Below, in pieces: positions 1-64,000 of a stretch of DNA of 64,000 nt. Each line of letters opens with the position of its first letter. The stretch's first letter is position 1. The notes beneath the pieces were generated by a model. The model worked only from the letters and a program-made list of their open reading frames with translations, was not told the DNA's origin and ran no database searches. Made by a program: the position numbers and the translations under genes. The stretch comes from Verrucomicrobiota bacterium (GTDB taxonomy: Bacteria > Verrucomicrobiota > Verrucomicrobiia > Limisphaerales > CANJXF01), in NCBI GenBank assembly GCA_038214755.1, contig JBBQRQ010000010.1:1-64000 (forward strand), given 5' to 3'.

Positions 1-139
1 CCGCGACGGTTCAAAAAATCATGGACAAGGTCGCGCGGGGGCGAGCCGCCTTGGAAACGATCAAGCCGGGCTGGTCGCAAAAGAAAAAGCGGAAAAAGCG
101 AAGAAAATAAGTATAGTCATTTATGGGACACTAGACTAG
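1..139 (+). mobile_element. Right end of an IS630-family insertion sequence (transposase C-terminus plus terminal repeat)
   Basis: Frame 3..110 reads ATVQKIMDKVARGRAALETIKPGWSQKKKRKKRRK*, resembling IS630-family transposase C-termini. It is followed by ...ggacactagactag ending in CTAG (136-139), which fits IS630 ends and TA/CTAG targets. Confidence 0.7.
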
Positions 140-1454
140 AAAGAGGGCTAGTTCGGCTGACCAGTTTTTCGTATGCGTCTGTCAAGCCGTCCGAATCTGA
201 ATCCTGGCCGGTTCCCAAAATGAGATAGACAGATAGGCTTGGCAGATTGGTTAGCGCATAGGTGTTGCAATGATACCCTTGCCCCATCCATCCCCATTGA
301 GCGTTGGTCAGCGAAGACCCAACAAAAGCGGTGGTGGCAAAGACATCGTAGGGCAAGAAGTCCGCACCTCCTTGAATAGTGAACGTTAAATTCACCGTCC
401 CGTTACCGGCGACTGTGGCAACTATATTAGTGAACCAAACGTTGCTGCTTGTCACGCAGTTGGATACCGTGCCGACAAACTGCAGATTACCTTGTCCGCT
501 AATCGCCTGGTAAATGCCGGGAGAAGAAGAAGGGTTGGAATCGGCCGAAGAAATATTAGCCGAATTGAGCGGGTTCAAATAATAAAAGAACGATTCCATG
601 CTGAACGTGCTGCTGATTCTTGCTGCGTCCAGTTGGAAGTTATAAGTCGAGATGTCATCAAACATCCCGCGCGCTTGCGTCAGTCCTGCATTGTCACTAC
701 CTATAAAAAAACCTTCCGCCAGCACGTCAGCATCGGGCAAGTAAGTTACAGCCAACCCATTGGTCGCCAGTTCTCCGTCGAGATAAAGCGCGGAGTTGGT
801 CGGCGAATAGGTCAGCGCAATCATATGCCAGCGGTTGGTCGTCCAGGCAATGGGCGCAGAAAGATGCGTTTGACCTGCGCCGTTGGTTTGCGAGGAGAAA
901 TAAATGTTTGCGCCGTCCGGATCGAGATAGACACTCCACCAGCCGTAACTCGCATTGGTCGTATAAGAGCCAACTTCAATCAAGCGTCCCCATTGTCCGG
1001 GACCGTTGCCGCCTTGATTTGTTCCCGACCAGTTTGGCGCAAACCAAAACATCAAGGTTCCTTCGTTCACCGTCAGATTGGTGGCGGCGTCATCTTCAAA
1101 GACGTTGTATTGCAGCCAGGCTCCATTGGTGTTGTCTAACAAGAGCGCGTTACCTTTTCCGAACGGCGACACCTCAAGATTGGTAAAAGAAACCGGCGCG
1201 TGGCCACGCTCACTTGGCCAGGTATTGGTATTGCTGAACGCCCAACAATCCAGCCAGTCGTAAGTAGGAGGATCGCCCGGAGAAGGTTGTGCGCGAACCA
1301 CGACCGCCAGCGGAAAAAGCAACAAAAGAAAAATCCCGCGGATGTAACGAAAACGCCGTGCCGCCGGATGCAAAGAGAACCTTCGCTGGAAGTCGTTCTT
1401 TAAGGATGAAGGAGCGAGAGGACTTTCCTGCGACGCGGGGTCGATTGTTTTCAT
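117..1454 (-). pseudogene. Secreted LamG-like jellyroll (concanavalin A-like) protein, 3' end truncated by the IS
   Basis: Hydrophobic signal segment (IFLLLLFPLAVVVRAQ), LamG motifs (WHMIALTY...LYLDGEL, GMFDDISTY) and a DSDSDGLTDAYE Ca-binding-type repeat. The last residues (SSLVSHK*) are read from the IS end. Start placed at MKTIDP. Confidence 0.7.
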
Positions 1455-1644
1455 GGGTTGTTTTCGGAACGGGCCTTGATCGGGAATTCCATTATTGAGG
1501 AGCACGGGATTTTTATAATGAAAGGGAAATAACATTACAAGCATTTTTACTAGGAGTGGTCTGTAAGGGTACCATCAGTTCAGAGTTGCGCTTGCTACGG
1601 TCGCGGCCATCGAAGACACGCCGTTAAACGTAATAGGGCCACAA

Positions 1645-1914
1645 GTGCGAAAGCTGCGCCTAGAGAAAGGCTGGACCCAAAATCAGCTTGCCGTGAAGTT
1701 ACAAATTTTCGGATGGGATACCAGTCGCGAGTCGGTTGCTAAACTCGAACATCAACGAAGGCGAGCTCCGGATCTTGAACTCTTTGTCCTCGCTAAAGTC
1801 TTGAGTGCCAAATTAGAAGATTTTTTCCCGCGTAATTTGCGGGCGAAAATAAAAGACCTTTGGCCAGACTACCGTGCCAAACTCTCGCGTGGGCAACTTC
1901 CGCCCGGAAATTGA
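1645..1914 (+). CDS. XRE/Cro-C1 helix-turn-helix transcriptional regulator
   Basis: RKLRLEKGWTQNQLAVKLQ...SRESVAKLE...ELFVLAKVL HTH_3 pattern; divergent from the LamG gene; start uncertain. Confidence 0.8.
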   Translation: MRKLRLEKGWTQNQLAVKLQIFGWDTSRESVAKLEHQRRRAPDLELFVLAKVLSAKLEDFFPRNLRAKIKDLWPDYRAKLSRGQLPPGN

Positions 1915-1998
1915 TGCTCCAATCTTTTGTTTCGAAAACCTCTGCGGTATGAACGCCGCGCTCCGTCGGCCTTATCTCGATTTGGGTCACACGGGCCG

Positions 1999-4900
1999 TC
2001 ACGATGCGCCGTCTTCCGAGAAGAGGTACTCCAAATCCATTGCCGATAAGTTGCGCGCGAAACCTTCCTCGCCCAGAACGTCGGCGATAGTTTGCGCCTT
2101 GCGTTGCTGCAGGTCCCAGATTTTTTCTTCAACCGTTCCGGGCGCAATCAGACGATAGGCATTGACCGTGCGGGTTTGGCCGATGCGATGGGAACGATCA
2201 ATCGCCTGAGCTTCGACCGCCGGGTTCCACCAGGGATCATAGAGCACAACGTAGCTTGCAGTGGTGAGATTGAGTCCAGTGCCGGCAGCGCGCAGGCTTA
2301 GCAAAAACAACGAACCTTTCGGCTCCTCTTGAAAGGCATTGACGACGGCCTGCCGATCCTTCGTTTCGCCGGTGAGGATGTGAGTGGAGATGCCGCGCTG
2401 GCCACATTCTTTTTCCAACAACTTCAACATCTGCACGAACTGGCTGAACACCAAAACTTTTTGGTTGGCGGCCAGCAAAGGTTCCAACAATTCAAATAAA
2501 GTTTCGGTTTTGCCGGAGGGCGAATCGTTGCCGACCAGTTGAGGGTGACAACAAATCTGGCGCAACCGCGTCAAAGCGGCGAGCACGTGAATGGTGCTTC
2601 TGCCCAAACCTTTTTCGGCGACGGTTTGCATGACTTGCTCGCGGCTGCGGCGAAGTTCGGCCAGATAAAGTTTTCTTTGCGCCTCGCCGAGATCGCAGTC
2701 GCGCCGCTCTTCGATGCGGTCGGGCAAATCGCGGGCCACTTGTTTTTTTAATCGGCGCAGCAGGAGCGGGCGCAGCTTGGCGGAGAGCCGTCGGCGCGCG
2801 ATACGCGCTTCCAACTCGGACCCTTCTTCCAACGGGGAACTTGGAACGCGAAACTCGGAACTGTCTGCACTCGGAATTTTTGACTCCGCGTTCCGCGTTC
2901 CGCGTTCGGCGTTGTTCGGCTTGGGTTCGTACTTCTCCGTGAACTGTTGTTGCGTTCCAAGAAAGTTTGGCTGCACAAAATCGACAATGCTCCATAGATC
3001 GAGCAAACGATTTTCCAACGGCGTTCCCGTGAGAGCCAGGCGCTGTTCGGCGACGAGTTGCTTGACCGATTGCGTGACCTGCGCATCGGGATTTTTTATG
3101 AATTGCGCCTCGTCCAACACTGCGGCGCGAAAGGAAAATTTTTGCAACGCTTCCAGATCTCGACGGAGCAGAGCGTAATTGGTCACGATCAAATCGTGTT
3201 GCGGAATCTGTTGGCGCAAGTTGTGTCGCGCGGCGCCACTTTCCAAAACAAGGACTTTTAGGTGCGGCGTAAACTTTTCGCTTTCGCGCCGCCAGTTGTG
3301 CAGAACCGACGCCGGACAAATTACCAAGGCAGGTTTCGGATTGTTGGGATGTTGCGATTGCAGCCAGGAAATCCAGGCCAACGTTTGCAATGTTTTTCCC
3401 AAGCCCATGTCGTCGGCGAGAATTCCACCGAGCTTGTGCCGAGTGAGATGGCAAAGAAAATCAAACCCCTCTTTTTGGTAGGGACGTAATTCTGCGGTGA
3501 TATTTTTTGGCAATTCAGTCGGGATAATTCCGGTGAAATCGGCCAGACTTTTTCGCAACGCCTGGGCCTGCGGCGAATCGACAAAACGTTGCAAACCGGC
3601 TTCGTCCAGGTGCGCGGCTTGTTCCAGACCGAGCCGTTGCGGAATCGGAATCAAACCATCCACTCCGAGATCGGCAAAAGCCTCGTGAGCAGATTGCACC
3701 GCGGACGGATCGAGTTCCATCCAACCCGCGTTGGGCAGATGCACGAAGCGGCCGGTGGCAGTTTGCAATCGTTGGAGATCGGCGGGTGTCAGTTTCAAAC
3801 CTTCAATTTCCCACTCGGTCGAGACGGAGAACCAATCGATCCCGCTGCCTTTGACCACCAGATGCGGACGAAGCTGGCGCGGCGCTAAAAACAAGCGATG
3901 AAAAGCGGGGTTGCCCAGATAGTCCGCTTCACTCGGACGATCCGCCCAGGCCTGGGCGAGTGCGTTGAGAAAATTTTCATTCGCGTCGCCCAGCCAAACT
4001 CCCGGCTCCGGGGTGAACCAATCTAAACGCCTCAGCCATTGGCTCGCTGGTTCCAGGCGATCATCTTCCAAAATCTCCGGGCGATCACTCGTGCGAACCA
4101 CCGGCTCATCGCTTTGCCATTCGTGGCCCGTCCAGTGCCACAGGGTTTGGTCTCTTCCGCTACGCGCTTGCAGTCGCAGGCGAACCACTTCGTCGCTCAA
4201 CTCAAAAGTGAACTGCGGCTTGGCGGGATGTGCGACACAAAGTTGTTCCCAATCGACTCCCGGCGTCAGTTGACTTTTGCGCAGGTTGGTGACGAGACGA
4301 TGACTGAGTTTGCTGACCGGCAACGATTTTTTTTTCGCCCACGAATCAAGCAATTCGGTGGGAGGCCCATTGCGCAGCAGATAGAAAGTGTCGCCGATGA
4401 GCACGAGCGACGGACGGCCTGCAAAAAATTTGACCGAGTTGAATGGATGCACCTCGCCATTGGGCAAAAGCAAATTGTGAGTGAAGGAAAGTTCTTCGCC
4501 GATTTTTTCGAGGTTGGGTTTCAGTTCGGCGAGGTGGCCATGAAATTTGAGGACAGTTTGGTCGAGTTGCAGGCGCGCGTTGTCGCCCCAGCGGACGAGC
4601 CATTGCAATAACTCCAGGCCCGTCAAAGTAATGCTGTCCCACAACCCTTCCGGGTCGGCATGAGTTTCCGCCAGCCACTGAATAAATTCCCAATCGAGCG
4701 GAGAAAAAAGTTCCTGCTCATGGGCGGAACGGGTGGTGAGTTCGATAATTTCCGAAAGTGTTTTTGGTTTTTCGCCGGTGCGTGGACGGAACAAATGAAA
4801 TTTCACGACGAGCGCTTGCAGGGCGGAATCTCCTTCAAAAGGCAATGTCTCACAGACAATGCGCAGAGCGGCGCGGGGCGAATCCAAGTGGCCCGGCGCC

Positions 4901-5358
4901 GGAGGAAAAAGCCAGTGCTCAAGTTGTTTGACTAATTCCTTGTCCTTTTCCGCCTGCTCGATTTCCGCGAAGCGATCCAGATTGGCGTGAGGAGTAAGTT
5001 CGGTCGGCAGAGGCCGATTGGCGCGCAGAAATAAAATGGCCGTTTCTTCGAGTCGTTTTTTTCCTTTGACGGCCAGCAAACGCGGCCACCAGTCCTGGCC
5101 GGAAAAATCTTTGCGGGAGAGGGAAAGTTTCTCGAAATAATCTTCGAGCAAAAGCCAGGCGCGTTGCGAGTCGCTGCAATCAGAAAACATTTGGAGCAGC
5201 TCGGTGCGCTCGGCCACGGCGGCTTTGGAATCGGAAAGTTCGCGACGCAAATCCGCCAGCGCCCCGTAAGTCTTGGTCAGAACGGTGTGATGCGCGTCGT
5301 ATTTGGTGGTCGTTCCCGATTTGGTCGTGGAACCCGTTTTACGTGTCGTCTTCGCCAT
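1999..5358 (-). CDS. SNF2-family (SWI2/SNF2) ATP-dependent helicase
   Basis: LRPYQKEG, ILADDMGLGKTLQ, DEAQFIKN, LTGTPLEN, KVLVFSQF, GTGLNLT, QAIDRSHRIGQ motifs. Confidence 0.95.
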   Translation of the reverse strand: MAKTTRKTGSTTKSGTTTKYDAHHTVLTKTYGALADLRRELSDSKAAVAERTELLQMFSDCSDSQRAWLLLEDYFEKLSLSRKDFSGQDWWPRLLAVKGKKRLEETAILFLRANRPLPTELTPHANLDRFAEIEQAEKDKELVKQLEHWLFPPAPGHLDSPRAALRIVCETLPFEGDSALQALVVKFHLFRPRTGEKPKTLSEIIELTTRSAHEQELFSPLDWEFIQWLAETHADPEGLWDSITLTGLELLQWLVRWGDNARLQLDQTVLKFHGHLAELKPNLEKIGEELSFTHNLLLPNGEVHPFNSVKFFAGRPSLVLIGDTFYLLRNGPPTELLDSWAKKKSLPVSKLSHRLVTNLRKSQLTPGVDWEQLCVAHPAKPQFTFELSDEVVRLRLQARSGRDQTLWHWTGHEWQSDEPVVRTSDRPEILEDDRLEPASQWLRRLDWFTPEPGVWLGDANENFLNALAQAWADRPSEADYLGNPAFHRLFLAPRQLRPHLVVKGSGIDWFSVSTEWEIEGLKLTPADLQRLQTATGRFVHLPNAGWMELDPSAVQSAHEAFADLGVDGLIPIPQRLGLEQAAHLDEAGLQRFVDSPQAQALRKSLADFTGIIPTELPKNITAELRPYQKEGFDFLCHLTRHKLGGILADDMGLGKTLQTLAWISWLQSQHPNNPKPALVICPASVLHNWRRESEKFTPHLKVLVLESGAARHNLRQQIPQHDLIVTNYALLRRDLEALQKFSFRAAVLDEAQFIKNPDAQVTQSVKQLVAEQRLALTGTPLENRLLDLWSIVDFVQPNFLGTQQQFTEKYEPKPNNAERGTRNAESKIPSADSSEFRVPSSPLEEGSELEARIARRRLSAKLRPLLLRRLKKQVARDLPDRIEERRDCDLGEAQRKLYLAELRRSREQVMQTVAEKGLGRSTIHVLAALTRLRQICCHPQLVGNDSPSGKTETLFELLEPLLAANQKVLVFSQFVQMLKLLEKECGQRGISTHILTGETKDRQAVVNAFQEEPKGSLFLLSLRAAGTGLNLTTASYVVLYDPWWNPAVEAQAIDRSHRIGQTRTVNAYRLIAPGTVEEKIWDLQQRKAQTIADVLGEEGFARNLSAMDLEYLFSEDGAS
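2836..2911. repeat. Heptamer tandem-repeat element (GGAACNN x4 ... TTCCGCG x4, inverted arms), in frame inside SNF2
   Basis: ggaactt-ggaacgc-gaaactc-ggaactg ... ctccgcg-ttccgcg-ttccgcg-ttcggcg; encodes NAERGTRNAESKIPSADSSEFRVPSSP. Confidence 0.8.
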
Positions 5359-5518
5359 GTGTTACCCATTTCCAGCCGTGCATTCGCTCACAAAAGGGGG
5401 GTTGGGGTCAATTAGAAAGCAGGAAAAGTAAATTGTGCCAAGTGAAACTTGTTCACAAAAGGTTCGAGCCGAAAATAATCGGACAAGAGTTTGCCGCACT
5501 CTCATACGCCGCGCCGTT

Positions 5519-5647
5519 CTTTGGACTGCGGCAGCATGACGCCGCTTTTCCTGCACGCCACGCTGAGAGATGAAGCTCTCGAACCGACGGAGCCGCTCTC
5601 TTTTTCCTTCGTGCAGCCAAAGCGGGGACATGTCCCCGCACTCCAAA
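5519..5647. repeat. REP-like palindromic element, family B (degenerate copy)
   Basis: tttggactgcggcagcatgacgccgcttt ... aaagcggggacatgtccccgcactccaaa inverted arms; related to 55765-55858 and the copies inside 15110-15618. Confidence 0.7.
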
Positions 5648-5698
5648 TAGGCCGCGAGGTTCCCCCCAGGTTTAATCCATTTTGTAGCGGCGAATTAA

Positions 5699-6718
5699 TT
5701 AACTGGCAGCAGCGCGTTCCAAGCGATCCCGGATGGCGTCCCACTCTCGCGTCTTCGGCAAATCTTCTATCACGATCAATTCGGCCCCCGCCTCGTCGCA
5801 TTGATGAAGCTCGGCATACCACGCCCGGCCAAAAGCATCCGCGTCGTGAGGAATCACGGCGACCCGGCCGAATTTTTCGCTCGCCGGAATTTTGGTGTGC
5901 GCAATGATGTGAACCTTCGTCAGGGGCGATTTACGATTTACGATTTGCGCTTCCAAATCCAACTCATCGCGCCAGGATAAAATCACCAGCTTCGCTTTGG
6001 GCGAGTAATGTTTTTTTAATAAACCGGGGCTTCGCAAAACCTCTTCGCTGTCCCCAAAACCCAGAGTCAATTCGCCAACGACCGCGAGCAATGATTCCGC
6101 GTGAATCATGCCCGGTCGCAACAGCCGGGGCGGTTGCGCGGTCAAATCGATCACCGTCGATTCGATGCCCACCTGCGATTGTCCGCCATCGATGATCAAA
6201 GAAATTTTGTCGCCTAAACTTTTTTTTACGTGGCCGGCGTTCGTCGGAGAAATTTGGCCCGAATGATTCGCGCTCGGCGCCGCCAGCGGAAAATCACAGG
6301 CGCGAATCACCGCTTGAATGAATGGATGACTCGGCCAGCGCACACCCACCGTTTTTCCACCGGCCGTCACTGCATCAGGAATTTTTTCCGAACGTGGCAA
6401 AATCAAAGTCAGCGGCCCCGGCCAAAATGCGTTTGCTAATTTCTGCGCGAGGTCCGGCCAATATTCGACGCAGCGCTGCGCCATGTCCAAACTGGCGACA
6501 TGGACAATAATGGGGTTTTGCGCGGGACGATCTTTTGCCTGAAAAATTTTCGCGACGGCCTTTTCGTCAAACGCATTGGCGGCGAGGCCGTAAACCGTTT
6601 CCGTCGGCAGCGCAACGAGTTCACCCTCGCGCAATATTTTGGCCGCGTGTAGCACGGCTGCATCAAAAAGCGCAGCGTTGTGGGTCGGCAAAATTTCGAC
6701 TTTAAACTTTTTTTCCAT
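5699..6718 (-). CDS. sua5: L-threonylcarbamoyladenylate synthase (Sua5: YrdC domain plus SUA5 C-terminal domain)
   Basis: VALPTETVYGLAA, KDRPAQNPIIVH, FWPGPLT, AAPSAN, GIESTV, SPGLLKKHYSP. Start placed at MEKK because the upstream ATG lies inside a REP. Confidence 0.93.
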   Translation of the reverse strand: MEKKFKVEILPTHNAALFDAAVLHAAKILREGELVALPTETVYGLAANAFDEKAVAKIFQAKDRPAQNPIIVHVASLDMAQRCVEYWPDLAQKLANAFWPGPLTLILPRSEKIPDAVTAGGKTVGVRWPSHPFIQAVIRACDFPLAAPSANHSGQISPTNAGHVKKSLGDKISLIIDGGQSQVGIESTVIDLTAQPPRLLRPGMIHAESLLAVVGELTLGFGDSEEVLRSPGLLKKHYSPKAKLVILSWRDELDLEAQIVNRKSPLTKVHIIAHTKIPASEKFGRVAVIPHDADAFGRAWYAELHQCDEAGAELIVIEDLPKTREWDAIRDRLERAAAS

Positions 6719-6723
6719 TTGTG

Positions 6724-6920
6724 CGGGTAGCATCTGCCTCCGGCGAGTGCGAAGACATTTCTTCGTTCGATGTTCGATGTTGGATGTTCGATGTTGGATG
6801 TTCGATGTTGGATGTTCGATGTTCGATGTTCAGTGTTCAATGTTGGTTTTAATTTTCAAACATCGAACGTCGAACGTCGAATAAGGTTTTTTCGCACCCG
6901 CCGGAGGCAGATGCTACCCG
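6724..6920. repeat. Composite element: family-E inverted arms enclosing TTCGATG/TTGGATG heptamer array
   Basis: cgggtagcatctgcctccggcgagtgcgaa ... about 11 heptamers and a short inverted heptamer run ... ttcgcacccgccggaggcagatgctacccg. Confidence 0.88.
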
Positions 6921-7002
6921 GCGGATTTGAACATCGCGACGTTACTGGATTTTCCATTTCATTTCGTTTTGGACTTTCCGATTTTGAATTTAAAGTTTTT
7001 TC

Positions 7003-8112
<1,110 letters not shown>

Positions 8113-8140
8113 AGCGGTTGCCGAAATAAATTTCCGGATA

Positions 8141-8212
8141 GGAACGCCGATTTCCTAGTCGGCAGGAGGTCGAACGATCGAGCGCAAAGAGCCGAACCGG
8201 AGTTCGGCGTTC
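8141..8212. repeat. REP-like palindrome, family C (intergenic copy)
   Basis: ggaacgccgatttcctagtcggc ... gccgaaccggagttcggcgttcc; its reverse complement closely matches the arms of the insert in recQ at 22085-22161. Confidence 0.8.
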
Positions 8213-8347
8213 CGTTCGCAAAATGCGTTGTCGAAAATTATTTTGGCAACCAATCCAGGAAAATAATTCCAGCGAAAGACTTCAAACCGTCAAAGCCGTT
8301 TCGTTCTTGCCATCAATCTTCCCGTTAGCGGAATGTATCCAACCTTT

Positions 8348-9361
8348 ATGGCGAAAAAAGCACTCATCACCGGTATCACCGGACAGGACGGATCGTACCT
8401 GGCGGAACTGTTGTTGGGAAAAGGGTACGAGGTTCACGGACTTATCCGGCGCGCGAGCACTTTTAATACGGGGCGGCTCGATCCGATTTACGCGGACCCG
8501 CATTCAGGCAAGAGCCGTTTGTTTTTGCATTACGGCGATTTGAGCGATGCGAGCGGTTTGGCGCGATTGATCGGAAAAATTCAGCCGGAAGAAATTTATA
8601 ATCTCGCGGCCCAAAGCCACGTGCGGGTGAGTTTCGATGCGCCGGAATACACGACCGATGTGACGGGCACGGGAACGATCCGCTTGCTCGAAGCGATTCG
8701 CGAGACGGGTATCAAGCCGCGATTTTATCAGGCGTCGTCCAGCGAGATGTACGGGCTGGTGCAGGAAGTTCCGCAGACGGAGAAAACGCCTTTTTATCCA
8801 CGAAGCCCGTACGGGTGCGCGAAAGTTTATTCATTTTGGATCACGGTGAATTACCGGGAATCTTACGGGCTGCACGCGAGCAACGGGATTTTGTTCAATC
8901 ACGAATCTCCACGGCGCGGCGAAACTTTTGTCACGCGAAAAATCACCCGCGCTCTGGCGCACATTCAAGCGGGGTTGCAGGACAAACTTTATCTGGGAAA
9001 TCTCGACGCCAAGCGCGACTGGGGTTACGCGAAAGAATATGTGGACGCGATGTGGCTGATGCTGCAACAGGAGAAGGCCGATGATTATGTCATCGCCACG
9101 AACGAGACCCATTCCATTCGCGAATTTTTAGATGTGGCTTTCGGTCACGTCGGAATGGATTGGAAGAAATTTGTGGAGATCGATCCGCGCTACTATCGCC
9201 CCGCCGAAGTGGAACTGCTCATCGGCGATGCGAGCAAAGCCAAACGACAGCTTGGTTGGGAGCCGAAAACTAAATTTGCCGATTTGGTCAAGCTGATGGT
9301 CGATGCCGACACCAAACTTCTGAAAGATCATCGAGAGGGAAAAATAAAAGTTTCCGGTTAG
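8348..9361 (+). CDS. gmd: GDP-mannose 4,6-dehydratase
   Basis: [62 protein letters not shown]. Confidence 0.97.
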
Positions 9362-9389
9362 TCCATTCGTAATCGACCGCCGAGTTGCC

Positions 9390-10673
9390 ATGAGCGAACG
9401 AACACAAACGAAAGTTTTGTTTTATTTGAACAAGGCGCTTTCCGCCGCGGGCAAAACGGTTTTGCCTCAAGTAAAACAATATCGTTTTCCCCTGGTGGAA
9501 CAGAGCTATGGCACCGAAGAAATTTTGGCGGCGTGCCAGGTTTTGTTCAGCGGCCAACTGACCATGGGCGGGAGGGTCAAGGCATTCGAAGAACAATTTG
9601 CAAAATATGTTGGGTCAAAATTTGCGGTGATGGTCAATTCGGGGTCCTCGGCCAACTTGCTGGCGGTGGCTGCGGTTTGCGATCCAGCCTCGCCAAAAAA
9701 ATTAAAGCGCGGAAATCGCGTGGCCATTCCAGCCGTGGCCTGGTCCACCTCCATTTGGCCCTGGACACAATTCGGTCTCGAACCGGTGTTTGTCGATGTC
9801 GATCCTCACACGCTAAATCTCGACCAGAAATCCCTGGAAGAGGCTCATCGCAAGACGCCCTTTCAAGCCATTCAACTGGTTCACACTCTCGGCAATGCTT
9901 GTGAGATGAAACCAGTTTTAGCGTTTGCCAAAAAAAATAGAATCCTGGTTTTTGAAGATACGTGTGAATCGCTCGGTTCAACCTGGAAACAAGATTTTCT
10001 GGGGACATTCGGTGAGATGGGGACTTATAGTTTTTATTTCTCACATCACATCACCACCATCGAGGGCGGAATGGTGGTGACGAACAGCCAGAAATATGTG
10101 GACATCCTTCGGACTCAACGCGCGCATGGCTGGGCGAGACAGCATTCCGAATACTCCCGATTCATTCGCGAGAATCCCGAGGTCGATCCTCGTTTCCTTT
10201 TTATTTCTACTGGCTTCAATTTGCGACCGATGGAAATTCAGGCGGTGTTTGGGGAATGTCAGCTTCGTAAATTGGCCGCGATGAATCGTCATCGCATTGC
10301 CAACGTTCGCGCATTGCAGACGAAATTAATTACTTTGAATTTGGGATTGTCATTTCCAAAACCTACGACGGATTTGGAGGCGGCCTGGTTTGGTTTTTCT
10401 TTTCTTCTCCCTGAAGGACTGGCCAGGAAGCGTCAAAAAATCAGTGAAAAATTACTTCAATTCGGAGTGGATTCGCGACCGATCATTTCAGGCAGCTGGA
10501 TTCGCCAGCCCGCGATCCGTCAATTGAAATGTCATTTTCCAAACGCGCCTTATCCGGGAGCGGAAGCCATCCATCAGCGCGGACTTTACATTGGCTGTTA
10601 CACCACACCGGCGACCAAATCCGCCCTCGATGAATTGGCAGGGCTGCTGGCCAAAGCGATTCGAGAAAGTTAA
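9390..10673 (+). CDS. DegT/DnrJ-fold PLP/PMP enzyme, ColD-like GDP-4-keto-6-deoxymannose 3-dehydratase
   Basis: VNSGSSANLLA, EDTCESLG, and SFYFSHHITTIEGGM with His where aminotransferases have the Schiff-base Lys; RAHGW; GFNLRPMEIQA; directly after gmd. Confidence 0.8.
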   Translation: MSERTQTKVLFYLNKALSAAGKTVLPQVKQYRFPLVEQSYGTEEILAACQVLFSGQLTMGGRVKAFEEQFAKYVGSKFAVMVNSGSSANLLAVAAVCDPASPKKLKRGNRVAIPAVAWSTSIWPWTQFGLEPVFVDVDPHTLNLDQKSLEEAHRKTPFQAIQLVHTLGNACEMKPVLAFAKKNRILVFEDTCESLGSTWKQDFLGTFGEMGTYSFYFSHHITTIEGGMVVTNSQKYVDILRTQRAHGWARQHSEYSRFIRENPEVDPRFLFISTGFNLRPMEIQAVFGECQLRKLAAMNRHRIANVRALQTKLITLNLGLSFPKPTTDLEAAWFGFSFLLPEGLARKRQKISEKLLQFGVDSRPIISGSWIRQPAIRQLKCHFPNAPYPGAEAIHQRGLYIGCYTTPATKSALDELAGLLAKAIRES

Positions 10674-11527
10674 TTCTCGGCGGACAAAGTTTTTCTCAGA
10701 CGGCTGTTATCTCCGTAAAGCGCGTCCTCGCTGCCTGCTCCATCCAAAATCAAATTAGCCCGCGACTTCAAAAGTTCGTGAACGCGCAGGGCGATTTCGC
10801 CGACGGAGGTGGGACGACCCGCGCAAATATTTATAGTGCCCTCGCTGCGCCGCGCCGCCAGATGCATCAAAGTGAAAGCGATGTCGTCTGCGTGCAGGAT
10901 GTCCCGTTGCGCCAGGCTATTTTTTACAGTGACTTCGCGCTCCGATTCCAGGCGGCGGATCAGTCCGGGGACGAGATAGGAATTTGATTGCTCCTCCGCG
11001 CTGAAAGAAAAAATTCTGCCAATCAAATGTCGAGCGCACAATCGGCGCACCGCAAATTCTCCCGCGAGTTTTGTTTCGCCATAGGCTGAGATAGGAGACA
11101 ACGGATCAGACTCGCGCCGCGCGGTAGCAGAAGGCGCATACACGTGACTGGTCGAAGCATAGACAAAAAATATTCCTCGTTGCGCGCAAGTTTTTGCCAG
11201 CCCGGCGGTCGCGACTGCATTTACTTTCAACGCTTCAGAATAATTTTCAGTCACCCAAAAAGTCGGGACCTTCGCGGCAAAGTGGAAAAGCACGTCGGGC
11301 TGGATCCGATCCAGCCAGGATTCCATGAACGAGGAATCACAAATGTCACCTGGACATTCCGCGACAGCAAAGCCGCCGCCACGCAAGTGGGACTGCAATC
11401 GTTTCCCTAAAACGCCGCGCTGCCCGGTCAAAGCCGGTCGTTGAAAAGCGCTGGGAGCCAACTTCACCGCCGCCAGAGCTTTGACAAAGTCGGGCGGAGG
11501 GAGGAGTTGGCGAACGATGGAGTCCAC
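10670..11527 (-). CDS. NAD-dependent epimerase/dehydratase/reductase (extended SDR)
   Basis: TGQRGVLG Rossmann-like motif, HFAA, ASTSHVY, YGETK (YxxxK), RDILHADD. Confidence 0.85.
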   Translation of the reverse strand: MDSIVRQLLPPPDFVKALAAVKLAPSAFQRPALTGQRGVLGKRLQSHLRGGGFAVAECPGDICDSSFMESWLDRIQPDVLFHFAAKVPTFWVTENYSEALKVNAVATAGLAKTCAQRGIFFVYASTSHVYAPSATARRESDPLSPISAYGETKLAGEFAVRRLCARHLIGRIFSFSAEEQSNSYLVPGLIRRLESEREVTVKNSLAQRDILHADDIAFTLMHLAARRSEGTINICAGRPTSVGEIALRVHELLKSRANLILDGAGSEDALYGDNSRLRKTLSAEN

Positions 11528-11532
11528 AATGA

Positions 11533-12552
11533 TTACGCTCGGCGGCTGAGCCAGTTTTGAATCAGTTGAGGTTGCCGCGTGGTCTTGATCCGCCGGTCAT
11601 ATCGCATCAAAAATTCCAAAGCGCGAATAATTTTCCATGCGTTGCAATGGTGCGGCCAAACTTTTTTTCCCGCCGAATAAACTGCGTCGCAGAAATTCGC
11701 CCGGTCATCGGCGACACGAATCAGAGTTTCCATGTGGGGCGAGAGATCGCGGCAGTGCATCCAGGTGTGACGCATCGCCCAAACATATTGCAATCGGAAT
11801 TGCCACACATGATCGCGCAAGGCGTGTGCCGTGAGACTGCTTGGGCTGGAGCGACAGAAAGCCAACGCGTCTTCCAGCACGATAATTTCCCCAGCTCGCA
11901 GAGTGATTTCCGAAAGAAAAGCAAAATCGTTTCCGTAGGCGCGACGGGAAAAATCAAAGCCGTACGGATTCGGTATTTCGATGTAGTCATCAAACGCCGC
12001 TCGGGCCGCTTCGGCGCTGAAAAGACTGCACAGCGGCGTCACCGGAAAATATCCCGCCAGGACACAGAGGCTGTATTCATCTCCACGCAGCCGCACGGTT
12101 TTATAATCGAAAAGTTTTTGCGGAGGGGTTGTCGCGAGTGTGCCATCGGGATTACGTTCGTTCGGTAAAATGGTTTCAGCGTAAGCGTTACAGCCCACCG
12201 CGAGGTGCGAAGGATTTTGTTCCAAAACTCCGAGCATTTTTTCCAGAAACTGGGGAACAATTAAATCATCTGACCAAACAAATGTCGCCCACTTGCCGCG
12301 CGCTTCGTGAAGCAACCTGCGCCACGCTCGCGGTGGCCCGGAGTTGCTGTCACTGTGGAAAAAGCGGATTCTGGAATCGCGAGCGGCCGCCATTTCCACG
12401 ATTTTTCCCGTCTCGTCTTTGCTCGCCTCGTCGTACACCACAATTTCCAAATCGCGAACAGTCTGGTTCGTGCAAGCAGTGATTGTCTCCCCAATGGTGA
12501 GCGCATTGTTGTGCGTGGGGATGAGCAAACTGACTCGTGGAACATCCGGCAT
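11533..12552 (-). CDS. Glycosyltransferase family 2
   Basis: VSLLIPTHN...EIVVYDEASKDET...RIRFF...NSG...ARGKWATFVWSDD. Confidence 0.88.
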   Translation of the reverse strand: MPDVPRVSLLIPTHNNALTIGETITACTNQTVRDLEIVVYDEASKDETGKIVEMAAARDSRIRFFHSDSNSGPPRAWRRLLHEARGKWATFVWSDDLIVPQFLEKMLGVLEQNPSHLAVGCNAYAETILPNERNPDGTLATTPPQKLFDYKTVRLRGDEYSLCVLAGYFPVTPLCSLFSAEAARAAFDDYIEIPNPYGFDFSRRAYGNDFAFLSEITLRAGEIIVLEDALAFCRSSPSSLTAHALRDHVWQFRLQYVWAMRHTWMHCRDLSPHMETLIRVADDRANFCDAVYSAGKKVWPHHCNAWKIIRALEFLMRYDRRIKTTRQPQLIQNWLSRRA

Positions 12553-12560
12553 AGCCGTCT

Positions 12561-13532
12561 TTAGAACAAACTGTTCACCGCGGTCCCCAGCACGCTTAAC
12601 GGGCCGGTGTCTTCGAGACCTTCGGTCGCTTTGTCGAGTTTTTGCAGGGAGAGTTTTATATTTTTCAACAGGCTGTCATCGTTGACCAGTTTGCCGACGG
12701 AGCCTTGGCCGCGATTTATTTTTTCCAAAATCTCCCGCATGTTAGTCATGGCGCCAGAGGTTTCGTTGTAGAGTTGCTCGTCCTTCACTAACTTTCCCAG
12801 GGTGCCGTGGCCCGCGTTGATTTCATCGATCACGTTGCGCGCCCGATCGAGAGTCAATTTAATTTCCGTGGTGGCGCTCTCCAGATTGGAGACGGTGCTG
12901 GTCGCCGATAAATAAAGCGCGTCATCGTTGATCAATTTTCCGACCGTGCCTTTTCCCTCGGCGATTTGCGAAGAGATGGTGTGCATGTTGCCGAGAATGG
13001 CCGTGATTCGCGGGCTGTTTTCTTTCAGGAAATCGGTGAACGGCCCGAGGAGGTTGTCAATTTTATCGCCGGTAAAACTTTTGGTCAGGTTCTCTACCCC
13101 GCTGGCGACATTGTCGAGCTTGGCCATCAACGCGCTGAGGTCCGGCTGTTCCGCCGTTTTAAGATGCGCGCCATCCACCGCTCTTGTGCCAACCCCGCTG
13201 CCGAAATCAAGGGAGACAAAATTTTCTCCCATCAAGCCGGTAAACTTGATGGTCGCGGTGCTGTCGGTCCGCACGTCGGCGTCGCGGTCGAGTTTCATGG
13301 TGACCTTGACCAGATTGTTGGTGAGGTGAATTTTTTCCACCTGCCCAACTTGCACTCCGGCGAGCTTGACCCGATCGCCCACTTTCAGTTCCTGAACATT
13401 GGCGAAGAGGCCGTGAACGCGATAGCCTTTCTTTAAAAATGCCCCGCCGCCCAACATCTCCATAATGATAAATGCGGCAATCAGTGCGAGCGCAAAAAAA
13501 ACTCCGAGGCGCGTTTCAAGTGTGTTTTTCAT
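12561..13532 (-). CDS. mlaD: MCE/MlaD-family substrate-binding protein
   Basis: N-terminal TM helix, ELKVGDRVKLAGVQVGQV, TGLMGENFVSLDFG, repeated GKGTVGKL helical segments. Confidence 0.88.
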   Translation of the reverse strand: MKNTLETRLGVFFALALIAAFIIMEMLGGGAFLKKGYRVHGLFANVQELKVGDRVKLAGVQVGQVEKIHLTNNLVKVTMKLDRDADVRTDSTATIKFTGLMGENFVSLDFGSGVGTRAVDGAHLKTAEQPDLSALMAKLDNVASGVENLTKSFTGDKIDNLLGPFTDFLKENSPRITAILGNMHTISSQIAEGKGTVGKLINDDALYLSATSTVSNLESATTEIKLTLDRARNVIDEINAGHGTLGKLVKDEQLYNETSGAMTNMREILEKINRGQGSVGKLVNDDSLLKNIKLSLQKLDKATEGLEDTGPLSVLGTAVNSLF

Positions 13533-13545
13533 AGCCAATAAAAAG

Positions 13546-14301
13546 TTAGGTTTTTTTCAATTCCGCGTGAATAAATTTTTTGATGAGCGGGTCTGAATGA
13601 TTTTTCACTTCGTCGGGCGTGCCGATGAATAAAATTTTTCCTTCGTTGATGATGGCGATTCGATCCGCGACGCCAAAGGCCAAATCGCGATCATGCGACA
13701 CGACGATGGAGGTGGCTTGTGTCCGTTTTTTCAGGTTCAAAATTTCTTCGCCGATGGCCACGCCCATCAGCGGATCCAGTTCGCTCGTCGGTTCATCGTA
13801 TAAAATTAACTGCGGGTCAACCACCAGCGCCCGCGCGATGGCCACGCGCTTTTTCATGCCGCCCGACAGCTCTGAGGGCGAACGGTCTTCCAGTCCTTTC
13901 AAGCCGACGAGTTCAAGTTTCTCAGAGACGATCCGGCGAATTTCCGCCTCGGGTTTCAATCGATGTTCGGCCAAATAAAGGCCGACGTTTTCTCCGACGC
14001 TCAGTGAATTGAGCAGCGCGCCGGATTGGAAGACCATCGCCATGCGATATTTGTCCATGACGGAGGAGGATTGAATCGGCTCGCCCTCAATCAAAATTTC
14101 GCCGGCGTCGGGGGTTTCCAGGCCGATGATGTGTTTCAGCAAAACGCTTTTGCCGCTGCCGCTGGGTCCCATGATGACGAAAATTTCGCCCGGCTCGACT
14201 TTGAAATCCAATCCTTTGAGCACGGCGACCCCGTTAAAACTTTTGCGCAAACCGCGGACTTCGACGCTGACACTCTGAGAATGATTGGAAGTTGGCGTCA
14301 T
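13546..14301 (-). CDS. mlaF: ABC transporter ATP-binding protein (MlaF-like)
   Basis: GPSGSGKS, LSGGMKKRVAIARA, YDEPTSELDP, VSHD. Confidence 0.92.
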   Translation of the reverse strand: MTPTSNHSQSVSVEVRGLRKSFNGVAVLKGLDFKVEPGEIFVIMGPSGSGKSVLLKHIIGLETPDAGEILIEGEPIQSSSVMDKYRMAMVFQSGALLNSLSVGENVGLYLAEHRLKPEAEIRRIVSEKLELVGLKGLEDRSPSELSGGMKKRVAIARALVVDPQLILYDEPTSELDPLMGVAIGEEILNLKKRTQATSIVVSHDRDLAFGVADRIAIINEGKILFIGTPDEVKNHSDPLIKKFIHAELKKT

Positions 14302-14302
14302 T

Positions 14303-15043
14303 TCACAAATTAATCAAAAGGCGCGTTAGAAAATAATCGAGAATTAAAATGAGGACGATGGAATTGACGACAGCTTTAGTGACCGAGCGCCCGATGCCGC
14401 GCGGGCCGCCGATGGTTTGCAGGCCCTGATGACACGACACAACCCCAATGACCAACGCGAAGGCGAAACTTTTGATCAGCCCATTGGCGACGTCGCCGAG
14501 ATCGACTACCTGGCGCAAGTTATTGAAATAGGATTGGAAGCTGATCAAAATCATTTTGTTGTAGGCAGCGACCAATGCGCCTCCAAACCAGCCCACCATG
14601 ATGGAAAAAATTACGAGGAGGGGCAGTGCGATGGCGATGGCCAGAACGCGGGGCATGACCAGGTAGTGAATCGGATTGATGTTCATCGTCCGCAAGGCGT
14701 CCAGTTCCTGATAGGCGCGCATCGAACCGATTTCCGCCGCCATGGCCGATCCGATGCGACCGGCAATCAAAATGGACATCATGACCGGCCCAAGTTCTTT
14801 GCACATAGAGACGCCGACCATTCCACCGATCACATTTCCCAAACCGCGCTGCACCAAAACGGAGCCGGCTTGCAGGGCCAGAACTCCGCCGATGAAAAGG
14901 GACAGGATGCAAGCCATGAGCAAACTGGCATTTCCAATTTCAAAAAGTTGGTCGAAAATCTTTTGCCGGTGACGCCAGGCCAGCGGTAGCGCCGCAAGCG
15001 CCTGCCCGAATAGAAGAATGATTTCTCCAATGCTTTGAAACAT
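14303..15043 (-). CDS. mlaE: ABC transporter permease (MlaE-like)
   Basis: KELGPV...AGRIGSAMAAEIGSM...ELDALRTM...LVMPR; GIGRSVTKAVV. Confidence 0.92.
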   Translation of the reverse strand: MFQSIGEIILLFGQALAALPLAWRHRQKIFDQLFEIGNASLLMACILSLFIGGVLALQAGSVLVQRGLGNVIGGMVGVSMCKELGPVMMSILIAGRIGSAMAAEIGSMRAYQELDALRTMNINPIHYLVMPRVLAIAIALPLLVIFSIMVGWFGGALVAAYNKMILISFQSYFNNLRQVVDLGDVANGLIKSFAFALVIGVVSCHQGLQTIGGPRGIGRSVTKAVVNSIVLILILDYFLTRLLINL

Positions 15044-15109
15044 GTCAGAGTTTCCTTCTCTCACCGGGAATTGGCAAATCGCAAAAACCGGGAGTTTGCG
15101 TTCGAGCCT

Positions 15110-15618
15110 TAGCGCAGGTTTTTAACCTGCCGTATCGCGGGTTTGCAACCGGCTGGACATCGCCGGGGTGGTGATTCCAGGTGGCGTTCACTACCGGTGC
15201 TGTTAAAAGCGGCGGAGGGCTGCCGCACCCCAAGACGCTCGCGCGAATTTCGATGGCGCAGGAATGGCGCGGAGCGTCTTGGAGTGCGCCAGTCCTCTGG
15301 CGCTCTTGTTCGGACCGCCAAATCGTAGCGCAGGTTTTTAACCTGCCGTATCGCGGGTTTGCAACCGGCTGGACATCGCCGAGGTTGTGATTCCAGGTGG
15401 CGTTCACTACCGGTGCTGTTAAAAGCGGCGGAGGGCCGCCGCACTCCAAGACGCTCGCGCGAATTTCGATGGCGCAGGAATGGCGCGGAGCGTCTTGGAG
15501 TGCGCCAGTCCTCTGGCGCTCTTGTTCGGACCGCCAATTTAAATCACACCCGAAATCGCCCATCCTCGCAGAGTCGATTGTAAATCGGCGATACAGCAGC
15601 TTGCAAAGCTGCGCTACG
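15110..15618. repeat. 216-bp tandem duplication of a nested REP-A/REP-B unit, closed by a REP-A right arm
   Basis: Near-identical units start at 15110 and 15326 (tagcgcaggtttttaacctgccgtatcgcggg...cggaccgccaa); right arm ...cgatacagcagcttgcaaagctgcgctac ends at 15618. Confidence 0.92.
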
Positions 15619-15658
15619 TCTAATGCAAAAGCCGGGCAAAAAGGAATTGAGCGGGTCA

Positions 15659-17107
15659 TTATTTTTTAGTTTGAGTTCTCGCCGCGGTTCCGAACGAAAC
15701 GTAAACCAGCCTCCACCGTTTTCCCTCCGGCGCGGATTCATATTGGAAAAGGCCAAACAAGAGCGAGCATTTTTTCGTCGTGGCCGACACGTTGCGTCGA
15801 TAGAGATTCCAAAATAGAGACTGGCTTGACGCTTGCGTGATGGGATTTTTTTCCGCGCGCCAGATGGACCAGAGCGGCGAGTAATCGCGTTCGATGCTTT
15901 TGTTGTTGGGCAAAAAAGGTTCGAGCAGGGAAAGGATTTGCAAACGCTCTTTGCCTTCGAGATCACGGCGAAAAGTGAACAGCGGCCAAAAATCCACGCG
16001 ATGCAGGGCGACGTTGGCTTCCAAATTTTTTTCAAGAACATCCGAGTAAAGAAAAAATAAAATCCGGGTGCGCTCCCGCTCCAGCGGCGGCGAATAGAGC
16101 CGGTTGTATTTGTAAACCGGCCAAAGATAAAAATTGCTGGTCAGATTGGAATTGGAGGCGCGGCTGAAAATCGGCCAGACCCGTTTCGTATTTTTACCTT
16201 CGCCGTGGGCAAAAACAATCAACGGCCAGGGCGCGCCGACTTCGTGATATTTCCGGGCGCGATCATCCGTGATGCTCAATCCAATCGGCCACGGCGCGGT
16301 CGTCGAGTCGCGTTGCGGCGAGTGCATCGTGGTAAAAAGCGGCAGGACAGAAAGTTGCTTTTCGGGATTCTCGGTGCCGATCCCCATCGTGTTTTTAAAA
16401 AAGATCGGCCAGAGCACAAAAAGTTTTTCGTAGCCACCGACAATTTCCTCCTCATCCAAACGATTCGTCCGAGTTGTCACGCCTTTATGTTCAACGCCAA
16501 GCAGCGGCCACACTTGCCAACCGTGGAGCGCGTTGCCGTGGCGCAAATGAAAAATCGGAAAAAGATAATTGTCGGTGACGATGTCTTTCCTCTGGGTTTC
16601 GACATACAGCGGCCAGGCGACAAAATGAATTTTGTCCCGGAACAACCGGTTTTTCAAAGTGCCATAAATGGGAAAAAGGGCGGTGTAATTGAATTCAGGA
16701 ATCGGTGAACGTTGCTGAAAATAAATTGGAAACAGAGTGAATCGCCTGCTTTTATTTTCCTCCTGTGTGTTTCCGCCTGCGAAGGCAAAAACTTGCAGGA
16801 TTTGGAATCGATACTCCGCGCCATACCGGTCGTACGTCACCAGCGGATAAAGAAAATCCATTTCCTCGGACTCGAGATCGGGGTCAACGGTGCGGGAAAA
16901 AAGTGGCGGCAACGCGAATTGTTTCTGCGATTCTTTTTGCTCCGAAAAGAAAAGCGGGCCGACGGCTTCGGTTCTTCTTCCTGGCGCGAGCGTGAGTGGA
17001 AATTCATCGTAAAGCGGCCCCATCGACCAGTCGGCTTTTGCTGTCATCAGACAACAAAATCCAATGCAGAAAATTGTGATGCTGAATTTGATTCGCCCCA
17101 AACGCAT
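15659..17107 (-). CDS. Hypothetical exported protein with repeated aromatic/Pro motifs, upstream of mlaE
   Basis: Long ORF with signal-like N-terminus and many LFPI/WPIF/WPLY repeats; start uncertain (ORF open to 17242). Confidence 0.65.
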   Translation of the reverse strand: MRLGRIKFSITIFCIGFCCLMTAKADWSMGPLYDEFPLTLAPGRRTEAVGPLFFSEQKESQKQFALPPLFSRTVDPDLESEEMDFLYPLVTYDRYGAEYRFQILQVFAFAGGNTQEENKSRRFTLFPIYFQQRSPIPEFNYTALFPIYGTLKNRLFRDKIHFVAWPLYVETQRKDIVTDNYLFPIFHLRHGNALHGWQVWPLLGVEHKGVTTRTNRLDEEEIVGGYEKLFVLWPIFFKNTMGIGTENPEKQLSVLPLFTTMHSPQRDSTTAPWPIGLSITDDRARKYHEVGAPWPLIVFAHGEGKNTKRVWPIFSRASNSNLTSNFYLWPVYKYNRLYSPPLERERTRILFFLYSDVLEKNLEANVALHRVDFWPLFTFRRDLEGKERLQILSLLEPFLPNNKSIERDYSPLWSIWRAEKNPITQASSQSLFWNLYRRNVSATTKKCSLLFGLFQYESAPEGKRWRLVYVSFGTAARTQTKK

Positions 17108-17296
17108 TGCGCCAAGTCCTTTTGACCGCGCGATACTAGGAGGGAATGACCAAGCGTCAAGCCTCGCGAGCCAGAAACTTCTTTTGACAAACGCTAACGT
17201 TATCCGTCCCAGATTGGAGCGATTTAAGGGGTGAAACAGCATTTTAGATTGACGGCAGCGAATAAATTTATATCTTGTAAAACATAATTGAGGTTT

Positions 17297-20041
17297 TTAC
17301 CTCGGTTCCTCTGGGCCCAGCGGCGATCGTGCATTTTCGTCGCTGGGTTTTTTATTTTTCAAAGTCCAACCCGCGCGCAGCAACAAACTTAAAAGCGCAG
17401 GCAAAAATGTCAGCGCAGCCAACATGCAAGTCGTCACCCCAATCGACATGACGAAGCCGAGACTCGCGATGCCTTGATGTTTTGCGAGCATCAAGCTCCC
17501 GAAACCCGCCAGCGTGTTTAGGCCGGAAATAAAAACAGCTTTGCCGGTGCTCTTTCCGAGAATGCCCGGCGTCCGCTCCTCCGCGAACCGATTCAAAATA
17601 TGAATCCCATTGGTCACGCCAATACCGATGACCAGTGGCAGCGTCATGATGTTGGCCGGGTTGAACGGAATATCAAACGCGCCCATCAACCCCGCCATCC
17701 AAATCGAGCCAATGGCGACCGGCAACAACGCCAACACCACCGACATGAGCGAACGAAAATGGATAAAAACTAAAATAGCGATTGCGCCGAGCGCATACCA
17801 CGCAGCCTCCTCGTAACTTTTTCGGAGCAAGCTGGTGTATTCGTAAAGTTGAATGGGCGTGCCCGTCACGTTCGCGTCCACCGTGCGCAACTCGTGAATA
17901 AATTTTTCCTGTTTGTCGCGCTGCCAGACATCTTCCCTCGGATAAACCTGCAATAAATATTTTCCAGTGCGGCCGATGAACCGGTTGCGCAAGGCCAGCG
18001 GCAAATCCTCCGAGCGCATTCGGCCTGTGTCATCCTGAGTTTGCAACGCGTGAAACGTGTCGCGAATATCGGTGAAAAGCGCTTCTTGAAAATGAAGCAA
18101 CCGCTCCGGGATTTCCCGTTGCCCATTTAACATTTCCCGGCGCAGGCGAGTGATAGCGCTTCTCAATGAAAGTAAATCCTTCGCCAATTTCGCGTCATCT
18201 TTCCCGGCGAGTTCCGCGGCCAATCCGAGATAACCTTGCAAGGCCCAGAGCACACGGCTTAGTTCGGGAATATCAATTGGCTTCAAATCAATTTCCGCAA
18301 AATGAATCGGCGCGACGTCTTTTTTTATTTGCTTAACCAGTTCTAGTTTTTTGGTTTGGTCTTCCGTCAAAAATTCGCTGATCGGGTCCACGCTCGCCAC
18401 GGCGGGGAGTTTTTGGACTTTCTCTTTTAGTTCGGCGAGCTGCTCCAGATTTGTCGCGACGATGGCAGCGAACAAAACCGATTTGCCCGCCGAATCGATC
18501 AACTTCCTTTCGAACACCACGGCAGGAAGTCCCTTGCTTTGCATGTTGAGCAAGTTGTAGTCGAAATAAACTCTTCGAAATTCCAACGCCGCCAATCCAC
18601 AGCAAATCGCCACGACGGCCACCACGATCACCGGGCGGCGCAACCAGATATTTTCAAGGCGCGCCCGCCGATCCAGCGCCCTCGCCGCGATCCGTTCGTC
18701 CATCGCATTTTGCCGGCCGCGCAAAAGCAGGATCGGCAACAGCGTCATCATCGGCACAAGGCACAGCACCATTCCTGCGCCGCAAATAATTCCCATTTCC
18801 TGAATGCCTTTGAAGTTGGTCAGCGCCATCGCAAAAAATGCGCCCGCCGTCGTCAACGCCCCGGTGATAATTCCCAAACCCGTGTTGACCATCGCCTTCT
18901 CGATGGCTTCGCGCGGAGTTTTGCGGCGACGCAGTTCTTCTTCGTAACGCGTAATTAAATGGACGCCAAAATCAATAGCCAACCCGATGAGGATCGGCAC
19001 GAACGTAATCGTCAGAATATTCAGATGCCCGACAGTCAGGGTCGTAAAAAACATGGTGTAGCCCAGACCAATCAACAGGCAGAGCGTGGCTTTGAGCGGG
19101 CGGCCGGTTTCGCGATAGCCATAAATAAAAATCAAAGCGCAAAGAACCAGAGCGACCACGCTGGCGACGGTGGAATCGAATTGTGATTGCGCCATCTCAT
19201 CGTACTCCAGCACGGGTTCGCCGGTGATCCCGACGTTTAATCCCGGCACTTCGATTTGAGTCGCTTGAACCAGTTGCCGCAAACGCTCGACCGCTTTTCC
19301 GTTCAACGCATCCTTCACCGCGCGAGTGGTCACCAGATAAATCCGACCTCGCGCAAACGTGATGTACATCTCACGCTCCGCTTCGTCGCCCGCGCCGAAC
19401 AGCGCGTTGAGTCCCGGAGATGGCGCGCTGCCCGGGCGCTCCAAACTATCGGCCGCCTGAGTGATGATTCGTTCGAGCGCAGGAAAGGCTTTGAGCATCG
19501 CCTCGTTCTGCGCATTTCGTTCCTGTTGCGCGTCGCGAAACTGTTTGTTCACGAGAGCGAAGAGCGAAGTGAGATTGGTCGCGCGAGTGAACTGCTCGAT
19601 GAACGGACGAAAATCCACCAGCGTCTGGCGAAGTTCCATCAAGTCTTTTTCCGGCACGAAGAGCAGCGCCTTTCGTCCGAGCATTTTCAAATCGCCTTTG
19701 TAAAAAACGTCGGAGAAAAGATTTGTCTCCAGTTCCAATCTGGCTCCGAGGCGCTCGACGAATTGCCGGTTTTTTTCCATCGTCTCGCTTTCGACAATCA
19801 CCACCAAATCGTCCTGAGACGGGAATTCTTTTTTAAATTTTAAAAAGTTTTGATGATATTTTTTGTCGGAGCCAACGAGGTTGTCGCGGCTGGTGTCGAA
19901 TTGTAATTTCTTGACGGTGAAAATGACTCCCACCACGAAAATTAAAATCTGCGGATAGACAAACCAGCGCGGGCGCGTGTAAATGGCGTGCGCCAATTTG
20001 CGGAGAAATCGAGCGGCCAATGAATCGGAGGGCGATGTCAT
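17297..20041 (-). CDS. MMPL/RND-family lipid transporter (HpnN-like)
   Basis: Two RND halves: GITGEPVL...ILIGLAIDFGVH and TGTPIQ...NPANIMTLPLVIGIGVTNGIH. Confidence 0.88.
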   Translation of the reverse strand: MTSPSDSLAARFLRKLAHAIYTRPRWFVYPQILIFVVGVIFTVKKLQFDTSRDNLVGSDKKYHQNFLKFKKEFPSQDDLVVIVESETMEKNRQFVERLGARLELETNLFSDVFYKGDLKMLGRKALLFVPEKDLMELRQTLVDFRPFIEQFTRATNLTSLFALVNKQFRDAQQERNAQNEAMLKAFPALERIITQAADSLERPGSAPSPGLNALFGAGDEAEREMYITFARGRIYLVTTRAVKDALNGKAVERLRQLVQATQIEVPGLNVGITGEPVLEYDEMAQSQFDSTVASVVALVLCALIFIYGYRETGRPLKATLCLLIGLGYTMFFTTLTVGHLNILTITFVPILIGLAIDFGVHLITRYEEELRRRKTPREAIEKAMVNTGLGIITGALTTAGAFFAMALTNFKGIQEMGIICGAGMVLCLVPMMTLLPILLLRGRQNAMDERIAARALDRRARLENIWLRRPVIVVAVVAICCGLAALEFRRVYFDYNLLNMQSKGLPAVVFERKLIDSAGKSVLFAAIVATNLEQLAELKEKVQKLPAVASVDPISEFLTEDQTKKLELVKQIKKDVAPIHFAEIDLKPIDIPELSRVLWALQGYLGLAAELAGKDDAKLAKDLLSLRSAITRLRREMLNGQREIPERLLHFQEALFTDIRDTFHALQTQDDTGRMRSEDLPLALRNRFIGRTGKYLLQVYPREDVWQRDKQEKFIHELRTVDANVTGTPIQLYEYTSLLRKSYEEAAWYALGAIAILVFIHFRSLMSVVLALLPVAIGSIWMAGLMGAFDIPFNPANIMTLPLVIGIGVTNGIHILNRFAEERTPGILGKSTGKAVFISGLNTLAGFGSLMLAKHQGIASLGFVMSIGVTTCMLAALTFLPALLSLLLRAGWTLKNKKPSDENARSPLGPEEPR

Positions 20042-20054
20042 TCTGGGTCCAACT

Positions 20055-20117
20055 TTACTCGACGAATTCGGCGTTGGAATAAACTTCTTTCACGTCGTCA
20101 TTTTCTTCCAGCGCATT
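20055..20117 (-). pseudogene. Isolated C-terminal relic of a YebC/PmpR-family gene
   Basis: Minus strand reads NALEENDDVKEVYSNAEFVE*, matching the YebC C-terminal LE.NDDV..VYSN motif; no upstream YebC sequence. Confidence 0.65.
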
Positions 20118-20176
20118 GTTCGGCGCGGGAGAATCAACGGTGAATTGTACCACTCAGTTTTCACGCTCGAAGAATT

Positions 20177-20515
20177 TCAACTATTTTGTTCCACGTGGAC
20201 CGCCGTGCCGTAGCACAAAACTTCCGTGATGCCCTGGCCGATCTCCGTGGCGTCGTAACGAACTCCGATCACGGCGTTGGCGCCCAGGGCGGAGGCGTGC
20301 GTCAACATTCGTTGAAACGCCTCTTCGCGCGTCCGCTCGCAAAGAGTGGTGTAGATGGAAATGTTTCCGCCAAAAACCGTTTGAATCGCCGCGCCAAAAT
20401 TTCCAAAGATAGAACGGGACCGAACAATAATCCCTCGCACAACTCCGAAAGATTTGACCGCGCGAAATCCGGGAATTTCAAAAGTGGTGGTGGTGAAAGG
20501 ATGGGTGTTGTTCAT
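20177..20515 (-). CDS. YbjQ/UPF0145 family protein
   Basis: TTTTFEIPG...[11 protein letters not shown]...GGNI...[12 protein letters not shown]...EVLCYGTAV. Confidence 0.92.
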
Positions 20516-20652
20516 CACGCGCGAAAATTGAACACAAACTTTCCAGGAGCAGAAGTTTAATTTTCCAAGCGCCGCATCACGTGACGGTGGGTCGAGTCTT
20601 TCTCCAATTTCCAATCGGCGCCTAGTAACGACGGAGCGCCGGTTGGTCAGTT

Positions 20653-20804
20653 GTAGCGCAGGATTGCATCCTGCCGTATCGCAGGTTTTCAACCTGCGAG
20701 ATGCCGCCAGAAAAAAGACTTTCGAAAACAAAAGACCTTTTCTCTATTTGCGACGTTCAGCCGGTTTCAAACCGGCGATACAGCAGGATGCAATCCTGCG
20801 CTAC
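20653..20804. repeat. REP doublet, family A (GTAG...CTAC)
   Basis: gtagcgcaggattgcatcctgccgtatcgcagg ... ccggcgatacagcaggatgcaatcctgcgctac; interior nearly the reverse complement of the 55977 copy. Confidence 0.92.
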
Positions 20805-20884
20805 GGGACGGCCACTTGAAATCACACCCTAATCCGGGTCTGCGCTTGAATCCTGGTGCGTGATTGCTTTTAGTTCTTTACGCG

Positions 20885-23152
20885 ATGCCGCCTGAAAACA
20901 GTCAACTCTTTCCTCTGCTCAAACAATATTTTGGCTTCACCTCATTTCGTCCGTTGCAGGAGGAAATCATTCGTGACTCTCTCGCGGGCAAAGATGTTTT
21001 CGCTTTGTTGCCGACGGGCGGTGGAAAATCACTTTGCTTCCAACTTCCGGCTCTGGCGCGGGAGGGTTTGACCGTGGTCGTCTCTCCGCTCATCGCGTTG
21101 ATGAAAGATCAGGTGGATGCGATGCGGGCCAGCGGTGTTCCGGCGACGTTTTTAAATTCTTCCCTCGATCCGCATGAAGCGCGCTCGCGTTTGCGGGGTT
21201 TGCACAATGGCGAATTTCGTTTGCTCTACGTCGCGCCGGAGCGGCTGATGATTTCCGGTTTTCTCGAAGACTTGAAACAATGGAAAATAAATCTCATCGC
21301 GGTTGACGAAGCGCATTGCATCAGCGAATGGGGGCATGATTTTCGCCCGGAATATCGGCAGCTCGCCGAGCTGCGCGATCATTTTCCAAACGTTCCGTTG
21401 ATGGCGCTCACTGCGACGGCGACCGAGCGCGTGCGCGACGACATCATCAAACATTTGCGGCTGCGGGGAGCGAACGGCGAGACCAACTCCCGCCCCACCG
21501 CGATGTCTCGCCTCGCCATTTACGTCGCGAGTTTTAATCGGCCAAATTTGATTTATCGCGTGCTGGCGAAAAACAAACCGTACGAACAAACACTGGCCTT
21601 CGTCCGCGAACGTCCACAGGAAAGCGGAATCGTTTATTGTCAAAGCCGGAAAACCGCGGAGATGGTGGCCAACCGTTTGACCGCCGATGGGGTGAAAGCC
21701 AAACCGTATCACGCCGGCCTCGAACAAAAAGATCGCGCCACCAATCAGGAATTATTTTTGCGCGATGAAGTTCGCGTGATCTGCGCCACGATTGCTTTTG
21801 GAATGGGCATCAACAAATCAAACGTGCGTTTTGTGATTCACTACGATCTGCCGAAAAATATCGAAGGTTATTATCAGGAAACGGGGCGCGCCGGACGCGA
21901 CGGTTTGCCGAGCGAATGTGTTTTGCTTTTCAGCGCAGGCGACGTGGTGAAGCAAATGCAATTCATCGACGAGAAAAGTGCGCAGGAACAAAAAATTGCG
22001 CGGGAACAATTGCAGCAGATGGTGCATTACGCCGAGTGCGCGGTTTGTCGGCGGGCGGAATTGCTGGCGTATTTTGGGGAGACGTTCGGAACGCCGAACT
22101 CCCGTTCGGCAGCGGGCGAGAACTTGCGCCAACATGCCGATCAGGAGATCGGCGCTCCGAATTGCGGCGGGTGCGATAATTGTCTTTCCCCTCGCGCCAC
22201 TTTTGACGGAACACTCGCCGCGCAAAAATTTCTTTCGTGCGTTTATCGCATTCGCGAAAAAAGTGGATTTGGCGTGGGCCTGAATCACGTCATCGAAGTT
22301 TTGACCGGAGCGGAAACGGAAAAGATTCGTCGCTGGCATCACGAACAACTTTCCACCTACGACATTGGAAAAGAACACACTCGCCAGGAGTGGGGCGCGA
22401 TTGGCCGCGAGTTGGTGCGGCTGGGCTATCTTCGGCAGACGACGGAGAAATTCAGTGTGCTCGAATTGACCGAGGAAGGCCGCGCGGTTTTGTCCAAGCG
22501 CAAATCAGTGACGCTCACAAAGCCTGTCACCGCGCCGGAAACAAAAACACAACGCGCCGGAGAAATTTCCTGCGATGAAATTTTGTTTGAACGTTTGCGG
22601 CAGGTGCGCAAAACGCTGGCCGACGAGCGCGCCGTGCCGTCCTACATTATTTTTTCCGATGTTTCGTTGCGGCAAATGGCGCGGACTTATCCGGCGAACG
22701 AACAGGAGTTCGCGCGCATCAGCGGCGTGGGCGAAAAAAAATTGCAGGAGTTCGGCGAAACATTTCTCTCGGAAATCGCGGCGCATTTGCAAAGCAGCCC
22801 GCGCCAGATTTTTGCCGAGGAAATTTTTGTCGCGCCGATTGCCACCAAACCGTATCTCAACACCACGGCGCGCGAGACGTTGAAATATTTCCAGGCTGGC
22901 GAAACTGTTGAAGCGATTGCGCGTCGGCGCGGTTTTGCGGTCAGCACGATTTACGGCCATCTGGCGACGGCGATTGAGGCGGGTGAAAAAATTGAGTTGC
23001 ACCAATTTCTGAACGCCGAAGAACAAAAGGAGATCGCGGCGGCATTCTCCAAATTTGGTTTTGGGAATATCACGGGCGTGAAGGAATCGTTGGGAGATAA
23101 ATTTGATTACGGGTTGTTGCGAATTTTTCGCGCGGCTAAACAACGCGGGTAG
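20885..23152 (+). CDS. recQ: ATP-dependent DNA helicase RecQ (helicase, RQC, HRDC, C-terminal HTH)
   Basis: LPTGGGKSLCFQLP, VDEAHCISEWGHDFRPEY, QETGRAGRDG, CRR...CGGCDNC, HRDC VPSYIIFSD. Confidence 0.96.
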   Translation: MPPENSQLFPLLKQYFGFTSFRPLQEEIIRDSLAGKDVFALLPTGGGKSLCFQLPALAREGLTVVVSPLIALMKDQVDAMRASGVPATFLNSSLDPHEARSRLRGLHNGEFRLLYVAPERLMISGFLEDLKQWKINLIAVDEAHCISEWGHDFRPEYRQLAELRDHFPNVPLMALTATATERVRDDIIKHLRLRGANGETNSRPTAMSRLAIYVASFNRPNLIYRVLAKNKPYEQTLAFVRERPQESGIVYCQSRKTAEMVANRLTADGVKAKPYHAGLEQKDRATNQELFLRDEVRVICATIAFGMGINKSNVRFVIHYDLPKNIEGYYQETGRAGRDGLPSECVLLFSAGDVVKQMQFIDEKSAQEQKIAREQLQQMVHYAECAVCRRAELLAYFGETFGTPNSRSAAGENLRQHADQEIGAPNCGGCDNCLSPRATFDGTLAAQKFLSCVYRIREKSGFGVGLNHVIEVLTGAETEKIRRWHHEQLSTYDIGKEHTRQEWGAIGRELVRLGYLRQTTEKFSVLELTEEGRAVLSKRKSVTLTKPVTAPETKTQRAGEISCDEILFERLRQVRKTLADERAVPSYIIFSDVSLRQMARTYPANEQEFARISGVGEKKLQEFGETFLSEIAAHLQSSPRQIFAEEIFVAPIATKPYLNTTARETLKYFQAGETVEAIARRRGFAVSTIYGHLATAIEAGEKIELHQFLNAEEQKEIAAAFSKFGFGNITGVKESLGDKFDYGLLRIFRAAKQRG
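22085..22161. repeat. Family-C palindrome in frame inside recQ Zn-binding region
   Basis: ttcggaacgccgaactcccgttcggca ... tgccgatcaggagatcggcgctccgaa; encodes FGTPNSRSAAGENLRQHADQEIGAPN. Confidence 0.85.
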
Positions 23153-23662
23153 CATCTGCCTCCGGCGGGTGCGAAAATGTCACATATTTGAGAGGCCGCG
23201 AAAAACTCCACCCTCGTCAACAGCATTTGCAAATTCTTCAAAACCCATATTTCCGATGGAAAGATTATTTTCTACCGAAGGAACTTGGGCCGGAAGAGAG
23301 CGAAATCGTCGTCCCCTTACTTCCAACAAATCAACGATGAGCAACGGATGGTCGGATTGTGAAATCGATACATCATCGGCCACCACCATGAAGCTGTGAG
23401 GATAATCTTCTGAAACCATTTCTATCAACTGTTCTACTGTCACTCCATTGTTCTCGTGGTCATCGAGAAACTCCATGTTGAATATGAATGGATCTTCAGG
23501 CTGTTGCACTGTCTCAACAATTTGATCCCATGAACTTTGATCTGAGAAATCCGGATAATTAGAGCGCTTTCTGTAACTGGAATATTCTTCATAAATTATC
23601 TGTGGTTGGGGGTATAAACATTATAACCAATTCACCGCACCCGCCGGAGGCAGGTGCTACCC
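23146..23662. mobile_element. Family-E inverted arms bracketing an AT-rich cargo gene
   Basis: Left arm cgggtagcatctgcctccggcgggtgcg (from 23146); right arm cgcacccgccggaggcaggtgctaccc (23636-23662). Confidence 0.7.
23180..23592 (-). pseudogene. DUF6924-like protein, frameshifted near the N-terminus
   Basis: ATG at 23592 gives MKNIPVTESALIIR, then another frame continues DFSDQSSWDQIVETV...VENNLSIGNMGFEEFANAVDEGGVFRG. The expected RTDFSD motif is broken by a small deletion near 23552. Confidence 0.65.
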
Positions 23663-23677
23663 ACGCCTTAGGTTTTA

Positions 23678-26209
<2,532 letters not shown>

Positions 26210-26304
26210 GAGTGGGGGACGTTTGCAAAAGGATATCCGATTGCCAACTAATTTTTTCTCTATTGGCCTGAATCTTTAGCCGGGCAGACCCTCAGTTGCG
26301 GCTA

Positions 26305-27093
26305 TTATTTTGAAACAGTGGTGTGTTCGCGTAGCCAAGCCAGGTCGAGATTGGTCATTGAATTAACGCCATGGGGCAAAATTGCGTCCGTCACGGGAGG
26401 CCGGGTGCGCGCGTCTTTCCAGCGATGGCTTGCGGCGTGGCCATCGGCAAAGATCAAAACACCGGAGGAATTATGGAGGCTCGACGGATAATGAAAGAAA
26501 GTATCTTGGTTCATGTAACTAATGAATGCCGGGAAACAAAGGCTTTGCGGATGCACGTCCTGGAAAACATAAATTTCAACGGGCTTTGAAATCTCGCTCG
26601 ATTTTTTGAACTGGCGGTAATTAGACGACAGATAAGTGGTGATGGAAGGCGTTGGCGCCAGGTAACAATTCATCGCGTAGCTGCGAATTTTCGGTTTGTC
26701 CGTCCCGACAACTTTACTTTGATCCATCGGGCATTTGTAAATGGCGGCGGATTTCGTATACACAGCCAGAGAGGCATTTTCCGGATCGATCAAATAAGCG
26801 GGGTCCGTCATGGCCGGCAGGAAAAAATGGGTGGCGCCCAGCACCCAAAGTTTGTTCAGAGGGTCGGGTGCGGCAGCTGCGCCGTTCAACGCGAGGAAGC
26901 TACGATTGTCATCGGCGTAAATGGACCACGCCAGCATCAATTGCCGCTCGTTACTCGTGCATTGAATGCGTTTGGCCTGGGCTTTTCCTTTGCCCAAAGC
27001 CGGCAACAACAATGCGGCAAGAATGGCGATGATCGCAATAACCACCAGCAGTTCGACCAGCGTAAACGCACGGCAAGAAACCCGGGTTATCAC
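26305..27093 (-). CDS. Prepilin-type N-terminal cleavage/methylation protein with H-X9-DG motif
   Basis: [25 protein letters not shown] ... [13 protein letters not shown]. Confidence 0.9.
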
Positions 27094-27168
27094 AAAGAAA
27101 ACTTTCTCACCGCCTTCGGATTTCGAGGCGGAATGCGCTTCCAGCGATTGAACTGAGTCAAATTCAAT

Positions 27169-27984
27169 TTATTTTTCTGCGCTGGCGTGCTCGCGCAGCC
27201 AGCGGATGTCCGCGTTTCCAGGCGAAGGATCTTTGTGGGTATGATACCTCGGCGAAAATCCTTTGAGCGTGAACGGGTCCATCCACCGATGTTGACTGAC
27301 ATGGCCGTCGCCAAAGGCAATCACCCCGCTCTTCGAATGATAAACCGCTGGGAAATTGAAAAATTGCTCCGGCACTTTGTTCATATAAACGCCGAAGTAA
27401 GGCCAGCAAATACTGTCTGGATTTACATCTTGAAAAACGAAAAGATCGGATGCGCCCGGTTTGATCATCTGGGTCGTTTTGCGATAAAAAAGGTAATTGC
27501 TCGAAAGCCGCGTATCCCACGGACCAAACCAGCCGACGTAGGCATTCATCGAATAACTTCGGAGCTTGGGATAAGCCTTCGTCCCGATCTTAATTTCCCG
27601 TTTATCCGCCGGGCAGCGATAACTTGTGATCGTCTTGAGGTAAGGCGCAAATTGCGCGTAACGCGGATCAAGAAGCAGATTCACGTTCGTATCATCCGTT
27701 GAATAATAAAACACGCCCTGGATCCAAAATTTCTTATTCGGGTTTCCGCCGACTTCCGGCATACCGTTGTTTGCGACCGCGTCGTTATTGTCGCCGGCGT
27801 ACATCAACCACGATTGGATCAATTGTTTTTCATTGGCGAGGCAAACAGCGGTGTAGCCCCGCAGTTTTGCCTTCGCCAGCGCGGGCAGCAGCAACCCGGC
27901 GAGGACAGCAATGATGGCGATGACAACCAGTAGTTCGATCAACGTAAAAGCGGTCGGAAATTTTTTTTGAAGAAATGTTTTCAT
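27169..27984 (-). CDS. Prepilin-type N-terminal cleavage/methylation protein with H-X9-DG motif (tandem paralog)
   Basis: [25 protein letters not shown] ... HSKSGVIAFGDGH. Confidence 0.9.
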   Translation of the reverse strand: MKTFLQKKFPTAFTLIELLVVIAIIAVLAGLLLPALAKAKLRGYTAVCLANEKQLIQSWLMYAGDNNDAVANNGMPEVGGNPNKKFWIQGVFYYSTDDTNVNLLLDPRYAQFAPYLKTITSYRCPADKREIKIGTKAYPKLRSYSMNAYVGWFGPWDTRLSSNYLFYRKTTQMIKPGASDLFVFQDVNPDSICWPYFGVYMNKVPEQFFNFPAVYHSKSGVIAFGDGHVSQHRWMDPFTLKGFSPRYHTHKDPSPGNADIRWLREHASAEK

Positions 27985-28095
27985 TCGACCGGCACCCAGT
28001 TTTTCGATGCTCCGCTTTTATGTGGCGTTGTCAATCGCAACCACGTGCCTCCGACCGCAATGGGCGCATCTTGAGGGCGTGTTGCCCAAATGAAA

Positions 28096-28193
28096 AGGAG
28101 CGCGGACGTTCTCGTCCGCGTGTTTGAAAACGGACAAAACCCTTGTGCTTTCGTCCCTCACGATTCACGCGGACGAAGAACGTCCGCGCTCCT
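28096..28193. repeat. REP-like palindrome, family F
   Basis: aggagcgcggacgttctcgtccgcg ... cgcggacgaagaacgtccgcgctcct; second copy at 39186-39276. Confidence 0.85.
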
Positions 28194-28333
28194 ACTGTTT
28201 GGGCAACACGTCCTCAAGATGCGCCCGACCGAAACGCAGCCCGGCTGGAATTCAAATCGCCTTCTCACTCGAAATCCCGTTTTGCCTTGTCGCGCTACGA
28301 TGCTGTCCGCATCTTCTGCGCGTGTCCGACCGC

Positions 28334-29341
28334 ATGATTTCAGAAGTCTTGACCAAGCCCGACGCCGCTTTGGAGATGACACTGCGCCCATCGATTTTTT
28401 CCGATTTCACCGGCCAGGTAAAAGTCAAAGAGCGTTTGGAAATCGCCGTGCAAGCGGCCAAACAACGCGGTGAAGCGATTGATCATATTCTTTTGAGCGG
28501 CCCGCCCGGTTTGGGAAAAACAACTCTGGCGCACATCATTGCCAAAGCGATGGAGACAAATTTGAAATGCACTTCCGGCCCGACGATTGAAAAGGCGGGC
28601 GACCTCGCGGGCTTGCTCACGAATCTCGAAGAAGGCGACGTGCTATTCATCGACGAAATCCATCGCCTGCAAAAAACCATCGAGGAATATTTGTATCCCG
28701 CGATGGAGGATTTCAAACTCGACATCATCATCGACCAGGGGCCGAACGCGCGCAGTGTTCGATTGAATTTGCCGCGCTTCACTTTGATTGGCGCGACGAC
28801 GCGGAGCGGTTTGTTGACGGCGCCATTGCTCACGCGTTTTCCGATTCGGGAGCGAGTGGATTATTATCACGCCGAGCAATTGGAAAAAATTGTCACGCGT
28901 TCCGCGAATTTGTTGAGCATTGAAATTGAGGAACAAGGTTCGAAAGAAATCGCGCGACGCAGTCGAGGCACGCCACGGATCGCCAATAATTTGTTGCGCC
29001 GTGTTCGCGACTACGCTCAAGTCCGGGGGGATGGCCGAATCACCGCGGCAATTGCCGATCAGGCGCTGGCGATGTTGGAAATCGATCAAAATGGTCTCGA
29101 CGAAATGGACAAAAGAATTTTGGAAGCGATCATCGTGAAATTTGGCGGCGGGCCGGTCGGGCTGGGCTCGCTCGCCGTCGCGGTCGGCGAGGAGCCGGAC
29201 ACTTTGGAAGAAGTCTATGAACCGTATTTGATCATGGAAGGCTACTTGAATCGCACGTCGCAAGGCCGCGTCGCCACGGAACTCAGTTACAAAAAACTTG
29301 GGCTGAAACCGCTGGCGGGAAATCAGACGAAGCTGTTTTAA
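28334..29341 (+). CDS. ruvB: Holliday junction branch migration helicase RuvB
   Basis: [63 protein letters not shown]. Confidence 0.97.
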
Positions 29342-29407
29342 ACGAGCAGGAGGAGAAGAAATTATTTCCGCCTACTGCGGAACGCCAACGAAAGATGCTT
29401 GAACCCA

Positions 29408-29595
29408 AAATCCGAAATCCGCGAGCCGAAAGAAATCCGAAGCCCGAAGGCCGAAAGTGGTGCGGAATTGTGCTGGTGACAAAGCAGTTTTCTGGACGGT
29501 GGCCGGAAATCGTTTTCGGAATTGGGATTTCGAACTTCTTTCGGATTTCGGGGATTCGGATTTCGGATTTCGGATTTCGGATTTCGGATTTCGGC
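29408..29595. repeat. ATCCGAA / TTCGGAT heptamer element with inverted arms between convergent ruvB and atpG
   Basis: aatccgaaatccg...aaatccgaagcccgaaggccgaa ... ttcggatttcggatttcggatttcggatttcggatttcgg. Confidence 0.85.
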
Positions 29596-29629
29596 TTGAA
29601 TGTTCCAACACCAAAAACTCAAAACTTTC

Positions 29630-30505
29630 TTAACTCATCGCCATTGCCGCACTGGTAATTTCGAGAAGCTCTTTGGTGATGTTGGCCTGACGCAGCTTGT
29701 TGTATTCGAGCGTGAGGTCTTTGATGAGTTGCTGGGCGTTATCAGTCGCGTTTTTCATCGCCACCATGCGCGCGCTGTGTTCACTCGCCTTCGCTTCCAA
29801 CAAAATTTGATAAACCTGGAAATTTAAATAGTGCGGCAATAATGCGCCCAGCACGGTCGCGGCGTTTGGCTCAAACAAATATTCTGTCGCGCTCAAAGTA
29901 TCTTTTTCCACTTCCGTCGAATGGACGCCCGCCGTGACTCCTTTGATTTCTCCGACGGGCATGAGTTGGCGCACTTCCGGTTTTTGATTAAGCGTAGAAA
30001 TAAAATTCGTGAAAAGAATATCCACGTGATCGACGTCGCCTTTGCTGAAAAGTTCGCGCGCAAATTTTGAAATGGCGCGGGCTTCGGCAAATAGCGGCGC
30101 ATCTTTGTAGGTAAATTCCGCGGCGAGCTGGCGTTTGGTTCGGGCGACGAACTGCGATGATTTTCTTCCCGCAGTGATATAGACGGTCGTATTTTTGTCG
30201 AATTTTGCCGCTTCGCGAAGGAGATTGCTGTTGAGCGCGCCAGCCAATCCTTTGTCGCTGCTGATCACGATCACCGCGCGTTTTTTTACTTTGCGCACTT
30301 CGGTCAACGGATGAGTGAAGTCGCCCGCGCTCGCCACGACTTCCGCCAACACCGCGTTCATCAAGCTGGCGTAAGGACGACCAGCGATGGCGGCGAGTTG
30401 CGCTTTGCGCATTTTCGAGGCGGCGACCATCTGCATCGCCTTGGTAATTTGCGCCGTGTTTTTGACCGACTTGATGCGCCGGCGAATGTCGCGTGTGCTG
30501 GGCAT
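29630..30505 (-). CDS. atpG: ATP synthase F1 gamma subunit
   Basis: IRRRIKSVKNTAQITKAMQMVAASK, SDKGLAGALN, SEHSARMVAMKNATDNA, RQANITKEL. Confidence 0.97.
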   Translation of the reverse strand: MPSTRDIRRRIKSVKNTAQITKAMQMVAASKMRKAQLAAIAGRPYASLMNAVLAEVVASAGDFTHPLTEVRKVKKRAVIVISSDKGLAGALNSNLLREAAKFDKNTTVYITAGRKSSQFVARTKRQLAAEFTYKDAPLFAEARAISKFARELFSKGDVDHVDILFTNFISTLNQKPEVRQLMPVGEIKGVTAGVHSTEVEKDTLSATEYLFEPNAATVLGALLPHYLNFQVYQILLEAKASEHSARMVAMKNATDNAQQLIKDLTLEYNKLRQANITKELLEITSAAMAMS

Positions 30506-30507
30506 GA

Positions 30508-31062
30508 TTAAATTCTTTTCTTAATTCGATAGGGAGGCGCTTCCTCGCGCATGTGAAAACCAATTTCGGGCTTAGGCGTCGCGGGCGGGGCGAGCAATTG
30601 GCGGATCGCTGCGAATAAATTTCCAAGCGCCTGGTCGTGTCCGTCGAGACGCTGTTCCAGTTCGGCAAATTTTTGGGCGAGTTCTTTATTGGTCGCCAAC
30701 ATTTCGCGCAAGTTGACGAACGCTCGAACGACTCGAACGCTGGCTTCGATTGCGACGGAACTGTTGAGAACACTCGCCAACATAATGACTCCATGCTCGG
30801 TGAAAACCCACGGCAACTTCCGATGCCCTCCATGCGAACTTGAGGTCGCAATTTGCGACCTCAAGTTTGCAAACTCCTGGCGGGTAAGTTGAAACGCAAA
30901 GTCTTCTGGGAACCGTCGCAGATTCCTTTTCAATGCCTGGTTAAGGACAGTCGTCGCAACACCGTAAATTTTGGCCAACTCAGTATCCAACATCACCTTT
31001 TGTCCGCGAACCAAAAGAATCAGTTCTTCGAATCTTTCCACTCGTTGGATTTTGTTAGCCAT
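30508..31062 (-). CDS. ORF6N-domain DNA-binding protein inserted in the atp operon
   Basis: VRGQKVMLDTELAKIYGV...LNQALKRN..RFPEDFAFQLT...LRSQIATSS..GG.RKLPWVFTEHGVIMLASVLNS; C-terminal coiled coil and IGFH. Confidence 0.9.
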   Translation of the reverse strand: MANKIQRVERFEELILLVRGQKVMLDTELAKIYGVATTVLNQALKRNLRRFPEDFAFQLTRQEFANLRSQIATSSSHGGHRKLPWVFTEHGVIMLASVLNSSVAIEASVRVVRAFVNLREMLATNKELAQKFAELEQRLDGHDQALGNLFAAIRQLLAPPATPKPEIGFHMREEAPPYRIKKRI

Positions 31063-31089
31063 AACCTCCGGGATTGTAGGCGGTTAGAG

Positions 31090-31118
31090 ACTTGATATCA
31101 CAATTTGTGATATCAAGT
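31090..31118. promoter_or_regulatory. Perfect 14-bp-arm palindrome upstream of ORF6N, paralogous to a palindrome inside the gene
   Basis: acttgatatcacaa-t-ttgtgatatcaagt; internal copy aacttgaggtcgcaa-t-ttgcgacctcaagtt at 30837-30867. Regulatory role is inferred. Confidence 0.6.
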
Positions 31119-31133
31119 TTCCTTCATTTTAGA

Positions 31134-32666
31134 TTACTTATACGTCTGTTTAAACTCCGTCACCGCTGCTTTCAAATCGGCAATGAGCGCGTCGCTTAGC
31201 GCTTTTTCTTTTGAAATTTTTCCCATCAACTCGGATTTACGGTTCGACAAATAATCGGTCAGCTTGCCTTGAAAATCTTTGATCTTGTCCACCGCGACAT
31301 CATCCATCAAACCGTTTTGCACAGTCCAGAGAACTGCCGACTGCACTTCGACGGGCATCGGGTTGTATTGCGGCTGTTTGAAAACTTCGACGATGCGTTT
31401 GCCGCGTTCGAGTTGCGCTTGCGTTTTCGCATCGAGGTCAGAACCGAATTGCGCGAAGGCGGCGAGTTCACGGAATTGCGCGAGATCGCCTTTGATACGT
31501 CCAGCGACTTGTTTCATCGCTTTGATTTGCGCAGCGGAACCGACGCGCGACACGGACAAACCGACAGAAACCGCGGGACGAATGCCTTGATAAAATAAAT
31601 CGGTTTCCAAATAAATTTGTCCGTCGGTGATGGAAATAACATTCGTCGGAATGTAAGCCGAGACGTCGCCGGCTTGCGTTTCGATGATGGGCAAAGCGGT
31701 CAAAGAACCGTTGCCATATTTTTCACTGACGCGCGCGGAACGTTCGAGCAAACGGCTGTGCAAATAGAACACATCACCGGGATACGCTTCGCGACCCGAC
31801 GGACGTTTCAAGACGAGAGAGACTTGCCGAAATGCGACGGCGTGCTTCGACAAATCGTCAAAAATAATCAGCGCGTCCATTCCATTGTCCATGAACCATT
31901 CGCCCATCGCCGCTCCAGCGAAGGGCACGAGATACTGGTTCGTCGCCGAATCCGAAGAAGCCGCCACGACGACAATCGTGTAAGGCATCGCGCCCGCTTC
32001 TTCGAGCACGTTGATGACGCGCGCGACGTTCGATTGCTTCTGACCGATCGCGACGTAAATGCTATACATCGGGCGAAAATCTTTCTCGCCACTGGCTTCA
32101 GCGGTTTTGTTCAAACGCGCTTGAGAAATAATTGTGTCCACGCCAATCGTCGTTTTACCAGTGGAACGGTCGCCGATAATTAATTCCCGTTGACCGCGCC
32201 CAATCGGGATCATCGCGTCGATGGCCATGATGCCGGTCTGCACCGGTTGGCTGACTGATCGGCGCTTGATAATGCCGGGCGCGATTTTTTCGACGGGATA
32301 AGCAACCTCGCTTTTAACCGGCCCCTTGCCGTCGAGCGGTTGGCCAAGGGAATTTACGACGCGACCAAGCAAACCTTTGCCGACGGGAACTTGAAGCAAC
32401 TTGCCCGTGGTTTTGACTTCCTGGCCTTCTTTGATGCCGGTGTAATCGCCGAGAATAATCGCGCCGACCTCGGTTTCTTCGAGGTTCAACGCCAGACCGA
32501 CGACGCCATTGCCGAAGTCCAACATCTCGTTCAACATCGCGTCCGTCAGGCCTTCGATCTTCGCCACGCCGTCGCCAATTTCGCGAACGATGCCGACGTT
32601 TTGTTTGGCCACGGCCGTTTTTGCTCCCGAAATTTTCGATTCGATTTCTTCTAGTAATGTGCTCAT
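31134..32666 (-). CDS. atpA: ATP synthase F1 alpha subunit
   Basis: [53 protein letters not shown]. Confidence 0.98.
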
Positions 32667-32685
32667 AAATTTTCTCTGACTTCAG

Positions 32686-33087
32686 TTACGCGGACTTAAA
32701 ACTTTCATTCAACTCATCCAAGCGCGCACGCACGCTCCCATCGTAAACATCGCTGCCCACTTGCACCCTCGTCCCGCCGATGAGTGAGGGATTTTCGGCG
32801 AAGGACAATTGCAATCCTTTTCCGTAGCGCGATTCCAATGTCATTTTTATTTTGGTTTGCATCTCTGGAGTGAGAGTCGTTGCGCTTTCAACTTTTGCGG
32901 TGCGCCGGGCTTCGTCCAACTTCAACAACCGCTGAAAATGGGAAAGAATGGCGGCATAACCTCGCGGCTTTTTGGACAAGACTTCATCCACCACTTTCCG
33001 GGCGCGATTTTCATCGAGCACCCCATCGCGTTGCGCGGCGCGAAATAAATCTTTCGCGTAGCGCCGGGCTTGTTTGGAAATTCTCAT
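32686..33087 (-). CDS. atpH: ATP synthase F1 delta subunit (short form)
   Basis: ARRYAKDLF ... ENPSLIGGTRVQVGSDVYDGSVRARL; position between atpF and atpA. The upstream part of the listed ORF is REP sequence. Confidence 0.9.
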   Translation of the reverse strand: MRISKQARRYAKDLFRAAQRDGVLDENRARKVVDEVLSKKPRGYAAILSHFQRLLKLDEARRTAKVESATTLTPEMQTKIKMTLESRYGKGLQLSFAENPSLIGGTRVQVGSDVYDGSVRARLDELNESFKSA

Positions 33088-33093
33088 TTTAAA

Positions 33094-33208
33094 TTGTAGC
33101 GGCGCGTCTGTGACCGCCGCTGAATAAATTGTAGCGGTGTCTGTGACCGCCGCTGAAATAAATCCCAAAAGAAAAAAATTAGCGGCGGTCACAGACGCGC
33201 CGCTACAA
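33094..33208. repeat. REP-like palindrome, family G (two left arms, one right arm) between atpF and atpH
   Basis: gtagcggcgcgtctgtgaccgccgct twice (33096, 33131; second copy with a small deletion), then agcggcggtcacagacgcgccgctac. Confidence 0.88.
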
Positions 33209-33210
33209 GA

Positions 33211-33753
33211 TCACGCCGCCAATTGTTTGTTCGTTTCTTCCGAGAGACGTTTCTGATCGTCCACGCTCAAAATTTTTCCAGTGACTTTGCTGGTGGTGTC
33301 CACGACCAATCGGCCTACTTCGCGTTTCAAGTCGGCCAACATCCGCGCATGTTCCGCCTCCGCCGCCTGTCTCGCTTTGTTGACGATGTCCGTGGCGGTC
33401 GCGATGGCTTTTTGCGTTTCAACTTCCTGAACACGCGCGGCCGCCGCGCGAGCTTCCTCGATCAATTTGTTGGCTTGCGCGTTGGCTTGACTCAAAACTT
33501 CCTGACGCGCCGCTTCGGTGCGCGTGAGTTCCGCTTTAATTTTTTCCGCGTTGGCCAGACCGGACGCAATTTCCACGCGCCGCGCTTCCAAAACATTTAA
33601 GACCTTTTTGTAGGCAAATTTGTAAAGCAACGCCGCGACGATGAGGAAGCTGATCACTTGCGCGATGAAATGATGAACGTTGAAACCAAACGTCCGCGAA
33701 ATTTCCTGAATCGGATTCTCCGTTGCCGCTGCGAATAAAATTAAATCGTGCAT
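33211..33753 (-). CDS. atpF: ATP synthase F0 b subunit
   Basis: FIAQVISFLIVAALLYKFAYK..LEARR followed by an Ala/Glu-rich coiled coil. Confidence 0.93.
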   Translation of the reverse strand: MHDLILFAAATENPIQEISRTFGFNVHHFIAQVISFLIVAALLYKFAYKKVLNVLEARRVEIASGLANAEKIKAELTRTEAARQEVLSQANAQANKLIEEARAAAARVQEVETQKAIATATDIVNKARQAAEAEHARMLADLKREVGRLVVDTTSKVTGKILSVDDQKRLSEETNKQLAA

Positions 33754-33763
33754 AAATTAAAAA

Positions 33764-33823
33764 GTTGAGAGTGGAGAGCGTGGGAGTTGAGAGTCTCTCA
33801 ACTCTCAACCCCTCAACTCTCAA
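33764..33823. repeat. GTTGAGA / TCTCAAC heptamer inverted element between atpE and atpF
   Basis: gttgagagtggagagcgtgggagttgagag-tctctcaactctcaacccctcaactctcaac. Confidence 0.8.
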
Positions 33824-33830
33824 CTATTTC

Positions 33831-34049
33831 TCACTGCCCTTTCGCGAGGTAAATCGCGAAGAAGACGATGCCTTCCGCGAAGGCCGTGCTCAGAATGGCT
33901 TGCACCAGAATCGGCGTCGCCGCGCCGGGGTTGCGTCCCACCGCTTCCGACGCTTTCATACCGATGAAACCCACGCCGATGGCCGCGCCGAGCGCCGCCA
34001 AACCGATGTGAATGTTTCCAGTCATTTCCGCCAACATTGGAGTTAACAT
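33831..34049 (-). CDS. atpE: ATP synthase F0 c subunit
   Basis: GLAALGAAIGVG...AVGRNP...AFAEG; 72 aa. Confidence 0.95.
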   Translation of the reverse strand: MLTPMLAEMTGNIHIGLAALGAAIGVGFIGMKASEAVGRNPGAATPILVQAILSTAFAEGIVFFAIYLAKGQ

Positions 34050-34120
34050 ATTTTTCCTTTCGTTTTTTCCCGACGGCTTCCGCGATTGAACACGGTCAAG
34101 CCGCCGAAATTTTTTAAATT

Positions 34121-35056
34121 TTAATGACGCGCTTCGCTGTGACTTTCATCGTGCTGCGTGATGAGCAACGTGAACACCGCCGTCAACAACATGAAGACCA
34201 GCGCCTGCACCAGACCGACCAGGATTTCCAAAAAGTAAAATGGAATGGGAATCAACCACGCCAGTTTGGGGACAAGGTTCGACATCGCTTCCAACATGCT
34301 TTCGCCGGCATAAACATTTCCGAACAGACGGAAGCTGAGCGAGACCGGGCGGAACAGAATTGAAACAACTTCAAGAATGCCCACGAGAAAAAATACGACG
34401 ACCATCAAAATTTTCAGCGCGCCGGTGGTATTTCCTTTCGCCCCGAAGATGTGCATGAAAACGCCGCCCACGCCGTTGGCTTGAAAGGCCCAAATAATCC
34501 AGCACGCGAAAAAAATAGTGGACATGGCGAAGGTCATGTTCAAATCCGCGTTCGCGCCGCGAAAAAATGGCTCTGTCAAATGAAAGTGACCCTCGGCATC
34601 TTTGACGCCCCAGCCAACCGTGCCCACGCCGGGAATCAAGCCGAACCAATTGCAGAACAGGATGAAAATAAAAATGGTCGCAAAAAACCAAAACGTTTTT
34701 TTCACGAGCGCGTGGCCGATGATGTTCTCCAAAAATTTGTAAAGGCTCTCGACGAGGAACTCCCAGAAATTTTGCGCGCCTTCGGGAATTCGTTTGATAT
34801 CGCGAGTGGCGTATTGAGCGAAACCAATCAGCGCCAGTGCCACGATCCAGGTCACGAGCATTGAATTGGTGATGGGAAAATTTCCAATGTGGCCAATTTC
34901 GACCGGCTTGAGCGGCAACCCGTGCTCGACTTCAGCCGTCGCGCTATGTTCGACCGCCGGAATATTTTCCGGGGAGGTTGGGACCCTTGGCGGTTCAACC
35001 GCGCAGGCCAAAGCGACGGCCATCAAAAAGAAAATTGCTGCAAAAATTGATCTCAT
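34121..35056 (-). CDS. atpB: ATP synthase F0 a subunit
   Basis: PITNSML, QNFWE, NWFGLIPG, RPVSLSFRLFGN, LVQALVFMLLT. Confidence 0.95.
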   Translation of the reverse strand: MRSIFAAIFFLMAVALACAVEPPRVPTSPENIPAVEHSATAEVEHGLPLKPVEIGHIGNFPITNSMLVTWIVALALIGFAQYATRDIKRIPEGAQNFWEFLVESLYKFLENIIGHALVKKTFWFFATIFIFILFCNWFGLIPGVGTVGWGVKDAEGHFHLTEPFFRGANADLNMTFAMSTIFFACWIIWAFQANGVGGVFMHIFGAKGNTTGALKILMVVVFFLVGILEVVSILFRPVSLSFRLFGNVYAGESMLEAMSNLVPKLAWLIPIPFYFLEILVGLVQALVFMLLTAVFTLLITQHDESHSEARH

Positions 35057-35167
35057 CACACTGGCAACTATTGGAAAACATCCCTTGGAATTCAGCCGCT
35101 TCGTCGGAAGCGCGGCGAAAATTGCATTAGCGTGAATTTTTTCACAAGGTTTTTTTCGGAGCAAGTG

Positions 35168-35249
35168 GTGGGGCAGCGCTTCCAGCCTGCCTTCAAAAAA
35201 TTTGTAAGGTCATGGAAAAGAAAGAGGCAGGCTGGAGGCACTGCCCCAC
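35168..35249. repeat. REP-like palindrome, family H (GTGG-type)
   Basis: gtggggcagcgcttccagcctgcc ... ggcaggctggaggcactgccccac; related copy at 37687-37804. Confidence 0.8.
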
Positions 35250-35625
35250 TGTTCTTTCAATCGAACGAGATTTCATTCGGCCATCGACCCCATTCTGCGA
35301 ACTCGATTTGGTAAATCCCGTCAGCAATCTGCGCAAGGGAATTGGTAGTGGTACAGTTTGAACTTCCAATCGTGCGACTTGCCCGATGCAAAAAAAACTT
35401 CACAGAATGTCTTGCTGGAATCGTTCACTTCGGTCCGAATCGATAACGTTCGGAAGCAACCCATGCAACGAAGATCCGGCCGTCGTCTGCTTCTGGCTAA
35501 CGATGGTTTCGCCATTGGCAAATCCCGCAAACGCACGGCAAACTGGGGCCACTCTCACAGATCGGTTCTTGGTTTTCTCGTCTGCTGTCAACACACCAGG
35601 CGGGCTGTGTGGTAGCTTCGACTTC

Positions 35626-35902
35626 ATGTTACCCAACGAAGACATTACGGAGACGCCGCCTGAAAAGGCGCACTGGTTTACCACTACGCATTGGAGTGTT
35701 GTGCTGGAAGCTCGCGGGAAAGAGTCGCCCGGTGCGGAGGCGGCTCTGGAACGACTGTGCAAAACCTACTGGTATCCGCTTTACGCTTTCGTGCGGCGGG
35801 AGGGATACGACGAAGAATCAGCGAAGGACTTCACGCAAGGATTCTTCGAGCAGCCCGGCTGAAATTGACGACGAGATGCGCTACTTGATTAGCGTTAGTT
35901 AG
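35626..35902 (+). pseudogene. ECF sigma factor remnant with large internal deletion
   Basis: WFTTTHWSVVLEA...ALERLCKTYWYPLYAFVRR.G...AKDFTQGFF (PVC-type ECF N-terminus) joined out of frame to a C-terminal-like PAEIDDEMRYLISV. Confidence 0.8.
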
Positions 35903-36134
35903 CACTGGCGCACCGATTTGGCAAACAATTCTCGGCCCGATCAGTGCCACAAATGTGTATCTGCCAATCGGGGTTCCGGCTTCGTTCTTCCGTATCCGCA
36001 GCCATTGAGCACTGCGCGTAGGCTCGTTGTCGTTGCTTTCCATCGGATGTTCCTGCACCGCATTTTCGTCGAGGTTCGCTAACGAAACTCGAAAACCGTA
36101 ACTTCTTGCAAAAAAATTTCGTCCAACCCAACGT

Positions 36135-37649
36135 ATGCTCAACCCTTTGCCCAAGTCGAAATGGAACTACTCGACCGCAGCGCATTTGATCAACCGCGCT
36201 GGATTTGGCGGGCCGCCCGCTGAAATTGAAAAACTGGTTGACCTCGGTCCGGACAAGGCCGTCGATTCGCTGGTCGATTACGAAAAAATTCCGGACGCAA
36301 CTCAAAATCCTGCTTGGGCCAAAGCAGATCCCAGTCGCGTCGATAAATTTCTTGCTTACAAAAAAATGGGCGAACGACCAAGCGCCGACATGACGCAAGA
36401 GCAACGTTCTGCCCTCGAACAAAAACGTCGCGAGATGATTAAGCAAGAGCAGCGCGAGCAGCAGCTTCACATTTTGGAATTGCGCGGCTGGTGGCTCGAA
36501 CGAATGGCTAAAGGCCCGCGACCGCTCCAGGAAAAATTGACTTTGTTTTGGCACGGCCACTTTGCGACGAGCGCGCAAAAAGTGAAGGACGCTTACTTCA
36601 TGTCGCTGCAAAATGACACTTTTCGCACGCTGGGTTCCGGCAATTGGCTGCAATTGCTTTACGCGGTTGCGAAAGATCCGGCGATGTTGTTCTGGCTCGA
36701 TCAGGCGCAGAGTCGAAAACAACATCCCAACGAAAATTTTGCCCGCGAAGTGATGGAGCTTTTTACTTTGGGCGAAGGTCATTACACCGAAAAAGATGTG
36801 ACCGAAGCGGCGCGCGCCATGACCGGCTGGACGCTAAATCGCCCGGATCAAAAATATGAATTTCGCGAGTTCATGCATGACGACGGCGAGAAAACAGTCC
36901 TGGGCAAAACCGGAAATTTCACAGGGCTGGATGTTTTAAAATCGATTGTTGAGCAACCGCAAGCCGCTCGATTCATCACGACGAAGTTGTGGAAGTTTTT
37001 TGCCAGCGACGATCCTTCAACGGAATTGGTCGAGGCGATGGCGTCGAATTTCCGAAGCAACGGAAATAATTTCAAACCGTTTCTGCGCGCGATGTTTCGT
37101 TGCGAAGAATTTTATTCCCACTCGGTGATTCGCACGCAGGTAAAAAGTCCGGTGCAATGGCTGGTCGGAAGCGTGCGCACGTTGGAACGCGATTTGCCCG
37201 CGCCATTGGTTTCCTCGCAGTTGCTCCGAAATCTCGGCCAGGAATTATTCATGCCGCCGAATGTGAAAGGCTGGGACGGCGGCCTCAGTTGGATCACCAC
37301 GAACAATCTTTTGAATCGCTACAACGAAGCCGCGATGCTGGTGCTGGCTGAAGGAAACATTGCGGGCGATTCTCCGAATAAAATGATGCGCCGCGTGGAA
37401 GAGTATGCGAACAACCTCGCTAAAAAAATGGCGGTCGTGGATGTGAGTAAAATTCTTTCTCCTGAAGAACGGAGCAGCAAAGAATTGCTGATTCCTGCTT
37501 TGGAAAAACGTTTTCTCCAAGCCAAACTCAAAGGCAAACAGGCGCAAGCCTTGCGTGATTTTCTCGATGGACGCGGCGAGCTGGACGACCAGGACATTCG
37601 TCACACAATTCGTCTCATCATGTCCACGCCGGAATATCAACTGACTTGA
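36135..37649 (+). CDS. DUF1800 family protein
   Basis: AAHLINRAGFG, LQEKLTLFWHGHFATS, PNENFAREVMELFTLG, PPNVKGW, STPEYQL. Confidence 0.92.
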   Translation: MLNPLPKSKWNYSTAAHLINRAGFGGPPAEIEKLVDLGPDKAVDSLVDYEKIPDATQNPAWAKADPSRVDKFLAYKKMGERPSADMTQEQRSALEQKRREMIKQEQREQQLHILELRGWWLERMAKGPRPLQEKLTLFWHGHFATSAQKVKDAYFMSLQNDTFRTLGSGNWLQLLYAVAKDPAMLFWLDQAQSRKQHPNENFAREVMELFTLGEGHYTEKDVTEAARAMTGWTLNRPDQKYEFREFMHDDGEKTVLGKTGNFTGLDVLKSIVEQPQAARFITTKLWKFFASDDPSTELVEAMASNFRSNGNNFKPFLRAMFRCEEFYSHSVIRTQVKSPVQWLVGSVRTLERDLPAPLVSSQLLRNLGQELFMPPNVKGWDGGLSWITTNNLLNRYNEAAMLVLAEGNIAGDSPNKMMRRVEEYANNLAKKMAVVDVSKILSPEERSSKELLIPALEKRFLQAKLKGKQAQALRDFLDGRGELDDQDIRHTIRLIMSTPEYQLT

Positions 37650-37686
37650 TTTATGCGCAGTCCAACGGCATCAAACGAAAAACCTA

Positions 37687-37804
37687 GTGGGGCAGGCTTC
37701 CAGCCTGCCATGGCGGGCATCTTGCCCGCGTTTACGGCTTCACGGGCTGGAAGCCCGCTTGGCAGACAGGATGTCTGCCCCACTAACCAAGATGTCTGCC
37801 CCAC
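37687..37804. repeat. REP-like palindrome, family H
   Basis: gtggggcaggcttccagcctgcc ... ggcagacaggatgtctgccccac with duplicated right tip. Confidence 0.78.
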
Positions 37805-37838
37805 TATTTAGCCAAATCGAAATGCAGTTTCTGAATTT

Positions 37839-39182
37839 ATGAAAAACGAAATCACTTTGAAGACGCGCCGCGAATTTTTACGCAGCACCATGCTGGGCAG
37901 CGCCATGGCGTGGACGGTCCCGACTTTTCTGGCAAACACTTTTTCGGCTTTGCACGCTGAGGCGGCGGATTCCGCCACGCAAATCGCGACGGGAAAAGAC
38001 GGAACGATTCTTGTCGTGTTGCAAATGGCGGGAGGCAATGACGGATTGAACACCGTCGTTCCGTTCGGCGACGATCATTATAAAAAGGGGCGGCGCTCGC
38101 TGGCTTTGTCAGCAAATAAAGTTTTGAAGTTGAACGATTCGATCGGCCTTCATCCGGGACTGGAAGGATTCAAAAATCTTTACGACGCGGGCAGCCTCGG
38201 AGTCGTGCAAGGCATCGGTTATCCCAATCCCAACCGTTCGCATTTTCGCTCCACAGAGATTTGGCAGACGGCGAGTGATTCCGAAAGATTTGAGAAATAC
38301 GGCTGGATTGGCCGTTATTTCGACAACGCTTGCGCTGGCGCAGACCCGACAGTGGGCGTGAATGTCGGCCGACAAATGCCCCAGGCTTTCGCCGCAAAAA
38401 AACCGATGGGCATCAGTCTCGATAATCCGCAGAACTACCGTTTTGTCAGCGGAGAAAAAGCTAAGCGCGGCGAAATGGATGCGTCCGAAAAATCGTATCG
38501 CGAACTGAACCACGTCGAGGAAGAGATGGACACCGTTTCCGATTCCAATTCTGGCGGGAGCATCGGCGCGGTCGCGGGTCACACGCCCCATCGTGGATCG
38601 CCGCTCGATTTTATCGAACGCACCGCGATGGATGCGCAAATCAGTTCCGACAAAATTTTGGCCATCAGCAAAAAAGTTGAGAACAAAGCGACCTATCCGG
38701 GTTCGCAACTCGGCACCTCGTTGAAACTGGTTTCGCGTTTGATCGGTGGTGGTTTGAGCACGCGAATTTTTTACGTGTCGCAAGGCGGCTACGACACCCA
38801 CACCAATCAAGCGGGCGCGCATGAGCGTTTGCTGCGCGACCTCGGCGATTCCGTGAAAGCATTTACCGACGACTTGAAAGCGCAGGGAAATTTTCAACGC
38901 GTTCTGGTGATGACGTTCAGCGAATTTGGTCGGCGTGTTTCTGAAAATGCCAATGGCGGCACTGATCACGGCGCGGCGGCTCCGATGTTTGTCATCGGAA
39001 ATAAAATCAAAGCCGGCTTGCTTGGAAAATATCCGAGTCTGGCGCCAGAGGACTTGAAGAATGGCGATTTAAAATACACCGTCGATTTCCGCACGGTTTA
39101 CGCCGGAGTTCTCGAAGGCTGGTTGAAAACGAAAAGCGAACCAGTCCTCGGAAAAAAATTCACGCCACTGGAAGTTGTTTAA
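37839..39182 (+). CDS. DUF1501 family protein with Tat-like signal
   Basis: TRREFL, LVVLQMAGGNDGLN, PNRSHF, GGYDTH, SEFGRR..EN..GGTDHG; follows DUF1800. Confidence 0.92.
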   Translation: MKNEITLKTRREFLRSTMLGSAMAWTVPTFLANTFSALHAEAADSATQIATGKDGTILVVLQMAGGNDGLNTVVPFGDDHYKKGRRSLALSANKVLKLNDSIGLHPGLEGFKNLYDAGSLGVVQGIGYPNPNRSHFRSTEIWQTASDSERFEKYGWIGRYFDNACAGADPTVGVNVGRQMPQAFAAKKPMGISLDNPQNYRFVSGEKAKRGEMDASEKSYRELNHVEEEMDTVSDSNSGGSIGAVAGHTPHRGSPLDFIERTAMDAQISSDKILAISKKVENKATYPGSQLGTSLKLVSRLIGGGLSTRIFYVSQGGYDTHTNQAGAHERLLRDLGDSVKAFTDDLKAQGNFQRVLVMTFSEFGRRVSENANGGTDHGAAAPMFVIGNKIKAGLLGKYPSLAPEDLKNGDLKYTVDFRTVYAGVLEGWLKTKSEPVLGKKFTPLEVV

Positions 39183-39185
39183 GAT

Positions 39186-39276
39186 AAAGGAGCGCGGACG
39201 TTCTCGTTCCAAAGTTCATCGAAGATCCGACACGGCAAATTTCTTAACTCGCGGACGAGAACGTCCGCGCTCCTTT
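39186..39276. repeat. REP-like palindrome, family F
   Basis: aaaggagcgcggacgttctcg ... cgagaacgtccgcgctccttt. Confidence 0.85.
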
Positions 39277-39310
39277 CCTTCTTTTCTAATTCAATGCCGC
39301 TTGCCTAAGT

Positions 39311-40687
39311 TTGTCGGTGAGCACTTGGGTCAACAAGGTTGAACAAAGCATTCGGGACAAAAAACTTTTGTGCCCCGGTGAATCTGTCCTGGTTGCCGTG
39401 TCCGGCGGGGTTGATTCGATGGCGCTCCTTTATTTGCTCCACGAACTTTCGCACACCCATCGTTGGCAAATCACAGTCGCCCATTTCAACCACCAACTTC
39501 GCAGGCGCAGCAGCGATGCGGATGAGCATCTCGTGAAAAAGACTGCCGCTGATTTAAAAATAAAATTTATCTGCGGGCGCGGGAACGTAAAACAATTCGC
39601 AAAAACGAATCGGCTCTCCATTGAAATGGCCGCGCGAAAACTTCGTCATGAATTTCTGGCTCACACCGCAAAAAAACTTCGGATCAAAACCATCGCGCTC
39701 GCTCATCACGCCGACGATCAGGTGGAACTTTTTTTCCTGCGACTGTTTCGCGGCGCGGGCACGGAGGGTTTGGCCGGAATGAATTGGAAATCTTTTTCTC
39801 CGGCTGATTCGGCGATTGAACTGGTTCGTCCGCTGCTCGATCAACCGAAAGAAATTTTGCGCGAATACGCCAGGGAAAAACCGATTCGCTTTCGCGAAGA
39901 TGCCAGCAACGAGTCTCTTGATTTTCAGCGGAATCGGATTCGCCATGAGTTGATTCCGTTGCTGAAGAAAAATTATCAACCCGCATTGGAGCGAACAGTT
40001 TTTCGCGCCATGGAAATTCTTGGAGGCGAATATCGCCTGGCCCTGGTGGCCGCGCTTGACTGGCTCGCCAAAAAAAGAAAACCGAATTTTTCCAAGCTGC
40101 CGATTGCCGTGCAACGAGGTTGTCTGCGGCTGCAACTTTTGGCGCAAAAACTTTCCGCGGATTTTGATTTAGTTGAAGCGTTGCGCGTGAAGCCCGGCGA
40201 ACTTTTCACCGTGAGCCGAGGCTGTTCCGTTTTTCGCGACACTGGCGGGATGGTCATTCCGAAAATGTTGAAGGCGAAAAAATTTCCGCCGGAACCAAAA
40301 GTCAAACCGCTCAACTTGTCCGACGAAAAAGGCGAAACCAGTTTTGACGGTTTGAAAATCCAATGGTCTGTTTTTCCAAAACGCGGCGACCGGATTCGAG
40401 CAAAAACAAATTGCGAAGTTTTTGACGCGGAAAAAATTGGAACGACGATCTCACTGCGCCACTGGAAACCGGGCGATCGGTTTCAACCGATTGGAATGAA
40501 GAATCCGGTCAAGCTGCAAAATCTTTTTACCAACTTGAAAATTCCGCGAGACGAACGTCATCGACGAGTTGTTGCTCTCACTGGAGATGGAGAAATTTTT
40601 TGGGTGGAAGGGCTGCGCATTTCAGAGCGGTTCAAGCTCGACCCGCGAAGTAAGCGCCGGTTGAAATGGACTTGGCAGCGTCGCTGA
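39311..40687 (+). CDS. tilS: tRNA(Ile)-lysidine synthetase
   Basis: VAVSGGVDS, AHFNHQLR, EMAARKLR, AHHADDQVE, RPLL, EDASN...RNRIR, C-terminal GDRFQP; precedes ftsH. Confidence 0.95.
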   Translation: MSVSTWVNKVEQSIRDKKLLCPGESVLVAVSGGVDSMALLYLLHELSHTHRWQITVAHFNHQLRRRSSDADEHLVKKTAADLKIKFICGRGNVKQFAKTNRLSIEMAARKLRHEFLAHTAKKLRIKTIALAHHADDQVELFFLRLFRGAGTEGLAGMNWKSFSPADSAIELVRPLLDQPKEILREYAREKPIRFREDASNESLDFQRNRIRHELIPLLKKNYQPALERTVFRAMEILGGEYRLALVAALDWLAKKRKPNFSKLPIAVQRGCLRLQLLAQKLSADFDLVEALRVKPGELFTVSRGCSVFRDTGGMVIPKMLKAKKFPPEPKVKPLNLSDEKGETSFDGLKIQWSVFPKRGDRIRAKTNCEVFDAEKIGTTISLRHWKPGDRFQPIGMKNPVKLQNLFTNLKIPRDERHRRVVALTGDGEIFWVEGLRISERFKLDPRSKRRLKWTWQRR

Positions 40688-40688
40688 C

Positions 40689-40890
40689 GGTGTGATTTAA
40701 CGGGCGGTCAGTTTGTAGCGCAGGATTGCATCCTGCCGTATCGCAGGTTTTCAACCTGCGTGATTCCGAAGAACGGGAGGTTATCGGGCACCAGAGACTT
40801 TCCGTGTGGGCGACGTTCAGCCGGTTTCAAACCGGCGATACGGCTGGATGCAATCCTGCGCTACGTTTGACCGCCACTTGAAATCACACC
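40689..40890. repeat. REP doublet, family A, with outer inverted arms
   Basis: Core GTAG...CTAC at 40715-40864; outer arms ggtgtgatttaacgggcggtca / tgaccgccacttgaaatcacacc. Confidence 0.9.
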
Positions 40891-40956
40891 CCGCTGAGTG
40901 TCGGTGGTTGCGTGGGGTATGGGCGCATGATAGTGTGAGCGCGAAAGTTTTGACCA

Positions 40957-42987
40957 ATGGCTGACGAAATTAAACCGGAGAAAAAAAACGAAAAAAAAAT
41001 GGGCGATTTTCGCCCGCGAACTTTGTTAATTTGGATTGCCATCATCGGAATCATCAGCGTCTTGATGATGCTCCAGCGTCGTTCGGAAATCAAACCACTG
41101 GAATTGTCCTATCTCGAACTTTCCCAAAAAATCACCAACAATCTCATTGTCCCTAAGACCGGGCAGATGGCCTACAACCCGCAGTCTCTTTTGCGCAAGG
41201 TCACGGGACGCTTTTATGAAACGGATTCGACCGGGGCACCGGTTTTGACCAATGGCAAAACCAACGAAATTGATTTCAAAACGGAAATTCCTTTCACCGA
41301 CGACATCACGTTGACCCTGCTCACCACGGGTAAATTCAAACCGGTCGAGCCAAACAACATCATGCTCAATGTGGTGATGACGGTCCTGCCATTTTTGTTG
41401 CTGGCCGGATTGATTTATTTCTTCCTCATTCGCCAGATCAAAATGGCCGGCAAAGGCGCGATGAGTTTCGGCAAGAGCAAAGCGCGGATGCTCAACAAAG
41501 AGAAAAATAAAATCACTTTCAAGGATGTCGCCGGCGTGGAGGAAGCGAAGGAAGAAGTTTCTGAGTTGGTCGAGTTTCTCAAAGACCCGAAAAAATTCCA
41601 GAAACTTGGCGGCCGAATTCCAAAGGGAATTTTGATGATTGGCGCGCCGGGCACGGGAAAAACTTTGCTGGCCAAAGCCATCGCGGGCGAGGCCGAAGCG
41701 GCGTTCTTCAGCATCAGCGGTTCGGACTTTGTGGAGATGTTCGTCGGCGTGGGCGCGAGTCGTGTGCGCGACATGTTCGAGCAGGCGCGCAAGAATACGC
41801 CGTGTTTGATTTTCATCGACGAAATTGACGCCGTCGGTCGCAGTCGCGGCCATGGTTGGGGCGGGGGAAATGACGAACGCGAACAAACTTTGAACGCGCT
41901 CCTGGTCGAGATGGATGGCTTCGATACGCAAGATGGAATTATTATTATCGCCGCGACAAATCGCGCGGACGTTTTGGATCCGGCGTTGTTGCGCCCCGGC
42001 CGTTTTGACCGGCAAATTATTGTGAACTTGCCCGACGTTCGCGGGCGCGAAGCTATTTTGAAAGTTCACGCGAAAAACGTGAAGCTCGATCCCTCCGCCG
42101 ATTTGTCCGTCACGGCGCGAGGCACGCCCGGTTTTTCCGGCGCGGACTTGGCGAATCTTTTGAACGAAGCGGCCTTGCTCGCAGCGCGCACTGGAAAAAA
42201 AGCCGTCACGCAAACTGAACTTGAAGAATCGCGCGTCAAAGTGCGATGGGGTCGCGAACGGCGCAGCATGGCAATGTCCGACCAAGACAAGAAATACACT
42301 GCCTGGCACGAAGCCGGTCACGCGCTCGTCAACGTCATGCTCAAGCACACGCATCCGCTGCACAAGGTGACGATTATTCCGCGCGGACTAGCCCTTGGCT
42401 CAACCATGTCATTGCCGAAGGACGATGTTTTAAATCATCGCCGCAAAGAGATGCTCGACATGATTGCGGTCACGATGGCGGGACGCATCGCTGAAGAAAT
42501 TGTTTCGGGAGATATTTCCACTGGCGCGAGCGGCGACATTCAGCAAGCCACGAATCTGGCGCGCTCCATGGTTTGCCAATGGGGCATGAGCGACAAACTC
42601 GGCATGGTTCAATACGGAAATGACAGCGAGCACGTTTACATGGGGCGCGACATGGTGCAGCGGCAGGATTACAGCGAAAACACCGCGCAAGAGATCGACG
42701 AGGAAGTGAAGCGAATCATCAGCGAAGGCTATCAAGTGGCCAAAGATTTAATCGATGGTAATCGCGATAAGCTTGAACTGATTGCCAACTCTCTGCTCGA
42801 ATACGAAACGCTCGATGGAACGCAGGTGCAGGAAATTATCGATACGGGAAAATTCACACCGCCACCGCCGACTCCGCAAGTTGAACCGCCGTCTGGTGCG
42901 CCTGCTGTCACGTCACTGCCAGAAGTTCCGAAACCACTCCCGCCGAAACTTCCAGGTCTTGGCGCACCCGCACCCGCTGCTGCTTAG
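40957..42987 (+). CDS. ftsH: ATP-dependent zinc metalloprotease FtsH
   Basis: Two TM helices, [31 protein letters not shown]. Confidence 0.98.
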
Positions 42988-43103
42988 GATTGTTTTCATT
43001 TCTCAAAAGTTTTTACTGGTGGCAGGCTGGCTTTTTTTTTGGCGAACCTCAGTTAAAAGGAGACGAAATTCGCCAGCCGCTTCAACGTGGAAAATGATTG
43101 GCT

Positions 43104-43472
<369 letters not shown>

Positions 43473-43507
43473 CTCAGGCTCTGATTTCACAACCTATTCC
43501 CTTTTAG

Positions 43508-45608
43508 TTACGGCTTGCTCCCAAAAACCCGGTAGAACTGCGCGTCCGACGCGTCGGGCGTGATCTCGAGATCGATATGGCCCGTCACCGCATTGTAGGT
43601 CGGGGTGAAGCCGAGCAACGGCATCCAGGTGCTCAGGTTCGGGGACTTCTCCACGCTAATGTCGAGGTGGAAGTGGCCGCTGCTAGGATCCCTCGCCAGC
43701 ACCGGGCGGCCGAGCGCGAGGGTCTGGAGGTCGCTCGCGGTGTAAAGCCCGAAACCCCGGCCGTTGTTGCGCAGCAGCGTAACCATCGCCGTATTGTCCA
43801 CCAGCGGATTGAATCCGAACGATGCCAGGTTCACCTCTGCCTGATTGGTGATGCCATCGCCATCGTCATCCGCATTCGGGTCGAGAGCGCGTCCGGAGAG
43901 ATTGATGTCGAAGGGATTCTCGTCGGCGTCATTGTTGGCCATGTGTAGCGCGGCCGTCTTTATTGTCGCCGCGACGGTCGGGGCAAAGCGCACCGTGAAC
44001 GTGGTGCTGCCATTCGGGGCCACGGGAGCGATCGGAGCGGCGGTGACGGTGAAGTCGCTCGCGTTCGTGCCGTCAATGGTGATCGTCAGCCCGGTGAGGT
44101 CGGCACTGCCGGTGTTTAGGATGGTGAAAATCAGGCTGGCATTCCCGCCGGCGAGCACGGCCCCGAAAACCTTTGTGCCGCCATCCGAGAGGTTCGTGCC
44201 GGCCGGCTGCTCGACGGCAATCTCGGGGGCGAGGGTGAACGCCGTCACCGTCTCCACTCGTCCGGAGGAAGCGTTGTTGTAGCCGCCGGTGGTGCGGGCG
44301 CGGGCGCGAAGCTGGCCGCTGTCTGGAAGGCTCACGCCATCCAGTTCCCAGCCGCCGGCGATGCGCGTGCCGGCGCCGAGCGGAGTCCAGACGCTGCCGC
44401 CATCGGTGGAAAGTTCGAAGCTCACTTGCTCGACCTCCGGCGACGCGCCGCCGCGCAGCCACCGCACGGCGGTAGCGCTGAACGGGGTGAGGCTTTGCGT
44501 GGCGGGGTCGTTCTCCAGCCGCGCGATGGCACCGCGCGTCACGCCGCCCACATAGCTGAAGATCCCGCCGATGACGATCTTCCCATCTGCCTGGACCGCG
44601 ATGCCCTCAACGGTGCTGTCCGCATCGGGATTGAATCCTGTGTCCAGCGTGCCGTCGGCATTGAGCCGCGCGATGTAGTTGCGCGTCGTTCCGCCCACGG
44701 CGGCGAAGTTCCCCCCGACGACAATTTTCCCATCCGTCTGCACCGCCGTGCTATAAACCACGCTGCCATTCAAATCGGCATTGAAGCCCACGTCCACCGT
44801 CCCGTCGGCCTGGAGCCGCACGATGCGGTTGCGCGCCGACACGCCGATGGCGGTGAAGCCACCCGCGACGAGGATCTTCCCATCCGCCTGCACCGCCGCG
44901 CTGATAACGGTGCCGTTCGCATTGGGATTGAAGCCCATGTCCAGCGTGCCGTCGGCGTTGAGCCGCGCGATGCGGTTGCGCGCCACTCCGCCCACGACGG
45001 TGAAGGCACCTCCGATGACGATCTTCCCATCCGCCTGCACCGCCATGCTGTAAACGGTGCCGTTCACGTTGGGATTAAAGCCGTCCAGCGTGCCAGAGGC
45101 ATTGAGCCGCGCGACGCGGTTGCGCGCCACCCCGATGCCCACGGTGGTGAATGAGCCCCCAATGAGAATTTTTCCAATCCGCCTGCACCGTCGCGATATT
45201 GACCGTGCTGTTCGCATTGGGATTGAACCCCGGGTCCAGGGTGCCGTTGGCATTGAGCCGCGCGATGCGGTTGCGCGTCACTCCATCCAAGGTGGTGAAA
45301 AGACCCCCGAGGAGGATCTTCCCATCCACCTGCACCGCCGCGCTGTAAAGCAGGTTGACGTTCGGCGCCGGGGGATTGAAGCCCGCGTCCAGGGTGCCGT
45401 TGGCATTGATCCGCGCGACGGAGTTGCCGGAGAGGTAGGTGATGACAATTTTCCCATCCGCCTGCAGGGCCGTGCCGAAAACCTCGCCGCCCAACCCGGG
45501 ATCAAACCCCGGGTCCACATCCCCCGGCGCGGCGGCCGCCGGGTGAGTGAAGGCGACGGCGAGCGCGGCGCAGAGGAAAGTGGCGAGCAGACGGGTCTTT
45601 GTTTTCAT
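43508..45608 (-). pseudogene. Secreted delta-60 repeat beta-propeller protein with choice-of-anchor-D/Hydin-like domain; single frameshift
   Basis: Signal peptide MKTKTRLLATFLCAALAVAF; tandem VQADGKIVIGG...RLNADGTLD.GFNP repeats; PEIAVEQP...FTILNTG domain. An extra T near 45177 (GAT T GGA) splits the ORF. Visibly GC-richer than its flanks. Confidence 0.85.
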
Positions 45609-45769
45609 GAGAACAGAGTTATTCGACCGCGAACCTACACGCGCCGCGCGCCGCCGTCGAACTCTCTCTTTCCGCACAGAAAATTCCATCTAGACGTTTC
45701 AAATGGGAACGAGATTACAAAGCCGCCGCGCTCGTCACGGAGCGAGAAGTTCGCATAACCGAGTGCCAA

Positions 45770-47769
<2,000 letters not shown>

Positions 47770-47825
47770 TCAATGAGAGTATTCCGAGGACGGAAAGTTT
47801 TACCAGATGAACGCGTGCGCAAAAG

Positions 47826-47911
47826 TGGTGGTAGGTGATGGATTCGAACCATCGAAGACGTAAGTCAGCAGATTTACAGTCTGCCCCCGTTGGCCACTTG
47901 GGTAACCTACC
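47826..47911 (-). tRNA. tRNA-Tyr (GTA)
   Basis: GGTAGGT acceptor stem, GCAGA-CTGTAAA-TCTGC anticodon arm, long variable arm, GGTTCGAATCC T loop, encoded CCA; 86 nt. Confidence 0.96.
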
Positions 47912-47989
47912 TTGCAAGGAGCGCGGATTAAGCCAAACCCAATCGCTCCACTCAAGTTCAAACTTCGCCGCGCGCCTGCCGTTTTCAAA

Positions 47990-48064
47990 TTCGATGTTCA
48001 GCGTTCGATGTTGGATGTTCGACGTTCTCCAACTTTGAACTTTGAACTTCGAACTTTAAACTTT
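47990..48064. repeat. Two adjacent heptamer arrays (TTCGATG type, AACTTTG type) upstream of ffh
   Basis: ttcgatg-ttcagcg-ttcgatg-ttggatg-ttcgacg ... aactttg-aactttg-aacttcg-aacttta. Confidence 0.82.
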
Positions 48065-48075
48065 AATTTCGATTC

Positions 48076-49419
48076 ATGTTCGATTCTCTCAGCGAAAAAC
48101 TGCAAAACGCTTTCAAAAATCTGCGCGGCCTCGGAAAAATTTCCGAAACCAACGTCGCCGATTCTCTCCGCGAAGTCCGCATGGCTCTGCTCGACGCGGA
48201 CGTGAATTTCAAAGTCGCCCGCGATTTCATCGAGCGCGTCAAAGAAAAATCGTTGGGCGCGGAAGTCGTGCAAAGCATCCAGCCCGGTCAGCAAATCATC
48301 AAAATTATTCACGACGAATTGGTCGATCTGCTCGGCTCGACCAATCAATCCCTCAACCTTTCCGGCAATCCCGCTTGCGTGATGATGGTCGGTTTGCACG
48401 GCTCTGGAAAAACCACGTCGAGCGGAAAACTGGCGCGTCTTTTGCACAAACAGGCGCGCGCGCCGTTGCTCGTGGCGGCTGATGTTTATCGCCCGGCCGC
48501 GATGGATCAACTCGCGACGCTCGGTCAACAAATTGATTTGCCGGTGTTCGTGATGCGCGGCGAAACCGACGTTTTGAAAATCGCGCGCAACGCTTTTGAT
48601 TTTGCCCGACAAAATAATCGCAACACGTTGATCTTCGACACGGCGGGTCGTTTGCAAATCGACGAGCCGCTCGTGCAGGAATTGGTTCGCCTCCGCGATT
48701 TGATCAAGCCGCAGGAAATTCTTCTCGTGCTCGATGCCGCGACCGGACAAGAGGCGGTGAATGTCGCTTCGCATTTTGACAAAGCGTTAAACATCACCGG
48801 CGCAATTTTGACGAAACTCGACGGCGATGCGCGCGGCGGCGCGGCGTTGAGTTTGAAAGCAGTCACGGGCAAGCCGATCAAGTTCATGGGCGTCGGCGAA
48901 AAGTTGGAAGATTTTGAGCCGTTTCATCCCGAGCGAATGGCGTCGCGCATTCTGGGCATGGGCGATGTCGTCAGTCTCGTCGAGCGCGCCGCCGAAGCGG
49001 TCAATGTCGAGGACGCCCAGCGCATGGAAGAAAAAATGCGCAAAGGTCAGTTCACGCTGGAGGATTTCTTGGAACAGCTTCGCCAGATGAAAAAACTCGG
49101 CTCGCTCGAAAGCGTGGTGGGAATGTTGCCGGGCGGCTCGGAGATGTTGAAAGGCGCGGACCTGGGCAAACAGGAGAAGGAATTCAAACGTATGGAAGGA
49201 ATGATTTGCGCAATGACTTTTCAAGAGCGACGAACCCCGGCCCTTCTCAACGCGAAAAGGCGGATACGAATCGCGAAGGGCAGCGGCGTGCAAGTTTCTG
49301 AATTGAACAACTTGCTGAATAAATTTTCGCAGATGCAACAGATGATGAAAAAAATGGGCAAGTTTCAAAAGATGATGACGAAGATGGGCGGCGTGATGCC
49401 GGGGATGTTGCGGCGATGA
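48076..49419 (+). CDS. ffh: Signal recognition particle protein
   Basis: GLHGSGKTT, DVYRPAA, DTAGRL, TKLDGDARGG, RILGMGD, Met-rich M domain. Confidence 0.98.
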   Translation: MFDSLSEKLQNAFKNLRGLGKISETNVADSLREVRMALLDADVNFKVARDFIERVKEKSLGAEVVQSIQPGQQIIKIIHDELVDLLGSTNQSLNLSGNPACVMMVGLHGSGKTTSSGKLARLLHKQARAPLLVAADVYRPAAMDQLATLGQQIDLPVFVMRGETDVLKIARNAFDFARQNNRNTLIFDTAGRLQIDEPLVQELVRLRDLIKPQEILLVLDAATGQEAVNVASHFDKALNITGAILTKLDGDARGGAALSLKAVTGKPIKFMGVGEKLEDFEPFHPERMASRILGMGDVVSLVERAAEAVNVEDAQRMEEKMRKGQFTLEDFLEQLRQMKKLGSLESVVGMLPGGSEMLKGADLGKQEKEFKRMEGMICAMTFQERRTPALLNAKRRIRIAKGSGVQVSELNNLLNKFSQMQQMMKKMGKFQKMMTKMGGVMPGMLRR

Positions 49420-49462
49420 GCGACTTCTTGCCAGCGAATATCCGTTGACCTAAAATTCGCGC

Positions 49463-49681
49463 ATGAAAGAGATCATTTTCGAGGTTTCCGAGGATGAAGT
49501 GGATGGAGGTTACGTGGCGGTAGCCTTAGGTCACGCCATAGCGACTCAAGGTGAGACTTTGCCTGAACTTCGCCACATGGTTCGTGACGCGGTGAATTGC
49601 CATTTCGGAGACGGAGAAGTTGGCGAAGCTCCTTCTATTATCCGGCTTCATTTCGTGCGTGATGAAGTGCTTACTCCATGA
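49463..49681 (+). CDS. HicB-like antitoxin (short form)
   Basis: DGGYVAVA...TQGETLPEL...VRDAVNCHF; overlaps hicA by ATGA. Confidence 0.78.
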   Translation: MKEIIFEVSEDEVDGGYVAVALGHAIATQGETLPELRHMVRDAVNCHFGDGEVGEAPSIIRLHFVRDEVLTP

Positions 49682-49923
49682 AAATCCCACGGGATGTTCA
49701 CGCTTCCGAGCTTATCAAGTCGTTGCGTGTTTTAGGTTATCAATTTGTCCGTCAAGACGGCTCCCACATTCGTCTGACCACACAATTAAATGGGAAACAT
49801 CACGTTACTATCCCAAACCATAAAACGCTTAAAACAGGCACGCTTACGAGAGGTGTTTTGAAACCGGTGGCGGCTCATCACAAACTGACCTTGGAAGAAC
49901 TTCTCGAAAAGCTGGATCTGTAA
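49678..49923 (+). CDS. HicA-family toxin
   Basis: ELIKSL..LGYQFVRQDGSHIRL...HVTIPNH..LKTGTL. Confidence 0.9.
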   Translation: MKIPRDVHASELIKSLRVLGYQFVRQDGSHIRLTTQLNGKHHVTIPNHKTLKTGTLTRGVLKPVAAHHKLTLEELLEKLDL

Positions 49924-49937
49924 TCTGAACTGGAAAA

Positions 49938-50354
49938 TTATTTCTTAATCCGCGATGGCTTGAACGGATAAAATTCTACTTTGCAAAAGCGTGAGTCACG
50001 AATCGCGGCATCACAAGTTATCAACGTCAGATGGAACGCCCGCGCTGTCGCGGCAATAACGCGGTCAAAGGGATCGCCCGGAAAATTAGACGGTAGTTCA
50101 TTTGTCAAAGCCGCGATCTCAGGAGTCATTTCGATCAACTCCATGTCCGAAGCGAGGCCGAGCTTGAAAAATTCAGCCAACGTTCCGTCCAATTTCAAAC
50201 GTCCTCGGCGATGATGGATCGCGCATTCCAAGAGGCTGACAGGGCATAACCCTTTTTTCTCGTCGCTATCCAGAAGTTGTTGAATTCGTGAAGGAATAAC
50301 CTCCGGCAACAAAACGTTGTTTGCCCACGGCGAAGTATCCAGCAGATAGCGCAC
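49938..50354 (-). CDS. PIN-domain VapC-like toxin
   Basis: YLLDTS...SLLE...GDPFDRVIAATA...LITCD. Confidence 0.9.
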   Translation of the reverse strand: MRYLLDTSPWANNVLLPEVIPSRIQQLLDSDEKKGLCPVSLLECAIHHRRGRLKLDGTLAEFFKLGLASDMELIEMTPEIAALTNELPSNFPGDPFDRVIAATARAFHLTLITCDAAIRDSRFCKVEFYPFKPSRIKK

Positions 50355-50573
50355 TTACATTATCCCTTTCCATTCTGATTTTTCAACGGGCGCCGGCGAC
50401 AGAGCGATTCCTTTCGACATCTTTTTCCCAGCGCCGACGTGTCGCGAAGATTTTTCCATTTTGAAAATGTATCTCCGGCCTTCCCGATCCACTAATCGAA
50501 CCGCTGTGCCGGTCGCGGCTTGGCGCTTGAAATGGGAGAACCGTTTGATGAAATCGCGAGTGATAACGCTCAT
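50355..50573 (-). CDS. Putative antitoxin upstream of the PIN toxin
   Basis: Small basic ORF (MSVITRDFIKRFSHFKRQA...) directly abutting vapC, with a promoter just upstream. Confidence 0.65.
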   Translation of the reverse strand: MSVITRDFIKRFSHFKRQAATGTAVRLVDREGRRYIFKMEKSSRHVGAGKKMSKGIALSPAPVEKSEWKGIM

Positions 50574-50608
50574 GTCAGGCATTATGTATGACAAAAAATT
50601 TCTGTCAA
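50574..50608 (-). promoter_or_regulatory. Sigma70-like promoter with overlapping inverted repeats (likely TA autoregulatory operator)
   Basis: TTGACA-N16-CATAAT, 7 nt before ATG; TGACA-N9-TGTCA and TGTCA-N11-TGACA inverted repeats overlap it. Confidence 0.6.
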
Positions 50609-50694
50609 CGAAAGCTAAAGCAGAATCGTTCGCGCGCCCGGAATGCGGACGCGCTCCTTTCGCGAATGTCGATGCTTGGTCCTCTACCCGCACT

Positions 50695-51948
50695 TCATGG
50701 AATCGGAATCGGGCCGGGCAAGACGCGGTAAAATTTCGTGGACAGCGATGCGGGCTGGGAGTCATACCAAATCACCGTCGGCATGTTTAGCGTGAGATTC
50801 GTCACGCCTATCCAACTGTTGGTGTTGGATAAGTCCAGGGTTGTTTGGATGCCGTAGGTTTGGCCCACGACGCCGTCAATCGTCACGCCCGGATAGAGCG
50901 CGATGGAAACACCCGCAGGATTCACAGTGAGAATCGCAGGGTTACTCGTAATGCTACCAGATGAATTAACCACCACTACTGCATAACGTCCGGCGTTTGT
51001 GAATTGGAGATTGGTAAGAACAAGAGTCGTATTCGTCGCGCCGAAAATTTGGTTCGTGCCAAAGAACCATTGATAACTCAGTGGCGCGGTTCCTGTCGCA
51101 AGCACGCCAAATGATGCGCTCTTTCCCCAATAACCAACCTGACTTTGAGGTTGGTTAATGATTCGTGGACTGGCACACATTCCGGCATTCCCAGCCGCAT
51201 AAATTGCTGAAATCTCGCTTGAAGTAAGCGCGCGGTTAAAGATAGAGACCTCGTCAATTTTTCCAGCAAAAAAACCATCTAAAACAACAACATTGCCATC
51301 ATCAAGATCAAGACGTGCTCCAATTTGCACAGACGAATCATCTTGAGCATAAGAGCCGGAGTATTGGTTTGGATCTTGAATACCGTTAATGAAAAGTTTG
51401 GCTATGGATCCATCATAGGTTCCTGTGACAAAGTACCATTGGTTGGTACTCAGGACGGTGGCTGACTCCACATAGGGCCAACTCGATCCGTTTGGAATAT
51501 GCAAATGAAGACGACCATTCGATTCCACGCGAAATTCAAAATTCATGTAGTAATGACCGGGCACATTATGAATTTTCGTAATAATTGCTGAGAATCCATT
51601 AGTTGTGTTGTATGACGTCAAATAAATCCAAGCGCTGAGGGTGAATTGAGTCGGATTGATACCACTGCCAACACTGACATATCCATTTGTTCCATTCAGG
51701 TTAAACGACGTGCCAACTTCTCCCGCTGCGTACGAAACGCCGCCAGCCAACGTCCCATTGTTTGTTCCGGCATTATCAAGAGCGTTCCCATCAGCCAACC
51801 ACCAATGCCACAAACCTGACGGTGGTGGTAAACAGTCCGCTGTCGCGTTTTGCGGGCCAGTGACAAGACTGGCGAGGCTCAAGATAGTTGCCAGGACGCC
51901 CGACCAAATGCCGATTCCATTCTTTTTTATGATTGAATTGATTTTCAT
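50695..51948 (-). CDS. Secreted LamG-domain plus immunoglobulin-domain protein
   Basis: Signal peptide, CLPPPSGLWHWW.ADGNA, WYFVTGTYDG..LFING, GKIDEVSIFNRAL, Ig QPQSQ..LSYQW..AGRY, C-terminal FYRV tail. Confidence 0.88.
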   Translation of the reverse strand: MKINSIIKKNGIGIWSGVLATILSLASLVTGPQNATADCLPPPSGLWHWWLADGNALDNAGTNNGTLAGGVSYAAGEVGTSFNLNGTNGYVSVGSGINPTQFTLSAWIYLTSYNTTNGFSAIITKIHNVPGHYYMNFEFRVESNGRLHLHIPNGSSWPYVESATVLSTNQWYFVTGTYDGSIAKLFINGIQDPNQYSGSYAQDDSSVQIGARLDLDDGNVVVLDGFFAGKIDEVSIFNRALTSSEISAIYAAGNAGMCASPRIINQPQSQVGYWGKSASFGVLATGTAPLSYQWFFGTNQIFGATNTTLVLTNLQFTNAGRYAVVVVNSSGSITSNPAILTVNPAGVSIALYPGVTIDGVVGQTYGIQTTLDLSNTNSWIGVTNLTLNMPTVIWYDSQPASLSTKFYRVLPGPIPIP

Positions 51949-52003
51949 GATTTTACTTCGCTGTTGTTTTGTTGCTCCATGCGAAACTTGCGGATTGCGG
52001 AAT

Positions 52004-52246
52004 AAAAAAGGGCGCGAACTTGTCGCACCCTCATCGGAGGCACCGCGAAGCGCCTGGAGAAAGAATGCTCCAAGCCGCGCCGGGTGGCACGTGCTTGGGC
52101 AGGGTCTTTCTCCGTAAAATTCGCGGTTTTCCGATGAGACCGTAGCCGAGCTACGCAAAATGGTTTTCTGTTTTTGGTTTACATAGGTTCGTTTGCCCGC
52201 ACTTCGCGGACGTTTTGACCTTCGTGAAATGTGTCGGTCGTGTCAA
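52004..52246 (-). promoter_or_regulatory. Structured 5' leader: candidate promoter, four-stem hairpin and intrinsic terminator
   Basis: TTGACA-N17-GAAGGT (52246-52218); nested stems over 52030-52138; terminator-like agggtgcga/tcgcgccct plus U6 (52031-52004). Confidence 0.6.
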
Positions 52247-52368
52247 GCAGGCAGGCAGGAATTTTGATTCGGCCTTTAGAAAAGGGGGCGCTTTCCATCA
52301 AAAGGCGAAGATTGGCGTATTCGCGGGACGAAAGGAATACCGGGGATGCGTCGCCGGTAAAATTTGAT

Positions 52369-52851
52369 TCACCCGTTTTGTTCCCTAAGAATCGCTTCGA
52401 GTTCGGCCAGCGCATCCAAATCCTTTGGGCGACCGGCGGCGCGCTTCAGTCTGATGAGTGTCGGTAAATCCACACACTTGAATTTTACGTGGAAAGCTTC
52501 CAAATCAAAACTGTGTGCGATCAACTCACGGTAAGTGCCGCCGCCAATTACCTCGCCCAATAAATCCAAATCGCCCAGCTCAGTCGTCAGCGTGAAATTC
52601 AATCCGTTACGAATCGTTCGTTCGTCAAATGTGAACGGCAATCCAGGCGGCGCGCCGCGCAAGTAAGGTTTGAAGGGTTGCAGTGCTTGCACGAGACGTT
52701 TGTGATTCACTGAGTTGCGCGCGTAAATCACGTCCACGTCGTAGGTCACGCGCGCGGAGCCGTGAATGATTCCCGCCACGCCACCAATCAGAATAAATTC
52801 GACTCCTCCTTGGACGAGAACCGGCAATAGCTTATCAAACTCAGCGCTCAT
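52369..52851 (-). CDS. Nucleotidyltransferase-fold protein
   Basis: EFILIGGVA..HGSARVTYDVD...GDLDLL...LIRLKRAAGRPKDLD. Confidence 0.8.
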   Translation of the reverse strand: MSAEFDKLLPVLVQGGVEFILIGGVAGIIHGSARVTYDVDVIYARNSVNHKRLVQALQPFKPYLRGAPPGLPFTFDERTIRNGLNFTLTTELGDLDLLGEVIGGGTYRELIAHSFDLEAFHVKFKCVDLPTLIRLKRAAGRPKDLDALAELEAILREQNG

Positions 52852-53021
52852 TGCTTGGCGCGGAATTTTTCTCCGGCACTTTTCAATGTCGCGGTGAAGC
52901 GAGAGAAGCGAACAAATTTTTCCAAACGTTGTCCCGGCGTGAGCTTCAAGTTTTCCCGCAGCAATGTGCGGTCAACATCGCGCAAATAAAATTCCACCAC
53001 GGGATCGGTCTTTGGTTTCAT
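52848..53021 (-). CDS. Small 57-aa protein translationally coupled to the nucleotidyltransferase (not in ORF track)
   Basis: MKPKTDPVVEFYLRDVDRTLLRENLKLTPGQRLEKFVRFSRFTATLKSAGEKFRAKQ*; TGA overlaps the next ATG. Confidence 0.7.
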   Translation of the reverse strand: MKPKTDPVVEFYLRDVDRTLLRENLKLTPGQRLEKFVRFSRFTATLKSAGEKFRAKQ

Positions 53022-53051
53022 CAAGGGCGATAAACTAGCAGGTTGATTTTT

Positions 53052-55685
53052 TCAGGCAAACCTCTCCGTGTCGAAGAAATTTCGGATTTCCTCCGCAGGA
53101 TTTTGCGCGATTAATTCCGCCGGAGTTTCATCGAACCAATCTTTCGGCAAATAATCAGCATACGGCGATTGCAAAAATCTTTGGCAAATCAGCGCGATGA
53201 CGCCGCGATCGGTTTCACTGCGAATCAGTCGTCCCGCCGCTTGAATGACGCGAGTCATGCCGGGTTGCAAATAGGCGTAGCCGAAACCGGCTTGCTCCTG
53301 CTCATCGAAATAGCGGCGCAACAATTCGCGCTCGAAGGAAACCTGGGGTAGCGCAGGCGACACAACAAAAACCCCGGACAGAAGTTCGCCGGGATAATCC
53401 ACGCCCTCGGCATACATCCCGCCGAGAACGGCAAAGAGAAGAACTTTTTCCGATTTCGCAGCGGACAACGCGCGGAAAATCTCCTGGCGTTCCACATCCG
53501 GAACGTTGGGCCGCTGCCGCAAAAGTCGCGCGGAAGTTGGCGGCATCAAATCGGCGACCTTGCTCAAAAAAGTATAGCTCGGAAATAAAGCCAGAACATT
53601 TCCGGGAACAGCGTCAGCCATTTCAGCGATCAGTTTGGCGATGCGCGGAAAGTTTTTTTCGCGCGCGGCAAAAGTCGTTCGCACTTGCGGGACAATTAAA
53701 ATTTTTCGGTTCTCGCGTGGAAACGGCGGCGGCAGAGAAATCGATTTGGTTTTCTCGCGCGCCAGACCCAAAACCCGTTGCGTCGTTTCAAAAGGTTGCA
53801 GCGTGGCGGAGAGAAAGATGGTGGACGCGGCGGACTTGAAAATCGGCGCGAGCGGTCGCGCGGGATCGAGGCAGACCAGCGCGAGTCGAATTCCTTTGTC
53901 CGTTCGCTCAACGACAGAGGTGAAACCGGGACCGAATAAATTTAGCGTCGCGAGAAATCGGTGTAGAGCAAAGTGGCAATCGAGGATAGAATCCTCCGCT
54001 GCGGCGATTTTGTTTTCGCGTTTCCAGGAAAGATACCGGATGAATCGCGGCTCCCACTCCTTCCAGATTTGGCGAAGTTCCTTGATTGGCGGCGTTGTTT
54101 CGGCGATGGCGGTTTCTCCCGACAATATTTCTGCCGTCGTGTGGAGCAGCGCGATGACGGACGCGAAGGTGTCGCGGATTTGATTGAACAAATAATCGGT
54201 TTGGTCAGCAGGCTGTTCCAAAGTGAAAAGCCCTTGTCCCAAATCTTTGTCCACAAAACGCTCGCCCTCACCCCGGCCCTCTCCCCCGAGGAGAGGGAGA
54301 ACGGTTCGCAGTTCGCGGGTGAATTTGGGTGGCGTTGGTTGTTGGTGCGGCGTTGATCGAAGGTTCCGCTGTGCGCGAATACTCCCTCTCCTGGGGGAGA
54401 GGGCTGGGGTGAGGGCGGACAATCCGGTGAGGGCGGGCAATCCCTCCCACGCGCTTTGAAAAATCTCCTCGCGCAGTTCCGGCGAAAAAATTTGTCGCGC
54501 GCGGTCCGCCAGATTGTGCGCTTCGTCCACAACTAGAATTTTATTTTCCAAATCTTCGAGTTGCTTCATCGAAACGCCCGGATCGAAAATGTAATTGTAA
54601 TCCGCCACAACGGCATCGGCGCGTGCAGCCAATTCCAGTTGCACTTCAAAGGGGCAAACTTTTTCGCGTTTGGCTTCTGCAAAAACGGCGCTCGGATCGT
54701 GGTGCGTTTGCGTTTCGCGCAGGCGTTCGAGCAGTCCGGATTTCTCCATTTTCTCAGGATAATTTTTTGCGTATGGACAAAAATCTTCGTGGCAAATCAC
54801 CCGGTCATTGGCGCACATTTTTTCTTTCGAGCGCATTTGCAACGTGCGGAATCCACCTTCCCGATTCATGGCGACGAGCGCGTCTGACGCCATTTTCTGC
54901 TGCAATGTTTTTGCGGTGAGAAAGAAAAGTTGTTTCCCGCTCGACAGCGCTTCCACCAGGGCTGGATGAATTCCGGCGGCAGTTTTTCCAGAACCGGTCG
55001 GCGCTTCCGCCAGCAAATTTTCGCGCACCCAGACCGCTTGTTGGACGGCGTCGATCAATTTCACCTGACCGGGCCGAGGCGAGTCGTGCGGAAACGGGAG
55101 ATGCGCGGCAATCGTCGCCTTTTTTTTGCGAATGATTTCTTCGGATTTCCAAACGGCCACGAGACGTCGAAGTCGCGATTCGATTTCTTTTTGTTGCGCT
55201 GCTTCGTCGTAGGAAATTTCAAACGGAAATTCTTTTCCCGTCGCGAGATCAACGTAAACGAGAGAACCGAAGATGGGCGAGTGACCGAGTTGCCGCCAGA
55301 GATGGCAATAAATTAAAAGCTGTCGGCAGTGGCGCTCGAAACTTTGTCCGAAAGGCCGGACGTGCGCGGAGGGCGAATAGGAGGACTTAAATTCTTCGAT
55401 GAGCCATGAGCCGTCGTCGCGTTGAAAACATCCGTCGAGCCGGCCCGTGACGATGGCCGTCCAATCGCCGAGGGAAAATTTTGTTTCGAGAGAAATCTCA
55501 CGGGAATATTTGACGTCGGCCTGGCAGCGTTTTTCCAAAATCCCCGTGTGCAATTCCGCGCCGAGTCCAAGGCGGTTCCAGGATTCGCCGCGCTCAAATC
55601 CGATGCGATGAAAGCCTTCCTCTTCCGTCAGTTCGCGGACGGATACGGTCAGAATTTTTGTCGCTTCATCAAATCTCAACGGCAT
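53052..55685 (-). CDS. DinG/XPD-family Fe-S helicase with N-terminal PD-(D/E)XK nuclease-like domain
   Basis: GRLDG..IEEFKS..QLLIY; RPGQ, EAPTGSGKT, Cys cluster, ADYNY, VDEAHN, SATL, EGVD, QAAGRLIRSETDRG. Confidence 0.9.
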   Translation of the reverse strand: MPLRFDEATKILTVSVRELTEEEGFHRIGFERGESWNRLGLGAELHTGILEKRCQADVKYSREISLETKFSLGDWTAIVTGRLDGCFQRDDGSWLIEEFKSSYSPSAHVRPFGQSFERHCRQLLIYCHLWRQLGHSPIFGSLVYVDLATGKEFPFEISYDEAAQQKEIESRLRRLVAVWKSEEIIRKKKATIAAHLPFPHDSPRPGQVKLIDAVQQAVWVRENLLAEAPTGSGKTAAGIHPALVEALSSGKQLFFLTAKTLQQKMASDALVAMNREGGFRTLQMRSKEKMCANDRVICHEDFCPYAKNYPEKMEKSGLLERLRETQTHHDPSAVFAEAKREKVCPFEVQLELAARADAVVADYNYIFDPGVSMKQLEDLENKILVVDEAHNLADRARQIFSPELREEIFQSAWEGLPALTGLSALTPALSPRRGSIRAQRNLRSTPHQQPTPPKFTRELRTVLPLLGGEGRGEGERFVDKDLGQGLFTLEQPADQTDYLFNQIRDTFASVIALLHTTAEILSGETAIAETTPPIKELRQIWKEWEPRFIRYLSWKRENKIAAAEDSILDCHFALHRFLATLNLFGPGFTSVVERTDKGIRLALVCLDPARPLAPIFKSAASTIFLSATLQPFETTQRVLGLAREKTKSISLPPPFPRENRKILIVPQVRTTFAAREKNFPRIAKLIAEMADAVPGNVLALFPSYTFLSKVADLMPPTSARLLRQRPNVPDVERQEIFRALSAAKSEKVLLFAVLGGMYAEGVDYPGELLSGVFVVSPALPQVSFERELLRRYFDEQEQAGFGYAYLQPGMTRVIQAAGRLIRSETDRGVIALICQRFLQSPYADYLPKDWFDETPAELIAQNPAEEIRNFFDTERFA
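54263..54417. repeat. REP-like palindrome, family I, in frame inside the DinG helicase
   Basis: cgccctcaccccggccctctcccccgaggagagggag ... ctccctctcctgggggagagggctggggtgagggcg; encodes ALTPALSPRRGS...LPLLGGEGRGEG. Confidence 0.88.
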
Positions 55686-55764
55686 GGCTGGAGTTTAGCA
55701 CGTGAGATGTTTTTGGCCGAAGGATTTGTCGCCGGCGTTGCGCCGTTCCAGCATCGTCGAAATT

Positions 55765-56127
55765 CGCGGAGCGTCTTGGACTGCGGTAGTCCTCTACCGC
55801 TTTTTAGAGTTAGCCGTTCAAAGCGCCAGAGGACTGGCGCAGTCCAAGACGCTTCGCGCAGTTCGTGTTCGATGTGGGAAAAATTAAACCCGAACGTTGA
55901 ACATCGAAATGATTTCGCACCCGCCGGAGGCAGAGGCTACCCGTCCAAAGCGGGTGTGTTTACAAGTGGCGTTCACGTAGCGCAGGATTGCATCCTGCGG
56001 TATCGCCGGTTTGAAACCGGCTGAACGTCGCAAATAGAAAAAGTCTTTGGTTTTCGAAAGTCTCCCGTTCTGGCGGCATCTCGCAGGTTGAAAACCTGCG
56101 ATACGGCAGGATGCAATCCTGCGCTAC
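55765..56127. repeat. Cluster of three repeat families: REP-B, heptamers plus REP-E arm, REP-A
   Basis: B at 55765-55858; ttcgatg/aacatcgaa plus E right arm at about 55862-55943; A doublet at 55977-56127. Confidence 0.88.
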
Positions 56128-56178
56128 TAACGCGGCGCGCTTGACGTTCATTTCCTCGCGTTTACTATCGAAATCGCC

Positions 56179-57144
56179 ATGAGAATTTCTCGAATTATTT
56201 TTGCCGCGTCGCTTTGTTTTGGCGGAATCGTTCAAGCCGCCCTCGTCAACGGGATCAACGCGGTGGTCAACGACGCGGTCATTACCTACGATCAGGTTGA
56301 GCGCGGTCTGGCGCCGTTCTACGAAATTATCCAGCGGCAATATCGCAACGAGCCGGCGGTTTTGGAACAGAAGCTCCAGGAATTGCGCACGCGGCAAATG
56401 GAAGAGTTGGTCGAGCGGCAACTGATTTTGGCGGAGTTCAAACGCGCTGGATATAATTTGCCGGAAAGTTTTATTGACGACGCGGTGCGCGAGGAGATTC
56501 GCAAAAATTTTTACGGAGACCGCGCGAAGATGACCAAGACGCTCCAGGCGGAAGGGCTGACTTTTGAAGCGTTTCGCCAGCAGCAGCGCGAAAAAATCAT
56601 CGTCGATTATTTGCGGCAACAAAATCTTTCCGCGCAAAAAATTTTAATTTCTCCTTACAAAATCGAGACCTATTACAAAGAGCATCAGGACGATTTCAAA
56701 TTAAGCGACCAGATAAAAGTGCGCATGATTGTGCTCAATCAACCCGAAAACGCGCCGCCGGGCACGGCGAAAAAAATCGCGGAGGAAGTTTTGAAAAAAG
56801 TTGAAGAAGGCGCTTCGTTCGCGGAGATGGCGACGATCTATTCTCAAAGCTCACAGCGGAGTGAAGGCGGAGATCGCGGCTGGATCGAGCGGGGCAAGAG
56901 CGATTTGAAAAAAGAATTGGTCGATGCGGCGTTCGCGCTCAAGGCGGGTCAAAGAAGCGGGGTCATCGAATTTCCAGAAGCCTGTTTTTTAATTCAAGTG
57001 GATGAAGTTCGTCCGACTCATATCCGCTCGCTCGATGAAGTGCGCGCGGAAATCGAAAAAACTTTGATGAACCAGGAGTCGGCCCGCTTGCACAAAAAGT
57101 GGATCGATCGGCTCAAGAGCAAAGCCTACGTGCGATATTTTTGA
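56179..57144 (+). CDS. SurA/PrsA-like parvulin peptidyl-prolyl isomerase
   Basis: Signal peptide, INAVVNDAVIT, SFAEMA..YS..GGDRGW, RLKSKAYV; precedes pdxA. Confidence 0.85.
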   Translation: MRISRIIFAASLCFGGIVQAALVNGINAVVNDAVITYDQVERGLAPFYEIIQRQYRNEPAVLEQKLQELRTRQMEELVERQLILAEFKRAGYNLPESFIDDAVREEIRKNFYGDRAKMTKTLQAEGLTFEAFRQQQREKIIVDYLRQQNLSAQKILISPYKIETYYKEHQDDFKLSDQIKVRMIVLNQPENAPPGTAKKIAEEVLKKVEEGASFAEMATIYSQSSQRSEGGDRGWIERGKSDLKKELVDAAFALKAGQRSGVIEFPEACFLIQVDEVRPTHIRSLDEVRAEIEKTLMNQESARLHKKWIDRLKSKAYVRYF

Positions 57145-57153
57145 AGTGAGACG

Positions 57154-57224
57154 GTAGCCGCTGACGTGAGGAGGCGGATCCCTGGTCGTTAAGTCAAAAT
57201 CCGCCTCCTCACATCGGCGGCTAC
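57154..57224. repeat. REP doublet, family D
   Basis: gtagccgctgacgtgaggaggcggat ... atccgcctcctcacatcggcggctac. Confidence 0.85.
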
Positions 57225-57259
57225 AAGCGCACAATTCAAATCACCATGTCGAAATTTTT

Positions 57260-58252
57260 ATGACCGGTTGGATTGCTATTTCGCTCGGAGACGTGACCGG
57301 CATCGGGCCGGAAGTCACGCTCAAGGCCCTCGCGGCGGAAATGACTGCGGATGATTGCCGCTATCTTCTCATCGGAGATGTTGAACTCACTCAACGTCTC
57401 AACCAAACACTCGGTTTGAACCTCCCATTGGAAACAGATGATCCACAAAAATCCTTGGGCCGTTTTTGTGTGCACAATCCACTGCCCGATTCTCTGCCGA
57501 AAGAATTGTCGCCCGGTTCCCCCGTCGCGGCACGAGCGGCCATCGCCTGGTTGACCGATGGAGCGCAACGCTGTTTGCGATTGGAGACGGAAGCGCTGGT
57601 CACTGCGCCATTGAGCAAGGAATCGATTTTGCGCAGCGGCCAGCCGTTCATCGGGCAAACGGAATTTCTCTCTCAACTCGCCGGCACAAACCAAACCGCC
57701 ATGATGTTGCTCGGACAGGATGATCGTGGCCGCTGGTTGCGGGTGGCTTTGGCGACGACGCATCTCCCGCTGAAACTGGTCGCAACTCAATTGCGCGGGG
57801 AGAAAATCGAATTGGCCATTTCCCTCGCGGCCAAAGCGTGTCGAGACCTCGGCTTGGCGCGAGCGCGGATCGGCGTTTGCGCACTCAACCCTCACGCCGG
57901 CGAAGGAGGAGAATTGGGCACGGAAGAAACTGTTTTGATTGCGCCAGTGGTCGAGGCCGCACGGCAAAATGGGTTGGACGTGTCTGGACCATTCGCGGCT
58001 GACTCGCTTTTTCATCACGCCTATCGCGGCGACTACGACGCGGTGGTGGCGATGTATCACGACCAGGGTTTGATCCCGCTGAAAATGATCGCGTTCGACA
58101 ATGGAGTGAATTGGACTTTGGGTTTGCCGTTTGTCAGGACTTCGCCCGATCACGGCACGGCTTACGACATTGCCGGGAAAGGCTGCGCCAATCCTTCCAG
58201 CATGATCTCCGCGATTCGTTTGGCCAAACAATTGGCTCGACGCGGCAATTAA
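57260..58252 (+). CDS. pdxA: 4-hydroxythreonine-4-phosphate dehydrogenase
   Basis: SLGDVTGIGPEV, VTAPLSK, LNPHAGEGG, MYHDQGLIPLK, RTSPDHGTAYDIAGKG. Confidence 0.96.
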   Translation: MTGWIAISLGDVTGIGPEVTLKALAAEMTADDCRYLLIGDVELTQRLNQTLGLNLPLETDDPQKSLGRFCVHNPLPDSLPKELSPGSPVAARAAIAWLTDGAQRCLRLETEALVTAPLSKESILRSGQPFIGQTEFLSQLAGTNQTAMMLLGQDDRGRWLRVALATTHLPLKLVATQLRGEKIELAISLAAKACRDLGLARARIGVCALNPHAGEGGELGTEETVLIAPVVEAARQNGLDVSGPFAADSLFHHAYRGDYDAVVAMYHDQGLIPLKMIAFDNGVNWTLGLPFVRTSPDHGTAYDIAGKGCANPSSMISAIRLAKQLARRGN

Positions 58253-58337
58253 TTTGCGGAAGAAATTCAGCAGGAGCAAACCGAAGTAAATGATAAGACC
58301 TTTGCTCTTCAAGCAACGATGGGCCAAGCCGGATTCG

Positions 58338-59126
58338 TTAATTTAAGAACCCGGTCAACGGACTGGTCGCACTCGCCATTTCCGATTCCGCAGCCAAGCC
58401 GATTTCATAAGCGTCACGCCCGCACTCGACCGCCATTCTAAATGCATTCGCCATACGCAACGGATCGGACGCGACGGCGATGGCGGTGTTGACCAGCACG
58501 GCATCCGCGCCCATTTCCATCGCGGCGGCGGCGTGGCTGGGGGCGCCGAGTCCAGCATCCACCACCACCGGGACGGTGGCTTGCACGATAATGATTTCAA
58601 TTTGCGCGCGCGTTTCGATGCCGCGATTTGAACCGATGGGCGAACCGAGCGGCATTACCGTCGCGACACCGATGTCCTGCAAACGTTTGGCCAAAACGGG
58701 ATCGGCATTGATGTAGGGCAAAACGACGAAACCTTCGCGCACCAAAATTTCGGCGGCTTTAAAAGTCTCGACGGGATCGGGCAGCAAGTAGCGCGGGTCG
58801 GGATGAATTTCCAGTTTGATCCAGTTGGGCAAACCGGCGGCAACGGCCAGGCGTGAGAGGCGAACCGCTTCATCGGCATTCATGGCGCCGCTGGTGTTTG
58901 GGAGGAGAAGATATTTTTTCGCGTCGATGAATTCCAAAATATTCGCGAAAGGATCGCCTTTGCCGCTCAAGTCCGCGCGACGCAAGGCGACGGTTACGAT
59001 CTCCGTTCCGCTGGCGGCCAAAGTTTGGCGCATAACTTCGGGCGCTGAAAACTTTCCGGTGCCGAGGAACAGACGCGAGCGGAATTGCCGGCCCGCAATC
59101 GTGAGTGAATTTTTTGCAAGCGACAT
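58338..59126 (-). CDS. thiG: Thiazole synthase
   Basis: [49 protein letters not shown]. Confidence 0.96.
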
Positions 59127-59197
59127 TCTCGGCGAAGATAGGCCGCAGCAACCGGGGTTGTCGAGGCGTGTTGCTCAAGGTGAACCGGCGACACATC

Positions 59198-59328
59198 GTA
59201 GCGCAGCTTTGCAAGCTGCCGTATCGCAGGTTTTCAACCTGCGGCGGTTTCGATGTTTCGAGGGCGAGGTTTTTCAGCGTCCTGCCGGTTGCAAACCGGC
59301 GATACGGCAGGTTGCAAACCTGCGCTAC
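59198..59328. repeat. REP doublet, family A, upstream of RAYT
   Basis: gtagcgcagctttgcaagctgccgtatcgcagg ... cgatacggcaggttgcaaacctgcgctac. Confidence 0.9.
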
Positions 59329-59375
59329 GGTCAAAACAATTGAATCTTTTGGGGCCAATTCGTAATTTCGCATAC

Positions 59376-60083
59376 ATGTTCAGGCCGGAACCGAATCCAA
59401 AACTTCAGCGCGTCGAATATGAGTTGCGGTCGGACGGCGCGCCGCGCGAAACACCCAATAAACTTCGCAGCGGAATTCATAGCCGCGGTTTTTTGCCGCA
59501 TGTAAAACGCGAGGGCGCAAGTTATTTCGTCACGTTCAGATTAGCCGACAGTTTGCCCAGAGAAATTTTGTTGGCATTTCAGCAGAAGCGCGCGGAACGA
59601 ATCCGCGCGTTGGGACAGGTGAAGCAACCAACGGACACACTGGAACTCATCGAACGAGATTATCAGCGCGACTTGGAACGTTATCTGGACAAGGGAACCG
59701 GTGAGTGCTGGCTGCGGCAACCGGAAACTGCCGATGTGGTCGCCGCAGCATTGCGCCACTTCGAAGGGGAGCGCTACGAAGTGCGCGCATGGGTCGTCAT
59801 GCCCAACCACGTTCACGCTGTGGTTTGGCCCATGTCCAATCATCTGCTCGGAGATATTCTTCATAGCTGGAAACGGTTCACGTCTCGCGAAGCAAATAAA
59901 GTTTTGGCAAGGACGGGCCAGGACTTCTGGCAACGGGAATCGTAAGATCATTGGATTCGCGACGATGAAGAAAAAGCGCGCATCGTTCGTTACATCATAA
60001 ATAATCCCGTCAAAGCAGGCTTGTGTCGCGCGCCCGAAGATTGGCGTTGGAGCAGCGCGTGGCAAAGCGGCGCAGCATCGTAG
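59376..60083 (+). pseudogene. REP-associated tyrosine transposase (RAYT, HUH Y1 family) with in-frame TAA
   Basis: YFVTFRLADSLP, AWVVMPNHVHAVV (HUH), FWQRES*DHWIRD...YIINNPVKAGL...WRWSS; stop at 59943-59945 where a Tyr/Phe is typical. Confidence 0.9.
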
Positions 60084-60213
60084 CGCAGGATTGCATCCTG
60101 CCGTATCGCAGGTTTTGAACCTGCAGCGGTTTCGATGATTCGAGTGGGCCGAGTTTTTCCCACGTCCTGCCGGTTGCAAACCGGCGATACAGCAGGATGC
60201 AATCCTGCGCTAC
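60080..60213. repeat. REP doublet, family A, downstream of RAYT
   Basis: gtagcgcaggattgcatcctgccgtatcgcagg ... cgatacagcaggatgcaatcctgcgctac; its GTAG contains the RAYT TAG. Confidence 0.9.
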
Positions 60214-60269
60214 GGTTCTGCGAATCCCCTCTTGCGCGAGAAATTCTGTTGCCGTAGTTTTTGCAAATT

Positions 60270-61409
60270 ATGGATGACAATATACCGCCTTCCGGGACTC
60301 CGCCGTTCGCAACTCCACCGTCACCTCCGCCGATCATCGCGCCGCCACCGTCAACGCGCCCTCGAAAAACCGGACGCGGTTGGAAAATTTTTTCACTGCT
60401 TTTGCTGATCGCGCTGGGATTCAGTTTGGTGCGCAACGCGCGCTCCTTTTTCGGCGGATTTGCCCCGTCCGGTCGCGCTGTTCCCCAAGGCGAACAGCGT
60501 CTCGATGAAATCGTACTCGAAGATAATCACTCGAACAAAAAAATCGCGATCATCGAAGTGGAAGGAATCATCGCCAGCTACCCGATGGGGCGAAGCGGAC
60601 GCAGCATGGTTGAATCAATCCAGGACCAACTGAAGAGCGCGGCGCATGATCCGAAAGTGCGGGCCGTGGTGCTGAAAATTAATTCTCCCGGCGGCGAAGT
60701 GCTGGCCTCGGATGAGATTTATAATTTGATCCGCGATTTCCAAATCGAAAATAAAAAACCAGTCGTCGCGTCGATGGGATCATTGGCCGCTTCCGGCGGT
60801 TATTATATTTCCGCGCCGTGCCGCTGGATCGTGGCCAATGAAATGACCATCACCGGCAGCATCGGCGTCATCATGCACGGTTACAATTACCGCGGGCTGA
60901 TGGATAAAATTGGGCTGCGTCCCGAAGTTTACAAAAGTGGCAAACACAAAAATATGTTGAGCGGCGATCGCAAGGAAGACGAAATTCCCGACGACGAACG
61001 CGAAATGGTCCAGTCATTGATCATGGAAACCTACGGAAAATTTACCAACGTGGTCGCAACGGGTCGTCGCGAAGCCAATAATTCTAATAAAGGCAAAGGT
61101 CATTCGCTCGCCTCGGATTGGATTGATTACGCAGACGGCCGGGTCGTTTCTGGAAAGCAGGCGTTGGACCTCGGGCTGATCGATGAACTGGGGAATTTCA
61201 GAAAAGCCGTGGAGCGCGCGGGCGAACTTGGGCACGCCGAAAAAGCCAATTTGATCCACTACGAAGAACCATTTGGTCTGGGAAATCTTTTCAGACTTTT
61301 TGGCAAGACCGAAATGCCTGCGGCAACGATCAAAGTTGATCTCGGCCTTGATTTCCCCAAATTGCAAATCGGCCGTCTTTATTTTATCGCGCCCATTACT
61401 TTGCCTTGA
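60270..61409 (+). CDS. sppA: Signal peptide peptidase SppA (S49)
   Basis: INSPGGEV, KPVVASMGSLAASGGYY, TGSIGVI, KSGKHK, DGRV..G.QA...GLIDELG. Confidence 0.93.
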   Translation: MDDNIPPSGTPPFATPPSPPPIIAPPPSTRPRKTGRGWKIFSLLLLIALGFSLVRNARSFFGGFAPSGRAVPQGEQRLDEIVLEDNHSNKKIAIIEVEGIIASYPMGRSGRSMVESIQDQLKSAAHDPKVRAVVLKINSPGGEVLASDEIYNLIRDFQIENKKPVVASMGSLAASGGYYISAPCRWIVANEMTITGSIGVIMHGYNYRGLMDKIGLRPEVYKSGKHKNMLSGDRKEDEIPDDEREMVQSLIMETYGKFTNVVATGRREANNSNKGKGHSLASDWIDYADGRVVSGKQALDLGLIDELGNFRKAVERAGELGHAEKANLIHYEEPFGLGNLFRLFGKTEMPAATIKVDLGLDFPKLQIGRLYFIAPITLP

Positions 61410-61413
61410 ACGC

Positions 61414-62037
61414 GTGAAAGGGGTCACGGTCATCACCCATCCTCTGGTGCAGCATAATCTCACGCGGCTGCGCGACGAGCGCACCGAGCCGCAGGAATTT
61501 CGCCGCGCCCTTCGCGAGATCGCCGCGCTGATGGTGCATGAAGCCACTCGCTCGTTCGCAGTGAAACCGATCACAGTCAAAACTCCGATCGGCCGCACGC
61601 GGGGTTGCCAACTGCAACGCGAAGTTGTTCTTGTGCCGATTCTGCGGTCGGGATTGGGCATGCTCGATTCCATTTTAGAATTAATTCCGCACGCGCGCGT
61701 CGGGTTCATCGGATTGAAACGCGAAGAAGAAACTTTGCTGGCGACGTCGTACCACAAAAGTTTGCCGGAAGATTTGAGTGACTTTGAAGTGCTCTTGATT
61801 GATCCGATGCTGGCCACGGGCGGAAGCACCGTCGCAGCGGTCGAGTTGTTGCGCGAACGCAAAGCGAAACATTTGCGAATGGTGAATTTGATCGCCGCTC
61901 CCGAAGGCATTGCCCATGTCCGAAAACATTGCGGCAACTTTCCGATTTTTACGGCAGCGATTGATCGTTGCTTGAATAAAAAAGGCTACATCGTTCCGGG
62001 CTTGGGCGATGCGGGTGATCGCTTGTTTGGGGTTTAG
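61414..62037 (+). CDS. upp: Uracil phosphoribosyltransferase
   Basis: HPLVQH.LT.LRD, PILRSGLGM, DPMLATGGS, GYIVPGLGDAGDRLFG; GTG start. Confidence 0.96.
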   Translation: MKGVTVITHPLVQHNLTRLRDERTEPQEFRRALREIAALMVHEATRSFAVKPITVKTPIGRTRGCQLQREVVLVPILRSGLGMLDSILELIPHARVGFIGLKREEETLLATSYHKSLPEDLSDFEVLLIDPMLATGGSTVAAVELLRERKAKHLRMVNLIAAPEGIAHVRKHCGNFPIFTAAIDRCLNKKGYIVPGLGDAGDRLFGV

Positions 62038-62047
62038 AATTATTCCT

Positions 62048-63181
62048 ATGAATCGGGACAATCTCCTCATCGTGGCCGATAGCGAGCACGACGCGAACAT
62101 GCTTTACGCCGTCGGCATGTTTGTGCCGGACCCATTTATTTTTTTGCGCGTGCTCGGCAAATCTCACGTGGTGATGAACGATTTGGAAATCGACCGCGCC
62201 CGAAAACAAGCGGGGCAATGTCGCGTGATTTCCTTGAGTCAATATCAGCGGAAATTAAAACGGCTTGGGAAAAAATCCCCCGGTCTGGCCCAAGTCATTC
62301 ATCTGTTGCTTCGCGAAAAACGACTCAAGAAAGTTTTCGTCCCCAATAATTTCCCACACGGGCTGGCGCGGGAATTGCGCCGCCTGAGAATCAAAATCAA
62401 AGTTCGTGAAGGCGCGTTTTTTCCGCAACGCGAAATTAAAACGGCGGACGAAATAAAAAAAATCAGCGCGGCGCTGATGATGGCGGAAGTCGGTTTGGCC
62501 GAAGGAATCCACGCGATTAAATCCGCAAAAATTTCCGTGAAAGATCGCAAGTTGATTTATCACAACGTGCCGCTCACCTCTGAAAAACTGCGCGCCATTA
62601 TCGACGTTGCCATTATTCAGGCAGGCGGATTGGCCAGCCACACCATCGTGGCCGGCGGCAAGCAAGGTTGCGATCCGCATGAGTGTGGTCATGGCCTTTT
62701 GCGCGCCAACGAGCCGATCATTCTCGATGTTTTTCCGCGCTCGCAAAAAACCGGTTACTTCGGGGACATCACGCGCACGGTGGTCAAAGGCCGCGCCAGC
62801 GAAGCGATTCGCAAACTTTATCGCACCGTCGAGCAAGGGCAGAAAATCGCGTTCCAAAAAATTCGGCACAACGCTTCCGGCAAAGAAATTCATGAGGCGA
62901 TCCAGAAATTTTTTGAAAGCCAAGGTTACAAAACGGGAAAAAGCAAAGGGCGGATGCGCGGATTTTTTCACGGAACCGGTCACGGACTTGGCCTGGAAAT
63001 ACATGAAGCGCCCAGGATGGGTTCAAGTTCCAATGACGTTTTGAAAACGGGCCACGTGGTGACGGTTGAGCCGGGACTTTACTACCCCGAACTCGGCGGG
63101 GTTCGTTTGGAAGATGTCGCTCACGTCACCGCCACGGGAATGCGTAATCTGACGAAGTTTGAAAAAGCTCTCGAAGTTTAG
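62048..63181 (+). CDS. Xaa-Pro peptidase family M24
   Basis: REIKTADEI, DPH, DVFP..GYFGDITRT, HGTGHGLGLEIHEAP, TVEPGLY, GVRLED. Confidence 0.92.
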   Translation: MNRDNLLIVADSEHDANMLYAVGMFVPDPFIFLRVLGKSHVVMNDLEIDRARKQAGQCRVISLSQYQRKLKRLGKKSPGLAQVIHLLLREKRLKKVFVPNNFPHGLARELRRLRIKIKVREGAFFPQREIKTADEIKKISAALMMAEVGLAEGIHAIKSAKISVKDRKLIYHNVPLTSEKLRAIIDVAIIQAGGLASHTIVAGGKQGCDPHECGHGLLRANEPIILDVFPRSQKTGYFGDITRTVVKGRASEAIRKLYRTVEQGQKIAFQKIRHNASGKEIHEAIQKFFESQGYKTGKSKGRMRGFFHGTGHGLGLEIHEAPRMGSSSNDVLKTGHVVTVEPGLYYPELGGVRLEDVAHVTATGMRNLTKFEKALEV

Positions 63182-63338
63182 AATTCAACTGGTGGCTGGA
63201 AGCTCCCGTAACCGGCACGCAAGATTCGTGCGCTACGTGGCGCAGGCTTCTGCAAGGTTAGGGTGGTTCCCCGCCGCCAGTTTCATCGAACATCTCGGTT
63301 GCAAATGAGTCCAACACGGAGAAATTAGAAATCGAATT

Positions 63339-64000
63339 ATGAAATTTTTGCAAATGAGTAAGCGGGTTTTGTTGTTTGTCGGTGTGAACCTTTTGATCGT
63401 TCTCACCATCTCCATCATCTTGAATCTGCTGGGAGTTCGTGGACGGCTCGGCAATCAAGGTTACTCGGGACTTCTTCTCTTTTGTTTTATCTGGGGCATG
63501 GGCGGCGCATTTATTTCCCTGGCTCTGTCGCGTGTCATGGCCAAGTGGTTCATGGGCGTCAAGGTGATTGATCCGAAGACTTCCGATCCTGACCAGCGCG
63601 AATTACTCGAATTGGTTTACGGTCTCGCGCAGACGGCGCGGCTTCCCGAGAGACCGCACGTCGGCATTTACGAATCTCCCGAAGTCAACGCGTTCGCCAC
63701 CGGCCCGACAAAATCGCGTTCGCTCGTGGCGGTTTCCACCGGCTTGCTCAACTCGATGCGACGCGAAGAAATCGAAGGAGTCCTCGGCCACGAAATCGCT
63801 CACATCGCCAATGGCGACATGGTGACGATGACACTGCTTCAGGGAGTGATTAACGCGTTCGTTATGTTCCTTGCTCGTGTTCTGGCGTTTGCCGTTTCGC
63901 AAGCGCTTCGTTCCCGCGATAGCCGCGGGAGTTCCTACATGATGCAATATGTTTTCGTGATGCTTTTCGAAGTGGTGTTTTCTCTTTTAGGCATGGTGGT
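63339..64000 (+). CDS. htpX: Protease HtpX (partial, runs off window)
   Basis: GMGGAFISLALSR, EVNAFATGP, LVAVSTGLL, GVLGHEIAHIANGDMVTMTLLQG. Confidence 0.93.
   Translation, partial: MKFLQMSKRVLLFVGVNLLIVLTISIILNLLGVRGRLGNQGYSGLLLFCFIWGMGGAFISLALSRVMAKWFMGVKVIDPKTSDPDQRELLELVYGLAQTARLPERPHVGIYESPEVNAFATGPTKSRSLVAVSTGLLNSMRREEIEGVLGHEIAHIANGDMVTMTLLQGVINAFVMFLARVLAFAVSQALRSRDSRGSSYMMQYVFVMLFEVVFSLLGMV

Follow-up and report, generated by a model that had tools for sequence, protein, structure and literature searches.

Short repeats read in frame in housekeeping proteins of a Verrucomicrobiota bacterium, in loops that hold different repeat families in its relatives

Described in-gene repeats and their relation to this genome

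The closest described repeats are the GTAG REPs surveyed by Di Nocera et al. (2013; PMC3733652), whose intragenic copies were most numerous in Opitutus terrae, with 70 in-frame rows listed. Their hosts include HrpA, a DEAD/DEAH helicase, both UvrA genes, RecD, and DnaE2, and the sections consulted discuss neutral loops together with a bias towards DNA-repair genes, and speculate on mutator effects. O. terrae belongs to the phylum of our organism, and this listing contradicts the original prediction, which knew of no such report in the lineage. The O. terrae elements resemble ours in that several REP families are read in frame in known proteins, as single arms or dimers of about 7-50 aa, with some genes hit twice, a bias towards DNA repair and helicases, and REP feet that supply TAG stops; in one case, Xanthomonas recB, the same paper reports different REPs at about the same site. 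By comparison, the present genome belongs to a different order and has more families, spread over about 177 genes. Its in-frame repeats also include heptamer arrays and repeats linked to DUF559, and the elements of RecQ (site b) and DinG have no GTAG foot. In the consulted text we encountered neither the re-occupation of one loop by at least 10 families nor full and empty states of a cassette site.

REPINs and REPtrons (Bertels and Rainey 2011, PMC3116915; Corneloup et al. 2021, PMC8266576; Quentin et al. 2018, PMC6006769) share with our elements the inverted doublets, conserved arms, and variable spacer of modal length, and, as in REPtrons, RAYT genes lie between cognate repeats in this genome. 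In the parts consulted, the analyses of these three papers concern extragenic copies, unlike the in-gene ones considered here, and Quentin et al. left out proteins that were unusually long, treating them as fusions or annotation errors. Rickettsia palindromic elements are palindromic DNA translated inside housekeeping proteins; they are about 150 bp long, are described as encoding a conserved peptide, and lie nearly half in ORFs (PMC10969869 and PMC3184786, consulted in part). Intragenic heptamer elements have been described in Geobacter metallireducens (PMC2700814) and, for Beggiatoaceae (TAACTGA) and Microcystis, in PMC4679880. The accounts consulted agree with ours in the 7-base tandem, the presence of some arrays in genes, and an orientation limited by stops; they differ in that here many units coexist, form inverted pairs, adjoin four-helix-bundle genes, and replace each other in one loop.

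The basic habit is already published, and the window alone is a further example. Beyond the recB remark, we found no published description of family turnover inside one protein loop in a literature search that covered few subscription journals. As far as we found in print, the new observations are the re-occupation of the RecQ loop by at least 10 families, the agreement of its occupant with the abundant family in four of five genomes tested, and the full-cassette and lone-hairpin states of PriA.

Inserted segments and host genes in the window

The window, the whole stretch analysed, covers the opening 64 kb of contig C10 in an assembly of 5.1 Mb (175 contigs, 97% complete). Among named organisms, its recQ has its best relatives in Verrucomicrobiota, under labels that include Limisphaerales, Pedosphaera, and subdivision 3. 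Pfam confirmed the five hosts as SNF2, Sua5, TrpD, RecQ, and a DinG/XPD-like helicase (Table 1), each of which was the sole match in its genome search. All five are under purifying selection, with an overall dN/dS of 0.04-0.21 against genus orthologues: 0.04-0.08 for SNF2 (7 orthologues), 0.10-0.14 for Sua5, 0.13-0.21 for TrpD, 0.06-0.11 for RecQ, and 0.11-0.13 for DinG, one locus of which was not parsed. A REP at 23144-23177 provides the TAG stop of RecQ through its GTAG foot.

Table 1. Host genes, inserted segments, and related repeats in the window
Feature	Position	Strand	Pfam
SNF2-family helicase gene (host), 1119 aa	1999..5358	-	PF00176, PF00271
SNF2 insert: in-frame heptamer hairpin, (AACGCGG)n arm and inverted AACTCGG/AACGCGG-type arm	2830..2914	-	
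Sua5/TsaC gene (host); start may be a few codons further in	5699..6733	-	PF01300, PF03481
Sua5 segment: three AAATCGT-type heptamer units, 21 nt, 7 codons	5927..5947	-	
Intergenic composite in the sua5-trpD gap: GTAG-footed REP arms around an AACATCG heptamer hairpin (TrpD family)	6724..6920	.	
TrpD gene (host), 369 aa	7003..8112	+	PF00591, PF02885
TrpD insert: in-frame (AACATCG)4.6 array and short stem-loop; the host loop immediately precedes the conserved LDE motif	7691..7748	+	
Intergenic REP-like doublet related to the RecQ site-b element	8140..8217	.	
RecQ gene (host)	20864..23152	+	Pfam match
RecQ site a: +14-aa insertion	21464..21514	+	
RecQ site b: 71-nt inverted REP-like doublet, GGAA/GGAG feet, in the zinc-binding loop	22088..22158	+	
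DinG/XPD-like helicase gene (host), 877 aa	53052..55685	-	PF13307, PF06733
DinG insert: 155-nt inverted-repeat element, CCCTCACCCC family, in frame inside an older genus-wide loop	54263..54417	-	
RAYT-like gene, free-standing, between its own REP doublets (59197-59329, 60071-60222)	59376..59945	+	

The original prediction held that five housekeeping proteins contain repeat DNA in frame. All six segments were found at their positions, read in frame and free of stops, and five of them (SNF2, TrpD, RecQ-a, RecQ-b, and DinG) are net insertions, as judged by alignment with orthologues; the exception is Sua5, whose orthologues carry an equally long segment, an outcome that the original prediction had named as refuting it. 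We counted as family members the other 300-nt loci of the genome with a blastn score of at least 18. By this measure, every segment but RecQ-a comes from a repeat family that is common elsewhere in the genome. At least five families are involved, in agreement with the several unrelated repeats proposed. Inserts of 7-52 codons are too short for known intron or intein splicing domains.

Three segments, those of SNF2, Sua5, and TrpD, consist of period-7 units common to abundant intergenic arrays; cyanobacterial STRR are further bacterial heptamer repeat arrays. The SNF2 insert adds 30 aa net to the empty state: the distance between anchors is 84 aa, compared with 54-58 aa in 21 of the 26 parsed orthologues and 70-73 aa in the other five (27 of 30 loci were parsed). 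The insert has a fold-back z of -3.34, and its family has 37 other loci, more of them in genes (26) than between genes (11). The Sua5 loop of 19 aa has the same length in 19 of 29 orthologues, which rules out a net insertion and indicates that the three heptamer units overwrote seven codons; the segment is not a hairpin (z -0.05), and nine of the 13 other loci of its family are intergenic. The TrpD loop measures 27 aa (10-36 aa in orthologues), 17 aa more than the shortest loops, and the insert is missing from the solved homologue 9ucw. The TrpD insert has a fold-back z of -3.70, and its family has 93 other loci, 88 of them intergenic, including 6765-6881 and 47990-48027 in the window; together with the RecQ-b relative at 8140-8217, these copies bear out the expectation that the TrpD and RecQ repeats also occur between genes here. 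Mapping on predicted structures succeeded in part. The TrpD model has a pLDDT of 90.2 overall and falls below 50 solely at residues 234-245, within the insert, whereas the RecQ model (mean pLDDT 66.6, with low confidence far past the inserts) was too poor to place them.

RecQ-b replaces about 8 nt for a net gain of 21 aa, and is located between the cysteine pairs of a domain that we take to be zinc-binding. It has a fold-back z of -5.18, and its family has 122 other loci (110 intergenic). Site a was not present in 27 of 28 orthologues with data, nor in 76 of 77 parsed in a second survey. It had no family match elsewhere in this genome at a score of at least 16 and no fold-back (z -0.46), which rules it out as a member of a current family. 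Its counterpart in the relative G002 agrees, by eye, in 20 of 24 bases with an arm found 23 times within four mismatches in the present genome (G000), so that RecQ-a is probably a decayed REP arm. The DinG loop is 87 aa long, compared with 41-45 aa in four genus members and 11-12 aa in four outgroup loci, and the element accounts for about 45 aa over the genus members without it; an 18-nt tandem duplication of one end extends to 54443. The element has a fold-back z of -8.05, and its family has 151 other loci (136 intergenic). One of the outgroup loci comes from the unpublished genome G009, which gives this short DinG loop and one TrpD row below; the conclusions are independent of it.

The RecQ-b and DinG elements resemble REPINs in their inverted palindromic arms in one hairpin and in their high copy number, mostly extragenic, and RecQ-b also in its conserved arms and variable spacer of modal length. 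The arms of RecQ-b start with GGAA or GGAG and those of DinG have no such foot; GTAG or GTGG feet do occur in this genome, on other families read in frame. No cognate RAYT for either family was found among the 18 Y1-transposase frames of the 97% complete assembly, and the DinG family flanks a DUF559 gene instead. Given the missing GTAG foot and cognate RAYT, we do not file the two elements as canonical REPINs. Like Rickettsia palindromic elements, which reportedly go back to Ogata et al. 2000, they lie in frame in intact housekeeping genes; they are not such elements, since in contrast to the accounts consulted the copies here are far denser between genes, are read in several frames, and encode an unconstrained peptide. 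The RAYT-like gene of the window has a repeat family different from the five in-frame families, and its frame stops within the Y1 match.

Genome-wide extent, host bias, and encoded peptides

We searched 3,899 genes called with a home-made codon model, on which the insert counts depend, against a library of 606 intergenic repeat segments; dispersed intergenic 16-mers formed 87 clusters. Internal family matches, at least 50 codons from either gene end, were found in 160 genes, compared with 2 after codon shuffling; they form 204 clusters, 166 of which have coding-like flanks on both sides. Period-7 arrays occurred 67 times inside genes, 206 times between genes, and never in shuffled coding sequence. 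The union of library matches and arrays comprises about 177 genes and 232 sites, so the predicted genome-wide occurrence stands; indel status against orthologues covers seven hosts of the 177. The library misses RecQ-a, and old inserts are therefore undercounted. The families are abundant and mostly intergenic: of 1,680 clusters in all, 1,432 are intergenic and 196 gene-internal, which makes copies 22-fold denser between genes. The five hosts in 64 kb exceed only mildly the genome-wide average of 2.2 (Poisson P=0.07), and 38 genes have at least two inserts, compared with 13 expected from length.

For host bias we used Pfam-defined gene sets with expectations adjusted for gene length. Helicases, whose prominence among the hosts had been noticed in the window, carried an insert in 10 of 24 genes, about 2.5-fold over the expected 4.0 (P=0.002), and in 8 of 22 after the window's own genes were removed (P=0.013). 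Class I tRNA synthetases were also affected above expectation (3 of 6, 0.8 expected, P=0.02), whereas histidine-kinase-type ATPases (2 of 39, 4.7 expected) were not; among translational GTPases 1 of 7 had an insert (0.7 expected). These results indicate that the helicase bias is real but modest and extends beyond helicases.

The insert peptides are rich in Ser, Arg, and Pro with few aromatic residues. Several frames of each family are in use and stop-holding frames are almost unused: the AAAGTTC array occurs in genes seven times in the open orientation and never in the stop-bearing one, as under a filter on frame and stops. One stop-free frame was also unused (0 of 28), which such a filter does not explain. 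The idea that such empty stop-free frames prove dimer insertion was rejected, as the spans are not fixed modulo 3 and stops in the wider consensus explain one family. Deviations of in-gene arms from the intergenic family consensus were equal at synonymous and nonsynonymous sites (pS 0.094, pN 0.100, P=0.50, with overlapping families counted twice); no selection on the inserted peptides was detected in this comparison, and the peptides evolve neutrally. The proposed route for creating new peptide loops thus holds in a passive sense only, as no such selection was detected and the occupants differ between close relatives.

Re-occupied loops and the origin of the inserts

The same loops hold different families in different relatives. 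Among 108 distinct RecQ orthologues, 73 have an empty zinc loop of 6 aa and 33 a loop of at least 14 aa; the lengthened loops gave 12 clusters with a fold-back z of -3.9 or lower, two pairs of which look related by eye, which leaves at least 10 hairpin families. The occupant matched the genome's abundant family in four of five genomes tested: the present one (288 matches) and, with another family, G003, G006, and G007 (49, 74, and 71 matches), although these three form one recQ clade (98%) and their agreement may be one event. In the fifth, G002, a perfect RecQ-b arm is retained with no other copy found in its 76% complete assembly, and family turnover gives no account of this arm. The RecQ elements of G003 and G007 match better in opposite orientation (45/47 versus 40/47). 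The DinG element is present in the present genome, G003, and G007, with 53, 13, and 25 genomic family matches, and absent from G001, G002, G004, and G006, with 0, 0, 0, and 1. Period-7 DNA of differing units was found in 9 of 28 parsed TrpD orthologues (one from G009; 1 of 327 control windows), in 7 of 24 parsed Sua5 orthologues (4 of 251), and in 3 of 29 parsed SNF2 orthologues (2 of 1,614). The gene trees of the genus are poorly resolved, and gains cannot be counted apart from inheritance on them.

The genome has many families of short non-coding repeats, some of them REP/REPIN-like hairpin doublets and others tandem arrays of 7-base units. We consider it probable that the inserts are ordinary members of these families, and that copies which landed in genes passed a filter: the frame kept, no stop, and a tolerant loop. 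The doublets would be spread by single-strand HUH/Y1 transposases (RAYTs), as proposed for REPINs in the parts consulted of PMC3116915 and PMC8266576, or by similar small cassette genes between matching repeats. Heptamer arrays may be seeded from small cassettes, and then lengthen, shorten, or overwrite codons in 21-base steps through slippage. A loop with slack would become a landing pad, repeatedly re-occupied, usually by the family active in that genome, and would sometimes take in a whole cassette; REPINs inserting into or beside REPINs are described in PMC3116915, consulted in part.

The candidate cassette genes are RAYT, DUF559 for the DinG family, and four-helix-bundle and GxxExxY genes for 7- and 8-base arrays. 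Many of the 18 Y1 frames lie between their own REP families. Nine of the 11 four-helix-bundle frames have 7- or 8-base arrays nearby, often inverted, one of which is of the TrpD family; the single DUF559 frame is set among DinG-family repeats, and one of the three GxxExxY genes lies inside octamer arrays. None of these frames was found next to the RecQ-b, SNF2, or Sua5 families. To our knowledge, no mobiliser activity is known for four-helix-bundle, DUF559, or GxxExxY proteins, and neighbourhood is what suggests such a role; a search covering few subscription journals found no published account of four-helix-bundle genes as mobilisers. More tentatively, and with some doubt on our part, tolerant loops in core enzymes, foremost in helicases, could be long-lived landing pads for a guild of all four kinds of small cassette and their repeat ends, cycling between empty, lone hairpin or heptamer, and full cassette, with their DNA actively rewritten to the resident family.

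Most in-frame doublets could instead be scars of repeat-gene-repeat cassettes that at first lay whole and in frame in the host, and whose gene was lost by recombination between the flanking repeats. In this genome the long ORFs of three hosts, namely PriA, a second DinG-like helicase, and a large fusion protein that by our own reading we take to be sugar-kinase-like, do contain an in-frame RAYT cassette. A RAYT was also seen in the loop of PriA at 6 of the 28 loci that had both anchors, and in that of YoaA/DinG at 2 of 30. PriA of G008 has the order doublet-RAYT-doublet, and PriA of G007 has the right-hand doublet alone, with spacer, joined at the left junction of the G008 cassette. The pair shows two interconvertible states of one site, but without direction, as the cassette could have entered an existing doublet. 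At the window's sites, no cassette was seen in 149 orthologous loci of the five hosts (134 parsed, inserts of at least 45 aa) or in 80 further RecQ loci, and a weak protein search that scored 8,000 candidates gave no cassette Pfam among 17 long RecQs (8 read) or one long DinG. In addition, in-gene doublets have the spans of intergenic ones (for RecQ-b, core to core, 63-71 nt against 68-71 nt in 84 of 99 intergenic pairs), as direct insertion predicts. We regard scars as unlikely to be the general origin; they may account for part of the sites.

Alternatively, polymerase slippage might create the heptamer arrays de novo where loops are unconstrained, with mobile elements playing no part; a proposal of this kind for 7-nt units is summarised in PMC4679880 (consulted in part). 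The differing units in the TrpD loop across orthologues and the overwriting of Sua5 with no change in length are what slippage would give. Nevertheless, the in-gene units of this genome are the same few that dominate its intergenic space, the SNF2 array is an inverted pair, and arrays, often inverted, flank most four-helix-bundle frames; the palindromic families would be left unexplained, so slippage could cover heptamers only. We regard this origin as decidedly unlikely.

Adaptive creation of loops, in which inserts are kept since the new peptides usefully alter helicases and other enzymes, would agree with the enrichment of helicases and class I tRNA synthetases but not histidine-kinase-type ATPases, with the excess of genes with several inserts, and with old inserts that last across species (SNF2, RecQ-a). 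Insert arms are also more conserved than host synonymous sites, but this conservation includes synonymous sites and is therefore at the DNA level. As pN equals pS, several frames of each family are used, and most RecQ orthologues have the empty loop and the rest unrelated peptides, adaptive creation is quite improbable. Selection of the hairpins as DNA or RNA structures inside the gene (pausing, mRNA stability, protein binding) would fit the RecQ-b arms, identical at 44 of 46 positions between G000 and G002 while the spacer agrees at 10 of 25 and the host pS is 0.45, and the DinG codons, identical to those of G003 at 22 of 27 positions inside the loop and 350 of 609 outside. However, the same agreement would result if the elements were inserted recently, overwritten from abundant copies by gene conversion, or exchanged between relatives by recombination. 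In-gene copies also differ more from the consensus on average (2.18 mismatches versus 1.79 for intergenic ones), and the two changes in the G002 left arm disrupt its stem. We regard structural selection as highly improbable. Decaying host genes, which had been named as a ground for refutation, or repeat assembly errors in a 175-contig genome are barely credible, given the low dN/dS of all five hosts, each the sole match in its genome search, and homologous inserts in independent assemblies.

Re-used loops that receive ordinary repeat copies map natural insertion-tolerant sites, such as the RecQ zinc loop with its 10 or more unrelated peptides. They also offer a test case for the spread of REPs and heptamer arrays, since one site can be compared in register across its filled, empty, flipped, and full-cassette states. 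Insertions in PVC proteins are sometimes read as positively selected indels (PMC3000692, consulted in part; the words 'repeat' and 'palindrom' are absent from its main text), and the present results warn that lineage-specific insertions in these proteins can be neutral repeat DNA. If the cycling of landing pads is true, the four-helix-bundle proteins would be the missing mobilisers of bacterial heptamer arrays.

RAYT cassettes read in frame inside host proteins

In the source genome, whole transposase domains of the RAYT type (REP-linked Y1 transposases) are read in frame within three host proteins, and these cassettes are listed in the table together with related loci. By counting fully anchored loci, we found that the PriA loop holds a RAYT in 6 of 28 relatives, and that these filled loops differ in their REP families and carry two RAYT types. 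One priA site was found in two states, with the full cassette in G008 (L154) and a lone right-hand doublet in G007 (L156), and comparison of the two placed the junction within the repeated left arm.

RAYT-associated and DUF559 features of the source genome (positions after an L-number are within that extracted locus)
Feature	Position	Contig
PriA with in-frame whole RAYT transposase domain and flanking REPs	L145:1091-4087	C88
Second DinG-like helicase with in-frame whole RAYT domain and flanking REPs	L146:1081-3969	C64
1,439-aa fusion protein with in-frame whole RAYT domain and flanking REPs	L147:910-5229	C33
DUF559 gene amid tandem DinG-family repeats	L148:900-2900	C14
RAYT-like gene flanked on both sides by REP doublets	window 59197-60222	C10

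The REP doublets around the RAYT-like gene of the window belong to the largest repeat cluster of the genome. Because its Y1 match continues past a TAA stop codon, this gene may be truncated.

Distribution and reading frames

Genome-wide counts showed that one hairpin family has more matches inside genes than between them (30 versus 21). The same tendency is seen for the heptamer family of SNF2, with 26 internal and 11 intergenic loci. At least two inserts occur in 38 genes, compared to 13 expected from gene length, with a maximum of six per gene. In the right arm of family f1, one stop-free reading frame was used in genes 0 of 28 times; this frame would place the rare codon CTA in frame.

Repeats at recQ and elsewhere in the window

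The 47-nt zinc-loop elements of recQ in two genus members, G007 (L032) and G003 (L033), matched better in reverse (45/47) than in forward orientation (40/47), a difference that would reflect either one flip or two insertions. The recQ gene of G002 (L043) carries a perfect copy of the right arm of RecQ-b, the inverted doublet in the window's RecQ zinc loop; no other copy was found in G002, and the arm is either a relic or an import via recombination. In the window, recQ takes its TAG stop codon from a REP arm with a GTAG foot (23144-23177; partner arm at 23635-23663). A 216-bp composite of two REP families is duplicated in tandem at 15110-15537 with 98% identity.

A DUF5122 repeat gene is bracketed by copies of a segment of about 105 nt (43116-43222 and 45782-45889; 83-86% identical) and likewise by a second pair of repeats, 96 nt in length; this arrangement may reflect partial duplication of a gene. 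The ATP synthase operon is interrupted by an inserted ORF6N-domain gene (30508-31062), which separates the gene for subunit alpha from that for subunit gamma.

Heptamer units in other settings

The DUF559 gene of L148 is followed by short related genes with AACGCGG, CGATTTA and AACATTG-type heptamers at their flanks, units that also occur in SNF2, Sua5 and TrpD. In Opitutus terrae, the peptide listed for the REP insert in the Oter_3011 row (PMC3733652, supplement 3) has an end resembling the products of CTCTCAA-type heptamers in the source genome; this likeness at Oter_3011 suggests that in-frame heptamer arrays may occur in Opitutus too.
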